DNA of 64,000 nt from Paecilomyces variotii. Taxonomy: Eukaryota. Below are positions 1 through 64,000 of the stretch, one piece after another (the stretch's first letter is position 1; the number at the start of each line of letters is the position of its first letter). The notes beneath the pieces are model-generated. The model had not been told where the DNA came from, did not search any database, and saw only the letters and a program-made list of their open reading frames with translations. Location of the stretch: assembly GCA_004022145.1 (NCBI GenBank), contig RCNU01000013.1. One strand, given 5' to 3'. The translations under genes and the position numbers were made by a program.

Positions 1-619
1 CGAATCGCCTTCTTTCACGCACATCCTGACATTGCTGAACAACGAGGGCTTCTCGACTCTGGTTGACCAGAACTGTGCCTCCCAGGCTTTCAAGGCCTCT
101 CCTTCCACCCCCGGCTCCCCGAAGCCTGCTGTACAGAACTTTTCCTCTAGTGTCACCATTATCCCGGCATCGAGCCCATCAGCGCCGAAAGTGAAGCTGG
201 CCACTGTACTTGCAGTGATGACGCGACAGGCGCATGTTATTGGAAACGGAACTCACCCGCCCAATGAGTACCTGGTGGCCATGGAGCAGGGCGTCCGCGA
301 GCTCGAAGCCTTTGCGGCAGTCGTGTATAGTTCGAACTTTGATCTTCAGATGCCCGAATCGGGGCCGACCTCGTCTTCTGCTCCGCTCGGCGTCCAGAAC
401 GAAGACAGAAGGGCCAGTGAGCTTGGCGTTTCGAGTCTCGTTGACCTGAGCCAGGTTGTCGCATCAGAAGCTGCCTCAAGGTCCGAGCAGGAAACCCAGG
501 GCCCGTCATCCGCGATGCCTAGCGGAACGGTCGTAGACCCGGCATTCGAGAAGGTGTGGGGGAAGGCCGTGGAAGAAACCCCGAGCACGGCGGCTCATGA
601 ACCGGCCGTTGCTCCGTAG
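1..619 (+). CDS. pex3: Peroxin-3 (peroxisomal membrane biogenesis), C-terminal part; gene starts before the window
   Basis: KVKLATVLAVMTRQAHVIGNG..PNEYL..MEQGVRELEAFAAVVYSSNF matches the fungal Pex3 C-terminal block as I recall it; stop TAG at 617-619. Confidence 0.75.
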   Translation, partial: ESPSFTHILTLLNNEGFSTLVDQNCASQAFKASPSTPGSPKPAVQNFSSSVTIIPASSPSAPKVKLATVLAVMTRQAHVIGNGTHPPNEYLVAMEQGVRELEAFAAVVYSSNFDLQMPESGPTSSSAPLGVQNEDRRASELGVSSLVDLSQVVASEAASRSEQETQGPSSAMPSGTVVDPAFEKVWGKAVEETPSTAAHEPAVAP

Positions 620-987
620 ACATGATCATACGATATCTATGCGCGTCGATTTATCTCCCATCTCTCAGACATGTTTATTATTATGTATCTGCCTTTTCCA
701 GGCTTCACGGTTGTGTTATATTACTGTCATTGCATGTGTAAGGTCGTATCAGACATGAGGGCGAATGGAGTGCGCCTCAAAACTCCATACCCTAGAGAAG
801 GCGACTTATTAACATTAAACGATGCGGAACTGGTGAAATACGAGTAGAACCACGAAATCATACATATACACTCACAGTGAGACATGAGATAAACAACGTC
901 TAAACAGAACTATCTAATCTATAATGACAAGGACAATGACACATGACTGACGCTAACATCTGCAGATCTACATCCCGTGTCTGATTA

Positions 988-2775
988 TCAACACGAGATG
1001 CCCTGGGGCACCGTTGGAGGAATGGCATCAGGGTTCGTGAAGAAGTTGTTCGGGTCATACGCCTTCTTGATCTGGACCAGGCGGCAGACGTTCGAGCCGT
1101 AGTAGGACTCGAATGGGTTTGTGGAAATGCCACTGTCCATGTAGCCGGAGTAGGAGGCGGGTCTGGGTATCATCACGGTCAGCTACAGTTTATGCATGAT
1201 AAAGGCAGGGAGGCTAAAAGGTACTCACCCTACAATAGGTCTGAGGAAGCTCTCGAGATTGGCAAACCAGTTCTCATACTTCGTCTGCGTGGCTGTATCA
1301 TTGGATCCATGGACCTGGAACTCCAGGTGCGCGTACGCCTCCTTTCGCCAGGGAAAGGCACTATCGATGGTGCTGGTCAGGTTCCACGCGTGCCACTCTC
1401 CCCAGACCTGCGACGCATCGTCCAACTGGCCGATCATATCAACGACCTTCTTCAGGTCGTCATCCGGCAGCGGCTTCGATTTCTGCAAGAAGAACGACTT
1501 GCTGAGCCGTCTGAACCGACTCCATGCCGGTGCGACACCACGAGAACTTGAGACAGGAACCTCGTTGTACTTGAACTGCGGGTAGTTGTCGTACTGGGAG
1601 AATGGGTCCGGAACGACATTCATGATTGCGGCATTGACCTGGTTGTCCGGTACGCATTCCGTCGTTGTGTATCCGAACACACGGGAGTTATCAGTGTTGC
1701 AATTACCGGAGATTTGGACCTGGGGCTTTCCGATCTGGAGAAGTCCGGAGGAGTTGATCAGCGATTGGAGCTGCTGTTGCGATTTGCCGAGATACCAGCC
1801 CAAGACTTGGACGTTGGATTTGTACACGTTCACCTGGGAAGTGAACTCCTTGTCTGCTTTCGGAGCCCAGTCGAGGAACTGTCTGGCCACGTCATATCGG
1901 AGGCTGCTGTCGTTCCATGAAATAGCAACCATCGCTGAGCGAGGCAGAGGACGCAGGCTCAAGGTCAGCTCGACCAGGATACCATACGTGCCGCCACCAC
2001 CGCCTCTGAGAGCCCAGAATAGATCAGAGTGAGACGTCGGCGAGGCAGTGATGATGCTTCCGTCTGCGGTCACGACCTTTGCAGCAAGAACATAGTCGCT
2101 TGACATGCCCAGCGCGCGCATCTGCATGTTGAACCCGCCGGAGGAGACGAGGCCGGATAGACCGACTGTGGGACAGATACCTCCGACCCAAGTGGTGTTG
2201 TATGCATCGAGGGCTGTGTATAGAGCTCCGAGACGAATACCAGCGCCGACAGTAGCGACGGAACCAGCGGTCGAGATATTGACGTAGTTGATGTGCGCGA
2301 TGTCGATGACCAGAGTGTTGTTTAGAGCGGAGTATGCGAGGAAGCTATCAAATACCATCAGCCATCTTCCCATATCCTACATCCCATATCCTGTAACGAT
2401 CCATTTCAAGATATAAAAATAAACCACAACCAGAATCATATATATAAATACTCACTGATGACCCCCCGTCCTCGGAACAGCCTTATACCCCGTCTGCCGA
2501 GCACACTTCACCAACGCACCGACCTCATCGGCATTCACCGCATAAGCAAGCAAGGCAGGGAACTCATCGAATTGGATCTTCTCACCCATTCGAGAGTCCG
2601 TGTAGGTGTCCATGCTGGGATCGACGATGCGCTGGTTGGGGTTTCCGCCCTGCGTTTGGAAAACATGTTGCACGCAGGTTTTGAGAGCGATGGATGAGTT
2701 TCCCCCAGAGGGGGCGGCAGAAGTGAAAGAAGAGAAGAGGCCCATGATGGGTAGGAGGAGGGGTGGGAGTTTCAT
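988..2775 (-). CDS. Secreted FAD-linked oxidoreductase, berberine-bridge-enzyme (BBE/VAO) family; PynB-like cluster enzyme; 3 exons
   Basis: Hydrophobic signal peptide MKLPPLLLPIMGLFSSFTSA; spliced RTGGH(H)FLAYS FAD-His motif; GICPTVGLSG (second covalent Cys); DLFWALRGGGGGTYGI; C-terminal SYSGYMD..YYGSN..RL..IKKAYDPNNFF BBE domain. Confidence 0.9.
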
Positions 2776-3929
2776 CTTTTTTTGGTTTTTTGGTCTGCTT
2801 TGATTCCCGGGTTGGAGATATATACCACTGCTTCTTCTCTCGAGGAATCAAAGACCACTTGCTTGCTTGTTTGCTTAATAGCAATAAAGGAAACAAAGGC
2901 CAAGAAGATGATCTCCCATCCTTATACTATTATATTATATATGTACATGATTTATGCACCCCCCGAAGCCCTCAGCCTTAACTCGCCTTCTCAGACCACT
3001 TCGGATCGGATACAGGTAGAAGTTCCAGGGGGTAGTAACTACCGTTCTCAAACGGTAGAAATCCGCTATTGGGGGCGATAGTTAGTTGTGGTTCAAAATG
3101 AAATTCCCCGTTTCGATCCGTTCGGGGACGGAGGTAGAGTATATAGATAGTATGTATCATACATAACTAGTAAGCGGTAGGAAAAGGTGAGAGAGGCGTC
3201 CAATGATTTGATTCCACTCGGCTAGTTAAACGCATGACATTAAAGGGAAAAAGAAGAGGAATTTTAGTTCTGCTAAAATTAGAAGATGTCGAATTTTTGT
3301 CTCTTGTTCTTACTCTGTACTTCAAGTATGTTTAACTCCCACGTGGGATCGGGGGTTCGGATCGTTCACGGTGGCGGCCATGTGGGTTTTGTTTTTTGGG
3401 GGCGATGATCATCTTCTTTCTCACTGGGATTATGGAGGGTCTAGAGGTCGGGGTTCCTTCTGTTTATGCAGGTACGTATTTTAGTTTAGATGTTTATGTT
3501 CATGTTATTTCCGGTGGGATGGAAGGTACTTTTCTGCGGCGTGGGTGTACAGTATGTATGTATGTACATTCAGTACATGGTCTTCTAGAATTGAATATCA
3601 ATAGTAATATTATTTGTATTTCACTGTTAAGCATGTCCCATTCTAACGTAGATTACAGTAAAATCGACAAGTTCATGCAGAATCCCAGCAGCAACGCCTG
3701 TCATGACCCTCGTGTATCGTGGATAGAGTTTCTTCCCTCTAGTTAACCGCAAACCCAATCCTGTGTAGGTAATGTCTATAATCCCTCGAGTCACATGAAG
3801 AAAAGATAGAAATGTGCATGAAAGAAAGAAAAAAAAAAGGCATCAATCCGTCTATATCGTATGTTCATTACGCTGCCACTTCCCGAAAACTCTATTCTTC
3901 TTGTTCTCAAAAACAGAACTTGAAATAAA

Positions 3930-5806
3930 TCAAAATACGCGTAATTTCGGAGCGGCTATGAATCGAGCAAGGAGCACAAGGAATCCTCCAGCTGTTAGAA
4001 TGACGGCGCTGAAGGCAATCATGCCTGTGAAACCGCCGTGGTTGGCTGTGATTAGGGCGCCGCCGATGGGGGAGCCTGTTAGGCCTCTGATCACCAAGAG
4101 TAATATGTTAGTTTGGTCTCTCCTCTTTGAACGATGAATGGTTTGAAGAGGGCAGAGGATGGGGGTGCGTACCCAAACGAACAGATAGCCATCATGATAC
4201 CAATCTTGACACCGATGATTCTGTGGTCTGGGGTGATTTGAGCGATACAAGCGGATTGGAGCGAGATTAGACCACCGGAGAAAATGCCGTAGAGGACAGC
4301 GAAGGCGATGATTGCAGCGATGGATGTGATGCCGTATAGACCGAAGAGGAGGATACCGCAGCCGAGAGCGCAGCCGAACATGGCGTTGAATCTGGGGTGA
4401 TTTTAGCATTGAGAATGAATGAGTAATGGGGGTTTCTCTTTTGTCGTCGACGACTAACCTCCCAAATCTATCAGCAATAAAACCCGTCACGACTCTCGCT
4501 ACCAGCGAGCCTGCATTCAAATACGCAAGTAAGTTATTCGCGGCACTTTCGCTCATCCCGTGCGCCTGGCCATAAGTAGGCAGATAGAAGAACGGGATGA
4601 ACATCCCCCACAGAACGAAGAACATGCCGGCGCTAAAAAGGGTGTATTTCCAGTCCTTGAGAATACCGATAAAGTCTAGCTTCGGGGGTGGTTCACTGTG
4701 CTGTGAATGCGAAGTTACCGGTCTAGAAGCAATCAACCAACAGGCTGGAGTTAGGAGTCCCACGCAGATGAAGCCGGTGATCCGCGTCGCCCAGCCGAAT
4801 CCGATGTGGTCTAGAAGGTATTGGATTAGGAGCGGCCAGCATATGCCACCTAGAGAGGAGCCTGAGACGGCGATACCGAGAGCGAGGCCGCGGCATGAGT
4901 CGAACCATTGTGTGATGGATGATATTGTTGGGTAGAATCTGATCTATGAGTATACGTTTGGCTGCATATAGTTATGTGTAAGGGTAGCTTACAGCATTGC
5001 ATTTCCAATGCCAAACATGACGCCCTGTGCAAGCATGAGCTGGTAGTATTTCGTTGAAATGCTGGTGAACATGATGGAGAGAACGTAGACGAGTGATCCG
5101 GGGATGACGAGTGGCCTGGCTCCATACGAATCGTATAGAGGCCCGATGACCATACCGCCGATGAATAGGAAGAAGATCTGTAGTTGCGTTAGACTGGCTG
5201 GCCTGGGGTTGTGGTTTCTGTATGCCCAGGGGCTACGTACTTGTAAGGAACCTATCCATGCAATTACGCTGCCAGACATATCAGGTAGAAGATTTCTTTG
5301 ATAGTATGATTGGAAAGTGCCGAAGGTGTTGAGCAAACCTGCAATATATTAGATCAGGTCTCCTAGATGAACCCTTTTCAATTTCTGGACTGACCAAAAG
5401 TTGCAAAGTATGCTAGGAATCCGCCGATGACTACTAGCCACGCTCGTAGACCTCCATCTGGAGGCCTGTCATCAGCCACTGCGTCCTTCTCTTCTGAAAT
5501 GCTGTCATGTCGAATCAGGGATTCTTCGGATTGTGGGTAAAATGGAGGGAAATCTGGAAAATCTGTAACTATCGTTCTTTGGCTGCCAAATAAATCTATA
5601 TCGGAGAGCTCCTGAAAAGATAGGTGAGGATAGAGCGTTTCTTCCGACGAGGCGCTGAGAGGAGACAAGTATGCCTTCTCTGGCATCTCGACGCGAAACT
5701 GATCATCTTGGAACAGTTGATAGAATGATTGGGGTCGAAAGGTTGACGTTGGAATATCGGGTAATCCAAACCACGATCTTCGACTGTGTCTTTTGTTGTT
5801 GTCCAT
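3930..5806 (-). CDS. MFS transporter, monocarboxylate-porter-like; multi-exon
   Basis: PPDGGLRAWLVVIGGF, NTFGTFQSYY, IAWIGSLQ, SQWFDSCRGLALGIAVSGSSLGG, ADRFGR and GSPIGGAL are spread over successive minus-strand exons. Confidence 0.88.
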
Positions 5807-6251
5807 CTTTGGCGATTTACCAAAGAGGTGTGCGTCTATGCGTTGGAAATCACGAATGTCGACTTCATGAAACGATCAATGTCCTTCTGAAGATCGACTT
5901 TAGCCGGCGCATGCTACTCTAAACCATTCTGGCCCGGGTTCTATACTTCCTAAAATATCGATTCGGCAGAGACGGATGTTTTCCTCATACAATCGGCACG
6001 GCGCAAGAAACCCTCCGCTGCCGTGCGGGCGGGCGAATCTAACTCCAGCACAGGATGTCTGACAAGGGATCACCTACCTCGTGGCTCGCAAGACTGGGAC
6101 CAGATCTGGAGGCTAGTATAACAAGATGGATGCTCCCGGCGGATTAGCGTTTGGATGCCGACTTCCTAGACGACTTTATTCCGGATAGTTGCGAGCACCG
6201 AGTGCAGAAGGTACCTATAGTTGGTTTCATTATCGCCCCCAAACATACAGA

Positions 6252-7817
6252 ATGGGACATTTCATATTACCCACTACAGTGGGCGACACTCCTGCGATCA
6301 CACGAGTTGTGCCTCTCGGTCTGCCTCTTCTACTCGTGATTGCAATTTCGTTTTCTGTCCTGCGAAAGCTGTTCCAGAAGAGCATCCCGACTCCCAAGTT
6401 CGGCTTGCCGGTCATTGGAGATGCACTGGCGTACGGAAAGGATCCTATCACCTTCGTCAGGGATGCAACCGCAAAAGTTGGTCCCGTCTTTCGTATCAAC
6501 ATGCTTCTCAATAGTATCATCTTCTTGAGAAGAAACGATTTGAACAAGATGTACTTGGAAACCAGGGAAGACGTCTGGTCATTCGGCGACGGTATGGTAA
6601 GTAGCTCCTATTTTCTAGACGACGAATAGTGGATTCTCACACTTTATAGGGCCTTTTCTTGAACAAGGTCGTGATTCCTGGCTATTTTACCCATCTCAAG
6701 CGGATGGTCAGCTCTCTCAACCGCGGGATCAACAGAACCGCTGCTTTGGAGCACTACCGCAGCATCGCGGCTGAAGAAGCGGAAAAGTCTCTTTCGAACT
6801 GGGCTTCCAAGACTGATGTTGAGATTTTTGAAGAAGCCTCTAAGTTTGCGCACAAGGTCATCGTACGGTGTCTGATGGGCCAAGATTTCTACGAGAAGAA
6901 CATCGACGAACTTTATGACTTGCTTCACCGTATGGAAGCAGACATTGGACACCCTTTTAACTTCCTCTTCCCAGACTGGGTTCCTCACCCCCCTGCGAAG
7001 CGATTGGGAAAGGCCCGTGATAGAGTCGCTGAGATCTTCCACGAGAGACTGAATGAGCGGGAGCAGAACCCCGAGAAATGGCGCAACTCTCTCGACTACG
7101 TGTCTTACACGTTGAATGATGCCTCAACCGCACACCTGAAAGAGTTCTATCCTGCTCACCACACTCTCCTTATGTTCGCTGCTCATACTAGCACGGTAGC
7201 CAGTATTGCGTGGACCATCATCCAGGTATGAAGACCGTTGTCCCTTACTTACTTGTTTGTATCCGCTAACCTCCCTGTAGCTGCTTCGATCTCCAGCTCA
7301 CATGGAACAGCTGCGCGAGGCACTTTCTGACTGTCCCAACATCCACAAGTCACCCGAGCTTCTGGCAGTCATCAAGGAGACCGGTCGTCGCTATTCTGGA
7401 GTCAACATGCTCCGCCTAGCACGCCAGCCAGTGCAGCTTCCGGGAACAGACATTACTGTTCCTACCGGGTCCGTGGTTTCCATTTCACCATATCTGATCC
7501 ACCATGACCCTGCGACCTACAAGGACCCCGAGTTGTGGGACCCCGAGCGCTGGCTCAGACCTAGTGAGGTTCCGGAGCAGAAGGGCTCTTCGAGGCAGGT
7601 GACATTCCTTCAATTCGGCGCTGGTTCGCACAGATGTCCCGGCGAAAACATGGCTGGAATGATAACTCGGGAGATGATCTCAACACTGGTCAAGAACTAC
7701 CGTGTTGAGTGGGGAACTCACGGTCCACCAAAGGACTTTTCTAAGTTGGACTTTACGAAGATTGGTAGCCCTTGGCTTGTGGGTGATGCCGCGGTGAGTA
7801 TTAGACGTCTTGAGTAG
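6252..7817 (+). CDS. Cytochrome P450 (PynD-like; CYP51-like I-helix); exons ~6252-6596, 6650-7225, 7281-7817
   Basis: N-terminal TM anchor; I-helix MFAAHTST; ExxR (ETGR); WDPERW; heme motif FGAGSHRCPG; GT..AG introns join the three ORFs in frame. Confidence 0.92.
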
Positions 7818-8351
7818 ACTGGCATATTGATTTATAGAACTTATTTATCGTTATGTGAGATTATGATTATGATTGAATATAGAGATTATTTTTACATGTC
7901 ATGTCTTGCTGTGAAATGAACAATCTAGATTGCTTGATGAAACGTGACGAAAGGGCAGAGTTCGTAAGTTGTTTTATCCTTTATGTTCTTATATATTTCG
8001 AATTATGGCTGGCAAGGTGCTGACATGAAGAGGGCTTAAGAGGACTCGTCACTCAATCACAGGTAGACTGCTTCAAACATCAAAGCCGCTACATAATGCC
8101 CAATTACAGGAAGTGTATGACAAAGGATTTGATGCATGTATAGTGATATATTGCTTAGAAATGGACAGCCCTTGTCTAAAGTGCCCTCGAGTCTATATAC
8201 ATGCTGAATCGTCTAGTCCAGCCATTCCACGGAGATGTCCAGCTCTCAATTCAATCTTCCAAAGCAAATGCTCCCAGGACCCCGAGACAAAGGAAAAAAA
8301 GTCGACATAGATTAATGAACGGAAAGAGATAGGGACGGAGGAGGGAAGGTC

Positions 8352-9215
8352 TCAAATTCTCGAAAGGACGATTCGGAGAATATGCGTCAATTCAGGAGCA
8401 TGCTTTGAGTCGAATACGTCGTCATGCTCTGCATTGAACAGGATGGTTCGGAAATGGTTGAACTGCTTGGCCCGCCATCGCAATGTTGGATGTAGGAAGC
8501 ACTTGCGAATAAAATTCTTCCTCTCCAATCGCACGGCTGGCACCACGGGTGCGAGCTTGATGCACTTGATCAGGGTCACGGAAGTGTTACACTTGCCTGG
8601 CAGAAGCTGGCCCGGTTCGGTCTTCGAAATGACCCCTATGCTCTCCCAGATGTGTTTCCGCATCTTGAGGAGCATACTCTCGAGCTCAACGTCGGCATCG
8701 TCGTCCTGGTCACTGTCGCTGGACATTCCATCGGAATGGGAGCTACCTGGCAAATTCATCTTCTGAGCAACGGCGCTGTAGGCCATATCTGCGATAAAAT
8801 CGTGTTCTTCGTTATCCACGAAAGCAGGGTACTGTTCTGGGTTTGCAGAATCAATCATAATAACGTGAAGTACCGTCTCGCCCTGTTCCTGCAGGAGGTC
8901 TGCCATTTTTACCGCAATCATCCCGCCCATGGACCAGCCTCCAAGAAGGTAAGGTCCAGCCGGCTGGATTTCTTGGATCATGGAGACATACTGCCGCGCA
9001 AGCTCCTCGAAGGAACCGGGCGCACGGTACGAGGAGGAGTTGTAGAGAGGAGAGGAGATACCATACACTGGACGAGCTTTCTCGGGCTCCATGTCTGCAG
9101 GGCTGAGATCTCCCAGGGTGAGATATGGGAAAGCAAGCCCTGAGACTGCGTGGATCAGAAATAGAGGTGTCAGGGGAGAGCTGGTGCTTCCCTGCATGTG
9201 CAGAACTGTTTCCAT
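8352..9215 (-). CDS. Stand-alone thioesterase (NRPS/PKS TE-type alpha/beta hydrolase; PynI-like)
   Basis: PLFLIHAVSG, GPYLLGGWSMGG nucleophile elbow, VIMIDS, C-terminal His (AEHDDVF). Confidence 0.88.
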   Translation of the reverse strand: METVLHMQGSTSSPLTPLFLIHAVSGLAFPYLTLGDLSPADMEPEKARPVYGISSPLYNSSSYRAPGSFEELARQYVSMIQEIQPAGPYLLGGWSMGGMIAVKMADLLQEQGETVLHVIMIDSANPEQYPAFVDNEEHDFIADMAYSAVAQKMNLPGSSHSDGMSSDSDQDDDADVELESMLLKMRKHIWESIGVISKTEPGQLLPGKCNTSVTLIKCIKLAPVVPAVRLERKNFIRKCFLHPTLRWRAKQFNHFRTILFNAEHDDVFDSKHAPELTHILRIVLSRI

Positions 9216-9761
9216 GGTTCTAAGGTACTTGCTTCTAGCAAGACTGTAAGGCAGAAAACAGAAGAATGATTAGGAGTATACTGCGCAAAAGCAGGGAGTA
9301 GAAAAGCCGAAGATGCTCGAGTTCTAATCTGGATGAGTCTGGTCCGGGGAAAATTGGAAGCTTTTGTCCCTACATATACCAAGACCGAGGACATCTGTTT
9401 CAGATCCCAAAACAATGCTTTTAGTCACCGGACTCCATCCGCGACAACCCACTTCATACTCCGTCTATAGACGGTCCAATTAGGCATTATCGGTCTAGTT
9501 CCGCTCGGTAGCGGATATAGATCTCGCGCTTCCACGTTCTGCGAGTGGAGAATAATCAGACGGAGCTTAACGGAGATTTTTTGTATATCAATGGAGGTGG
9601 CGAGTCAAATGGGGCACGGGGGCCAAATTGCTGATGTGTATGGATTCCCAAGTTTATAAACGACTTTGTGCCTTTGGGAAATCATGCTCATAACCAAGCA
9701 TCCAGAGTCTTCTATATCCAGATCCGGCTATCGTCAGCGAAAAGTCCACCGCTAGTTCAGG

Positions 9762-11056
9762 ATGATCCTTTCTAAGACGCTTCTAGCCGTTCTATTGACG
9801 GTCACCAGCCATCTAGCTGGTGCCGTACCCACTGTTCAATCTCGTCAGAATGCCAGAAGTTACAACTTGCCTCTGACGTGGAATTCGTACGGTTTCTTAT
9901 CCCAAATCTCTGTGGGAACACCTCCCCAGAAGCTCCCTGTCTTTGTCGACTGGACATGGGTTGGGCAATACCTCCTCACGACTTTGTGCCATGGCAATTC
10001 AAGTAACACGTACGACTGTCTCGCTACGCAGCAACCCTTGTTCAACCAGTCATTGTCTTCGTCATTCCGCAACCTCACCTCTCGGTACGGGGACCTGTCC
10101 TGGGACCCGAACCACTTCTTCTTCTGGAAGCCCTTGACTGTCGATATCAGTTCCGACATTGTCACCGTTGGTCCTAGCAGCACACGCATGATCATTCAAG
10201 CTGCAGACTTCCAGTTCAATGAGACAGCAGCCGCTTTCCCATTCGCTGGAGTCTATGGACTGTCTCCAGTTTTCAAAACCGACAACAGTATGTTCTATGC
10301 TCATCTTCATGCTAGTGATATGACACTAACATTCTCCACGCAGAAACTACAGAATCCCCATTCTACCAAGCCTGGCGCGCAGGAGATTGGCCTGAGCCAT
10401 ACGTTGCTTTCCACTATTGCTACAATGGCTCTGTGGATACCAACAAGACCACTTGTGGCGGCCATGATGGTCTCCAGACACTTGGCGGTTACAACTCTAG
10501 ACTCGTCAAGGGCAGCGTGACATGGTACGATGTCATCCAATTCCCAGAAGTTAACGTGGTCGATTTCGTCTACAACCCCGCTCTATTGGAATACTGGGCC
10601 GTTGGCCTCACTCAATTCAGCATCGGCGACGAGGTGCAGCCATTGAACACCACAGTTGGATCTGCTGCCGTCTTTGACCATGCCAGTTACGGACGTGGTG
10701 CTCCCATGTCCGTCAACGCGTACCAGAAGCTAATCAACCTCAGCGGTGCTACGCCAATCAAGCTCGACTCGCCTCCCAACAATGGTAACCAGTCGTGGTA
10801 CCAGATCGACTGCAACAAAACCCAGTCGCTCCCCCCTCTGAAGTACCAATTCTCGGGATCAAGTAAGGTCTGGGAGATTATTCCATCTAACTATGTTGAG
10901 AAGCTCGACAATGGCGTCTGCGTTCTCAACGTTCGGACCCTTGGTGACGGTGATTGGGTTATTGGCAATTTTGGAGAGACCTTCTCCAAGGACAAGTACG
11001 TTATCTTCGACTTTGAGAAGCTGAAGGTTGGTCTGGCGGACCTTAACTGGAGATGA
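9762..11056 (+). CDS. Secreted pepsin-fold (peptidase A1) protein with non-canonical catalytic motifs (PynH-like); intron ~10289-10343
   Basis: Signal peptide; ISVGTPPQKLPVFVD, GVYGLSP, YQIDC, VIGNFGETF..KYVIFDFEKLKVGLA; DTG/DSG motifs read DWT and DHA. Confidence 0.85.
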
Positions 11057-11735
11057 AGGTGGAATTGTGTTTTCTTCTACGTGTGGTTTTCTTAACTATT
11101 GGTGACATGTATGAGAAAAGACAAGATTGATGTATTCTTTGTTGCATAGATGAATTTTATATAGAATCTTATAGACGGCATATGAGCATACAATATACGC
11201 AGTATATTTCGCCTGATGGTATTTAGTCAGACTCCTGTTTGCGAATTGTGTACTAGGGTTTCTAAGATATTTTACTAGAATATATATTTACTGCGGAGTA
11301 GACACTTCACTAAATAATAAACCCCGTTATTTGTCGGCGTACAAAGCAAACGCCAGGTGATCTGCAATCAACCGTTACACCAGGTTCCCGCATGGAATTG
11401 GATCGAACCTACTGGATTCTCTGTATGCTAGAGATAAATATGGGGTCAAATCCCCCCCTAGACCTAGAGTCAAGCAAGCAATTCAGATTCTGCTTCCGTG
11501 CTGTTTAGGATTCGACATTATTACTGTTTGCAGAAATTCAGCGTACAAAGAAGTCTGTAAGTGATCTAACATATCATCCATTTGCAGAATGTTCTCTGAT
11601 ATCCTAATTAGAGGATAGAACCTGCTAGAGATCGCTAGGATGTAGATTCCTTGTTATCTCAAGAGGAAGCGCAGAATCTCGGATTTTTTCCTATTCGTAT
11701 TCCACTAGATATTCCCTTTCAGCCAGCTGACTAGC

Positions 11736-11854
11736 ACATACGACCATAGGGTGTGGAAAACAGGGCTTCCCGTCCGCTCAGCCGTACTTAAGCCACACGC
11801 CGGCAGGTTAGTAGTTGGGTGGGTGACCACCAGCGAATCCCTGCTGTTGTATGT
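11736..11854 (+). rRNA. 5S rRNA gene (dispersed copy)
   Basis: 119 nt ACATACGACCATAGGG...CCCGTCCGCTCAGCCGTACTTAAGCC...TTAGTAGTTGGGTGGGTGACCACCAGCGAATCCC...TTGTATGT with complementary ends; followed by a T-run. Confidence 0.96.
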
Positions 11855-11869
11855 TTTTATTTTTTTTTT
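11855..11869 (+). terminator. RNA polymerase III oligo-T terminator of the 5S gene
   Basis: TTTTATTTTTTTTTT directly after the 5S 3' end. Confidence 0.8.
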
Positions 11870-11885
11870 GCTGCAAAAGCAAGCA

Positions 11886-14800
11886 TTATTTAGATAGTAG
11901 ATGCTGATAGCCATCTGCCTTTGCGAGTTCAATCAGCCCATTGAGTTCCGGTCCAAAGTGGACCTGAAATGTTGCAAGGAGATCGGTGACAGCATAACTC
12001 GGTTGTGATAGCCCAGTCACGGCCTGCTCAATTGTTGGAATGTCCTTTGGCCAACGGTCTTTCTTTTTATATCCAATCTCAAATAATCCATAACGGTGTA
12101 AACGGCAGCGGCCCTCGCTCAAAACCCAGGAGCACGGGAGAACCAGTGCAGCACCTCTGTTAATCATCATCCTAAGCGCCATAAGGTATGCTTCCTTATT
12201 GGTGGCGGAAGTATGAAAACCCCTCTGCAACCATTCTGCTACTGAGGAAAGAAAGAGTGCCCAGACAGAGACGCCTTGATAGAGACCGTTAGGGTCCGCT
12301 CCAAAAGTAAGAACCCGGTGCAGAAGGTCGATGTTGGGGACTTGGCTACCGATATTTAGGAATTGTTCTGTTGCGAACCTTGGCCGGAGAATATAATCTA
12401 AGATCGGACGACCTTTTTTGGCTTGGACTTGGTCTTCAGTGAGATATGCCATGCAGTAAGCCCGCATGTCGAAGTCGATTGCCAGTGTGAGAAAATTGCT
12501 TTTTTCCTCCTGCCAACTAGCCAGCACGAAGTCAATGTACCAGCCCGGAGAAGACGCTACATCATAGCATGAGAAGGCCTCGATAGCTGGCTGGAGTATA
12601 CGTGCAGCTCTGATGGATACTGCTGCTTCTTTCCATTCGGGAACTGAAAGAGCACTAACAAGATAGCTTGCTATCCCTAAGGAGATACTGCGGCCGCATT
12701 CGATATTTTGTAGCGCTAGAAACTGTGATATCCTGGCATTAATGATCAACATTCTCGCGTCGTATCGGCCCCCAGTATATTGGTGGAGTAGACTCTGGAT
12801 GTGTGGGAAAAGGAGAAAGTCCCGGCAACACCGATGGAAAAAGTCGACTGTAAGCATGAAGGGGCGAAGTAAAGTGGGGCTATCAAAGACATGTGAGTAT
12901 ATTGACGGCTCAAATTTCCGGCCTTGATAGAGCGAAGTATCCTGGAATTCTTCTGTGGACTCTTCATCAAATAAGTCAAAGAAACTGTCAGGGTTGTATG
13001 TGCATTCAAGTAGGCCCATGCATCGACTGTTGAGCCGCCTAATGGTTGAGTCTAGGCGAAACCTCAATGCTTCACGGTCATTAATGGAGATTTTGTCATG
13101 CTTGAAGGAGTCTGCTAGTGCGAAATCAGGGCTCGATTCGTCGGTGAACGACAAGTCAAGTAAACGGAGAGGATGTAGCGCGACAAAGTCGTGTTCTTCA
13201 TGTAATGCAGTCTGCAGGATGATAGACGCTTCTCGCATGTGCTGAGGGTCAATTGAGGAAAACAAGTGTTTGAAATAGTCATTCAAGTCGGCGGGTATTT
13301 CTTCGAGCTTCCGGTACAAAGTGCGAATGCCATCTCCATCCCGCATTGCTTTGAGCAAATCGCGAACCACAAGCCGTACCCATAAAAAAACTCCCTCGGC
13401 CTTGTCTGTGACCGCGAATATAAGCGCTTCTGCAGCCTTCTGATCACAACGAAGCAGATATTGGAATCGTGGATTGTTGAGGAAATTTGCCCGAACATAC
13501 AGGTCGATATCGTCTCGCGTGAGATCCTCCAGTCGTATCTTAGGAATATCGCTGAAACTGTCTTGGAAGATATTCCAAGGCCTGCTTGATAGAAATATCT
13601 TCACATTCCCTGTGCAGGCTAATCTTTTGAATATTGCAATAAGCTCTTGACGGATCTCATCCGTGCCTTCGTACTGGGGATGATAACTCGTATGATTTCG
13701 GGAAAATCGGCGTGCACTGCGTGGTCATTGTAACATTGCCTACAATGGGCTCAGTGAAAGCGTCAAGCGCTTCTCAGTCCCTCAAAATGAGTTTCAGCTC
13801 TATCAAACTTGCCTTGCTTGTTGGTATTTGCGGTGCGGTCCCATTCAAGAAAGATGGGTCCGAAATTGTACTCGGAGATGTTATCATCAGTGAGACGATT
13901 GTTGAGTTAGACTACGGGCGGCAGTACCACGGTAGCTTCGAACGCAAGGATTCAGTACTTGACGTACACGGTCGACCAAACGAAGAAATACTTGGGCTTT
14001 TGCAGCGCTGGAAAATTCCAGCCATTCTCGAAACCTTACGGCATGGACCCATGGGGCATCTGAGATATTTGCTGCAACGCCTGAATATGGACTATCCGGG
14101 CGCGAGTCAAGACATGCTTTTCCAATCTGATTACATACATAAACATCGTGGACACTGCATGGGATGCAGTGACACTGCAGGGACTGTATGCAAATCCGCT
14201 CTCACCGCATCATGCAGCGATACCCTGTGCGATGAGAGACAATTAGTCACTCGATATCGGTTGGAGGAGGCCGCTAACTCAGGCAGCAAAATCCCGGATC
14301 TTAGTATACATATCGGGTCCATTGGTACTGGGAACGCCGTCATAAAGTCAGCTCGGCATAGAGATCAGCATGCACAATCAGAGGGTATCATTGCTTTTGA
14401 GATGGAGGGGGTTGGTGTTTGGGACAAATTTAACTGCCTTGTCATCAAAGGCGTTTGTGACTATGCAGATAGCCATAAAAGCAAGGTCTGGCAGGATTAT
14501 GCGGCTGCTTCTGCCGCCGCGGTTGCAAAAGAGGTTTTGAAGCAATATGTGATGCCACAAAAGCTGCCACAGAAAACGATTCCCAACGGTGAGCCCCCAT
14601 GGCAGACTTCTAAGTATTCGACTAATTGGAAACAGACTCGGTTCGGGAGCTCTTTTCCCCCTCCAGACAAGACAGTTTCCGAGATGTTCACAGTTTTCAT
14701 ATGTTGACACCAAGATATTCCTTTGATAGTGCTATCAATGATCTTGAGGAACACTCTGTAAAAGATCCGTATAACAGACACGCTCAGCAACGAATTTTAG

Positions 14801-15471
14801 CCAGTCTCCAGTTTCCCCAAATGCAAGAACGCGCACAGAAGATTGAAGCAGCCCACGAGCAAACATATGAGTGGGTTCTACGATCCCAGGACAAAAATGT
14901 GCACACGTGGGATGACCTGGTCACATGGCTGTCGTCGAGCACCGAAACAAGATGGATTTACTGGATATCCGGTAAACCTGGGTCCGGGAAGTCTACTCTA
15001 ATGAAGTTTTTGGGAGAGAGGCTTGATGTCCAAGAACACATGCTCCCATGGGCTCAGGGCTGCTCTGTAATCCGGGCGTCTTACTTCTCTTGGAGCCCGG
15101 GGAATGTACTACAAAAATCTTTGGAAGGTCTTCTGCGTTCTTTGTTGTTGCAAATTCTTAAACAGAAACCGGGTCTGATGTCAGAGGTAATTGATGATAT
15201 GAGATGGAGCGCCGCGCAAATGCCTTCAACCACGCTAGCTGATTGGAACAACTTGGAACTATTTTCTTCTCTTCAAAGGTGCATTTTTAGTCTACAGAAT
15301 GTCTTCATCAGAGTTCTGTTCTTTGTTGATGGGCTCGACGTAGTAATGGCGGCAATCATGCCATATCTCATCCATGGCACAGAGAACAGCGTTGGTTTCG
15401 CGGGGTAGCGCACATATTATCGCTATTTCGAAGCCATCACGGCTCAGCGGACGGTATTGAGAGTTGTTCAT
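11886..15471 (-). pseudogene. PNP_UDP (nucleoside phosphorylase)-NACHT NLR-like gene disrupted by an internal inversion (13676-15340 now on + strand)
   Basis: Minus 15471-15341: MNNSQYRPLSRDGFEIAIICALP (PNP_UDP start). Plus 13676-15340: GDDNSY..LLVGICGAVP..FEMEG..IKGVCDYADSHK, Walker A ISGKPGSGKSTLMK, Walker B FVDGLD. Minus 13675-11886: (E)YEG..KIFLSSRPW..KAEGVFLWV. Confidence 0.9.
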
Positions 15472-15733
15472 AGCAGTAAGCGTAGGCTCGGGGAATCTAT
15501 CCCATATATTCAAGGAACTGGGTATATCCATAAGGTTGAATTGTGTTGACAGCTTATCACTTTCCAAGCAACAGGTCGTGACTTAATCTCGTGCCGAACA
15601 TGTGTTGCTGCAGCAAGCGGGAAGAGTAAAAGAAGACTACTTATTGGCTTGAGCCACGCTGCCCATCGCTACGCTAAGAACAAACTACATACGCTGACCT
15701 CCGAGTTCGCTTGCACTATCCTATTCACTAACA

Positions 15734-17503
15734 ATGGCCAATAATCTGCCATTTGAGCTACTATCTCAAATTGCGGCATATCTACATGCTGATGATTATC
15801 CCCTTGCTGCCTATACCGTTGTTTGCCGGCACTGGCAGACAGCATTCGAATCATTTATTTATTCCAACCTGACCGTGTATAGTGAAACCGTTGAAGATCC
15901 GGAAGCCTACGAAGACAAGATTGAAGTTCACAGCAAATTGCGCGAAATATGGAATACGGCAACGTTCAAGTATCCCTCTAGACCCGCCTGGAGTAGAGAT
16001 GATCAAAACGCGAAGAAATCCAGAAAGCCTCTCTCTCTGTCTCTGTTTACAACTCTCACATCTGGCGCCAACGCCACCCGCCGAGCCTGGATTCGGCACT
16101 TGAAATACAAAGTTGTTGTCCCGTTTCTTATCGAAGATTGGAAGGCAATCAAAGGGCAACACTACAACTACAAGAACCCTACTCGAGAAGAAAATAACAA
16201 GGCATTCCAGTCAGGTGTGATCAGATTATTCGAGATACTGAAGTCCTGGAGCCAAACCCATCGGCTCTCGTTGGAATTAGGTCTGTTTGGACGTGAAGTA
16301 TGTGGAGAGCCGGATACCAACGGGCAATCCCACGCCGGTGATTATGACTGGGATTATACAAACGGGCGTACTACTGCTGTCCAACCCTATAGAGCCCGTT
16401 TCTTGGATGATTCACTGAAGTTTCCAAGCGCCTTATGCGTTGATAGACTCCTTTTCCTGAACGGTGCTGATCGAGAGGGCGGGAATAGAAATCATCGCAT
16501 ATGGGCTAGCACAATATTTGAGATCGTTGTGCACTGTCCTACGCTCACAGAACTGGACCTCGATCTCGACGAATATATTCGTCCAGATCATGAAGGTCTC
16601 ATTAAACAACGTCGTCAAGGTAAGAAGTCCTATATTAATGTTTGTGGTATAATATTTTTATAGCTTGATCTCTGACGTGATTGACACATTTATTTCCCGT
16701 ACCTAGATGTGGCAGAAGGTCTCAAAAGGTTGCCTGATACTTTAAGAGTGTTCAGGTACAAGAATCAGACAGAGTTGAACTGGAAGGAAACCATGCCTGC
16801 TTTGAACGTTTTGCCGCCTTCCGGAACAGACGCACTGTCTATCAACCTGCAGGCCTTGAGCTTCCGTCTTCGAGAATTGAACGTAGAGCAAACTGCACTA
16901 TCGCTCGATTTTCTATGCCCCTTGAATAGAGATTTGAAGCCGATAGGTGACCTATCATCTTTATATTGGCCACACCTCGAAATCTTGAACTTTGAGCTAG
17001 TTCCCCGGTTCACTCCATCAGGTACGTTGATATGTTCTTCTTATTCACCTAGCAAGATCAGCACTCAGAGTTTCGTCAACAAAACAGGTGAATGGTTGTT
17101 TCATTATACGGCGGAGCTTCAAGCTGAAGTTGCAGCAATTGACGATTGGAACGCAGAGATATGCGACTTGGAGAGAGGCTGGTCCTATCGGGAATTGATA
17201 AATTATGATGACTTCCATCGACTATTTGCCTCGATGGGCTATGCGGCACAACGGATGCCGCGTCTTTCCCAGATCAATTTTGTTGGCGATTTTGAATCTG
17301 AAAGCACATTTCACTTTGTCTATGATTCATCTACTGCGGTATTTACCGCCACCTGGGAATCATATTCGGAGTATCAGCCGAATGACCAGGTCGCCAGTGC
17401 CTGGGGCTTCCGGTTGGAGGATACGGAAGATGACGAGATGTCGCGAGACTACGGTGCGATAACATCTACTGTGAGATTCCCTATGTGGCCGCCACATAGG
17501 TAA
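15734..17503 (+). CDS. F-box-like domain protein; introns ~16620-16707 and ~17022-17087
   Basis: N-terminal NNLPFELLSQIAAYL...YTVVCRHWQ F-box-like motif; downstream WPHLE and AAQRMPRL motifs typical of this fungal family. Confidence 0.7.
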
Positions 17504-18294
17504 CACAATGCGCACCTCATCTAACATCATTGGAAAAAGAAACCGTGATGGGAAATCTGAAACACTAGCTGTGCACGTGGGCCGATACTTAGGAACAAGA
17601 GCCGGTAGCGGACAGATGTCCATTCATTTACATTGAGGCGTTGGGGGCCGAGTCTCATTGAGTTTAGAGTAAGTAATGTAACCCACACAATATCTCCGGG
17701 CAGGATTTCGGATGATAAGCTGGATTTAACGAGAAATATTGTGCATTAGTTGGTTTAATTATAGAAGTGTTCAATTGTTCTAGAAATTGTGGATCGAAAC
17801 AAAATTATCAATCTTAATCCAGTTGAAATCCAACCCCGGGATCCAGAGTTCACCCGGTCTTAGCAACGCTGCTCGACGTCCTCGACTGTACCAGGGGAAA
17901 AGAAACTGATGACTGCGATTTAGGTGGCTCCAAAAGCTATTTCAGTAATACTATACTTTCGTCGATAATGTCTTACTTTTGTGCAGCCGTAGTTCAATAA
18001 ATTCAACACGCCGCCGCGCACCGGCGGAGTATATAGCGGAGGGAACACCTACAGCGGAGAATTTTTCCAGATCGGATCTATGTTTACCAGCGTGGTTCCA
18101 TCTACGCTGAACATGGCGTTGAAACTGCTATATTTTCGTTTATTTTTCTTTGTTCAGGCGTAAGATCTATCAACATCGAACTGGCCTGGTTACAGATATC
18201 TCCTGTCTGTCTTGATCGTTACTATACAGACACTTGTACTATAGTATATTCTACCAGGAACACTGAAATAGTCATTTTCTGATACCTTTCAACA

Positions 18295-20095
18295 ATGGCT
18301 TCTGACAAGCCTTTTGACGCACAAGTTCTCATCATTGGCGGCGGGCTCGGCGGCCTCACCCTCGCTACAATCTGCAAGAAGACCGGTATCTCTGTCAAGG
18401 TCCTCGAGCGCAGCAAGCAAGTCAGTCCTGCGGGGGCTGGAATATCTCTCGCGCCTAATGCGCTGCGTGTACTGGATCAACTGGGTCTTTACAGTGATAT
18501 CCTAGAGGAAGGCCAGCCCCTCAAGAAGATCCAAGTCCATCGCAACACTACCAAGTGGAGTGAAATCGACTTCCAGTGGACGGAGCAGGTGTTTGGATAT
18601 CCTGTTATCTCGATCGAGAGACATCACTTTCACCATCTGCTCTATAATGCTGCCGGGGGCTCCGAGACTGTTCTTCTCGACGCTGATGTGACTGACATCG
18701 TCGAGTTTGGCGATGAGAAACAGCAAGGCGTACGTGTCAAGCTCGCTGATGGCCGCGAATTCACCGGTGAGGTGGCTGTCGGCGCAGATGGTATTCGATC
18801 CGTGACCAGAAGGATTCTTGCCCGGCAAGCGGGCTTGGATTCTATCAACTCCATTCGATTCACAGGTCGTGTGCACATGTCGGGTTACACTGCGCCGATT
18901 GAGAATCTAGGACCAGCGGAGCTTGGGGTCGGAAATTGGCTACTGTACGACAATTCGATCCTCACGACATGGCCGTGCAAAGACAACAGGCAATGGTTTA
19001 TCGGTGTCAAGGTGTGTATTCAACAAGGTTGCCGATTTCTAGATGCTAACTGCTTGGATGTAACTACCTAGGCTTCCGAGCTTAAGCAAGCCGACCGATC
19101 AGTCTGGAAAGGCGCCACGAGAGATACCATCAATGATGTCTACGGAGATCACTTCCACCCTTTTGCAAAGTCGGGACATTTCCGTGACAGTATGTTACTG
19201 CGGACGTTGATATACTGAATAGAGTGAATCTAATCATCTTTGATAGTCGTCAATCGCTCGGAGCGCGTGGTCGCAAGCGATGTCTTTGAAGAGACAGACT
19301 TCCCTTCGATGTCATACGGTCGTGTAGCCTTGTTAGGTGACGGTATGTATTTATACACCCCACCTCTACCTCTTAAGCACCTCATTTGGCGTTCGATGGC
19401 GTATGGAACCGCACCGGCATTGTACGCGCAGAAGACAACCTTGCAGACATCTCAGCCCATTTTCTCACAAAATTTGCCTTTCTTGGGACCATGACTCGTG
19501 ATGATATCGCTAACAAGGAGTCCCCAACCCAACAGCTGCGCATTCAATGACTTCGTTCTTCGGCCAGGTAAGGATCTACCTTACCTTTAACCAACACTCG
19601 GATTCCGCTGCTAACGACGTATTTCAGGGTGCTTGTCAAGCTATCGAAGATGCTACGGAACTAGGAAATATTCTGCATGCATACTTCACAAACAAGCAAA
19701 CAGCAAAGAATATCGGCGCGCAATCTCCGCGCCTTGAGGATGCACTTGGAGAATACTGCACCAAACGCGAGGGCCGCGCTAAGGATCTAGTTACTTTCTC
19801 GAGCAACTACGCCAAGGTGCACATGGCGCGACTGCCCTATGGTTTGGGCCCTTTTGTGCGCAAGTTCGTTTATGCCTACATGCCGATCTGGGGCTGGCGA
19901 TGGGCGTTAGAATGGCTGTACGGTTATCAGCCGATGATCGACGCTGTAAGTGGCCTTGTGGCTTTTCTTCCCTGACCAATCGATGAACTGTTTCGAGAAA
20001 CTATTCTGGTGAGATTGAGAGCTCTGGCTAATCAGGTGCTGATGCTACGTTTATTTTAGTTGCTCGAATGGCCTAATGGAAAGGCTAAGGCTTAG
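18295..20095 (+). CDS. FAD-dependent monooxygenase, class A (PynG-like); ~6 exons
   Basis: IIGGGLGGL dinucleotide motif; GADGIRS (DG motif); spliced [27 protein letters not shown] (GD motif). The last exon (20060-20095) is tentative. Confidence 0.9.
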
Positions 20096-22915
20096 GACCT
20101 AGGCGGGCCGAAGTAAGATGCGGAGAGTATGTGTGAGAATGTTATTGTGGTGAGCGTATTTAGGAGGCAATTGCCCAATGATTATTTCAAATTGTTGGTC
20201 TATGTTTAGAATAGAATAGAATTCTCTCCATGTTCTTGAAATTTGACTTTTTGAGAAGCTCCAGCATAGCCTTGGAACTGAGTATTCAATATCAATAGTT
20301 GCAACATGGAGGCTGTCTTTCATATCTCTGTGCCTTAGGCTTATTTTAGAAAAGTTAGAGAAGTCATTCATATTTCGGCCTCTATTTTACTTAGCCAACT
20401 CAATTGATATCGACAGTGGATCGCTTCTAAATTCTAAACAGTACATACCTCCTTCTACCTCCTAAGTGCCGCATGATGGTGCAATGTATCCATGAGTATA
20501 GACGCAGAAGGAATCAAGTACTACGTGATGTCACTCTCTGCTCGTAACTATTCACCCAAGGTGCCATCGCCTCCGATCCGATGTTCTCAAGTTAATCTGA
20601 TCCTTGTGGGGGCCAAACGATGAGGTTGTTGCGGAATGTCGATCCCGGGGCCGATCAAATTAGTCTAGTCACTTCAAGTTAGTCCTTTCTCTTAGCGTCT
20701 CGATCTCTCGCAAATCGACGGACGTCTCGTGGGCACTGTCCAGATCCTACCGTTCGGAGGGATACGTATTATTGGCACCAGCTTGGTTGCTCCGCTCTCA
20801 GTTCCATTGACCTACGGATTTCGGAGGTATCTAAGATCCTGTCGCGGTGGTAATCAGATCCTCCGCGATTATCTTAGATAGATCGTTATGTAGCAGTAGG
20901 TATGATCCCCACAGCCCCATTCTCCGTGGCCTGAGCTGACTCCGAATGGGTTATCCGTGCCACTTCTGGCTCGTGTAATAATATCCGTGGTTCGTTTATC
21001 AGCTCTAGATTGTTCATTGCGGGTGGGGAAGACATAAGAAGCACTATGGAACATTCTGAAACGCTGACATAAGAACCTGGCTTTCATAGTTCTCCGCATG
21101 AACGGGTCAGGGAGATAGATGTATCAAGTAGCAAGCCGTATTTCTCGCATCGTGATCCAGTTCGGTTCGAACACACGGACCATCGGGCCAAAAAGGACTT
21201 CCGCCATGTCGGCGATCGGGAAGTTCGTCACTCCGCTTTGAATCGGTTTCAATTGTGATGCCGTACTTGCAGTCGAGGGCGTGTTCTTGTACAGGGTGTT
21301 GTGGGAATTACCGTGCGCTAGGTATTGCAGGCACATTAATTCAGAGCAGACAGACAAGCAAAAGGTATCTGGGCAGAATGCTTTGACAATATTAATAGGT
21401 CTGCAAGGAAGGCAAGACACAAATCTCATGTTGTGTGACTAATGCGGAGAGGATCCCGCATTCGTGGCCGCGTGTGCTGTATTGTCGACAACGCCGTCTC
21501 TGTGGCGATGATCTTCCGTGCTGAGGTTATCTGCACGCAACTACTGTGACGTGTGATTTCAAGTGGACTTAGGCCAACTGCTGAAGTATGTAGATGGTTC
21601 GCAGAAATCGAAATGTGTATTTGCGGAGATGGAGCAAGAGCCAGTTGATTGAACCTGCTCTACGGGCAAGATCATGCCGTTATGCTCGCCTCTCTCTAAA
21701 CCACGATCGGCAGGTATCTTTCGAACTAATGTTGTCTATGCCTCGTGCTCGGAAGAGCATACTGCACTGCCTTGACTGTACAATTGACACAGCCAAGCTG
21801 CATATACCGCAAAGACCTCGGGCCAGATGCAAGGCAGCTGTTCTATATTAGAACTATATGGCGTCGTCGCCTAGCAAATGATTGCCCGTTGAATAGCACG
21901 AGGCTTTGCCACTAGACGACGCCAGTAAGTGCGGCAGGAAGGATTCCCGCCAGATACACCAATCGCATTCCTCTCCCCAGAACCCATGTTACTGGAGTAT
22001 GAAGCTGTCCATCACAGAGCTCAAAAATCTGTCCCTTAGCCCCCGAAATATGAGGCTCCACATGCAGGCACCGCTTGGTACAGTATATTCCAGATAAGAT
22101 ATGGGGGTTGTGGCTTAGGACCCTTCCTGTATAGTACCAAATACACTGAATGCTTCTTACTGCTAGATCTGTCGTGATGAGGACACCCTTTGGCCCGTGA
22201 GGAAGTAGTAAATATTCAATGTCACAAAATACTCCTTGACTAAGACTTCATTTGGGCCCTTCTGGAAGCCTCGAAGGAATGTGGAGATGCCGAAGCAGCC
22301 GTAGATGAACGGAAGCAACCAAACTAACAGAACGGCAACGAGGTACCCAGATAGCCACATGGTGAGCCGCCAATACGCGGAATACCCGCACAGCCAAGCA
22401 GGATTTCGGCGCTTTGAAGTGGATTGAGGTACACTTTAACATTAGTCGAACCTTGGCCATTGTGTTTCTTTCGAGACGCTGGTTTGGAAACCCGCTCTCC
22501 TCGTGGGGTCTGAAATCCCTGTGGATCTCCCATGGGCAGTCGATCGCTATGAATAGACGTATGGGGTAAGGCCCGAGGACCAGAGTAAGCATCTAGTACC
22601 ATATCAGAATACGAGTAGACAATTCTGAAACAATCCGTTTCTGGTGTCAGCTGGGGGGGGGCCCGATTGGTATCATAAGTGACATTGTTCTCTTATTTTT
22701 CCATGGACTTCCCTTGTGTAGCTCATGCATTTGTGCACATCGTTATTCCCAGAGGATTCCTCTTGTGTCCAAATTCTATCGGTCTTTCAATTTTTTATCC
22801 CACCTTGGCTTTAAATAACTCCAAACATCCACTCTTTAGACAGGAAACGTCGTGATCACCGTGAATTGTGCAGTATCACAACGCCTGTCGGTACGGTTAT
22901 CGTTCCAACTGGACC

Positions 22916-25555
22916 ATGGAAATGGCCTCACGAAAGCCGAACATGCGCCGGAGCTGTCACTTCTGTAGGTCTCGGAAGATTCGCTGTTCAGGAGAAAGCA
23001 TCTGCACAGCTTGTCGAGAACGAAACATTGAATGCGTCTATGACCTGGAAGCATCCAAGGGACGCCCGAGAGGGAGCAGCACCCGATCAACAACAGGGCC
23101 AGCCTTACCTCGATTAATGGATGGAGGCTACGTATCGCCAAGCGGCTCACTCTTGATGAGCGATGACCTGTCTTCGAGGCCTGGCTCGCGGTCTGGTTCC
23201 CCGAAGGACTGCTTCCTTCTCGACGATCCTCCACGATCCGACATGGACATGACCAACAGCATTGCTGCGGAGCTCGAGATAATGTTCAAAGAGAACTTCG
23301 GAACCGAATGCGATGCACCGAAGACAAATACATACCAAGAGAGGTTCTCTGCCTTTAACGCGAAGGTTAAAGGCACTGAACGGTCAGCATCTACCGAGAC
23401 ACTCTCACCACGTTCTACACCCCTCAGCCCACTCAATTATCGTGGGCTGCTGTCTCTGTTGACACAGGACCTGGTAGAGACACTGGTAACCAAATTTGGA
23501 GGTCTGGGTTGTCAGCCCTTCTTTGCTGAAGAAGGAAGGTTCTTTACCGCTGGCATGGCTCAAGATTGTACTCCCGCCATGTTCCCTCCTGAGCCAACGG
23601 GCCCCAATCCATTGTCAGAGTACGATAGCCATCGTACCACTCAATTGATCGACGTCTGGTTTGCGATGCATCCCTTATCTGTCATGATCTCGAAGACATT
23701 GTTCCTCCGCGCTTATCGGAGCAATACGCATGATGAGATACTGCTTGCAACGATGCTAGCAGATGCACATTTCGCGTCAGGCGATGATACTTCTCGTGCT
23801 CGAGGGGAAAGACTGTTCGACTGGGCGTCAACGCGTCTTCGAGCTCGTACAGTCCAGCAAGCTGACCTTTCCACTGCTCAGGCGTTAATGCTTCTCGGGT
23901 GGCATCACACATGTCTTGGAAAAGTTCGCCGTGCCATCTGTTATATCGGGTACGCCGGTCGAGTGACAACGAAGCTGAAGAATCGATTGCTCGAGACACC
24001 GCAGAAAGGTCTCAGCAGGATCAACGGCATCGACGTCGGAGAAGTCGAAGAAGAGATGATTGGCAACATTTGGTGGATGACTTTCTCTCTTACCCTTTGG
24101 TCGTTTATCCAGATGGACATGCCCTTTTCGGACCTTCTACCAGCAACCACCTTGAGTGTGTTCCCGCCAATGGATGAAACCTGGTCTGTCTTGATCAAAC
24201 TGGACAAGGCTGCCGACAACCTATCAACTTTGCGTCAGCAGTCCGCTACTATACGCGAAGTCTGGCTCCTTAGCCACATCACCTCTACTGCCGGTCATCT
24301 ATATGCCATATACCCTCGATCACAAGAAGCGATGACGGTCCCACAATCCGTGTCATGGCAGGCGACGCTTGTCCAGCGACTGCGCGGCCTACACACGCGC
24401 CAGACAGGAATCGCTACTCTTTGCGCAGACGCAAGGGATGTTCTGCTCCACGTCGTTTCTCTCGTGAAATCGAAAGTCGACGATCCGCTGTCACAGGCAT
24501 TGATGCTGACGGTTTACCACACTATGCTCATCCACCTTCTGTTTCCCCATTCGTATCAGGAACGGGCGGAGATTGAAGTCAGTGAGACATTGATGGATGA
24601 CTTCACGATGTCAGCGAAGGCCCTGCTGAGTGTATTCCCAGTAAGAGAGGAGATGCACAAAGTGGCCAGTCCAGTCGTCGCTGGATCTCCCTGTCCATTC
24701 CCTCACTCCTATGTTCTTGGGCTAGATGCCTGCGGACGGGCACTGGACTATTTTTGCACACGTTTCCAGGAAGGCACCGAGGCAGAAATCAAGATCCTCT
24801 CTGAGAACCTGTCGGAGCTATTGCACTTGGCACAATCGATGCATGCCCTCTTCAAGAACGACGACGTCTTACTCCAAGACCGGCGGTGGAGAGCTGTCAA
24901 GAAACAATTGAAGAGCGTCCGCAAACGCGTGGAGGAATTCCATCGCCCTGGCCACAGCCGTACAGCCTCTGTCGATTCATATGCAACCACGACGGACGAG
25001 TCTCTTGTCCACACGTTGTCCACCGGCGCAACCAGCGCTGCAAGTCCCACCACAACACCTCTCCACGCCGGATTTGGGTCTTCAGTCGACTTGAATAATC
25101 TAAGTCCACTAATGTTTGACAATCCAATGATGCCGATGAGCGGAAGCCTTCCTCTCTCAGACGACGTGCCTTTCCTAGAGGAGGATGTCATGTCAGTACC
25201 GCTAAACGCGACTCTCAACGATCCCGCACATTCGCACGATCTCTGGCTAGGCTTCACCAGTGGATCGACCACCAGCGCAGCGGACCCAAGCTTCTACACC
25301 AGCGCCTTTGTTGACGACTTCAGCAGTGGCATAAAGAGAAGAAACATGAGCTACAGCACCGTCGACAACAGCGCTCACATGGACGCTCTCCACAACGACC
25401 CCACGTTCGCTCCCAGTATGTATCTGAACTTTGGCATGCCAACACCCGTCCCAAGCGAGATCGAGCACCCTCCTCGTAAAAAGGCAAGGGCAAATACGAC
25501 CCCAGAGCCATCCATGTTCTCCGTCCCTTTCCACCCCGCTATGTCTCGAACATAA
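22916..25555 (+). CDS. Zn(II)2Cys6 transcription factor with fungal TF middle domain; likely cluster-specific activator (PynR-like)
   Basis: RRSCHFCRSRKIRCSGESICTACRERNIECVY; uninterrupted ~880-codon ORF located inside the cluster. Confidence 0.9.
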   Translation: MEMASRKPNMRRSCHFCRSRKIRCSGESICTACRERNIECVYDLEASKGRPRGSSTRSTTGPALPRLMDGGYVSPSGSLLMSDDLSSRPGSRSGSPKDCFLLDDPPRSDMDMTNSIAAELEIMFKENFGTECDAPKTNTYQERFSAFNAKVKGTERSASTETLSPRSTPLSPLNYRGLLSLLTQDLVETLVTKFGGLGCQPFFAEEGRFFTAGMAQDCTPAMFPPEPTGPNPLSEYDSHRTTQLIDVWFAMHPLSVMISKTLFLRAYRSNTHDEILLATMLADAHFASGDDTSRARGERLFDWASTRLRARTVQQADLSTAQALMLLGWHHTCLGKVRRAICYIGYAGRVTTKLKNRLLETPQKGLSRINGIDVGEVEEEMIGNIWWMTFSLTLWSFIQMDMPFSDLLPATTLSVFPPMDETWSVLIKLDKAADNLSTLRQQSATIREVWLLSHITSTAGHLYAIYPRSQEAMTVPQSVSWQATLVQRLRGLHTRQTGIATLCADARDVLLHVVSLVKSKVDDPLSQALMLTVYHTMLIHLLFPHSYQERAEIEVSETLMDDFTMSAKALLSVFPVREEMHKVASPVVAGSPCPFPHSYVLGLDACGRALDYFCTRFQEGTEAEIKILSENLSELLHLAQSMHALFKNDDVLLQDRRWRAVKKQLKSVRKRVEEFHRPGHSRTASVDSYATTTDESLVHTLSTGATSAASPTTTPLHAGFGSSVDLNNLSPLMFDNPMMPMSGSLPLSDDVPFLEEDVMSVPLNATLNDPAHSHDLWLGFTSGSTTSAADPSFYTSAFVDDFSSGIKRRNMSYSTVDNSAHMDALHNDPTFAPSMYLNFGMPTPVPSEIEHPPRKKARANTTPEPSMFSVPFHPAMSRT

Positions 25556-26760
25556 GAGCATGCATTCTACAACTCCTTTCCCTCCATACGAACTGTCATG
25601 TCATTCTACAACATCACATCATCTACCTTGATATATACCCGCGACACGAATAAGGCATTATGACGAGATATACGTCCCAAGGACAGATCCATGGCGTTTT
25701 TTTTTTTTTTTTTGTTTTCATCGTTTCCATGTCATGCTCTCTGATTACATTCTAGGTTCAGGCTCAGGATCAGGTTTAGGCTTCGTTTTGGGACTCTTGT
25801 TTTCTCTTGTTTTGGTCTGGGTCCAGTTGAAATTGGGATATGCGCACTGCAATTCCTTTCATCATTATCATCATCATGAATATTATGTCGTCTGTCTTTT
25901 TTCAGAATCATGTACTATTCAGAGACTGAACTGGACACTGCTTTCCTATCATAGATTGCATCGCAGTTACCCATATAGATTATATGATATGAAATAGAAT
26001 AGAGATGTTGTTCACTTTTGCAATTATTCCCATTGATATAATAACTATTGATATAATAATATACAAAGCCATTGGACGACATAAATTACCTAGGTAGTGA
26101 ACTGTTACAGAACGGGGCGTAGCCAGGGAGCTACCCCATGGAGGGGCACAGAGGTGTCAAGTGGCAGTATCCTATACCGCCTTAGGCTTAGCTAGTATTT
26201 AGTACACCTCTCCAACAGGAGGGGAGAATCCAAGCTTCTTTCCTCCTACTATACCGTTCCATGCCATGAACAAAACGTGGCCAGCTAGCTCTAAAGGGTT
26301 GTTCCTAGATAGGATGCCTGCCTTGTATTAGCGCTGGCACAGTCAGTGACTTGCTTTGCTATCTCACCTTCTCATTCGTACCATAGTTGCGGACTGAAAA
26401 TCAACAGTGAGGTCTATTACTTCATTGGTTGGAGGAGATGTGACAGGGCTGGGTCCTGAATGGGTTCAGTGTTCACAGTTAGCTGAATTACTAGGGCCAC
26501 GATCGACAGAGATCGACAGCGTGCATGATTGTACCATACTTTCGCTATTCATAGAAGCAGAACGGAGGAATTAAATTATCATTAGGACTGCTCTAAGCCT
26601 CTAACATGGGGGCCAAAAAGAGAACCGAAAAAAAAGCAAAATCTATGTAAAACGGTGGTTGATCAAGTCTCAAGAGCGTTATGCATGATTCAAGGGGATA
26701 TCATCGATACAAGTAGACAGACAGGGCATAACAGTGCAGCTAGCGTGGAGTAGGCAGATT

Positions 26761-27590
26761 CTAAGCAGTGATGGTGACAATCTGGCCATGGTAAGAATGA
26801 TTCTCCTTGATGAGCTTCTCAAACACCCAAAGACCGACATCATCTCTGGTGATGGTGTAGCCCACGGCGGGCTTTTCCTCCGTGCCCGCCTTGATCTTGT
26901 CGGTACCAATGCTGGGGCCATCCGTCAGCAAGCTAGGACGGACAATCACGTAGTCACTGATGGCACGCTCGCCCTCCGGGTTGGCGACCTCCTTGAGGAT
27001 AGCAGCCTCCATGACCTTCTTGTCCTTGTGCGGCACCTTGAGCATCCAGTGGTACATGGGCATCATGGCGACGGGGAGATCGCGCTTCTTGTCACTGATG
27101 CCGGTGGTGCTGAGCGCCACGAGGGTCGGCTTAGGACCCGCCAGGCTGTTCAGGGCGCTAATGATGGTGGAGATAGCATCTTGGCAGATGGTCGGGTTGT
27201 CGAGAGTTGGCTTCAGAGGGTTGGTGAACAGCAGCTTGCCTCCAATGCCGGAGATGACAATGTCAACGTTGGCTCCGTCGCGGACGAGAGTCTTCTTGAC
27301 GGCCTCAACATCGGTAACGTTGCCAGCGGTGATCTGGAGGTTGGCGGCGATGGCAGAGTCCGAGACCTTGCGTTCGCGGAGTAGATTCTCCAGCTTCGAT
27401 GGGGTCCGCACCACTAGTAGTATCGAGTCAGCCAGTCAGTACGCCACTATGGGGATAAGGTTGGTTTCCACCATGAGGTGAACTCACGAGCATTGCACTT
27501 GTATCCAGCTTCGATGGCTGGAGCAATACACGAGATGGTACTGCCACCAGTCGCACCGAAGAAAGCAAGAGTAGGTTTGGGGCCAGCCAT
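26761..27590 (-). CDS. NAD(P)-binding Rossmann oxidoreductase (atypical SDR / flavin-reductase-like; PynE-like); one intron ~27415-27487
   Basis: MAGPKPTLAFFGATGG..(L)VRTPSKL, DIVISGIG, DKKVME, YVIVRPSLLTDG, YTITRDDVG; divergent from the PKS-NRPS gene. Confidence 0.85.
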
Positions 27591-28377
27591 TGTGGATGAT
27601 TGTTGTGAATGGTATAGTCAGTTATTTTGGGGTGTATAAAGCGTAATTTGTTTCGTGTTCTTCGATCTGGATGAAACTGGATAGAGAGAGAGAAAAAAAA
27701 AAAAAAACAGACAACACTGGGCTTCTTGGCCCCTTTAATAAGGGCATCTGGCCCCCTTCAAGCAGCGCTGGTCAACGCAGCCATGGACGCATCTGCTGCG
27801 CCAGGAAACGGCGAGTCTTTCTGCCCGGCGGGGAATCACGGCGCTTACTTAGTCGGGCAGAACTGAGCTGGTCGGCCTCATCAAAAGGTCCGAGTCGGGG
27901 CGGAAGTTCCCCAGTCCAACAACGGCGAGGATCTCTGCTTAGCGTGCCAGTCTATGCCTGTTCCTGCCATCGTCTGCATCCAGAGCATATCTCTGTATTA
28001 CTGTTCGAACTACTCAGCTTCAGGTATCCCGTGTCTGCGCGGTCATTTCGGGATACTCGTCCCTGCGCTCTCTCGAATACCGCGTCTCTAACCGGGAGGC
28101 TCACCATGGCCCGTAAGCACTCTACGGGGCCATGGCCACAATGGCTGTGGATGGTCTCATCTACGAGCTCGCAGAGTAGGGACACAGAGAATACAAAGGG
28201 TGCAAGGTTCTCCGGCGATTTGAGACCATCCTCGTACCTCACCTCCGGATTGACTTGCACTGTCGGCTCGGGTTTCGAATCTCTCCAGGTTTTGCTTTCG
28301 TGAAAGACTTTCTGTTCTCTATTGTTATACTGTATACCACTATAGACCGATTCACCTCAACCAAATCTGTACCAATC

Positions 28378-31300
28378 ATGGCGTCTCCAATGTCCCGTGC
28401 CTCTCGCATCTCTCCGACTCCGTCGAACTTCTCTCTGTCTCGCCGGGCATCGGGATCGTCTCTCTCTTCTCCGCCACCAGAGACGGACCCAGCCGTGATT
28501 GTAGGCTTGGCTTGTCGTGTGCCCGGTGCACAGAACCCTAGCCAGCTATGGCAGAACATAGAGGCGCAGAAGGACCTGCGCCAGAAGATGCCGTCCAACC
28601 GGTTCAATGTGGACGCCTTCTATCACCCGGATGGGACCAACAAGGGAACTGTAAGTGGACGTTGGGATATCCAGAGAAGAACCTCTTGCTAACTAGATCT
28701 CAGACCAATGCCAAGTATGGCTACTTCCTGGACCAGGACATTGCCGACTTTGATGCGGGTTTCTTCCACATCTCTGGCAAGGAAGCTGAGGCTATGGACC
28801 CTCAGCAGAGACTACTCCTCGAGGTTGTCTATGAAGCCCTTGAGAATGCTGGCATTACACTAGACGAAATCAACGGCTCACAGACTTCTGTGTTTTGCGG
28901 TTGCTTCACTAACGACTACGACTCCATGACCAACAAGGACCTTGAGTACTACCCCAAGTACACGGTCACAGGAACCGGAAACTCCATCTTGGCCAACCGT
29001 ATCTCCTATTTCTACAACCTCCACGGTCCGAGTGCAACCATTGATACGGCTTGCTCTTCCTCCTTGGTTTGCTTCCATATGGGCACGCAGTCCCTCCGCA
29101 ACAATGAGTGTGACATCTCGATTGTTGTCGGCTCAGCCCTCCACTTCGACCCGAACATCTTCATCACTATGACCGATCTCGGAATGTTATCGGTCAACGG
29201 ACGTTGCGCTACGTTCGATGCATCGGGTAGCGGTTATGTCCGTGGTGAAGGAATCTGCGCCGCTGTCCTGAAGCGCCAGAGTCAGGCCGAGTACCATGGC
29301 GATACCATCAGAGCCGTCGTGCGTGCCTCTGCTACCAACCATGACGGTACGAAGCAGGGAATCACCCTCCCCTCCTCCACAGCTCAGGAGGATTTGATCA
29401 GGAGGGTCTACAGCAATGCTGGCCTCAACCCAGCGGACACTCAGTACTTCGAAGCACACGGAACAGGAACTGCTCGTGGTGACCCAATCGAGACAAGGGC
29501 AATTGGAGCAGTTTTCTCGAAATCTCGCAAGGATCCCTTGTACATCGGTTCTGTTAAGAGCAACATTGGACATCTCGAGGGTGCCTCGGGACTCGCTGGG
29601 ATCATCAAGACTACCATGGCTCTGGAGTCTGGAAAGATCCCTCCGAACATGCACTTCAAGAACCCTAACCCTGAGATCAATTTCGACGAGTGGAAGCTAA
29701 GCGTTCCTCAGTCTATGATTGACTGGCCTGCAACAGAGGGCCTGCGCAGAGCCAGTATCAACTCTTTCGGATACGGAGGTACCAATGCACACATTGTTCT
29801 GGAGGCCTACCAGCCTTCAGTGAGAGCCTCCGTGAGTTCTATTGAGCTGCCAAAGGAGTTCGCACCAATGGTCTCCGGAAGACCTCTGCTTATTCCGCTC
29901 ACCTCCCACTCCGAGAATGCTGGGAAACTGCTGGTCTCCCGCTTCGCCGGCTACCTCCAGGAACACCCAGACCGCAGTGTCTCGGACCTAGCTGTGAGCC
30001 TCTCGTCGCGGCGCTCGCTGCACCAACAGCGCTCCTTCGCAATTGGAAACGACCGAGAGAGTGTATTGGAAAGCCTGAACAACCCGTCTCCGAATGCTAA
30101 GTGGACAGCCGCCAGCAAGGAGAAGCCCAGACTTGGCTTCGTCTTCACCGGACAGGGCGGACAATGGTTCGCAATGGGACGTCAACTAATTCTGCAGTCT
30201 CCGCTCTTTAAGCAGACTCTCGAAAGATGTGATACCGTCTTGCAGCGTCTTCCTGACAGGCCTGATTGGTCTGTTATTGAGGAGCTCTTGCGCTCGAAGG
30301 AAGAGAGTCGCCTCGGACAGACTCGCTTCTCCCAGCCAATTTGCACTGCCCTACAACTGGCTATCCTCGATCTGCTGAAGACATGGAACATCGAGCCCTC
30401 TTCCGTTGTCGGTCACTCGTCTGGTGAAATGGCCACCGCCTACGCTGCTGGAATTCTCTCCTTCGACAATGCCATGATTGCTGCTTACTACAGAGGTTTA
30501 TACATGTCGAACGGAGTCGAAGGCGATTCTGTTGTCCGTGGTTCCATGATGGCAGTTGGACTGACTGAGATGGAAGCGCTCGGAGAACTCAAGTCATACC
30601 AGGGCAAGATCTGTATTGCAGCCGTTAACAGTCCCTCTAGCATGACGCTATCTGGAGACGAGGATGCGATTGTTCAACTCAAGGAGAGCCTCACCGAGAG
30701 GAAGATCTTCGCCCGTCAGCTCCAAGTCGCTCAGGCATTCCATTCCCACCACATGCTCCCTCTTGCTCCTGCCTATGAAAAGGCTCTCAATGGCTGCGAG
30801 GGTTTCACTCCCCAGCCTGCCAAGATTCGCATGTTCTCCAGTGTTACTGCTCGTCTTGCCGACCCGGAAAAGATGGGAGCTGAGTACTGGACTGCCAACA
30901 TGACTGGGGCTGTTCGGTTCTCGGATGCCCTGACCGGTATACTCCTTGATGATGAGGAGGAGAAGAACGTTGACATCCTCGTTGAAATCGGACCTCACCC
31001 TGCCCTCAAGGGTCCGGCCCGGCAGGTCGTGCAGTCTCTGAAGCTTGACATCCCATACGTTGCTTCATTGACTCGTGGCGTCCATGACTACGAAGGGATT
31101 CTTACTACTGCGGGTCAGCTTTTCCAGCTTGGATATCCCGTCAACCTCGAAGCAGTCAACAGCGACCATTTCATCTCGGAGACCGGTTCTATCTACCAGG
31201 TCCCACGAGGCCAGAGACTCCGAGATTTGCCCTCTTACGCTTGGGACCACAAGAGATACTGGTCGGAGACTCGCTTTATCAAGGAGCATCGTCTACGCAG

Positions 31301-34300
31301 TCAGCGTCACTCTGTGCTGGGTGCTGTGGTTCCTGGATCCGTGGCGAAGTACCCGCGCTGGCGCAACTACATCCGCCAGAAGGAGCTCCCGTGGCTGTCT
31401 GACCACGTTGTCGATGGGAAGGTCATTTTCCCAGCAGCAGGCTATATCAGCATGGCCATCGAGGCTGTTGCTAGTACTATCGACCGAAGCCTTGGGTTCA
31501 AAGAGGTCTCCTTGCGAGATGTGGTGGTGAAGTCAGCTTTGATTCTGGACGAGTCCGACGTCGGTTCCGAGATCATACTGGAGCTGCGACCGGCCACTAT
31601 TTCAGCCAAATCGAAGTCTGATGCTTGGTATGAATTCGTTATCTCCTCCTATGATGAGAACCAGAGATGCACTGAGCACTGCTGTGGTCTCATCTCCATT
31701 GAAGCTGGGGCTCCTGCTGCGTTCAAACGCCTTGACATCCATCCTACCTTCAAGGCGCTCCACAAGAAATGCAACGAATGTGTTTCCGCGGACAACTTCT
31801 ATCAGCATCTCTGGGATCTTGGTCTCCAGTATGGCAAGAATTTCTCGCTGTTGACGGGAAATCTCGAGACCGGCCCTGGCTTCGCACTGGGATCTCTCGC
31901 CTTCCAGCCAAGCCAGTACGCTGCTGAACAGGCCGATTTGACTATCATGCACCCGACGTTGCTCGATGCTTCCTTCCATGTCATCTTTGCGGCTATTGAA
32001 TCCATCATCGGTCGGCCACTCGACGAGGCTCTCGTTCCAACCTTTATCCGTTCGTTCAAGATTTCTGGTTCTTTTGCTAAGGTGATGACTGCATCTAGTG
32101 AGCAAAACTTCGAAGTCTGCTCCTTCACGCGTCTTCCCGGACCGCGTGTTGCCATCAGTGACCTGCTGGTCGCTGATAAAGGCAGCGATGAGCCTCTGTT
32201 ACAATTCCAGGGCTTGGAAGTGACGTCTCTTGGCGCAGACAGCAATGAAAACGCCGCTTCTAGGTCACTGTTCTTCCGCACCCGGTGGCAACCAGCTTTC
32301 GATCTCTTGAAATCGGATTCTCCTCTACTCTCCAACCGTGACATCAGTGAGTTAGTGGATATATTCGCCCATCAACACCCGAACAGCGCAATTCTCCACT
32401 TTACCCCAAGTGTGCAGCGTACTCGAGATGTCTTGCGCTCTCTGGGCGGCGACTCGAACGAGCGCAGGCGGTTCAAGTCCATCACCCCTGTTTTCTCACA
32501 GGAACTGCCTAGTGAGGAGCTGGAACTCCTGGCTCAAGAGAGGAGTGGACTCATCGACGTTTCCGAGCCCAAGATTGGCGAATATGACTTGGTTATTGTG
32601 AGCAACGCTGCTCAGTCCGATGTCAGCGCCTTTGTGAGAGAGGGTGGTTATGTTATCACTGACGGCCAGACCATCGATGGAAATGGGTTGACTGCTATTT
32701 TCACTACCGGAGACCTGACGGCCTGGCGCAAGGAAGTCGAGCGTGTTTCCAGCGAGGGCCCACTGACGATTATTCTGCCATCTCGGCCTTCGGAACGCAC
32801 TCTAGATCTCGCTCAACGCATCAAGACCATCTATGGCAACCCGTCCATCTCATGCACGTCGTTCGCTACGCTTGCCAATCAGCCAGCCCGTTCTGAGAAT
32901 GTCATAGTTCTCTCCAATCTCGATGAAGCATTGTTTTTCGATGAGGCGCTAGACAGCCAGCAGACATACAAGGCGGTGCAGAGTCTATTGACCAGCGCAG
33001 GCAAGAACATCGTGTGGGTCTTGGAGAGCGCAACCCTGGAGTCCTCAAAGCCGGAACATGCTATGATTGTCGGTCTCGCGCGAGTTGCTCGCAGTGAAAA
33101 TGACCAGCTCCGGCTCGTAACTCTCGATATGCCTTCTGCTCACCCCAATGACCTCACGGCAAAGCGCGTCATTGAAGTGCTCGACCGCAACCTTGAGGAA
33201 GATGAGATTGCTGAACGCGACGGGTCTCTATTCATTCCTAGAGTGGAAGCGGATGACAGCCTCAACTCTAAGTTGCGCAACGGCGTCAACTCCCAGCCGA
33301 GACTCGAACCACTGGGAAGCAGACCACTTGCTCTCAAGATCGGTAAGGTAGGTCTTCTCGAGACTCTGGTCTTCGAGGAGGATGACGAAATCTTGGACCA
33401 TGAACTCGCGGACGATGAAATCGAAATCGAAGTCAAAGCCTCCGCTATCAACTTCAGAGATATTGCAGCCTCGATGGGTATCATCGAAGACTTCAAGCTC
33501 GGTGATGAATGCTCGGGCGTGGTCCTGCGCGTCGGCTCGAATGTTGATAAGGCAGCCTTTGATGTCGGTGATCGTGTCGTCGCGTGGAGACCTGGCCAGG
33601 GTGCTCACCGTACGATAGTACGCAACCCAGCTTCTCTCTGTTACAAGCTTGGCCCGATGCCATTCGCTGAAGCGGCAGCTCTGCCACTGATTTTGACCAC
33701 AGCTTACTACTCACTTGTGGACACTGCCCGCCTGCAGTCCGGTGAATATGTGCTGATTCACTCGGCTGCTGGTGGTGTCGGGCAGATGGCTGTTCAGATC
33801 GCCCAGATGATCGGAGCCAATGTCATTGCCACTGTCGGATCTCAGGCAAAGCGCGACCTCCTCAAGAGCAAATATGGTCTCAGGGATGAGCAGATCTTTT
33901 CTTCCCGCGATGACAGTTTTGTCCAGGGTGTTATGTCCGTTACCGACGGACGTGGTGTGGACGTCGCCCTTAACAGTCTGGCTGGCAAGCTTCTTCACGC
34001 CACCTGGAGCTGCATGGCCGCGTTTGGTCGATTCATTGAAATCGGAAAGCGTGATATCCATGAGAATACTAAGATCGATATGGACCCTTTCCGGAAGAGC
34101 GTCACCTTTGCTTCAGTGGACCTCATCACTATGTTCGAGCGCAACAAGGTTCTTGGCGCTCGCGTGCTCCAGGATTGCTGCAAGTTGGTTCACGATGGGC
34201 ACATCACTCCTCCGGAGTCTATTGCTGAACTTCCTTACTCCGATGTCATCAAGGCCTTCCGTCTTCTGCAGATGGGCAAGCACACTGGAAAGGTTGTTCT

Positions 34301-37300
34301 TGTTCCGCACAAGGAGGACGTGGTGCCCGTTCGCCCGGCAACCTACCGAAACAAGAAGCTGTTTGACTCTGCGAAGACGTATCTTCTCGTCGGTGGACTG
34401 GGAGGCCTTGGACGTACTCTGGCCGAGTGGATGGTCAGAAAGGGCGCCTGCAAGCTAGCTTTCTTCTCTCGCTCGGGAGCTGAACGAGCGGAAGCCAAGG
34501 CCACGGTCGACTGGCTGCAGGCCAGGGACGTACAGGTTTCCGTATACAAAGGCGATGTTGCAAAATATGCGGACGTTGAGTCTTGCGTCCGATCTATCAG
34601 CAACCTCGGTGGTGTCTTCCAAGCTGCTATGGTCCTCCAGGATGCTCCCTTTGACAGCATGACGCACAAGCAGTGGCAGACCTGCACGCGTCCAAAGGTC
34701 CTCGGAGCCTACAACTTGCACAAGGCGACCTTGCTTCAGCCACTAGACTTTTTCGTTTGCTTCTCATCTGCATCTGGCACTATTGGATCCAAGGGTCAGG
34801 CCAACTACTCATCGGCCAATGCCTATCTCGATGCGCTTATGAGACATCGAAGGGAGATTGGTCTCGCTGGATCCACAATGAACTGTGGTATGATCGTTGG
34901 CGTTGGTGCTGTCGCAGAGAACCAGGCTCTTCAGAAGGTCATGGAGCGGATTGGTTATGATGCAGTCAACAAAGAGGAACTTCTATACCAAATTGAAGAA
35001 GCTGTTACCTCGGACAATTCGTTGAAACTTTCGCCGCGTAATGTCGAACTGCACCAGACCATTACCGGATTGAACCTTTCAAAGAACGACCTCTACTGGT
35101 CTTTCAAGCCCTTGTTCAGGAATCTGTACTCCAACAACGACTTCAACCAGAGCAGTGGTCAGACCGAGGGCAGCAAGAACCTCGCCGTATTGCTCCACAC
35201 CGCAGCTACTGTTGAAGAGCGGACGAGCCTCCTGCTCGACGCCTTCATCGAGAAGATTGCCGCTGTCCTTGCTGTGCCTGCTGACACCATCCAACCGAGC
35301 AACCCGCTGTCTGCGTACGGACTGGACTCGATCGTTGCTGTGGAGTTCCGGAAGTGGTTCGCCAAAACTGTTGGCGTCGACCTTGCGCTTTTCGACGTCC
35401 TTGGAGCCGCATCCATCATTGCCCTGGTCAACAAGGCTGTCGGTCTGATCAAGCTTGATACCTCGTCCAGCAAGGATACTTCTGAAGCCTCTGAAGCTAA
35501 CCCCAAAGCTGAAGACAAGAAGGAAACCGAGTCGACTACATCGCAGGCAGTCAGCGTCATCCCCAAGGCTGACACATCGCTGCCCATTCCGATGTCAACT
35601 TTCCAGAGCAGATTGTGGTTCTTGCACAACTTTTCCGAGGACAAGACATACCTCAACCTCCCTGTTGTCGCATACCTGAAGGGTAAACCAGACAGAGTCG
35701 CCCTGCGAGAGTCTTTGGATGAGATGAAGAGACGCAATCCAATTCTCCGAACATGCTACTTCGAGGGCGATGACTTCGCCGAGCAGATGATTACTGAAGA
35801 CTGCGATTCAAGACTCGGGTTCGAGGACTGCTCAAAGGCTGCAGAGCCTAAGAAGGCACTGGCTAAGGTCTCTGCTCGTTTGAGGGCAACAGAGCTCGAT
35901 ATCGAAGAGGGTGATGTTCTCCGAGTGACGCTGATCGATCTCGGTAATGACGAATACGCTCTTGTGTTCATTTGCCATCACATTGCCATTGATCGTGGTA
36001 GTGCTAAGTCATTCTTGGACCAAATGACTGCTATCTATGACGGCATCAAGACCAAGAAGGATCTTTCGATAATTCCTAAGCCGCAGGTCACTTACTCTGA
36101 CTTCACAGTGTGGCACAATGCATTGATCGCTTCTGCGGCACTCCAGCCCGATATCGCATTCTGGAAGGAGAAGCTAGCCGGCATCCCCAGTGCCAGCAAG
36201 CTTCTGCCTTTTGCCAAGTCTGAGAGACCACTTCACAATGACTACTCTAGATCGACATTTACCGGTACACTGAAGACTGGTCTACTCAACCGTCTGAAGA
36301 GAGTCTGCTCACAATCTGGTGCCACTCCTTTCCAGTTCCTCCTCACGGCTTTCCGCGCATTTTTGTTCCGTTACACTGAAGAGAAAGACCTGACCATCCT
36401 GGTTATTGATGGCAACCGACCTCACCCAGACGTTGAAGATGTTCTCGGTTTCTTCGTCAACATGACCCCTATCCGCTGCCAGGATGACTGCGAGGCCAGG
36501 TTCGACCAACTCTTGGAGACATTCAAGGGTCGCACTCTGGAGGCCATGTCTCACAGTAATGTTCCATTCGACGCTATTGTGGACGTAATGCAGGTGGAGA
36601 AGACTACAAGCCACTTCCCTCTTGGTCAGGTTGTTGTTAACTACCAGATGCACGGAACATTCCCTGTGTACCGCACCCAGGACTACAGCATCCATGACGT
36701 CGAGGCGGAGGACATTCCAAGTGCATGCGAGCTGAACCTCGAGGCCCTCGAAGACCCAGAGAAGGGCTTGAACCTCAGACTCGAGTACTCGACGACTCTC
36801 TACGGGGAGAATGATATGGAGCGCTTCTTTGACAACTTCATGGCCTTCCTGAGCAGCGCGATCAGGGACCACCGGCAGCCAATTGAAGAAATCAAGGCCT
36901 GCGGCCCGAAGGAGACCGAGCTGCTGAAACAGAACTACTGGAATATGAGCTACACTCCTAACCAGTGGAATGATGTGAGCGTCTGCCAGAAGATTCTTGA
37001 GAGCGCGGAAAAGCAGCCAGCTGCCAATGCCATCACGACATCCGACGGTGACAGCATTTCCTACGGTGATCTGGTGGAGCGTGCGCAGAGAATTGCTTTC
37101 TCGCTGAAGCAGTCTGGCATCACTGGCGGACAACGAGTTGGACTTCTGTCAAAGCCCGGCATTGATGCTATCACCGCAATGGTCGGTATCTTGCTCAACC
37201 GCTGCTGCTACGTCTCTCTGGACCCCGAGTTCGCAGTTGACCGACTAGCATTCATCGCCTCCGACTCTAGCTCCGCGACTATTCTATTTCAATCTCCTCT

Positions 37301-40182
37301 CACGTCTTTGGCCACAGACGTGGTTTCGAAGTCTCCCATTTCTCATCAGCTTATGGAGATTGGCGCGGCAGCTTCTGCGCAAGAGAAGCTGCAGGAATAC
37401 ACCTACTCACCAAATGATCCTTTCTACATGATCTACACTTCCGTAAGATCCAGCATCCAATTTCAATGATAAGCGCTAACTGTTTCCATTACAGGGGAGT
37501 ACGGGAAAGCCCAAGGGCGTTCTCCTGACTCAGGCCAACACGCAGCAAATGCTTGCTACGCTGAACACTGATTATCAGTTTACAGCCCAAGACAACTTTC
37601 TCCATCAGTCCTCGATCTGTTTCGATCTCTCGGTCGTTCAGATCTTCTCTGCACTGACTGCCGGTGCCCAGGTCTGCGTTGCAACTGCAGAGACGAGAAA
37701 GGATCCGATTGCTCTCGCTGATTTCATGCGAGATGCATTCGTCTCCGTGACCTACTTTACTCCTACGCAGTTCGCGTTGCTTCTCGAGCACAACAGCGCT
37801 GCTCTGCGGAAGTGCAAGAACTACCGCGTTGCTTACTCCGCTGGTGAACGTCTGCCTGTGCGGGTGGCTAAGGCTTTCTACGATCTCGGAACCCCAGCTA
37901 CTCTGTACAACACCTGGAGTCCTAGCGAGTTGGTTGTGCAGACGTCCATTCAACGTGTTGAATACCCGGCTCCGGACTGCATCAACATCCCCATTGGTCT
38001 CCCCATGGCTAACTGCCGCCACTACGTCCTCGACTCATGCCTAAACCCCTTGCCAGTCGGCTTTATCGGAGAACTGTGTGTCGGAGGAGCTCAAGTCGGC
38101 GCTGGTTACCTTAACCGCCCCGAAGTCAACGCACGCTCTTTCATCAAAGACCCATTCTGCTCTGACGAGGACTGCCAAAGGGGATGGAACAGACTGTTCC
38201 GAACTGGAGACCGCGGACGCTTCCTTCCTGATGGCCGACTCGAATTCCATGGCCGTATCGCCGGTGACAAGCAGATCAAGTTGAGAGGTTTCCGGATCGA
38301 CCTCGGTGAGGTGGAGCAGATGCTCTACCGCGAGTCTTTCACCACTGACGGACAGGGAATTGTCGATATCTCCGTCGTGGCTAGAACAGTCAACGATGAT
38401 GCCTCACTCACCGACGACCGCCAGCTGGTGGCCTATGTGGTGACGAAGCGCCCACTGTCGACACCAGCAGAGAAGGCGCAGTATGCTGCCACTCTGCAGA
38501 GCCGAGTTGAGAAGCATCTGAATGCCTACATGCTTCCCAACGGCTACCAATTCCTGGACAGCCTCCCTGTCACGATTGGAGGAAAGGTCGACCGTCAAAA
38601 TCTTCTCAGCCGCCAGCTGGATCTAACCTACCCTTCTGCAGCGACTGCTCCCACTGAAGCACCTGCAGACTCGAAGCCTCAGGTCAACAACAGTGTCCTC
38701 AATGCTGTTATCAGCCTGTTCAAGAGTGTTCTGAACACTGACCGGGACATCGCAGCGACCGACAACTTCTTCCAGCTTGGTGGTCAGAGCATCCTGCTCC
38801 TCAGACTGCAGTCTAAGGTCAAGCGAACATTCAAGGTGAACCCCAAGTTGCAAGACCTCCTCCGCTCACCTACTCCTCTAGCCATTGCGGAGATTATCTG
38901 CTCTTTGAAGGATGGCTCGACTGGCAGCAAAGCTAGCGCGCCGGCTCAGGAGATCAACTGGGAGGACGAGATCGCCTTGCCCAATGACCGACGCTTCAAT
39001 GTGCCCTATGGAGTGCCACGTGTAAACCGTTCCGATGTGGCTAACGTCCTACTCACCGGTGCCGAGTCGTTCATCGGCATCCACATGCTGGCTACCATCC
39101 TCTCGGCCCGGCCGCAGACTACGGTCTTTGTTCTGGGAACCCACCAGCCGATCCAACACCAAACGCTCAAAGAGACCTTGGAGAAGTTTAAGCTGTTCGG
39201 AGGCGAGATCGACGAGAACGCACTGATCACTCGTACCCGCTGTGTTGAAGGATGCCTAGCCAAGGAGCAATTCGGTCTTACAGACAGCTCCTTTGACTCG
39301 CTCGCCCGCTCGGTGCACTCCATCTACCACCTGGCGTCCGAGGTGTCACTGCTCAAGACGTACCGCGACCTCAAGGCGATCAACACAACCTCCATTCTGA
39401 ACCTCATCCAGCTGGCGCGCCGCGGCGACCACCTCATCGAGATCAACCACCTCTCCACGTGGAGTGTACCGCATCTTCAGGCCTGGAAGGGGACTAAGCG
39501 CACCCGTGAGGGCATTATCACAGCAGAAGAGAGTGCCACACACTTCACCCCGCCGCCTACGAATGAATATGGTTACTTTAAGGCCCGCTGGGCTGCGGAG
39601 ATGCTGCTGACCGAAGCAGCTGAACGGGGCTTTCCTGTGTCGATCTATCGCGCCGCCGCCGCGACAGGAAGTACGGCGACCGGGGTATCGGAGTCTCAGG
39701 ACGACTTCATACGTAGCGTCGTGATGAACATGATTCAGCACAAGCTGATCCCGCAGGTAGACACGTCGCCCGAGTTCGTAATCGATTTCGTGCCGGTCAA
39801 CTACCTGGCGGCAACAATGTACGACATCTCGAGCAACGAGGAGGTGTACCAACCAGGTCTGTCAATTTACCACATTGGAAACAAGCAGCCACTGCATCTG
39901 AACGAGCTGCCGGAGCTGCTGGGGGAGATCCGGGGAGATGGATCCGTGGGACAAGCGATCCCGCTGGTGGAGTGGCTGCGAGTGCTAGCCGAGGGAGCCG
40001 ACGAGAAGGAACAGCTGCGGTGGGCGGTGACAAAGGACTACTTCATGAACGGACATACCATGTTCGCGCTGGACCGCACCAACACGGATGCGGTGCTGGA
40101 CGTGGTCGGTGAGAGTGTGGACTGCCCGAGGATCGACGTGCAGTACCTACGACAGATGTGGCGGGATGGAACCAACGCATAG
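28378..40182 (+). CDS. Hybrid HR-PKS-NRPS, ~3,899 aa (KS-AT-DH-MT0-ER-KR-ACP-C-A-T-R0); exons 28378-28650, 28704-37442, 37495-40182; PynA/PytA-like
   Basis: KS DTACSSS/EAHGTGT/NIGHLE; AT GHSSG, AFHSHH; DH HVVDGKVIFP; ER LIHSAAGGVG; KR GGLGGLG..YSSAN; ACP GLDSIV; C HHIAIDRGS; A YTS^GSTGKPKG, FDLS, FRTGD, GKVDR; T FFQLGGQSI; R-like LLTGAESFIG. Confidence 0.96.
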
Positions 40183-41382
40183 ACTGTGAGATTACTCTAT
40201 AGACATGGTGTCTGGAGTTTGATTTTTACTACATGTACCTAACTAGACTGAACCTGGATAAGATAGAAAAGGAGAGAAAAAAGCCAATAAAAAAGAATTT
40301 GGGATATAAAAGCTTTGTGCGTAGTACTACTACACTATGGTACATCTACGGTACATAACTAGATACATAGAACAGACCCAGTTAACTCGATAACTAAGTT
40401 AGCACTCGGGTCCGTGGTTAATGTTATCGCGTCAATGCCCGGAACGGGGATGATGGACAGCAGCTAAAACAGACTAAAAGTTAGTCAATCCTACTAAACA
40501 GCAATAAAGTTCCACTACTGTTCGCGGCAGGCAAGGAAAGGAGCCAACAAGAAAATAGCTTGATCAAATCTAGCTTGGGCATTCCAGCCCTGCGGGGGTC
40601 TTTAAGAAATTTGCGGGGAAAGGAATGGCCCATGGAGAAGAGAGAGCAGAAAGGAGGTGAACCGGGAAGTTTCGAAGATCATCGTCTCCAGTCAGAAAAT
40701 AGTGCCGAGTACAATGGGAGGCCTCAAAAGTAATTTATGTATTATTATTTGCTGCAAGAAACCCAGCCCATGTCATTATCATCGGATTGCAGCCCCGGTT
40801 CGAATAATTAATTCATTGCACAACCATAATACCCTACCTACCCCCTCTTGTTCTTCGGCTTCATTTTCGGCGGTGTCTCCCTTTCTTGCTCGCCTTGATT
40901 CTTTTTTTATTTTCCGAAAAAATATTTAAATAGAAAGAAAGGAAAAGGAAAGCGGTTTTCAAGCCAATTCTGCTGTCGGTGCTTGGATCTAGAACGGACA
41001 GAGTTTCGGCCGCGGTGACTCGATCTGTCTAACTATTTTCCTAGTTGGAAGCCGAAGTCGGGGCCCTTAGCTTCTACTCAAGCTATCCACGGGCGCTGTA
41101 TTATTTGAGCCGAGGCGTCTGCGTCTCGACGACGGTGTCTTTTTGGCTCTGGTCTTGTGACTCTTTGTGACTCTTTCTTCTCTTCCAGTTTTCTCGTCTT
41201 CTTCTTCTTCTCCTCCTCCTGCGGAGTGAAATTGGGATCTTTCCGAAGGGAGCTCAGGAGCAATTGAGCGCTGTCACAGTTACACGTCGTTCCGATCTGT
41301 GACACACCGGGAAGAAGATTGCGCTCTTCTTCCTCCCTTTTTTTTTTCCTGAGGCAGTTGCGAATTCATTTGCGTGGAAATC

Positions 41383-43529
41383 ATGGGGGCTTCAGGTTCG
41401 TTGCGATTGTGATTCGAGTTCCATGCATTGTTGTTTAAACCAGGTGAGGGGAAGTACATACATAACTGATGACGAACATGTATGCAGATCGCGAGCTCGA
41501 GGAGGAGAAGAAGAACGGACGCACCGTTGAAGCACCGCCGGCCTATGATGATGTGCCGCAGTTGAGGACGACGACGGAGCGAAAGCTCATGGCGAAGATC
41601 GACTGGCACGTTTTGCCTGTGTTGTGTGTGTTGTATCTATGGGCTTTTTTGGATCGGTATGTGGAATTCTTTCGTCTGGTATTTGGTGCAGATGTGCGCG
41701 CGCTTCGGACCGGTTATGTAGTAATTGAGTTGGTTTTCTTTTGTGCTGACTGGAAATGTGTGTGCAATGCAGAGTGAACATCAGTAATGCAGTCATTTTC
41801 GGACTGGAGGACGACTTAGACATTAATCCTGCGGGCACCAAGTATAATACGGCGCTGACGATATTCTTCGTGCCGTATATCATCTTTGAGATTCCGTCGA
41901 ATGTCCTGCTGAAGAAGCTGAAGCCGCATGTTTGGTGTATGTGTTGATATCTCTCTGATTTGGTGTATGTTCTGGGACGAGAAGACAGTCAGTCTTAACT
42001 GACCGCGAATTCAACAGTGTCGATATGCATGTTCGGATTCGGTCTCTGCATGTGGTGCCAGGGTCTGGTTTCCAGTTGGAGCGGATTGATGGCTACGCGA
42101 TTCTTCATGGGTGCTTTTGAAACGGGCATGTTTCCTGGCTGTGAGTGGCATTCTGTTTTGAAGCTCGTTCGTCAGGACGGTCAGTTTGCTGATTGGATTT
42201 CCGAATAGGTTTCTACCTCATGGGCATGTGGTATAAGCGCAGCGAGGCACAAAAGCGATTCAGTTTCTTCTTCAGCTCGACGACGCTGGCCGGTGCCTTT
42301 GGTGGTCTTCTGGCGAGCGGCATCGGTGAGATGGACGGCGTGCGTGGGTACCGCGGCTGGCGCTGGATCTTTATCATCGAGGGCGCCATCACCTGTGTCT
42401 TCGCCATTGTCTGGTTCTTCTGCATTCCTGACTTCCCTGAGGACGTGAAGTGGATGAATGAGGAGGAGCGGGAATTCATCAAGGCTAAACTGGCGGCTGA
42501 TTCGGGCAACTCCGCGCACCACATCCAGATCGGCTTCAAAGACGTGGTGAAGGTCTTCAAGGACTGTGAGTGATTGAATCTCAAGGAGGAGGTTGGGGGT
42601 TCGACACTGACGAGGAACAGACAAGGTTATTATCGGTGGGTTGATGTACTTTGGTCTCATTGTTCCGGCTTATGGTGAGTTACACTGGCGGTGCTTCTGG
42701 AAACCTTGTTTTGACGATTCCTATAGGATACGCGTACTTTGCACCAACTATCATCAAGACTTACGGATATGGCAGTAAGTAGTCCATTGCTTTTTCTCCT
42801 AGTATTTCTTTCAACTCAGACTAATTGACAATTGCAGACATCACGACGCAGCTCTATTCGATTCCCCCGTGGGCTGCCGCCTTTGGCTTCTCGATGGTGA
42901 TCGCCTACCTGTCGGATCGCACGCGGCATCGTTTTGTATTCGCGCTGTTCCCGATTCTTGTTGCAATTGCTGGTTTCGCCATCCTGATGAACGTACATGG
43001 CAAGGAGCACCGGTCAGTCGAGTACGGAGCGCTGTTCCTGGTGACCAGTGGCTCCTACAGGTAGGCTCTAGCGTACACCCGCTGAGACTGGACATTCGCT
43101 AATCTGCTGCAGTGCCATGCCCGTTATTGTCTGCTGGTTCGCAATGAACCTGGGAGGTCATCATCGCCGCAGCGTGGGAACCGCGTGGCAGGTTGGCTTT
43201 GGAAACAGTATGTGTCTCTTAACTACTACTTCGAGGATCCCGCCTATAACTATATACTAACTGGTGCTCCTCTAGTTGGCGGAATCATCGCCACATTCTC
43301 GTTTCTGCAGAAAGACGCTCCACTCTACCGACCCGGCTACATCATCTGCATCTCGTTCATCTGTCTGTCGGCGGCGTCCTGCGTGGCGTACCTGTTGGCT
43401 GTGTGGTACGAGAACCGCCGGCGCGATCGCAAGGCGACGATCATGCACCCCGCAGCGGCGGCGGAGATCGATGAGCGTGAGGAGGCGCTACTGGGAGATC
43501 TGGCACCCACGTATCGCTACAATTACTAG
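41383..43529 (+). CDS. MFS transporter, anion:cation symporter (allantoate/nicotinate permease-like); many introns, start exon tentative
   Basis: ERKLMAKIDWHVLP, FLDR^VNISNA, FEIPSN, ETGMFPG, WY.RSE.QKR, RGWRWIFIIEG, SDR..HR, W.AMNLGGHHRR. Confidence 0.88.
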
Positions 43530-43860
43530 GTCCTCTCATATTTAAGCTAGATCATGGGCCAATGGGGCCTAGCTGGATAATAAACGTCATGATTTTGGGG
43601 TGGATGTTCGATCAAATCCGGTCAGATCAGGGTAACTATTATTATTATATATGACAGAAATGCACGAGTCTACGAACAATTGGATGAGCATGATTATGCA
43701 GTTATTATTATCTTGGGGACTGGATCTCGGTCACATAGATACCGCATTAATAATACTCATAATACCGATCATATCAATAATACCGGTGATACTGTATTGT
43801 CATTTCGTGCGGGGAACGCGGAGGCGGCTTATGTAATACACGCCGCGGTTGTTTCGGATC

Positions 43861-43900
43861 CTATCAGCCAATCAGCGCGCTCTAATCAGGCCGGTCAGCG
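43861..43900 (+). promoter_or_regulatory. CCAAT box with repeated TCAG units upstream of hemA (candidate CBC/HapX site)
   Basis: CTATCAGCCAATCAGCGCGCTCTAATCAGG; CCAAT at 43868-43872, ~265 bp before the hemA ATG. Confidence 0.35.
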
Positions 43901-44135
43901 GCGACTTCACGGCATCTGGTTGGCCGAGGGCCGGAGTTCTTGCATCGCCGTGACGCCGTCCCGAGCAAACGCCGGCTGCAGAGACTGATAAAACATCTCA
44001 ACTTCCAACTTTCCTCCCGCCGGATCCGTCTCATCTTCCTCTCTCTGCAGTTGAAGAGGGCGTCTTTCGCATCAGAAAAGTCATCTAGAAACCATTCACA
44101 GCATATTCCTGACAGAGAAGCTCTCGTCGTCCGTC

Positions 44136-46094
44136 ATGGAGGCTCTTCTCAATCAGTCCCGCGCGATGTGTCCGTTCCTCAAGCGCACCTCGCCCTCTGC
44201 GTTGCGCTCTCTCTCTACGGCTACTCGTCCCAGTCCTGGTGGTGGAACCATCTCCAACCTCCAGACGCTCGCTCGTCGCTGTCCGGTCATGAGCAAGGCG
44301 CTCGCTGTCCAGAGCGCTCGTCTTGCCACGACCAAGCGCTTCCCGACTGCGGCACGCCGTGCTTACCACACCACCAATGGTCAGGGCGCCAGTGTGCAGA
44401 CGGGCACTTATCGCAAGAATGAGCGTGGTATGTCGACCTTGTATACTCATTGAGGGGGTACTTCCGAGTCAATTGGGTCAATGTATGTACTGACCAGGAC
44501 AGTTCCGCCTGTGACTGCAGACCGTGCGCAGACTGCGCAGCCAGCGGCGTCGACTTTCCCTGGCCCCCGTCCCCAGGCTCCGTCTGTGGCCCGTTTCGAC
44601 TATGAGGCTTTCTACGAGAGCGAACTCCAGAAGAAGCATCAGGACAAGTCTTACCGCTACTTTAACAACATCAACCGTCTCGCCCGCGAGTTCCCCCGCG
44701 CCCATATGGCTACTACTGAGGACCGTGTGACGGTCTGGTGCTCCAACGACTACCTGGGCATGGGTAGCAATCCGGAAGTCCTCGAGACTATGCATCGTAC
44801 TCTGGATACCTACGGTGCAGGCGCGGGTGGTACTCGAAATATCTCCGGTCACAATCGCCACGCTGTCGCTCTGGAGAATACGCTGGCTGATCTGCATGGG
44901 AAGGAGGCTGCGCTTGTCTTCAGTTCCTGCTACGTCGCCAACGATGCTACTCTCGCGACCCTGGGCAGCAAGATGCCCGATTGTGTCATCTTGTCGGATA
45001 GTCTGAACCATGCTTCCATGATTCAGGGTATCCGCCACTCTGGCACCAAGAAGATGGTCTTCAAGCACAACGATCTCGAGGATCTCGAAGCTAAGCTGGC
45101 CTCTCTGCCACCACACGTTCCCAAAATCATTGCTTTCGAGTCTGTCTATAGTATGTGCGGATCTATCGCGCCCATTGAGAAGATCTGTGATCTCGCGGAC
45201 AAGTACGGCGCCATTACTTTCCTCGATGAAGTGCATGCCGTTGGTATGTACGGTCCTCACGGTGCAGGAGTTGCGGAACATCTTGATTACGATGTTTATG
45301 CATCCAAGGACACTCCTCAGCCGCAGAGCACAAAGGGCACCGTCATGGACCGCATTGACATTATCACTGGTACGCTGGGTAAGGCGTATGGCTGCGTGGG
45401 TGGCTACATTGCTGGTTCTGCCGCCATGGTGGACACCATCCGTTCGCTGGCTCCTGGGTTCATTTTCACTACGTCCCTTCCGCCTGCCACCATGGCTGGT
45501 GCGGATGCAGCCATCAAGTACCAGTCGAGATACCAGCGTGACCGCGTGCTGCAGCAATTGCACACCCGCGCGGTGAAGGATGCCCTCAACGCGATGGACA
45601 TCCCCGTCATCCCCAACCCGTCCCATATCGTGCCGGTTCTGGTCGGAGACGCTGAATTGGCCAAGAAGGCCTCCGACATGCTGCTCGAGGAGCACGACAT
45701 CTACGTGCAGGCGATCAACTACCCGACTGTCCCTCGCGGTGAGGAACGTCTGCGCATTACCCCTACCCCCGGACACCTCAAGGGGCACCGCGACCATCTC
45801 GTGCAGGCGCTGAACAGCGTTTGGAATGAGCTGGGCATCAAGCGCACCAGCGACTGGAGGGCCCAGGGCGGTTTCGTTGGCGTCGGTGTTGAGGGCGCCG
45901 AGGCTCTCAATGCCCCCATCTGGGAGAACCACCAGCTGGGTCTCGTTGAGGGTGAGTCCATTGAGGCGGCAGCGCAGCGCGAGCTGAATGCTGCGGCCAT
46001 GGAGAAGCAGAAGGTCATCCCTCGCATGCAGACTGGTGCTCCAGCGCAGCCTGCTGCGATTGCCTCTGCCGCTGTTGGCGTTGCTGCTGCGTAA
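44136..46094 (+). CDS. hemA: 5-aminolevulinate synthase, mitochondrial; one intron ~44428-44502
   Basis: Presequence with CP heme-regulatory motifs (MCPFL, RRCPVM); [50 protein letters not shown] (PLP lysine), INYPTVP. Confidence 0.97.
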
Positions 46095-46708
46095 GCAGCC
46101 ACTTCTTCTAGTCTCTGCGGGATGATCTCGTGTCCGCTCTCTTCGACCAATATTATAGTCAATGCAACTGGGTTGATTTATCCCCTGTTGCTTGTTTACA
46201 TACATTCTACCAATGAATCTACGAAGGCCCTAGGCCGTTATCTTTGGTGATGACTTTCCCATGAATATTGTGCCTAGTCTCAATGCGTAGTAATGTGTTC
46301 TTGGAGCTACTTGCCCTTTGCTTCCAGCGTCTAGTCTGTGCACTGCTTGGTGTGTCAAGAAGTGAGATGTCTGAAGCGGCATTGGTTCTAACAATACATT
46401 TTTTCGGTCTTGAATTGGAGTATTTTTGTAGTCGTCGTGTAGTGGGTCTAGTCGATGCAACGCCGTGACGTGATAGCTTGACTTCTAGACTATCCAATGG
46501 ACCACCTGCGAATCTCATTCCAATAAATCCATCACTCCAGTACATACTAATTCCGATGAAGCGTGCGGAGATATAACTATGCAGTAAATCATGTGACACA
46601 ACGTAAGCTCCACCAACCACCATCCTTCAATCAGATAAGAAGCAATTCAATCTCCATACCATGTACCATATGCGCCATAACCCAACTCAAACCTCAACAC
46701 AATCCAAA

Positions 46709-47656
46709 ATGTCTCCAAATCCACCACCAACCGCCCAAACAATCGCCGACATAAACACCCTCTCTCATTTCCTCTCCTCCTCCTCCAACACCCTCCCCCG
46801 CGCCACCACCTCCTCCTCAACATCACCAACCCACCCTCCAATCCCTCCAACCGACTGCATTGTCATCTGCGCCTCCGCCATCCTCCACCAAGCCGAAATC
46901 CTCTTCAGCGCCCTCTCATCCAATCCCAATCTAACACCCCGTCTCGTCCTATGCGGTGGAATCGGCCACTCGACAAAATTCATGTACGAGGCCGTAGCGA
47001 AGCATCCGCGCTTCGGGGACATTGCGGAGCAAATTAAGGGATTCCCAGAAGCGAGGGTTCTAGAGAGGATTTTAGATGTGTTTTTTAATGGGCAGAAGAT
47101 AAGGCAGATGGGATGTGAGGTGTTGGTGGAAGATGAATCGACGAATTGTGGAGAGAACGCTGTTAAGACTAGGGGGGTTTTGGAAGATGCAGAAAAAGCG
47201 GCAGCAGCAGAAGCAGCAGCAGCAGCAGAAATAATACAAAAAAGACACCATCCACGAACATTTCTAATAATCCAAGATCCAACAATGATGCTTCGGACGA
47301 AAGCGTCGTTCGAAAAAGCATATCAGGATATACTTCCCGCGAGAGAGTTTATTTGTTTTCCGACGTTCGTGCCTGAGGTGAAGTTATCAACATCAACATC
47401 AACATATACTTCCGGTTCTGGTTCTGATTCATCGGAAATGATGACGATAACATATTCAAATACCACGCCTCCTCCAGAGGGGTTATGGGATTTTGAGCGG
47501 TTTTATGATCTCATCATGGGTGAGATTCCGAGATTGAGAGATGATAAGGAGGGGTATGGACCGAATGGAAAGGGGTTTATTACCCATGTGGATGTTCCCA
47601 GGGATGTGGAGGAGGCGTGGGAGAGATTAAGGGCTTTTAGGGTTGGGGGGAGGTAG
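46709..47656 (+). CDS. DUF218 / YdcF-like protein
   Basis: DINTLSHFLS, LVLCGGIGHST, EARVL, VEDESTNCGENA, IIQDPTM.LRT.ASF, LIMGEIPRLRDD..GYGP.GKGFI.HV. Confidence 0.8.
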   Translation: MSPNPPPTAQTIADINTLSHFLSSSSNTLPRATTSSSTSPTHPPIPPTDCIVICASAILHQAEILFSALSSNPNLTPRLVLCGGIGHSTKFMYEAVAKHPRFGDIAEQIKGFPEARVLERILDVFFNGQKIRQMGCEVLVEDESTNCGENAVKTRGVLEDAEKAAAAEAAAAAEIIQKRHHPRTFLIIQDPTMMLRTKASFEKAYQDILPAREFICFPTFVPEVKLSTSTSTYTSGSGSDSSEMMTITYSNTTPPPEGLWDFERFYDLIMGEIPRLRDDKEGYGPNGKGFITHVDVPRDVEEAWERLRAFRVGGR

Positions 47657-48116
47657 GTGGTTGTATTGTATGAAATATGGAGGAGAGAGTTGCTGTGCAG
47701 GAGAGGGAAAGGGACTTGTTTTTGATGGGCTTGTTGATTTACTTGGCGTATTATGAGATATATGAATGTATACTAGACTACATAGGTGCTTTCTTTTACT
47801 GGATTCAGCCTATAAAGATAGATGCCCATCGTTTTCGGAGGCATCGATAGATAGATAGCAACATTAGGCTCTCTTATCTGCCAGAATTGATTAGTTAGAG
47901 CATACATATATAGGAAACTCAGCTGCTGTTGCAGTTACGCGAGAACTTTCTATTCCAGTATGCAAATGCTCGCTGGTAAACAAAATGATAATCAATATGC
48001 AACTTGAAATCCTTGCTACCCTGCAGACCAACCGACGCCTGTATATATCCCCGCATCGTAACACAAATGCTTGTACAGTATAATTCCGATCCTGACGAAT
48101 TCATCATCTCTAGATT

Positions 48117-49652
48117 TCACTCGACCGTCTCTGTCTCCACGTCTAATGGGAATGGTCCTTGAATAATGCCTTTTCCAATCTCCACTAGGTCACCACCGAA
48201 GTAAGGCGAAAAAGGATTTTCCCCCTGGCCATAGAAAAATTCAGCAGCCTCGCGATCTAGGCAGGACCACCCATAGCCTCCAGGGAGTGGGACGCGCACT
48301 TTGAGTAGTGGTCTTTCATCGATAGGACGTTCATGCTAGGCCAGAGTTTCGCGCATATCTTCAAATAGATCATACCAGCTGTCCCATTCTCCAGTAAATT
48401 TCAAAGCGCTTAGTTCGACAGATCGTAATGTTTTCGGTAATGCTTTAAGCACCGAAAGCAAATTGTCTACTCGAACGAGAAATCCTGAGAGACCAAAATG
48501 CCGTAGTTTCGGCCATTTCTCGATAGGTAGGAATGTCTGTAATGGGATCCAATGCCGAGTAAATTGCATAGTCCAATGTACATCAAGTTCTTGAATTCGA
48601 TCGTAATCGATTTGAGTCCGTAGGCTAAAATGCGTTAGATCTGATGATGTCTGGCTAAGTGCACGTTTGAGATAGCCGCTGCGGAAAGATGACCATTCTT
48701 GGTCTTCATTGTATTGCCCGTAACCAGCAAGGCATAAATCGATACGAGTAAACCCTGGCCGTCGGAATATTGTAATGAGGTTGTTGTATTCTTCGCAAGG
48801 TTTGTCAAATATGCGGCAATTTAAGCCCGTTTCAAGTCCATGGGGCTCAATTATAAGCTCTGAAACTCGGTGGTCACTCCTTTTTGCCAGTTCCCGTATA
48901 ATGATGCAGAACCCTCGCCATCTTAATCTCTCTTGCTCGTCCCACGGTAATAAATATGGAGGGACCCCAGTATGATCTGGAAGTGGCCAAATAGGGAGGT
49001 TGGAATAATCAAACCACTGACAACGTATGTCGTCATGGAGGATTGGGTAATTAAACCCAGGTGGAAATGCGCGGATCATTGGTGTCTCATATAGCGGTTT
49101 ATCCAATATCCCATGTGCTGCGGGCGTAATAATGATCCTTTTCAACGCCGGAAAACGCTTTAAGGCATAGTTAAATGCTTCAATATCCGCCCCGGACGCT
49201 ATCACGTCTTTCTGCTGCTGCACAAGTTGCTGGTAGTATTCCCATGATTCTTTGATTGACAGATTAGGTTCCTCGTTTCGTCTTTCGACTCTTTCTTGGA
49301 TGTTCCACTCGCAGATCTCTGTGAACCAATGCCCCAGGGCCAAATGAGACCAGTTCCGAGTCGGTTCAATCTTATCCACTAACTGTACGTCATCCCAGAT
49401 GATCTCGATGATATAACGGCGGTACATTTCATGACCAGCAATCGCACGGAGAACTTCGATATTGCGCGGATTAGGAGATAAAAACACTCTTTTTATTCGG
49501 AGACGAGCCCTCTCGCTCATCGTCCTACATGTCAAACGGAGACTTTTGATATCGCGGTTTGGTAGGTACGATATCACAAATTCCAGGACTTCAACGGGGA
49601 TATATGTTAATGTTGACCATCCAGATTGACCGATACTAGACGGAAGTGCCAT
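48117..49652 (-). pseudogene. F-box domain protein with in-frame premature TAG at 48336-48338
   Basis: LTYIPVEVLEFVISYLPNRDIKSLRLTCR F-box; the same frame continues past the stop through ..EFFYGQGENPF.. to TGA at 48117. Confidence 0.65.
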
Positions 49653-50389
49653 TTTCTCCAAGCTGAGGTGATCATCTCGTGATGCACCATGGAGATATTG
49701 GAGAGGCCACAACTAGATGGTCCAATTAGTCTTCGCGAATTGAAAACCGGCAATGAACGTTAGGACACGGAACCTTGTGCAAATACACGTTGTACGTTGT
49801 ATATTATTGAACGAAGCATTAAACAGTAGCCATCATTTTATCGATAAAGGCAATGCTGTTCCTTTGTTCAACAGAAAAAAAGCGGAACCAGCCGCCGAAG
49901 TCAAAATGTCCTGTTTGGGTTAGCTCCCTGACTTATCTTGGGATGATACTCTACCTGACCACCGCTTTGCTAAAAGAAATACAGAATATTTATCTCTTTG
50001 ACAATATGACCTTAAATCAGTCTGGCTTATGGAATCTGGCCTGACGGGCGTCACGGCTCAGGAACAAGCAGATTTCTCAGGGCACACTCCATCTTGCCGT
50101 GGCTGGATGCAAATTGGTGCAGAAATGGAAGTCTCGTGGCCGGAATTTCTACCTATCAGTCTCACACTTCCTAGTCGAGCAAGCTGATTCTGGAGGCTGT
50201 GTTTGTGTGGCACTGAGACCTGTTTCTGTGTAGGTGAGGAATTTCGTTCGTTGATTCTTTGCTGATACCTTGAGTGATTGCATGCATGAGATCGCAAGGT
50301 GGTAGAACAAGAAGTAGAATCGGCCCATTGAAAAGGCCGAGGAAATGAAGGCAAGTTCGTCGCCTAATTCGATTGCCTAGCTTTCCACC

Positions 50390-52639
50390 TTATATTTCAA
50401 GGAAATCATTCCAGAATTCCCAATCCAGTGATTCATGCAGAAACCCAATCTGCGTACCTTCTCCTGGCATCGCTCCTCCGATCTGATCGAGAGTCCCATC
50501 ATAAGCTCTGGCTTTCCCTCTCGCCGCCTGTAGCAAGCCAATAAACTCCGGTACGGCCACTTCTCGGTGCCTTTGCAGTTCCCGCCAGCGAACATCCCAC
50601 GCTTCCAGCGTCAAATCTGCTAGTCCAGTAGAAAACTTGCCATCGTCCTGCAACAGATCTGGATAGTCCTTGTACATCCTCTCTACTAGCACCCACGCTG
50701 TACGCACCAAATCCCCGCTTACGCGCTGCCGCAGCTCGCTAACCATGTACACCAGCGCATCGACTTGCGTTTTTGCTGCCTGAAGTTCGAGCAGATGTGC
50801 TGAGAATGGGGTCCTACGGACTTCATACCCAAGCTGAAGGACCTGAACGCTACTCTCAAATACCTCATCCTGGTCGGCTTGTGACATCAATCGGCCACCC
50901 TCGGGTTGGTTCCTCGGATGCAAACACGAAAATACCGTGCGGTAGATGAAGAGGCGGCCTACAGTAGCAGATAAGTGGTGAAGGGGAATAGTGGGGTCGC
51001 AATAGCGGATATACTTGTTCTCGTATATCTGTCGTATCTCAGCCAGCGCCTTCCTCTTCGTGGTCATTGCCTCGAGGCTGGTAGACTTGACCATATCAAG
51101 GGGATTGACGGAATATGCGGCGAGCGTGGGTGACGTGCGCATCCAGTGCGCAACCTCGTACTTCATCAAGCAGTACAGCATCTCCGTGGCACCAGTGTGT
51201 TCAACAGCAGGCCGACTGGCCATACACGGATGCAGATCTGCGTCATTAATGTTGAGCGGCATTCGTATGTCCCCGAATTCAGCCCGCGACGGTGGTAAAC
51301 CCAGTACTAATCGACGAGAGCGCGAGTCCAGGCAGCGGATCTTCCACCATATGCGCACGCGCATCTCCTCCTCAAAGAAGGGAGTCTTGGAGTCAGTGCC
51401 CGTTCTATGTAGCCCCATCTTGTGGCCAATGCGTATTGCAAGGCCTGTAAGTGTCACTGAAGCATCGGATCGGTAATCTAGTAACTATTCAATGTTAGAT
51501 ATAAAAGGAGCTATTCTTGGAAAGGTGAGGGAAGAGCAAAAGGACTAACGGGAAAGAGCTTACGATGAATAATACCAAGGCCTGCAAGACCTCCAAATCG
51601 CGCGTTACATGTAGGTTTGCAGCAGCCAACGCCTGCGCTGTTCCCGTGCTATACCGATTTAGCAAAATTGACCTCGTCTCCCCAAACAATTGTATGCAGT
51701 CTGCCTCCTTCATGGAGGAGACAGCCAAAGCGTACACGGCAAACATGACTGCTTCGAATGGCTTTGGAACTGCATCTAGGCTCCAGCAGACCTCCGATAT
51801 CCTACGCTGAACAGTAGGGGCGTGGATGATCATGATCAGCGGGTGGACGTTTTCCGCAAAAATCTGCCAGAGCTTGAAAATATGCTTCGGTTCAGGATGC
51901 ATTTCGAGCAGCCCCGACACAGCAGGTAAATATACAGGGACCAGTGGCAGAGCCATAATGCCGGAGCTAAAGTCAACTGGTCCTTCTCTCCCATCATTGC
52001 TATTCTGTGTGAATTGTTCGATGGGAGGTTCGCGCAGCTATCGTGGACTATTAGTACAGAGCGCAAGAACAAGGCAAGCAGTAGCTTGGTGAACAAACAT
52101 CTCTCGACAGCCCAAGCCAAAGCGGTGCTCCTATGCTTCGTCCACCTGGGGTCTGTGGCTGTAGCTGTTTCCCAAGAACAGAAGCTTCAGAGTTCTGTGC
52201 TTGGGTCTCACTGGAAGCTTGAGTTCGGACACCCACACCGACGCAGCCAGACTGATGTCTCGAAGGCAGCTTCTCTTCCAACGGCGAGGGTATCCATGAG
52301 TTATCTAGAGGACAGAAATTTATGTTGTGCCTGCGGAGCAATTCCTCATACTCGTTGATCTTAGAGAGGAGGTCATCGTCCGCGACTCGTTTCCTATGCC
52401 TTTGTGAGGGCACTGGCGATCGATAAGAGCATTCAATTTGAGCTTTGGAGCAATTCGAGCACGGGTCCTCTTTGTCACATTTAACTTTACGCTTGGTACA
52501 TGTGCTGCAACACGAGTATCGTAAGTCCAAGTGCTTTAGTAGAGGACTCTTTACCTTCCCATCCAAAGACGAGGGCAATGGCAGGATTGAGGGCAAGGGA
52601 GGGCACTAACTCACAAGCCCGCTTTACCGCAGCCGACAT
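50390..52639 (-). CDS. Zn(II)2Cys6 transcription factor with fungal-specific TF domain; multi-exon
   Basis: Spliced MSAAVKRAC(D)TCTKRKVKCDKEDPCSNCSKAQIEC; LWQIFAENVHP; GLAIRIGHKMGLHR..EEEMRVRIWW; MPLNINDADL. Confidence 0.85.
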
Positions 52640-53150
52640 CTCTCCCCACAAAGTCTTATTTGGCCTTGATACTATGCCACCACATGACTGATGGGATTGT
52701 TAATAGGGAGCTTTGCCCAGATGTAGACGTCGTCGCACAAATGCCCTATGACGAAAAGGGAAGCTCGGACCCGAGATAAGTAGGCTGCCCCGCAGAAACA
52801 GTCTAGAATCTAGAGGCACATCTTGACAGCTTTCGCGACCTGTCGATATTAGCATGTGTCTTGCTTTCTCTAGTCCAAAAAGAATATAAACCAGGCAGAT
52901 GCAATTAATAAACGTTGAGCGCCAACAGAAATGACACGTTAAGTACATTTCAGAATGTGCTAACTGATAACTAGCAGGACACGCTGATTGGCTATCTTCT
53001 AAGTATAAGTCACGTGACGTTCACCAGTACAGCGAAGAATGAATGGGAAGCAGACATATGAGCTATCTGTCTATATTAATTCTCGAGTCGGGTCATAAAC
53101 TGGTAAATATCTTCCCCGTCTCTGGCTGTTGCCCTCCGAACCCGTCCAGA

Positions 53151-54008
53151 TTACTTCCACGCGAGCATCTCACAATTCAGCGCCGCAAACCAAGCATCCT
53201 CTGTATCCGCCCACTTCTCTACGGCAAGTAGCGTCTGCTGGATCTCGTCCTCAGTGATACCTGCATCCAGCCAGCTCTGGTAGAAGGGATCTCCCTGCTT
53301 CAGCTGGCCGGTGGCACGCCAGGCCAACCATTTCCTAGTTTCAGGGCCTGAGTATACCGTAGTTCCGGCGCCGATACGGACCTTGCCGCCGTCAGCGTCA
53401 AAGCCAACGCGACGTAAAAGCGCAGGCATGCTCGAAGCCACGGGCTCAGCATCAGATGCCCCCTTACTCACTGCCCGCATTAAATTTCGTACCCAGAGCC
53501 GGTCCAGGTCCAGACTCCGCGGGTAGAAGTGCTGGTCCGCTGCGTCGCGCGTGGCCACGATGCCTCCCGGTTTCAGGACCCGTCGTATCTCAGTCAGCAC
53601 CCGGAGTGGCATATCTGGTGATGGCAGCAGATGTCCGAAGAGATGAGCGCAGTAGATGATGTCGAATGTATCGTCGGGGTAGGCAAGCCCCTCCAGGACG
53701 TTGCTTTCCTCAAAGACAACAGAGCCTGGCCCTTGGGTGGGGACGTTGGCCTGAGCTGCCAGTGCTTTCGCCTTCTGCAGAACGTCTGCTGAAATATCAA
53801 TTCCGACTGTTCTGCCCTCGCTAGCATATTTGGCTAAGCCCGTGGTAATGGTGCCTGGCCCGCAGCCAATATCGAGAATGTGGTCTGTCTTTTTGATGTG
53901 TGGCAAGAGAAAGGCAGCATCCGACTCGGCCGTACGCGTCTGATGGGTTGCGAGGGTACAGTTGGAGTAGCCCTGAACGTAAGTGTTTAACCGATTTTGT
54001 TGGGCCAT
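53151..54008 (-). CDS. Class I SAM-dependent methyltransferase (UbiE/Methyltransf_31-like)
   Basis: HQTRTAESDAAFLLPHI, ILDIGCGPGTIT, VGIDIS, FDIIY, EIRRVLKPGG. Confidence 0.88.
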   Translation of the reverse strand: MAQQNRLNTYVQGYSNCTLATHQTRTAESDAAFLLPHIKKTDHILDIGCGPGTITTGLAKYASEGRTVGIDISADVLQKAKALAAQANVPTQGPGSVVFEESNVLEGLAYPDDTFDIIYCAHLFGHLLPSPDMPLRVLTEIRRVLKPGGIVATRDAADQHFYPRSLDLDRLWVRNLMRAVSKGASDAEPVASSMPALLRRVGFDADGGKVRIGAGTTVYSGPETRKWLAWRATGQLKQGDPFYQSWLDAGITEDEIQQTLLAVEKWADTEDAWFAALNCEMLAWK

Positions 54009-54422
54009 GTTTGCTGTGCCTCAGGGAGAGATTGTCTTGAACTATGATAGACAGTATCGTATTCGTATGCGCCGGGTGGCTTTCCGTAACTGACCGCACG
54101 TGCAAGAATTATAGCTGAGGTAGATTTGTCGAGAGAAAGTATTGATTATATAGATCAGAGTGGAAAGAGTGAAAACCCCCTATTCGAGTACCTAGTTACA
54201 CTGATTCTAGTAGATATCATATGGTCAAGTTTCGGGGTCGACGGTCCGAATTGGGAATCTCGGACCCGAGCAGAACCACCATTCAGTTTTCGAGATGTGT
54301 CGATGAATGCTTTGTCTATGCACAGAAATCATTCTAACCCGAAGCTCAGAATCCGTCCATGATTCCACTTCTAGTTGTCGCAACACGTGTGCGCCTCTGT
54401 GCATACATCTCATACAGACGAC

Positions 54423-55415
54423 TCACCAACGAAATCCTCTCGTTGTCTCAATCCGCCCATACTTATTCCAAAAGACCTCGGTTCCTCTCGGCACAATGAA
54501 GCACTGTCTGCTCGAACACTCCCTGTCAAACCCATCGGGCCACCACTCATCCTCCATTTCCAACCGGAACTGATCTTTCGGTTTACTGTCGCGGATCCGA
54601 AGCTTCTCAAAGAAGACATACGCCCCGTAGAAGACGCTGCTGGAATTCCCTGAGATGGAACCTTCTTTGCTCAGGAAATCGTTCAATTGTTTGGACTGGA
54701 TTTTCTTGTTGGGATCATATGGATGATATGCAGCGCGGAGGATGTTGCGGAGGAACGAAGCCTGCGTGACGCCTGCCTGGCGCAGGTGGTGCCGGATTTT
54801 GCGCCGAACAACGTCGCAGGTATCGAAGACAGGGACCTCGAACTCAGATTCACCGTCGAGGTGGATGTTGGAGACGTCGTATTTGTCCTTTTCCTCGGCT
54901 TCTCCTTTGCCAGTTTTGGTCTTCTTGGTGGTCGCAGTGGTAGCTCTCTTTTTCTTAGGTGGCGGAAGACCCTGTTCTTCTCTCTCCTTGAAGAAACACG
55001 CTGCATTTTGGTATGTTATCGAACCCTGGCCTTTCCATTTCCCCCTCTGCCGCATGAACAGCTGATACGAGCGCGGCGAGACGTCAAGCAAGCGCTGGAA
55101 TTCCCCGACTTTCATCTCCCCGGAGGAAATGAAGGCGGTGATCTTACGACGAACCTGATCACAGTTGTCGGTAATGTGGTAGCCAAATGGGTGTGCGGCC
55201 GCATTGTACCAGCTCGGTGGGCCATCTACATCTTCGTCCTCCTCTTCGTGTTCGTCCTCGTGTTCATCCGACTTTGAGTTGGATTTGCGTTTTAGACTAG
55301 GCTGGTCGGATGTTTCCTTTGCTACTTTCTCGAGTCCGTCTTTCTTCTCCGTGGTCTTCGCAGGAGACACGATGCAGGCGTTTGCGTCTGTCTCAGCCAG
55401 CGCTTTGCGAGGCAT
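54423..55415 (-). CDS. Hypothetical protein with two tandem homologous domains, acidic N-terminal tract and basic (NLS-like) linker; start could be upstream at 55574
   Basis: NCDQVRRKI..FF and TCDVVRRKI..YVFFEK repeats; linker PPPKKKR. Confidence 0.7.
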   Translation of the reverse strand: MPRKALAETDANACIVSPAKTTEKKDGLEKVAKETSDQPSLKRKSNSKSDEHEDEHEEEDEDVDGPPSWYNAAAHPFGYHITDNCDQVRRKITAFISSGEMKVGEFQRLLDVSPRSYQLFMRQRGKWKGQGSITYQNAACFFKEREEQGLPPPKKKRATTATTKKTKTGKGEAEEKDKYDVSNIHLDGESEFEVPVFDTCDVVRRKIRHHLRQAGVTQASFLRNILRAAYHPYDPNKKIQSKQLNDFLSKEGSISGNSSSVFYGAYVFFEKLRIRDSKPKDQFRLEMEDEWWPDGFDRECSSRQCFIVPRGTEVFWNKYGRIETTRGFRW

Positions 55416-56308
55416 ATTGGTCAAAAAGTAGGCGATATGGGATTCTGGCAGTGTTCGATACTCTCCAGGTTCGCGAAGTTCAAGACGACGAGCGGATATA
55501 TGGAACGTGATGGACGCCAGCGAAATCAAAACAATAACAATGGCAACGTGTAAGGGGAAGATCTCCTGGATCAACGTATGATCCCTGTCGCAATTTGGCC
55601 CGTGCTGGAGGTAATTAAGAAAGACGGTCTGCGTATAACACTAACCCGGCTTCCCCTGTTAGTTAAGAGATAAGCAGAGAGAAGCAGCCAGAATATGGGA
55701 ATAAAATTAGCGGCAATGTCGGACGCGTAGTGAGCGGTTCGCAGAACCCCTGAGTGGTACACACTCGCTATCTATCAAAGAGCATTTAGTGGTGAGGGGG
55801 TAGTGATACAAGTACCTCTGATCTCCGCCTGTTTAAGTGGCTACAGTCATATTTAACTACTCTGTAGGTCGTGACTGTTGTCATAGAGTATCTAAGGTGT
55901 TCTATCTCGCGCAAGTTGCAAGAAAACCACACAGAATACTATTTCACAACACCCCAATATCAAGTATATTATGTCGCTTACGGCTTACTTTGAACATGCT
56001 TTATACTGCATCTATTCTAAATTCAAATGTCTGGCCACCCTTAATGTCCTTACCATGTTCCGGTTGTTGACATCGCGTCTAATTACTCTTATATCTGATT
56101 GGTCAGAATGGTAAGACGCGAGATGGATCAAACCCTTCGCGCCATTCACGTGTCTTATTGGCCCATTCTATCTCAAAGATTAGTGGAGTAGAATAAATGT
56201 AAATTGCAATTGTATCAATCCATGCCATGCTGGGGACAATTGATCTTTCACCTAATTAGCTCACTTAACCTCTCCCCGTGGATTAAGAGTATGGTGCCAG
56301 GTTGAGCC

Positions 56309-56494
56309 TTTGAGGTATCCCGACCATACTAGGTATTTTAGTGCACCACCAAGACTAAGCCTATTCTAGAACAAGAAGTATTGTATTGGCCCGTGCACGA
56401 TTCAATAATAATGCAGTTATCTGGCATCACCCTTGAGCCAGGATAGGTTTGGTCTTGGTCGTGCACTAAAATAGAGTGGTCGGGTCATCTCAAA
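56309..56494. repeat. Degenerate ~65-bp inverted-repeat pair (MITE/foldback-like relic)
   Basis: Left arm TTTGAG..CCCGACCA..TATTTTAGTGCACCACCAAGACTAAGCCTAT pairs with right arm ATAGGTTTGGTCTTGGTCGTGCACTAAAATA..TGGTCGGG..CTCAAA. Confidence 0.7.
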
Positions 56495-57129
56495 ACTACA
56501 GTGTTACAGATCCATATATAGGTCAAACCGACCTACTGATTAATATTTAGATCAGTCGACCACCTTTAAGCTCAATATGGGTAACTGCACAAATTGAACA
56601 TGGTTGACGACTTGTGCGCGGCCAGTACAAATACGTGACTATTGGTCTACAGAGTAGATACAGACAGAACATAAGTAATTTCAAGATCAAGTGAGCTCTC
56701 GAGAACAGTTCATGAGGTTTCGTTCTACTGGAGCTACTGAATGTGTAAGTTAAATAAGTTTCATGTCAGGCGAACTCGCACGGTCCAATTCCAGCCCCTC
56801 TTCTCAAGAGAGAACAAGATCATTAGCAACTCGCTCATATTATTTGAACCGTCGCGTTTATCTTATAGACCGAGGATATTTCGATGTACAACCGGCAGGA
56901 TGGACGAAAATCGTGGCCAGTGGCTGTTGTTGTGTTGCCAGGTTTTTCTTCGTGGCTAAGACGATGAAGGCAACTTCCGTTAAAATATATACATAGTTAT
57001 CTTTATTCTCCTACCATACCCTCACTATCGCGCATAATGACCAACCTCACCAGATCATCACAACCAAAACGCATTCTCAGCCGTCGATGAGGTTTTATTC
57101 GGTCGCATATGACCTTTTCCTTATGGGTT

Positions 57130-57480
57130 GGTAATGTACACAGACACAACTGGTTACCTTGTGAAGCGATTAGGTGCAACCACGCGTTGGCTACTAGATA
57201 GGCTTCCCACTTCAACTGCAGTTGTTAATTCCCACTCAGAGAAAAGAGCGGCGATCTCTAATAACGGCCCCGTGCTAGCATTGATTCCATCTCTTGTACG
57301 TTACTTCTTGTCGACGTATGATTCAATAAGCGAACGAACAATGGCAACAGAAACCGCTTCCGCGAGTCATCCAGCATCTGAACATCGAGAAGCGTTGATA
57401 TCCCAACCACGATTCAGGAATAACTCGAGGATATGGTCGTGTCGCTTCTGTGTCGCAAGAAATATATGTTTAATAATCAT
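57130..57480 (-). pseudogene. Ankyrin-repeat gene relic
   Basis: Minus-strand FLATQKRHDHILELFLNRGWDINA, then stops; IVRSLIES; frameshifted WLHLIASQGN. Confidence 0.4.
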
Positions 57481-59601
57481 TGGTGTTCCTTGGTAAGATG
57501 ATTCATTTTATTTCGAGGCAGCAAGAGATTTGGTAGCTCTGCAGACGAAATCAATCGCATCAAGTGTTTAAGACGCGGCCGTCGAGAAAGCCTGCCCCCC
57601 TGGCATTTGTTGCTTTTACCCTGAACGCCGTCCCAAGCTAATTCTCTACTATCCTAGTGATAGTATGATGCCGCGGATTAACTGGACTCTTAAGAGATCG
57701 ATCGAATATTTGAATGATTTGCGGGGATCCCGGAATCGGTTGGCAAGGAACCACCATCCTCCGAATATATCGATGACTATTAAACCTGCAGTATGCGAAC
57801 TTGTCTATCTAATGTATACCTAGGTAAGAGATACCCAGTTAATAACTTGGTTTAAAACGATTGTGAGAATCACCCCATGGCAACTCCATCTATTAGAAGA
57901 TTAGGGACAAGAAAGGCAAAAAAGTGAATGGATTTGCATTGCGGGAGAGGTACGATTACGCGGTCAAGTTGGATGGTCCGACCGTAAGTAGCGAGGTCGG
58001 CGGTTGCGTGGTGGTGGTTTTTGGTTTCTTACGAGGATTCGTTTTTTCGTCTGACTGGGTTTTACACCCACCATGATACTTACCGCATTAGGGATCATTG
58101 AGTGATGATGATAGTTACATATCCGTATAGCAGTAATCATTATGATAGTATCACTGTTTCGAGGACAATTATATTAATTGTATCCTCGGTAGTGTGATCG
58201 AAAAAGGCAGCGATTCTAGTTAGGAAGAATGAGGGGGGCAATGTCAGCGCGGATAAGGAGGGAATAATGAATCAGATTTGGATGTGGAAAAAGGGCGAAA
58301 GCTGAGTAACTTTATTAAGTGCTTGGGACCGCCGACGAGCTCCGGTCGCCTTGATGTCATGAACCCGCGACCGTGGGATTTCAAAAAGAGAAAGAAAACG
58401 AAAAAGGCAACACCCAAGATGGCTGTTTTTAGAGGATGAAACATCAGAGATCGATACCACTGTAGAACATGCAACTCTTTGAGTCCTATATCCAGAGTGA
58501 TGGTTGCAACTACTGAATGACTCTATACAAAAGACAGCAGGCGTCGCAGTCGCCAGCTGGAGAAGAGATGGCGCGCTAGCGTATGTAGATCGTCACGGGT
58601 AATAATACAGTGACGGTGACGAGGCGGTATGGGGGAATGTGGACTGGGGATCGCGATGGCTGGGGAGGAAGTTGAGATGTCCAGCAATTTGGCAGCGTAG
58701 GGAAATTCCACTAAAAAAAAGAACGGTGGATAAGTGAGATAATAGTAAATAATAATACTCTGCTATCTCACATTAGATGCCAACCTGCGCAGACTTGCAG
58801 CGGTCAGTTGACGATGGTCCTGGTGATGCGGCTGTCAAGGCCAAATGATCTCCAATTCAGCGTCGCAGGGGATAGTAAGATACACTGAACTGTCACGGTA
58901 ATACCAATACGGACAGGGCGAGGAACGGCTCAGGATCGCCCGCGCGAAGAAGAAACAGTACCGATAATACCAGTAAGAGCTGTCTGGACCTGCAAAGGGG
59001 AAAATTGGAAAAGGCTCAGCACGCAACAAACACCGCTTCGTTCCATGAACCTCTGCCCTCTCCACCATCCATCCTTCTCCGCCACGTCGCTCCATCTTCT
59101 TTCCTTCTCCCCCATCATCATCCCCCATCTCCATCATCCCCATCCCGGCCCTGCGTCCATATCCACCAAATAAACCGGACTGCGCCATATCCGCCCCGAT
59201 CTGGACTGCGCTCCCAGTCTGTCGCAGCGAGCCAAGATTCTCCTTCCATGCCGGTTCGCTAATCCGCGGATCGCAGCTCCCGTTCACGGGGACAAAGAGC
59301 GGCCAAACCGGTCTTTTCTGGCGGTACAACACCTCTCCCAACGTCCCACCACAGGCGCTTCATCCTCTCCTAGAGAGACGAACCCGGGACCTGTCTGTCC
59401 AGGGTGATACTGAGGGTCCAACCCACTGACACGGATTTATCGCAGCGTCAGATTCGATCAGCGATCTCTCATGGGCAGTCGTCGCGTGCATTAACCGTCC
59501 TGCTTCACGACGAGAACGCCAATTTCAACATTCATACTTGTCCTCCAGCTTCATCAAACTCCGCCGCTGTCTGCTCCGTGCTCCCGTAAAACGCGGCCAC
59601 C

Positions 59602-62600
59602 ATGACGGGGGCTCCGCCGTACGGTGTGCAATCGCCGACCCAGCAGGCTCGTTTCACGGCATATTCACCACCGAACAAGAACTCCCCTTACTATCCCAAC
59701 AATGAACATTACCAGCAACCCGCTGCCCAGACGCCTTCGGCCTTTCCCCCGCAGGCGCCTCTCGCAAGGAGTCCTCACTTCTCTCAAGCGCCATCACCTC
59801 TGCCCACCACCCTTCCTCCGCTGAATGGAAGTGCTCCTCCACCTCCTCCTCATGCAGAGGCCGCATCGCAGTATCCAGCACATTCATCTACGGGGCCTCC
59901 GCAGTACTCTATTCCACCTCCATACGCTGGGTCCGTGATTCCCGGTAACGCTTCAGCGCCTTATAACCATACCTCTCACGCTCATCCTTCGAGCCGGCCG
60001 CAAGCTCTCTCACAATCTCCGAAGAAAGAGCCAGAGTCGTCTTTCGACGTTAGAAGCAACGGTGCTGCATATTCTTCACAATCCCCCATGATGCGGGAGA
60101 CGAGACCAGCGTCGCCCAAGGAGACGGTACGTTTTTTTTTGACGCTTAGTTCTCATTTGATTTAGGCTGATCATTGGATTACATAGAAACCTTCCAGGGC
60201 TAACGACCCCATGTCTTTTGCAAGTATCCTCTCCGAACCGACGGAGGAACGCTCTTCCCGCAGACCCTCTCCTCCCCCGGCTGTCAGTGGCCAAATTACT
60301 ACTGAACAGACTCCGGCCTCTCTTCCCAAGCTGGAGAAAAAGCCTTCATCTGACAGGAAGCGTCGCACTGTCGATTACGATACTGGCGCTGAAGAGACCC
60401 CGGCGCCTGCCGCGAATGGTGCTGCAGAGCCAGCGAAACTTGCGGCAGCCCAACAGCAGGGCAAGGCACGAAAGACGTTGTCGGAGCGTGAGTTGGAAGC
60501 GATCAACAAGATCATTGCCGACATCGACAATGCAGAGAAGAGTGATGTTGAAGGTCCCGGCTTCGAGAAGGAACATGAACGTTACTTGAAGAAGAGTAGG
60601 AAGCGTGCCCGAGAATCAGAGATCTCTGAAGGACTGAAGCGGAAGGTATGTGACAGTAGCTCTTTCCTCCCTTCTTCTCAGTATACTGACTTAAAGTCAG
60701 CGACGTCGACATGACTTCCTCGTCAGACTGGGAAGGACGTTTGAGAGACAAGCTATGGCCGGTTCCGAGCGTTTCAGGATCAGAAATGAAGCAGCTGCAG
60801 TTGCGGATGTTCAACGCAAAGAGGTCCAAGATGAAAAGGAACGCAAGAAGGATATGCAGAGGAAGCGTCGCCGCGAGAACACCGTGCGTCTGGAGACGCA
60901 GAAAAAGCTCGAGGCCGAGCGCAAGGCCAACAAGGCGGAAGACTCTGCTGAGAAGGAGAAGTTCCTCCGAGAGGCTGAAAAGGCTCAGAAGAAGATCCGA
61001 ACTACCAAGCGAGCCTTGGAGAAAGGCACCGCTGCTGATGAGATCAGCGAGGTCACGCCGCTGGCACCTAATCTGGAGGGCGGCACTACAAGCTCCTTCC
61101 ACATCAGCCGCGGCTCTTCGCCTCCTTCCAGGAGGAAGTCTGGTCGCATTGGAACCTCTTCGCGTCCGAAGAAATCCAAGGAGAAGAAGCAGGCAGAGAA
61201 GGATGCGGCCGAGGCGGCCTATGCGGCTATGGAAAAGGACGAACTCGTGCCTATCGCTCCCAAGGAAGATCCTCGAAAAGAGTCTCTCAAGAAGGAGGGC
61301 AAGGGCGCTCGTTCGAAGGAGGCTACTCCATCTCCTCTCGCTGCCTACGAGACTAAGGGATACAATCAGATCTACGAACAGATCTGGCGCGACATTGCTC
61401 GCAAGGACATCCCTAAGGTTTACCGTATCAAAGCCCTGTCGCTCAGTACACGCCAGGAGAACCTTCGCAAGACCGCTCAGCTGGCTAGTAAGCAGTCCCG
61501 CAAATGGCAGGAACGCACGAACAAGAGTATGAAGGATACACAGGCTCGCGCCAAGAGAACTATGCGTGAGATGATGTCCTTCTGGAAGCGCAACGAGCGT
61601 GAGGAGCGTGATCTACGCCGTGTGGCCGAGAAGCAGGAGCTTGAGAATGCTAAGAAGGCCGAGGCTGAACGCGAGGCAAACCGACAGAGGCGGAAGCTTA
61701 ACTTCCTTATCTCCCAGACGGAACTGTACTCTCACTTCATCGGGCGCAAGATCAAGACCGCAGAGGCAGAGCAAACTGCAGACACGACTACGGAAACGAC
61801 CGGCGAGACTGTCCAGCCCGGTCAAGGCCAAGAACATATGGTCGACCTCCCTCCCAGTGTCGCCGATCCGAATACAAAAGTTACCAACTTCGAAGACCTG
61901 GACTTTGATGCAGAAGATGAGACTGCCCTGCGTCAGGCGGCCATGGCCAATGCGCAGAATGCTGTTCAACAGGCCCAGGACCGTGCTCGTGCTTTCAACA
62001 AGGAAGATAATCAGATGGCCGCTTTTGATGAAGGCGAAATGAACTTCCAGAACCCCACTAGTCTGGGTGACATCACCATCTCCCAACCTAAGATGTTGAC
62101 GGCTCAGCTGAAGGAATACCAGTTGAAGGGTCTGAACTGGCTCGTCAATCTGTACGAGCAGGGTATCAACGGTATTCTTGCAGATGAGATGGGTCTAGGA
62201 AAGACCATCCAGTCCATCTCCGTCATGGCGTATCTAGCAGAGGTGCACAATATCTGGGGTCCATTCCTCGTCATTGCACCAGCTTCCACGCTTCACAACT
62301 GGCAGCAGGAAATCACCAAGTTCGTTCCCGATATCAAAGTGCTGCCTTACTGGGGTTCTGCCAAGGACCGAAAGATTCTACGAAAGTTCTGGGACCGCAA
62401 GCACATCACCTACACAAAGGAATCGGAGTTCCATGTCCTGGTCACGTCCTACCAACTTGTCGTGCTCGACGCACAATACTTCCAGAAAGTCAAGTGGCAG
62501 TACATGATTCTGGATGAAGCACAGGCCATCAAGTCGTCGCAGAGTTCGCGTTGGAAGAACCTTTTGGGATTCCACTGCCGTAACCGTCTTCTGTTGACTG

Positions 62601-64000
62601 GTACTCCCATCCAGAACAACATGCAGGAACTCTGGGCGTTGCTTCATTTCATCATGCCAACATTGTTCGACTCCCACGATGAGTTCAGCGAGTGGTTCTC
62701 TAAGGATATCGAGTCGCATGCGCAGAGCAACACGAAGCTCAACGAGGATCAGCTGAGGCGTCTCCACATGATCTTGAAGCCTTTCATGCTGCGCCGTATC
62801 AAGAAACATGTCCAGCAAGAGCTTGGAGACAAGGTCGAGAAGGATGTCTTCTGTGATCTGACCTACCGTCAGCGCGCGTACTACGCCAACTTGAGAAACC
62901 GCGTCAGCATCATGGATCTCATCGAAAAGGCGGCCGTCGGTGACGATACAGATAGCACTACGCTGATGAACCTAGTGATGCAATTCCGGAAGGTCTGTAA
63001 CCATCCAGACCTGTTCGAGCGCGCTGAGACAAGGTCTCCTTTCTCCGTTGCACACTTCGCAGAGACAGCCTCTTTCCTCCGTGAAGGACAGAATGTCGAT
63101 GTTGGCTACTCCACACGGAGCCTGATCGAGTATGACCTGCCACGCATGCTGTGCGCTTCTGATGGCCGTGTTGACGTTCCAGGCCCGGGGAACAGTCGGG
63201 CTGGCTTCCGCGGGAAGTATCTTAATCATCTGATGAACATCTGGTCGCCTGAGAATATCAAGCAGAGTTCCGAAGACAATCAAGCCTTCTCGTTCTTGCG
63301 CTTCGCGGACACATCGCCCAGCGAGGCCTACGAGATGTCACACATTGGAATTTTTGAGCGCGCTGTTCGCCGTCGCGGCAAGGTCAATCGCCTTTCGCGA
63401 CTCAATGTTGTCTACGACGAAGAGGAGAACGTGAATTCTGTCCTACCTCATTCACTATTCAATATCGTCGAGCGCAACGATCGCCAGGCTACACACGAAG
63501 TCGCCTTGGAGGGTCGCATGCTCGAGCTCATGAATGTATCTAGGATGACCTTTGAGCGTGAAGGTCTCAGCATCATCGAGCCGTGCGCCAGCCCAATAGC
63601 CTCTGCCCCACCGATCACGATCAATTGCTCTGGCCAGGCTGCGATCCGCGAAACGCAGGACACGCTGTTCAACGTCTCTGTGCGTCATGCACTCTTTGGT
63701 GTGCCATCCAAGAAGATGGAGGAGCAGATCGTGGAAAAGAAACTGGACCCTACGCCGTATTCTTTGCCTCCTATGCTGCCCGAGCCACTTTCAGCCAAGG
63801 GACGCTACACGCACATCGAGGTGCCATCCATGCGGCGTTTCGTCACCGATTCGGGCAAGCTGGCGAAGCTGGACGAGTTGCTCCGCGAACTCAAGGCGGG
63901 TGGTCATCGTGTGCTGCTCTACTTCCAGATGACGCGTATGATCGATCTGATGGAAGAGTACCTGACTTACCGGAACTACAAGTACTGCCGTCTGGACGGA
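59602..64000 (+). CDS. ino80: INO80 chromatin-remodelling ATPase (SNF2 family), runs off the window; introns ~60127-60187 and 60646-60700
   Basis: DBINO region ([32 protein letters not shown]); [65 protein letters not shown]. Confidence 0.96.

Follow-up and report, generated by a model that had tools for sequence, protein, structure and literature searches.

The pyn cluster of Aspergillus niger (pynA-I and pynR, An11g00250-An11g00310 region) produces pyranonigrin E. According to the available text of PMC7902601, it combines the PKS-NRPS PynA with a free thioesterase (TE), a P450, an FAD-dependent monooxygenase (FMO), an FAD oxidase, an NAD(P) reductase, an MFS transporter, a Zn2Cys6 factor, the pepsin-fold protein PynH and the methyltransferase PynC. 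In the same text, the substrate of PynA is L-serine, PynH has a single reported role, to dehydrate the side chain of serine, and the PynC step is called simply 'methylation', a pynC deletion strain still giving a fully processed, demethylated product. The A. terreus pyt cluster (pytA, pytB, pytH and pytI), the gene content of which is known here from protein names, those of pytI (TE) and pytB (oxidase) being automatic or transferred, makes pyranterreones. The pyranonigrin A and pyranoviolin A clusters (pyr of Penicillium thymicola, An18 of A. niger and pyv of A. violaceofuscus) follow the same logic, in which an FMO and a P450 form the gamma-pyrone. They use glycine, as does PyvA, a homologue of PyrA, and carry an alpha/beta hydrolase, a second FMO and a GMC oxidoreductase; Table 2 of the available text lists no aspartic-protease-like gene (PMC7575713). 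Curvupallide (cpa) and olumilide (nopp) are likewise PKS-NRPS-derived pyrano[2,3-c]pyrroles, made by a tetramate epoxidation route. In these two pathways, compared here by description rather than by sequence, nitrogen is hydroxylated and oxygen methylated; nopp takes threonine as substrate and encodes a trans-ER as well as an active C-methyltransferase domain, and the available text mentions no pepsin-fold gene (PMC12340962).

We analysed a window of 64,000 nucleotides from Paecilomyces variotii, that is, the whole stretch of DNA introduced above. The host belongs to the family Thermoascaceae, as against Aspergillaceae for A. niger. Pfam domains were searched on the translations of 25 large stop-to-stop open reading frames (ORFs), and we observed nine pathway genes within 988-40182 (Table 1), none of the nine models containing an internal stop. 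An earlier note on this DNA had named these nine co-located genes and their classes and had seen neither frameshift nor stop, which the Pfam domains and gene models bear out. Its limits coincide with the two outermost stop codons, the coordinates that it gave for the transcription factor are those of the ORF, and the several divergent pairs it mentioned number three (MFS/P450, TE/Asp and reductase/PKS-NRPS).

The cluster is a further member of the known pyn/pyt family, closest to the A. niger pyranonigrin E cluster. This kinship, already proposed in the note, is supported by the identity and phylogeny of the PKS-NRPS, by the pynH/pytH-type protein and by the pytB and pytI names. In our best reading, it is probably the P. 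variotii counterpart of the pyn cluster, with nine genes leading to a pyrano[2,3-c]pyrrolone derived from a tetramate. The data show directly which genes are present, that they are intact and to what they are homologous, that synteny is conserved, that several transcripts are spliced and that the promoter motif is enriched; the chemistry of every step, the amino acid used, the length of the chain and what the motif does are inferred.

Table 1. Features of the cluster and of the block within it (Pfam coordinates are given with each domain)
Feature	Position	Strand	Details
BBE-like FAD-linked oxidase (PynB/PytB type)	988-2775	-	536 aa, 3 exons; FAD_binding_4 1225-2376
MFS transporter	3930-5806	-	516 aa, 6 exons; MFS_1 3930-4943
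Cytochrome P450	6252-7817	+	485 aa; p450 6650-7817, on two exons; haem motif FGAGSHRCPG; intron 6596-6648 spliced in X1, intron 7226-7280 predicted
Free thioesterase	8352-9215	-	287 aa, single exon; Thioesterase (PF00975) 8352-9269; nucleophile motif GWSMGG
PynH/PytH-type pepsin-fold protein (Asp-like)	9762-11056	+	412 aa, 2 exons, intron 10288-10343; Asp 10319-11056
Non-pathway block	11057-18294		between Asp-like gene and FMO; ~7 kb (11.1-18.2 kb)
Repeated element in block	about 11330-11520
5S rRNA gene in block	11736-11855	+	Rfam 5S_rRNA, 84.6 bits
DUF7791 ORF in block	11886-13724	-	Pfam
PNP_UDP plus NACHT in block	13643-15408	+	Pfam
F-box gene in block	15698-17503	+	Pfam
FAD-dependent monooxygenase	18295-20095	+	436 aa (stop 19975) or 438 aa (stop 20095; additional intron 19946-20059); FAD_binding_3 18283-19071
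Zn2Cys6 transcription factor	22916-25555	+	879 aa, single exon, ORF checked; Zn_clus and Fungal_trans 22865-25555
NAD(P)-binding reductase	26761-27590	-	251 aa, 2 exons, predicted intron 27414-27487; NAD_binding_10 26761-27435; GATGG motif
PKS-NRPS	28378-40182	+	3899 aa, 3 exons, introns 28651-28703 and 37443-37494; Pfam (28180-40182) and gene model
CCG-N8-CGG sites (eleven; consensus CCGY-N6-RCGG)	starts 3042, 3118, 6015, 9461, 9501, 18011, 18014, 22299, 22367, 27890, 28029		six cluster promoter regions, span 3042-28042

The PKS-NRPS has the Pfam domain order KS-AT-DH-ER-KR-ACP-C-A-T-R, which equals that of PynA, and no C-methyltransferase domain was found in it by Pfam. It is 99.4% identical to a P. 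variotii protein (P0001), 62.6% identical to PynA (PYNA_ASPNC) over 3892 of 3899 residues, and 53.2% and 52.0% identical at full length to PyrA and PytA, respectively. Outside Paecilomyces, the top named match was the 90% cluster containing PYNA_ASPNC. In a tree of 35 rows and 3858 columns, it is sister to PynA with an SH-like support of 95; the pyranonigrin A enzymes, PyrA and An18, form the next group (support 100), and PytA falls in a separate clade with A. lucknowensis, A. tanneri and A. steynii.

Compared with PynA, the ER domain is the best conserved (76% identity) and retains an intact HSAAGGVGQ motif, so that some saturation of the chain is possible; the T and R domains are only 40-48% identical. 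We placed the pocket positions of the A domain via motif anchors, using PheA numbering. Nine of the ten residues so placed agree with the serine-type pocket of PynA, all ten with PytA and seven with the PyrA enzyme, the pyranonigrin A-type pocket thus being unlike the present one at three positions. The pocket points to L-serine as the most likely substrate. As one position is unlike PynA (Y against L), threonine or another small residue is possible.

PynH and PytH match the pepsin-fold protein at 54.9% and 51.1% identity, respectively. FVDWTW and FDHASYG occupy the places of both DTG/DSG motifs, and D63 and D287 are unchanged in all 16 of the family members aligned. An AlphaFold2 model (pLDDT 82.9) retrieved renin and proteinase A with Foldseek (E about 1e-22). 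This family is small, with just 104 matches in 5.8 billion sequences, among them the proteins named pynH and pytH in Swiss-Prot.

The gene order BBE(-), MFS(-), P450(+), TE(-), Asp(+), FMO(+), TF(+) is identical in the window and in two metagenome relatives, L004 and L002, while a third locus, L008, holds the gene set in a rearranged order. The TE adjoins the Asp-like gene in all three loci, where the FMO is also syntenic; the MFS gene is syntenic in L004 and L002, and L002 has an additional trans-ER-like gene. Identities to L004 are 62-85%, exon by exon, for the P450 and 72% for the Zn2Cys6 factor, and the reductase is 47% identical to an L008 ORF. The P450, FMO, reductase and transcription factor are putative orthologues of PynD, PynG, PynE and PynR, respectively, as judged from their domains and from the conservation of synteny.

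The BBE-like oxidase has a hydrophobic N-terminus and a PRTGGHH motif. Its subfamily is small; one representative, 58% identical, bears the annotation 'FAD-linked oxidoreductase pytB', and three representatives lie on contigs equal in size to same-species contigs bearing PynA-like and PynH-like genes. The nearest Atlas cluster of the TE is named 'Thioesterase pytI' (score 0.98), a top row that may be the TE's own cluster. The FMO models carry GGGLGG, GADGIRS and GDAAH motifs, and the first FMO exon retrieved only generic FAD monooxygenases in the Atlas search.

Next, we considered the promoters. The window contains 22 CCG-N8-CGG sites against 11.4 ± 3.2 in shuffles, and none of 100 shuffles reached 22. 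The promoters, which make up 3864 bp, hold half of them (11/22; binomial p 1.5e-8), and among 48 spacing/orientation types this one alone reaches all six promoter regions. The sites recur in the orthologous promoters of L004 (7 of 9 sites; 5/5 promoters) and L002 (4 of 8 sites; 4/5 promoters). The motif is a candidate operator for the Zn2Cys6 factor of the cluster.

At least four cluster genes (oxidase, MFS, P450 and FMO) are transcribed and spliced in one run, X1. Spliced contigs identical to the window support 12 introns: two in the oxidase (1163-1228 and 2345-2455), five in the MFS gene, one in the P450 and four to five in the FMO, in which five joints are spliced, one of them a 193-nt intron. 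The RNA label of X1 is a guess, though one favoured by its 15 listed canonical splice joints. The comparison spanned 19.2 kb, with the PKS-NRPS, transcription factor and reductase outside that span; the TE and Asp genes are covered by X1 contigs, that of the TE without differences from the window. Contigs of the metatranscriptomes X2-X4 over parts of the locus are unspliced and uninformative on expression. The pyn cluster of A. niger, in contrast, is silent by RNA-seq in the available text of PMC7902601.

On the model of the pyn pathway given in the available text of PMC7902601, the product is likely a desmethyl, serine-type pyrano-pyrrolone. The PKS-NRPS would make an unbranched, largely unsaturated polyketide and join it to a small amino acid with a hydroxyl group, L-serine being the most likely one, and the chain would be released as a 3-acyl-tetramic acid via the free TE, a non-reductive terminal R-type domain, or both. 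The fused gamma-pyrone would be formed by the FMO and the P450. The pepsin-fold protein may dehydrate the serine-derived CH2OH to an exo-methylene, and the NAD(P) reductase and the BBE-like oxidase may interconvert methylene and methyl forms. The MFS protein would export the product, and the Zn2Cys6 factor would act on all promoters via the CCGY-N6-RCGG sites.

There is a small chance that the same enzyme family performs other chemistry here, the pathway departing from pyn after the tetramate or using another amino acid or chain, with a product not of pyranonigrin type and maybe nearer the pyranterreones or an undescribed scaffold. The limited identity to PynA, above all in the T and R domains, the PytA-like pocket and the intact ER motif are consistent with this, and the extra gene of L002 shows that tailoring varies among relatives. 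However, all pyn enzymes but PynC are present and intact, the PKS-NRPS is grouped with PynA and is not near PytA, and the cluster keeps a PynH-type protein, for which serine side-chain dehydration is the single reported role.

PynC methylates nitrogen. The pyn cluster has this enzyme, whereas the Paecilomyces cluster is without it, as the earlier note had claimed for the region inside its boundaries. We detected no methyltransferase domain by Pfam in the 25 large ORFs, none in 113 gap ORFs of at least 55 aa from 1 to 44.5 kb (drawn from 156, excluding 40 beyond 55.5 kb and three overlapping the PKS start), and none in L004, L002 and L008, where 70 gap ORFs were scanned. Because a PynC-type methyltransferase is absent, the end product should be without the PynC-type methyl group. 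That it is methylated after all, by an unlinked methyltransferase or by the intact class I SAM methyltransferase at 53151-54020, 13 kb downstream of the PKS-NRPS, is quite unlikely. A 67%-identical homologue of the latter is named 'probable methyltransferase ltbC', and family members can sit in clusters. But the family, annotated as arsenite or UbiE methyltransferase and 66-83% identical across many, and distant, ascomycete classes, appears housekeeping-like, and the name pynC is absent from the best 120 of 690 matches. Moreover, a housekeeping gene, 5-aminolevulinate synthase, stands between this enzyme and the cluster, and no CCG-N8-CGG site is near it, the closest being at 49630 and 58332. 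In A. brasiliensis CBS 101740, its homologue lies on a contig of a different size from that carrying the strain's PynH homologue.

The note's statement that unrelated genes interrupt the cluster holds: the DUF7791 ORF, the PNP_UDP plus NACHT gene and the F-box gene, a set that includes NLR-like pieces, separate the Asp-like gene from the FMO. Unlike the pyn cluster, the Paecilomyces cluster is thus split by an unrelated block, which also contains a 5S rRNA gene that the note had not listed. From the Asp stop to the FMO start, the window measures 7.2 kb, L004 2.6 kb and L002 1.4 kb; these two relatives are without the block, and the 5S gene was not found in their loci. At 11330-11870, depth was high and loose ends were seen. 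It is hardly credible that insertion of the block uncoupled the two halves and left a decaying relic in which the end product is not made: in strain DTO271G3 the annotation splits the Asp-like protein into pieces of 190 and 187 aa, and one member of the 21-member PKS-NRPS cluster is only 1168 aa, but all nine reading frames are open, genes on either side of the block are spliced in X1, CCG-N8-CGG is kept on both flanks, and 14 of the 15 listed PKS-NRPS members have 3798-3899 aa, which is the full length or close to it.

Read as the P. variotii counterpart of the pyn cluster, this locus is a reasonable, though unsurprising, target for genome mining.

We mapped the locus by Pfam searches of stop-to-stop ORFs, a first set of 25 and a later one of 17. 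The PKS-NRPS gene was modelled by tblastn with the P. variotii protein P0001, combined with a screen of GT-AG intron ends, and this gave a stop-free product of 3899 aa with 99.4% identity to P0001; its large exon was 99% identical to a P. variotii hypothetical protein. For the other genes, introns were taken from the spliced contigs of one sequencing run, X1, which showed zero differences from the window. The 15 joints listed all had canonical ends and the correct strand, and 8 further joints lay beyond those listed. With the X1 introns applied, the oxidase has 536 aa and the MFS transporter 516 aa. One additional canonical intron, a predicted one, completes each of the models of the P450 (485 aa), the pepsin-fold protein (412 aa) and the NAD(P) reductase (251 aa), and no intron interrupts the genes of the thioesterase (287 aa) or transcription factor (879 aa). 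The FAD monooxygenase (FMO) has 436 or 438 aa, according to whether its last intron is removed; in the X1 contigs, removal of this optional intron takes out the stop at 19973-19975 and gives another C-terminus, ending at 20095. The same gene carries an unusually long intron of 193 nt in the X1 spliced contigs. Three gene pairs are divergent (MFS/P450, thioesterase/pepsin-fold gene and reductase/PKS-NRPS). The earlier note's nine intact, co-located genes are thus confirmed by gene models without stops, with X1 splice joints in support for the oxidase, MFS, P450 and FMO.

Features of the locus and its surroundings (window coordinates)
Feature	Position	Strand	Basis or remark
Peroxin-3	left edge of window		Pfam
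Nine cluster genes	988-40182		Pfam
Inserted block	11.1-18.2 kb		DUF7791, PNP_UDP/NACHT and F-box genes
Repeated element	~11330-11520		very high depth, many loose contig ends in all four runs
Clustered contig breaks at repeated element	11330-11370 and 11503-11521		
30-nt direct repeat	11334-11363 / 11538-11567		73% identical
5S rRNA gene, full-length	11736-11855	+	Rfam RF00001, 84.6 bits; just downstream of pepsin-fold gene
NLR-like piece, DUF7791	11886-13724	-	
NLR-like piece, PNP_UDP + NACHT	13643-15408	+	
FMO, long intron	19343-19535		X1 spliced contigs
FMO, optional last intron	19946-20059		X1 contigs
PKS-NRPS exons	28378-28650, 28704-37442, 37495-40182		
PKS-NRPS, ER domain	~33.5-34.5 kb		residues ~1681-2010
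Second MFS gene, multi-exon	~41.9-43.5 kb	+	directly 3' of PKS-NRPS
5-Aminolevulinate synthase	~44.0-46.1 kb		Pfam
Class I SAM methyltransferase	53151-54020	-	Pfam
DUF218, F-box gene, second Zn2Cys6 gene, DUF7726, INO80	beyond 5-aminolevulinate synthase		Pfam

Next, we considered the lineage of the PKS-NRPS. Its Pfam domain order is KS-AT-DH-ER-KR-ACP-C-A-T-R, and no C-methyltransferase domain was found by Pfam in the PKS part. Of 8000 candidates scored, 4026 matched significantly, and the top named match from outside Paecilomyces was the 90% cluster to which PYNA_ASPNC belongs (65% identity over the large exon). Compared over the full length, the protein was 62.6% identical to PynA (PYNA_ASPNC), 53.5% to the An18 enzyme of A. 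niger, 53.2% to Penicillium thymicola PyrA, 52.0% to PytA and 50.7% to another P. variotii protein, a second paralogue. In a FastTree phylogeny of 35 rows (the window protein and 34 named near-full-length matches or cluster members, without the partial, nameless rows from Logan, ENA and JGI), the window protein and that of P. variotii No. 5 were sister to PynA with support 95; this PynA plus Paecilomyces group was sister to the pyranonigrin A enzymes with support 100, and PytA lay elsewhere.

All the catalytic motifs sought were found (DTACS, GHSSG, HxxxGxxxxP, GLGGLG, GLDSI, HHIAID and SGSTGKPK). We placed the ten A-domain specificity positions by motif anchors, with PheA numbering. The placed pocket reads D-L-V-Y-Y-A-T-V-Q-K in the window and identically in PytA, D-L-V-Y-L-A-T-V-Q-K in PynA and D-L-V-Y-L-C-A-V-Q-K in PyrA. 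The pocket favours a serine-type substrate. In the terminal R-type domain the glycine motif is degenerate (LLTGAESFIG) and YxxxR takes the place of YxxxK, as in all aligned relatives, which fits a predicted non-reductive release. Pyranonigrin-type side chains are unsaturated. The ER domain is a puzzle: it retains an intact NADPH motif, HSAAGGVGQ, and no other domain of the protein is conserved so well (76% identity to PynA and 79-80% to lichen homologues).

P. variotii also carries the second, distant PKS-NRPS paralogue mentioned above, which falls in a clade with Penicillium vulpinum; a 198-aa fragment of a pepsin-fold protein lies two locus tags away (the two proteins are P0115 and P0277 in our match lists, DTO271G3_7274 and _7272). 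This locus is a second cluster of that superfamily and may be degenerate. The orthologous PKS-NRPS of strain DTO271G3 is deposited with 1168 aa and its pepsin-fold protein as pieces of 190 and 187 aa (P0172, P0425 and P0432); these short members could be due to decay in this strain or to an artefact of assembly or annotation.

The pepsin-fold protein belongs to a tiny family, with 104 matches among 256 candidates from a 5.8-billion-sequence collection. Its members include the Swiss-Prot-named pynH and pytH, and the window protein is 54.9% identical to PynH, 51.1% to PytH and 70.6% to the Thermoascus homologue. In a 16-sequence alignment neither aspartate of the pepsin dyad varies, and the two stand in the contexts FVDWTW and FDHASYG, not DTG/DSG. 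A pepsin fold is seen in the AlphaFold2 model (pLDDT 82.9), which Foldseek matched to renin, proteinase A and chymosin at E ~1e-22. Many of the matches lay on contigs equally long as those of the PKS-NRPS matches of the same species, or had locus tags adjacent to them (for example, Verticillium ACHAQA_001980/_001983 and Gallowayella Q9224_000553/_000549). These data are evidence for a very small family of PynH-type pepsin-fold enzymes, one that always accompanies this PKS-NRPS lineage.

The oxidase exon had 15433 relatives among the representatives, and scores dropped steeply after about 15; its subfamily is narrow, with 15 of the 150 listed representatives above 200 bits. One of the ten representatives looked up (58% identical) is annotated 'FAD-linked oxidoreductase pytB', and three of the ten, from Cladobotryum, Eremomyces and Xylaria, lie on contigs equally long as those with PynA-like genes. 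A review of BBE-like enzymes (PMC11375781) describes such oxidases as predicted in the pyranonigrin and pyranterreone pathways. Both the oxidase and the pepsin-fold protein begin with hydrophobic, signal-like segments, suggesting that late steps may take place in the secretory pathway. The thioesterase (PF00975, motif GWSMGG) is divergent from the pepsin-fold gene, and its nearest Atlas cluster is named 'Thioesterase pytI', the first row being possibly the protein's own cluster. The FMO is an intact FAD_binding_3 enzyme, and an Atlas search with its exon 1 gave generic FAD monooxygenase clusters only. The P450, the NAD(P) reductase and the Zn2Cys6 regulator are also intact.

The assignment to the pyn/pyt family made in the earlier note holds: a PynA-lineage PKS-NRPS, a PynH/PytH-type pepsin-fold protein, a free (trans) thioesterase beside it and a PynB/PytB-type oxidase are all present. 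The predicted product is a tetramate-derived pyrano[2,3-c]pyrrolone. The pyranonigrin A and pyranoviolin (pyr/pyv) clusters, in contrast, have a GMC oxidoreductase, an alpha/beta hydrolase and a glycine-type A domain, and no pepsin-fold gene (PMC7575713, Table 2). The window carries the pepsin-fold gene, its placed pocket differs from that of PyrA at 3 of 10 positions, and no GMC oxidoreductase domain was found in its ORFs.

In a review from the Watanabe group (PMC7902601), the pyn pathway is described as follows: PynG and PynD make the gamma-pyrone, PynC methylates a pathway intermediate, PynH converts the serine-derived alcohol into an exo-methylene by dehydration, and PynE and PynB interconvert the two end products; the pynC deletion strain yields a demethylated compound that is still fully processed. 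All of these pyn enzyme classes but PynC occur in the window. The pyn cluster of A. niger in the strict sense has a SAM methyltransferase, PynC, inside it; none was found in the present cluster.

The earlier note had also stated that no PynC-type gene lies within the boundaries. In the Pfam scans, neither the 25 large ORFs nor 113 gap ORFs between 1 and 44.5 kb showed a methyltransferase domain. The class I methyltransferase at 53 kb was considered as a displaced PynC and rejected as a member of a conserved arsenite/UbiE-like family: it is 66-83% identical across many ascomycete classes to proteins with the annotation arsenite or UbiE methyltransferase, and no pynC name occurred among the best 120 of its 690 matches. 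In A. brasiliensis CBS 101740, its homologue and the PynH homologue lie on contigs of unequal length. Swiss-Prot names one of its homologues, from Aspergillus luteorubrus (67% identical), 'probable methyltransferase ltbC'. As the domain scans were negative, the 53-kb enzyme is arsenite/UbiE-like and a housekeeping gene intervenes between it and the cluster, that statement stands for the region within the boundaries; a PynC-type gene could lie unlinked elsewhere.

To compare the organization of related clusters, a metagenome scan with the alignment of the pepsin-fold protein was used, which gave nine loci; three of them, L004, L002 and L008, were compared by tblastn with the window exons. The pepsin-fold protein is 61-76% (L004) and 52-57% (L002) identical by exon. 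Gene order and orientation in L004 and L002 are those of the window: oxidase(-), MFS(-), P450(+), thioesterase(-), pepsin-fold gene(+), FMO(+) and transcription factor(+). In L008 the gene set is rearranged, and an ABC transporter takes the place of the MFS gene. The thioesterase keeps its position and the FMO and transcription factor are syntenic in all three loci, the P450 is syntenic in L004 and L002, and the reductase is syntenic in L008. A stand-alone zinc-ADH (trans-ER-like) gene follows the transcription factor in L002, at 19149-20228(+), and the window is without such a gene. In the three loci 70 gap ORFs were scanned, those left of 111 listed after short overlapping ones were dropped, and none had a methyltransferase domain; the missing PynC step appears to be common to the relatives compared.

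The distance from the pepsin-fold gene to the FMO is 7.2 kb in the window, as against 2.6 kb in L004 and 1.4 kb in L002. Because these two loci share the gene order with a much shorter distance, the inserted block is outside the conserved module. Blastn of this interval between the window and L004 gave a single 87-bp match adjoining the FMO start, so the limits of the block are approximate; a repeat search found no convincing repeats flanking it. The 5S rRNA gene was not found in the three metagenome loci. At the repeated element, ARAGORN found no tRNA and Rfam gave no match. The two NLR-like pieces lie head to head, and the plus-strand piece matches the NACHT profile from its first position to number 134 of 164 and ends at a stop. 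DUF7791 normally follows NACHT, and the pieces look like either the parts of a single NLR gene broken by an inversion or a pair of truncated genes.

Relatives of the cluster were found in lichen-forming Teloschistaceae, Thermoascus, Xylariales and Dothideomycetes. Besides PynA, and outside Paecilomyces and Thermoascus, the closest are those of the lichen-forming Caeruleum heppii and of Teloschistaceae, including Xanthoria, Teloschistes, Gallowayella, Gyalolechia and Caloplaca (PKS-NRPS 60-64% and pepsin-fold exon 64-70% identical). We know of no product of this type from these lichens.

Six promoter regions were fixed before the motif search. A plain k-mer search gave only GATCTGGA, in four of the six. 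CCG-N8-CGG, the site type expected for a Zn2Cys6 factor, occurs at 22 sites in the window (11.4 +/- 3.2 in shuffles), 11 of them within promoter sequence totalling 3864 bp (binomial p 1.5e-8). When 48 types of triplet pair were compared (spacings 0-15 in each of three orientations), no other was present in all six regions. In orthologous promoters we observed 7 of 9 sites in 5/5 promoters of L004 (p 3.5e-5), 4 of 8 in 4/5 promoters of L002 (p 0.03) and 2 of 4 in 2/2 promoters of L008 (p 0.11). The 24 promoter sites have a pyrimidine at position 4 in 21 cases and a purine at position 11 likewise in 21; the thioesterase/pepsin-fold promoter has two sites, 40 bp apart in the window and 38 bp apart in L004. 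None was found in the NLR-like intergenic regions or near the 53-kb methyltransferase, and two lie inside the F-box ORF. The second MFS gene was provisionally left out as a tenth cluster gene, no site being found upstream of it or nearby. The enrichment across all six promoter regions supports the view that the nine genes form one regulon, with CCGY-N6-RCGG as the candidate operator of the pathway regulator, which would delimit the regulon better than gene adjacency.

X1 is labelled 'RNA?', and we took it to be RNA because of its splice joints; the stretch examined, 19.2 kb, takes in the oxidase, MFS, P450, thioesterase, pepsin-fold and FMO genes. Spliced X1 contigs lie on both sides of the inserted block, and the cluster genes with such contigs are therefore transcribed in at least one condition. 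The contigs of three metatranscriptome runs (X2-X4) are 95-99% alike and unspliced, and are uninformative on expression or habitat. The cluster is an example of one that is still open-reading and transcribed despite a 7-kb insert in its middle with 5S rRNA, NLR and F-box genes.

For about twenty strains the cluster proteins have been deposited under the label hypothetical protein. A literature search found, at the level of its listings, no publication linking P. variotii to this cluster; in PMC9087587, the terms for both occur in the reference list only. The cluster is an addition to a well-characterised family, from which it differs predictably by the missing PynC step. We tentatively propose, as a possibility that may well prove wrong, that the methyltransferase-less nine-gene module and its CCGY-N6-RCGG operator are ancestral and widespread, that PynC came later in A. 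niger, and that P. variotii, transcribing the module without artificial activation, would make an undescribed N-H pyrano-pyrrolone with a chain unlike that of every known pyranonigrin. The desmethyl branch in A. niger is known only from the pynC deletion mutant. P. variotii is a common heat-resistant food-spoilage and indoor mould, and its cluster is a mining target in which the genes are all intact and the product is predictable as belonging to the desmethyl branch.

Follow-up and report, generated by a model that had tools for sequence, protein, structure and literature searches.

A small inversion, probably recent and homology-independent, has cut an NLR-like PNP_UDP-NACHT gene of Paecilomyces variotii into three pieces

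In the window analysed here, a 64,000-nt stretch of P. variotii contig RCNU01000013.1, an NLR-like gene lies in three pieces, the middle one of which, about 1.67 kb long, is turned around between the other two. The arrangement is real, and we consider it highly probable that it goes back to an inversion by a recent, homology-independent break-and-rejoin event, which would have inactivated an NLR of PNP_UDP-NACHT-ankyrin-like architecture. The original prediction, made from the bare sequence, had proposed the end-joining inactivation of an NLR-like gene, and the analyses below support it, the repair pathway and the loss of function being what we infer from them.

Alignment with a Penicillium palitans homologue (P0004) revealed that all pieces map onto this single protein once, in order and without overlap. 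The N piece (15341..15471, minus strand, with the native promoter side above 15471) comprises the start codon and the first 43-44 codons, encodes MNNSQ...WHDCRHY, with which the PNP_UDP domain begins, and is identical to P0004 residues 1-43 at 39 of 43 positions. The inverted middle segment (13676..15340, plus strand, the alignable piece beginning at 13673 or 13676) encodes the rest of the PNP_UDP domain and the NACHT domain through Walker A to the DGLD of Walker B, and matches P0004 residues 48-353 (259/306 identical) and 362-592 (181/231); its two plus-strand frames are joined by a 47-nt spliceosomal intron (14589..14635, plus strand, GT..AG, with a CTAAT branch site). The C piece (11886..13675, minus strand, ending in a stop codon at 11886-11888 on the same strand) corresponds to P0004 residues 593-1178 (440/588 identical) and carries the part of the nucleotide-binding module that follows Walker B (helical lid, winged-helix region, DUF7791) and a predicted ankyrin-like tail. 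The C and middle pieces diverge from junction A (13671..13676, no strand), and the middle and N pieces converge at junction B (15339..15341, no strand). Querying the whole window with P0004 by tblastn yielded exactly four matches and no second copy, and their E-values of 1e-21 to 0 rule out chance. The predicted three-piece layout was recovered to within about 5 nt, contiguous along one homologue and with no stop in any piece; the intron of the middle piece had escaped that description.

Pfam searches, run on the separate pieces, identified in the middle piece both PNP_UDP_1 (38.7 bits, cutoff 25.1; profile covered from position 36) and the NACHT-type NPHP3_N (66.5 bits, cutoff 24.8; profile covered at 10-134 of 164), confirming the predicted domain content, and DUF7791 (174 bits) in the C piece. 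The partial profile coverage in the pieces indicates that the PNP_UDP and NACHT domains are both cut at the junctions. Walker A (GKPGSGKST) and Walker B (FFVDGLD) are visible in the translation, with the nucleotide-binding domain split at the latter, and the collinear homologues carry PF24883 and PF05729. The 43-aa N piece was too short to give a Pfam match by itself, and its identity as the start of the PNP_UDP domain was set by BLASTP. None of the four pieces matched the HET domain (PF06985) at E <= 0.01, and this domain was seen only in more distant homologues. For the C-terminal 274 residues, no Pfam repeat family was found at E up to 10, and a HrpB1_HrpK hit (E 0.14) was dismissed as meaningless; a Foldseek search of the PDB with the model of the C piece returned nothing at E <= 0.001. 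In the AlphaFold model of the C piece (pLDDT 81.9), residues ~348-595 matched many ankyrin-repeat chains by VIA-align at Z 7-9.7, a range that can reflect a common repeat arrangement, and the sequence contains a GADPN motif. As modelled, the C-terminal tail would be an ankyrin-like, degenerate repeat domain. The intact protein may have had an immune or allorecognition role, and calling that role 'heterokaryon-incompatibility-type' would be a guess.

To assess the inverted order, contigs of four out of 24 runs (X1-X24) were compared with the window: two DNA data sets (X1 and X2), one RNA data set (X3) and one conspecific strain (X4). X1-X3 came from three different studies, and X3 was recognized as RNA because it alone shows GT..AG skips in neighbouring genes. 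This evidence consists of Logan assembled contigs, which were made without the window as a guide and from which a minority orientation would be dropped. One 14,293-nt X1 contig spans 11840-17500 with 0 differences, and X2 contigs at 11840-14068 and 15137-17500 run through junctions A and B, respectively, also with 0 differences and at single-copy depth (1498 and 1570 versus 1583-1631 in the flank). The X1 and X2 contigs hold the inverted state only, at full depth, and none of them ends at a junction. X3 contigs (11835-14071, and 14082-14587 joined to 14635-15647) likewise cross both junctions, so that X2 and X3 each carry the inverted state across both joints. All three data sets X1-X3, as well as the two public split proteins described below, may go back to one isolate or its descendants, and the independence would then be one of sequencing and assembly, not of biology.

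The collinear gene is present within the species. It lies on one 60,946-nt contig of strain X4, and 18 P. variotii contigs carry annotations of collinear proteins of 1111/1123 aa, as against 2 with the split products; the Penicillium and Aspergillus homologues and metagenome contig L001 show the collinear order as well. By these sequence comparisons, the collinear state is ancestral and the inversion derived and rare. Compared with the nearest collinear allele (P0001), 593 of 595 residues of the C piece and 233 of 234 of the NACHT part are identical. The inversion is recent, as originally predicted, because its pieces are still nearly identical to P0001 and free of stops. P. variotii has three allele classes with 86-89% amino-acid identity to one another; trans-species polymorphism behind these deep classes is unsupported, since a 16-protein tree groups all seven P. 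variotii rows together (100/100). When metagenomes were scanned for a collinear allele of the same species, the four loci recovered were all unlike P. variotii; L001 (87% identical) was taken as outgroup, and L002-L004 (43-55%) were left out. Among the literature matches listed for P. variotii NLRs nothing concerned this locus, those for fungal NLR inversion or pseudogenization held nothing relevant, and no literature mentioning C8Q69DRAFT was found.

The exact limits of the inverted segment are uncertain over as many as 5 nt (13671-13675) at junction A and over 2 nt (15339-15340) at junction B. The 5 nt at junction A fit either side with one mismatch, leaving a scar that encodes Y instead of F: the rejoined Walker B reads FVDGLD|EYEG and the collinear conspecific alleles read FVDGLDEFEG, a one-base difference in the junction codon. 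Re-inversion had been predicted to restore FVDGLDEYEG exactly in frame, and the join at DGLD|E is borne out. The 2 nt at junction B (CG) fit both sides. Aligned to the window, X4 shows 'opposite strands' joints at 13670/15340 and 13671/15339, and its N side aligns down to 15339. From anchor 15341 to anchor 13670, X4 has 1680 nt versus 1670 in the window, and it lacks 3 nt at 14263, giving a net window deficit of 13 nt, or four codons plus one base, a figure based on X4 contig coordinates and the outgroup L001, not on X4 junction letters. In the collinear L001, 13 nt occupy the N/middle spot, encoding (Y)GKVT, and 5 nt the counterpart of the other junction. The N/middle joint had been described as either one base short or missing a few codons; what was found is the loss of four codons together with one base, which is more than a single missing base. 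Since 13 nt have been lost, flipping the segment back leaves the frame broken.

No inverted repeat at the junctions exceeds chance, in line with the predicted absence of long ones, and the 4-nt TACT/AGTA match pointed out earlier is present but only at chance level. Inverted matches in the 40 nt around the junctions are at most 5-6 nt long, a length equalled in 1872-1972 of 3000 random placements, and 0 of the 25 longest inverted pairs checked had one arm at each junction. Thus, the join appears homology-independent. Neither a recombinase domain nor a Starship captain domain was found in the scanned ORFs of the window, which were 23 of the 46 listed and comprised stop-to-stop frames of at least 180 aa. 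Separately, a 9-nt direct repeat was observed just outside both junctions; such a repeat was reached in 15 of 3000 random placements and is unexplained by the inversion model.

In two public records, the pieces seen in the window are entered as two distinct genes, one of 620 aa and one of 538 aa. The 620-aa protein (P0168) is identical to the C piece over 595 of 595 residues, and the first exon of its gene model, MGPHRKYQQ (13818..13844, minus strand; located by six-frame search at minus 13844), falls within the inverted segment in antisense orientation. The 538-aa protein (P0170) equals a chimeric reading frame (13745..15411, plus strand; 281/281 and 234/234 identical), which runs from MGSVK to FFVDGLD and continues for 23 residues encoded by the antisense of the N piece before a stop. 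One X3 RNA contig (record 19) joins 14587 to 14635, i.e. the intron is spliced, and the public gene models also splice 14589-14635, yielding ...IPNDSVRELF. This spliced contig covers 14082-15647. RNA contigs cover both halves, with transcript sense readable only for the spliced plus-strand intron.

Based on these data, we propose that the ancestor would have been one minus-strand gene running from 15471 to 11886 and encoding a fungal NLR-like STAND NTPase, in which a nucleoside-phosphorylase-like PNP_UDP domain at the N-terminus was followed by NACHT, the DUF7791 helical region and a tail resembling ankyrin repeats. The DNA would have been broken twice, after codon ~44 and inside Walker B (DGLD|E), and the intervening 1.67 kb rejoined backwards without homology, at the cost of 13 nt and one changed junction codon (F to Y); we infer that two double-strand breaks were repaired by end joining. 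Reading from the native promoter would now pass through 44 codons before entering the middle segment in antisense, and Walker A lies on the opposite strand from the remainder of the nucleotide-binding module. Judged by the domain cuts, the receptor gene would be dead, while both of its halves are transcribed.

A real inversion might also have come about through a replication error, by template switching at microhomology (FoSTeS-type fork stalling or microhomology-mediated break-induced replication). The overlaps of 2-3 nt at the junctions (CG at 15339-15340 and ACT at 13673-13675), the small loss and the one odd base at junction A would fit this origin too, but we regard it as rather unlikely, the overlaps being only of chance length and nothing being duplicated or triplicated, with each gene part found once by tblastn and the depth flat. 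More doubtful by a clear distance is a gene fission into two separately expressed genes, whose products, a 538-aa protein with a partial PNP_UDP domain and half a NACHT domain and a 620-aa lid-DUF7791-ankyrin-like protein, would still act alone or together, e.g. as a truncated regulator of related NLRs or as a decoy. Such a fission would agree with the open frames and public gene annotations of both pieces (P0170 and P0168), with the RNA contigs over both, and with the spliced intron that marks a sense transcript of the middle piece; intact frames, however, are expected anyway soon after the event, and the contigs do not give the strand and level of the other transcripts. Moreover, the cut inside Walker B parts the P-loop from the remaining nucleotide-binding module, and the PNP_UDP domain of the 538-aa frame is missing its first ~72 residues.

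The two readings that the original prediction had left open, a reversible switch and a mis-assembly, are the least probable, and we give either of them very little credence. A programmed DNA inversion turning the receptor gene off and on would account for an inverted segment bounded inside the gene, and minor orientations would be invisible in contigs; against it stand inverted repeats not above chance, the 13 missing nt that would cause a frameshift on flipping back, the 23 scanned ORFs without a recombinase domain, and the single orientation in which X1 and X2 contigs pass both junctions at full single-copy depth. An assembly artefact hiding a collinear genome found no positive support, although X1 may be the window's own source data set, and it is contradicted by X2 (DNA) and X3 (RNA), which come from other studies and reproduce both junctions with 0 differences, and by a second public annotation (P0170) that reads across junction B.

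The inversion would offer a clean, dated case of fungal NLR-type gene loss through a small rearrangement, with the ancestral and derived alleles both available within P. variotii. It also calls for an annotation correction, the 620-aa and 538-aa 'hypothetical proteins' being the halves of one broken gene. Inverted and collinear strains together form a natural knock-out pair for studying the role of a PNP_UDP-NACHT protein, and a fission, if true, would make the strain a natural 'split NLR' experiment. The event itself is an ordinary structural mutation and opens no new question.

NLR-like STAND proteins with an N-terminal PNP_UDP and a NACHT domain are an established class in fungi, reportedly covered in surveys of fungal NLRs by Dyrka, Daskalov, Saupe and colleagues. 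The window's gene and its homologues share with this class the order PNP_UDP_1 then NACHT (NPHP3_N / PF05729), and the gene further resembles it in a putative ankyrin-like C-terminal tail and in the high within-species allele diversity; the window copy differs in being cut in three by an inversion and in a tail without a Pfam repeat match. Its HET-domain NACHT relatives (e.g. P0010 and P0012-P0014, PF06985) have the NPHP3_N/NACHT plus DUF7791 core and the C-terminal region in common with it at 41-49% identity, but bear an N-terminal HET where the window's gene has PNP_UDP. Invertase-driven phase-variation switches of the Hin, Gin and Fim type resemble the locus in having an inverted DNA segment inside or beside a gene, whereas here no inverted repeats above chance and, in the scanned ORFs, no recombinase domain were found, sequence was lost at the joints and the contigs hold one orientation only. 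Small intragenic inversions and other structural variants can arise by non-homologous or microhomology-mediated end joining, and it is these that the window's inversion resembles in that its two breakpoints lack inverted repeats at their flanks and show 2-3 nt overlaps, a 13-nt deletion and a changed base at the joint; the present case is special only in that its target is a polymorphic NLR and that the two halves have been annotated as two genes.

Stop-to-stop ORFs and the sequence itself resolved the PNP_UDP-NACHT gene into a minus-strand N piece (15471-15341), whose frame opens with ATG and reads MNNSQYRPLSRDGFEIAIICALPRETNAVLCAMDEIWHDCRHY, a plus-strand middle piece (13676-15340) carried by two frames (13643-14707 and 14626-15408), and a minus-strand C piece (13675-11886) in a 612-codon frame with its stop codon at 11886-11888; no stops were found inside any of the three. 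This confirmed the inverted three-piece layout of the original prediction, which had lacked the 47-nt plus-strand intron at 14589-14635 (GT..AG ends, CTAAT branch site) that links both plus frames, is spliced out in RNA contigs, and is crossed in public models of the same gene reading ...IPNDSVRELF.... By Pfam, PNP_UDP_1 was matched in the first plus exon only from profile position 36 (38.7 bits), and NPHP3_N, a NACHT-type P-loop domain, ended at Walker B in the second (66.5 bits, profile 10-134 of 164), so both N-terminal domains are truncated exactly at the junctions; DUF7791 lies in the C piece (174 bits), and no HET domain was detected in the protein.

Aligned with P0004, a 1183-aa Penicillium palitans homologue, the N piece matched residues 1-43 (39/43 identical), the first plus exon residues 48-353 (259/306), the second residues 362-592 (181/231) and the C piece residues 593-1178 (440/588). 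The pieces thus run contiguously along a single homologue; failure to do so had been named beforehand as what would refute the prediction. Querying all 64 kb with P0004 by tblastn returned exactly these four matches and no others, indicating a simple inversion of one copy and ruling out duplication as the source of the rearranged pieces. Among longer proteins, the C piece retrieved 54 at E ≤ 0.001 of 6610 candidates, most of them NPHP3_N/NACHT plus DUF7791 proteins, with PNP_UDP_1 also in the closest ones.

The inverted arrangement was then found in independent data, a check proposed with the original prediction. Four public sequencing runs (X1-X4) were seen throughout as assembled contigs, in which a minority orientation is invisible. 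A single 14,293-nt contig of X1 spans 11840-17500 with 0 differences, and in X2, from a different study, contigs 11840-14068 and 15137-17500 span junction A (C piece/middle piece, ~13671-13676) and junction B (middle piece/N piece, ~15339-15341), respectively, with 0 differences each, depths of 1498 and 1570 versus 1583-1631 in the flanks, and no contig ends at the junctions. X3 comes from a third study and is an RNA run, the only one to show GT..AG skips in neighbouring genes (10287>10344, 16617>16705, 17018>17085), and its contigs 11835-14071 and 14082-14587+14635-15647 span both junctions and splice the intron. In public annotation, P0168 (620 aa, 'DUF7791 domain-containing protein') equals the C piece (595/595 identical) behind a short first exon lying antisense within the inverted segment at minus 13844, and P0170 (538 aa) equals the middle piece (281/281 and 234/234 identical) and continues into N-piece antisense (...FFVDGLDVVMAAIMPYLIHGTENSVGFAG). 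Mis-assembly is therefore very unlikely, the window pieces being reproduced in X1, X2, X3 and both proteins; all inverted-state data sets may come from one isolate.

X4, a conspecific strain, carries the collinear gene on one 60,946-nt contig, of which three stretches lie minus/plus/minus on the window with opposite-strand joints at 13670/15340 and 13671/15339; the contig alignment displayed no insertion or deletion in its N-piece region. Collinear P. variotii proteins (1111 or 1123 aa, FVDGLDEFEG) were recorded on 18 contigs (P0167, seven; P0003, four; P0001 and P0172, two each; P0169, P0171 and P0002, one each), versus two contigs for the split products. Two partial proteins from Logan assemblies (P0173 and P0175) read collinearly through Walker B, and Penicillium and Aspergillus homologues and the metagenome contig L001 (87% identical) are likewise collinear. 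The comparison with other strains, likewise proposed at the outset, thus points to a rare inversion of derived state. Every annotated collinear P. variotii model (P0001-P0003, P0167-P0172) begins at MGSVK, residue 73 of P0004, and so omits the first ~72 PNP_UDP residues, which the window and L001 encode just upstream; this start may be a real feature or an annotation convention carried over from one genome to the next.

In plus-strand letters, the sequence is ...GCCTTCG TACT GGGGATGAT... across junction A and ...GGGCTCGACG TAGTAATGG... across junction B. The interval bounded by the bases matching 15341 and 13670 measures 1680 nt on the X4 contig and 1670 nt in the window; since X4 is itself without 3 nt at 14263, the net shortfall of the window around the joints is 13 nt. 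In L001, the counterparts of CATTA.TA and GGGGAT are separated by 13 nt, which complete the Y codon and add G K V T, and those of ..GACG and GA.GGC by 5 nt, both agreeing with the X4 lengths. Hence the two options first offered for this joint, one base short of frame or a few codons lost, apply together, the loss being four codons and one base. The bases 13671-13675 (5 nt) can be assigned to the C side at the cost of a single mismatch (Y for F) or to the middle side at the cost of one or two, and CG at 15339-15340 suits both sides, so the break points are ambiguous by these bases, with the X4 joint letters deduced rather than read. Inverted matches near the junctions reached 5-6 nt, no more than expected by chance, since 1872-1972 of 3000 random placements did as well, and the 25 longest of the 168 inverted pairs found include no pair whose two arms fall at the two junctions. 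The 9-nt sequence ATCTCATCC is directly repeated at 13654-13662 and 15365-15373, on the outer sides of the junctions at distances of 13 nt and 24 nt; in the C piece as in the N piece, its minus strand codes for D-E-I. Only 15 of 3000 random placements reached this length, but the comparison was one of five made post hoc, and an inversion is not accounted for by direct repeats.

Judged from the junctions, the rearrangement most likely arose by two breaks rejoined by end joining with the segment between turned round, a reading based on the absence of homology, the 2-3 nt overlaps, the 13 nt lost and the single altered base. The main alternative is a replicative template switch, from which end joining is inseparable here. 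Near-identity to the nearest collinear allele, P0001 (593/595 in the C piece, 233/234 in the NACHT part), and the stop-free pieces bear out the claimed recency, and the reading as a recent end-joining inactivation of an NLR-like gene is supported. As a consequence of the inversion, the native promoter above 15471 would now drive 44 codons and then antisense sequence, the P-loop would be encoded on one strand and the remainder of the nucleotide-binding module on the other, and re-inversion would leave a frameshift. A reversible switch, which had been left open, is thus contradicted, and no recombinase domain was found in the 23 large ORFs scanned, out of 46 ORFs of at least 180 aa listed. Both halves are transcribed and the plus-strand intron is spliced in X3 RNA contigs; that they serve as expressed products with some residual role is considered very improbable.

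Modelled with AlphaFold (44-sequence alignment, pLDDT 81.9, pTM 0.82), the C piece gave no Foldseek match at E ≤ 0.001. By a wide VIA-align search, its residues ~50-128 matched AAA+/STAND lid domains (ATAD2, Z 9.3; the plant NLRs ZAR1, Z 7.7, and NRC2, Z 7.9 over residues 31-303), and residues ~348-595 many ankyrin-repeat chains at Z 7-9.7, values that can reflect a common arrangement; since Pfam also found no repeat family in the C-terminal tail, the tail may at most be called ankyrin-like. Three allele classes within P. variotii differ by 11-14% at the protein level and form one clade in a 16-protein tree. This clade is sister to Penicillium waksmanii and P. pancosmium (support 96/99) within the Penicillium/Aspergillus group and is 75-85% identical to P. 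palitans, close for different Eurotiales families, which may hint at horizontal transfer in a tree with an unresolved backbone and an arbitrary root. The window allele is a mosaic, its NACHT part (14638-15339) and C piece (11889-13673) matching class 1 (233/234 and 593/595 to P0001) and its PNP_UDP part (13676-14587) being nearer class 2 (278/281 to P0172 versus 268/281 to P0001). X4 follows the same pattern, its differences numbering 4 across the C piece, 28 across the middle piece and 104 past 15339, which suggests that recombination once took place within the gene, independently of the inversion.

Genes around the NLR gene are of secondary-metabolism type, i.e. FAD oxidase, MFS transporter, P450, thioesterase and aspartyl protease upstream, and an F-box/DUF6546 gene, FAD monooxygenase, Zn2Cys6 regulator and PKS-NRPS (28.5-40.2 kb) downstream, and it sits at the edge of what is probably a biosynthetic gene cluster. 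The PKS-NRPS hybrid (28542-40179, plus) has KS-AT-DH-ER-KR-ACP-C-A-T-R domains, and near it lie a Zn2Cys6 regulator, FAD monooxygenase, P450, thioesterase, MFS transporter, aminotransferase and methyltransferase. A complete 5S rRNA gene (11736-11855, plus; Rfam RF00001, 84.6 bits) sits 30 nt past the NLR stop codon, with depth up to ~120-fold higher in all four runs, as expected of a dispersed multi-copy gene. The adjoining ~11102-11902 is repeat-rich at 10-50 times the flank depth, with numerous short, loose-ended contigs heaped at 11331-11517. The structure of X4 differs there (341 nt skipped, with 145 other nt between), and the stretch resembles a repeated element or a hot spot for insertions.

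No literature on this locus was found in title- and abstract-level listings. In practical terms, the locus allows public annotation to be corrected and provides a natural knock-out. Fungal PNP_UDP-NACHT NLR-like proteins are a known gene class, and small end-joining inversions that kill a gene are a well-known kind of event, of which the P. variotii inversion is a new, well-documented instance.
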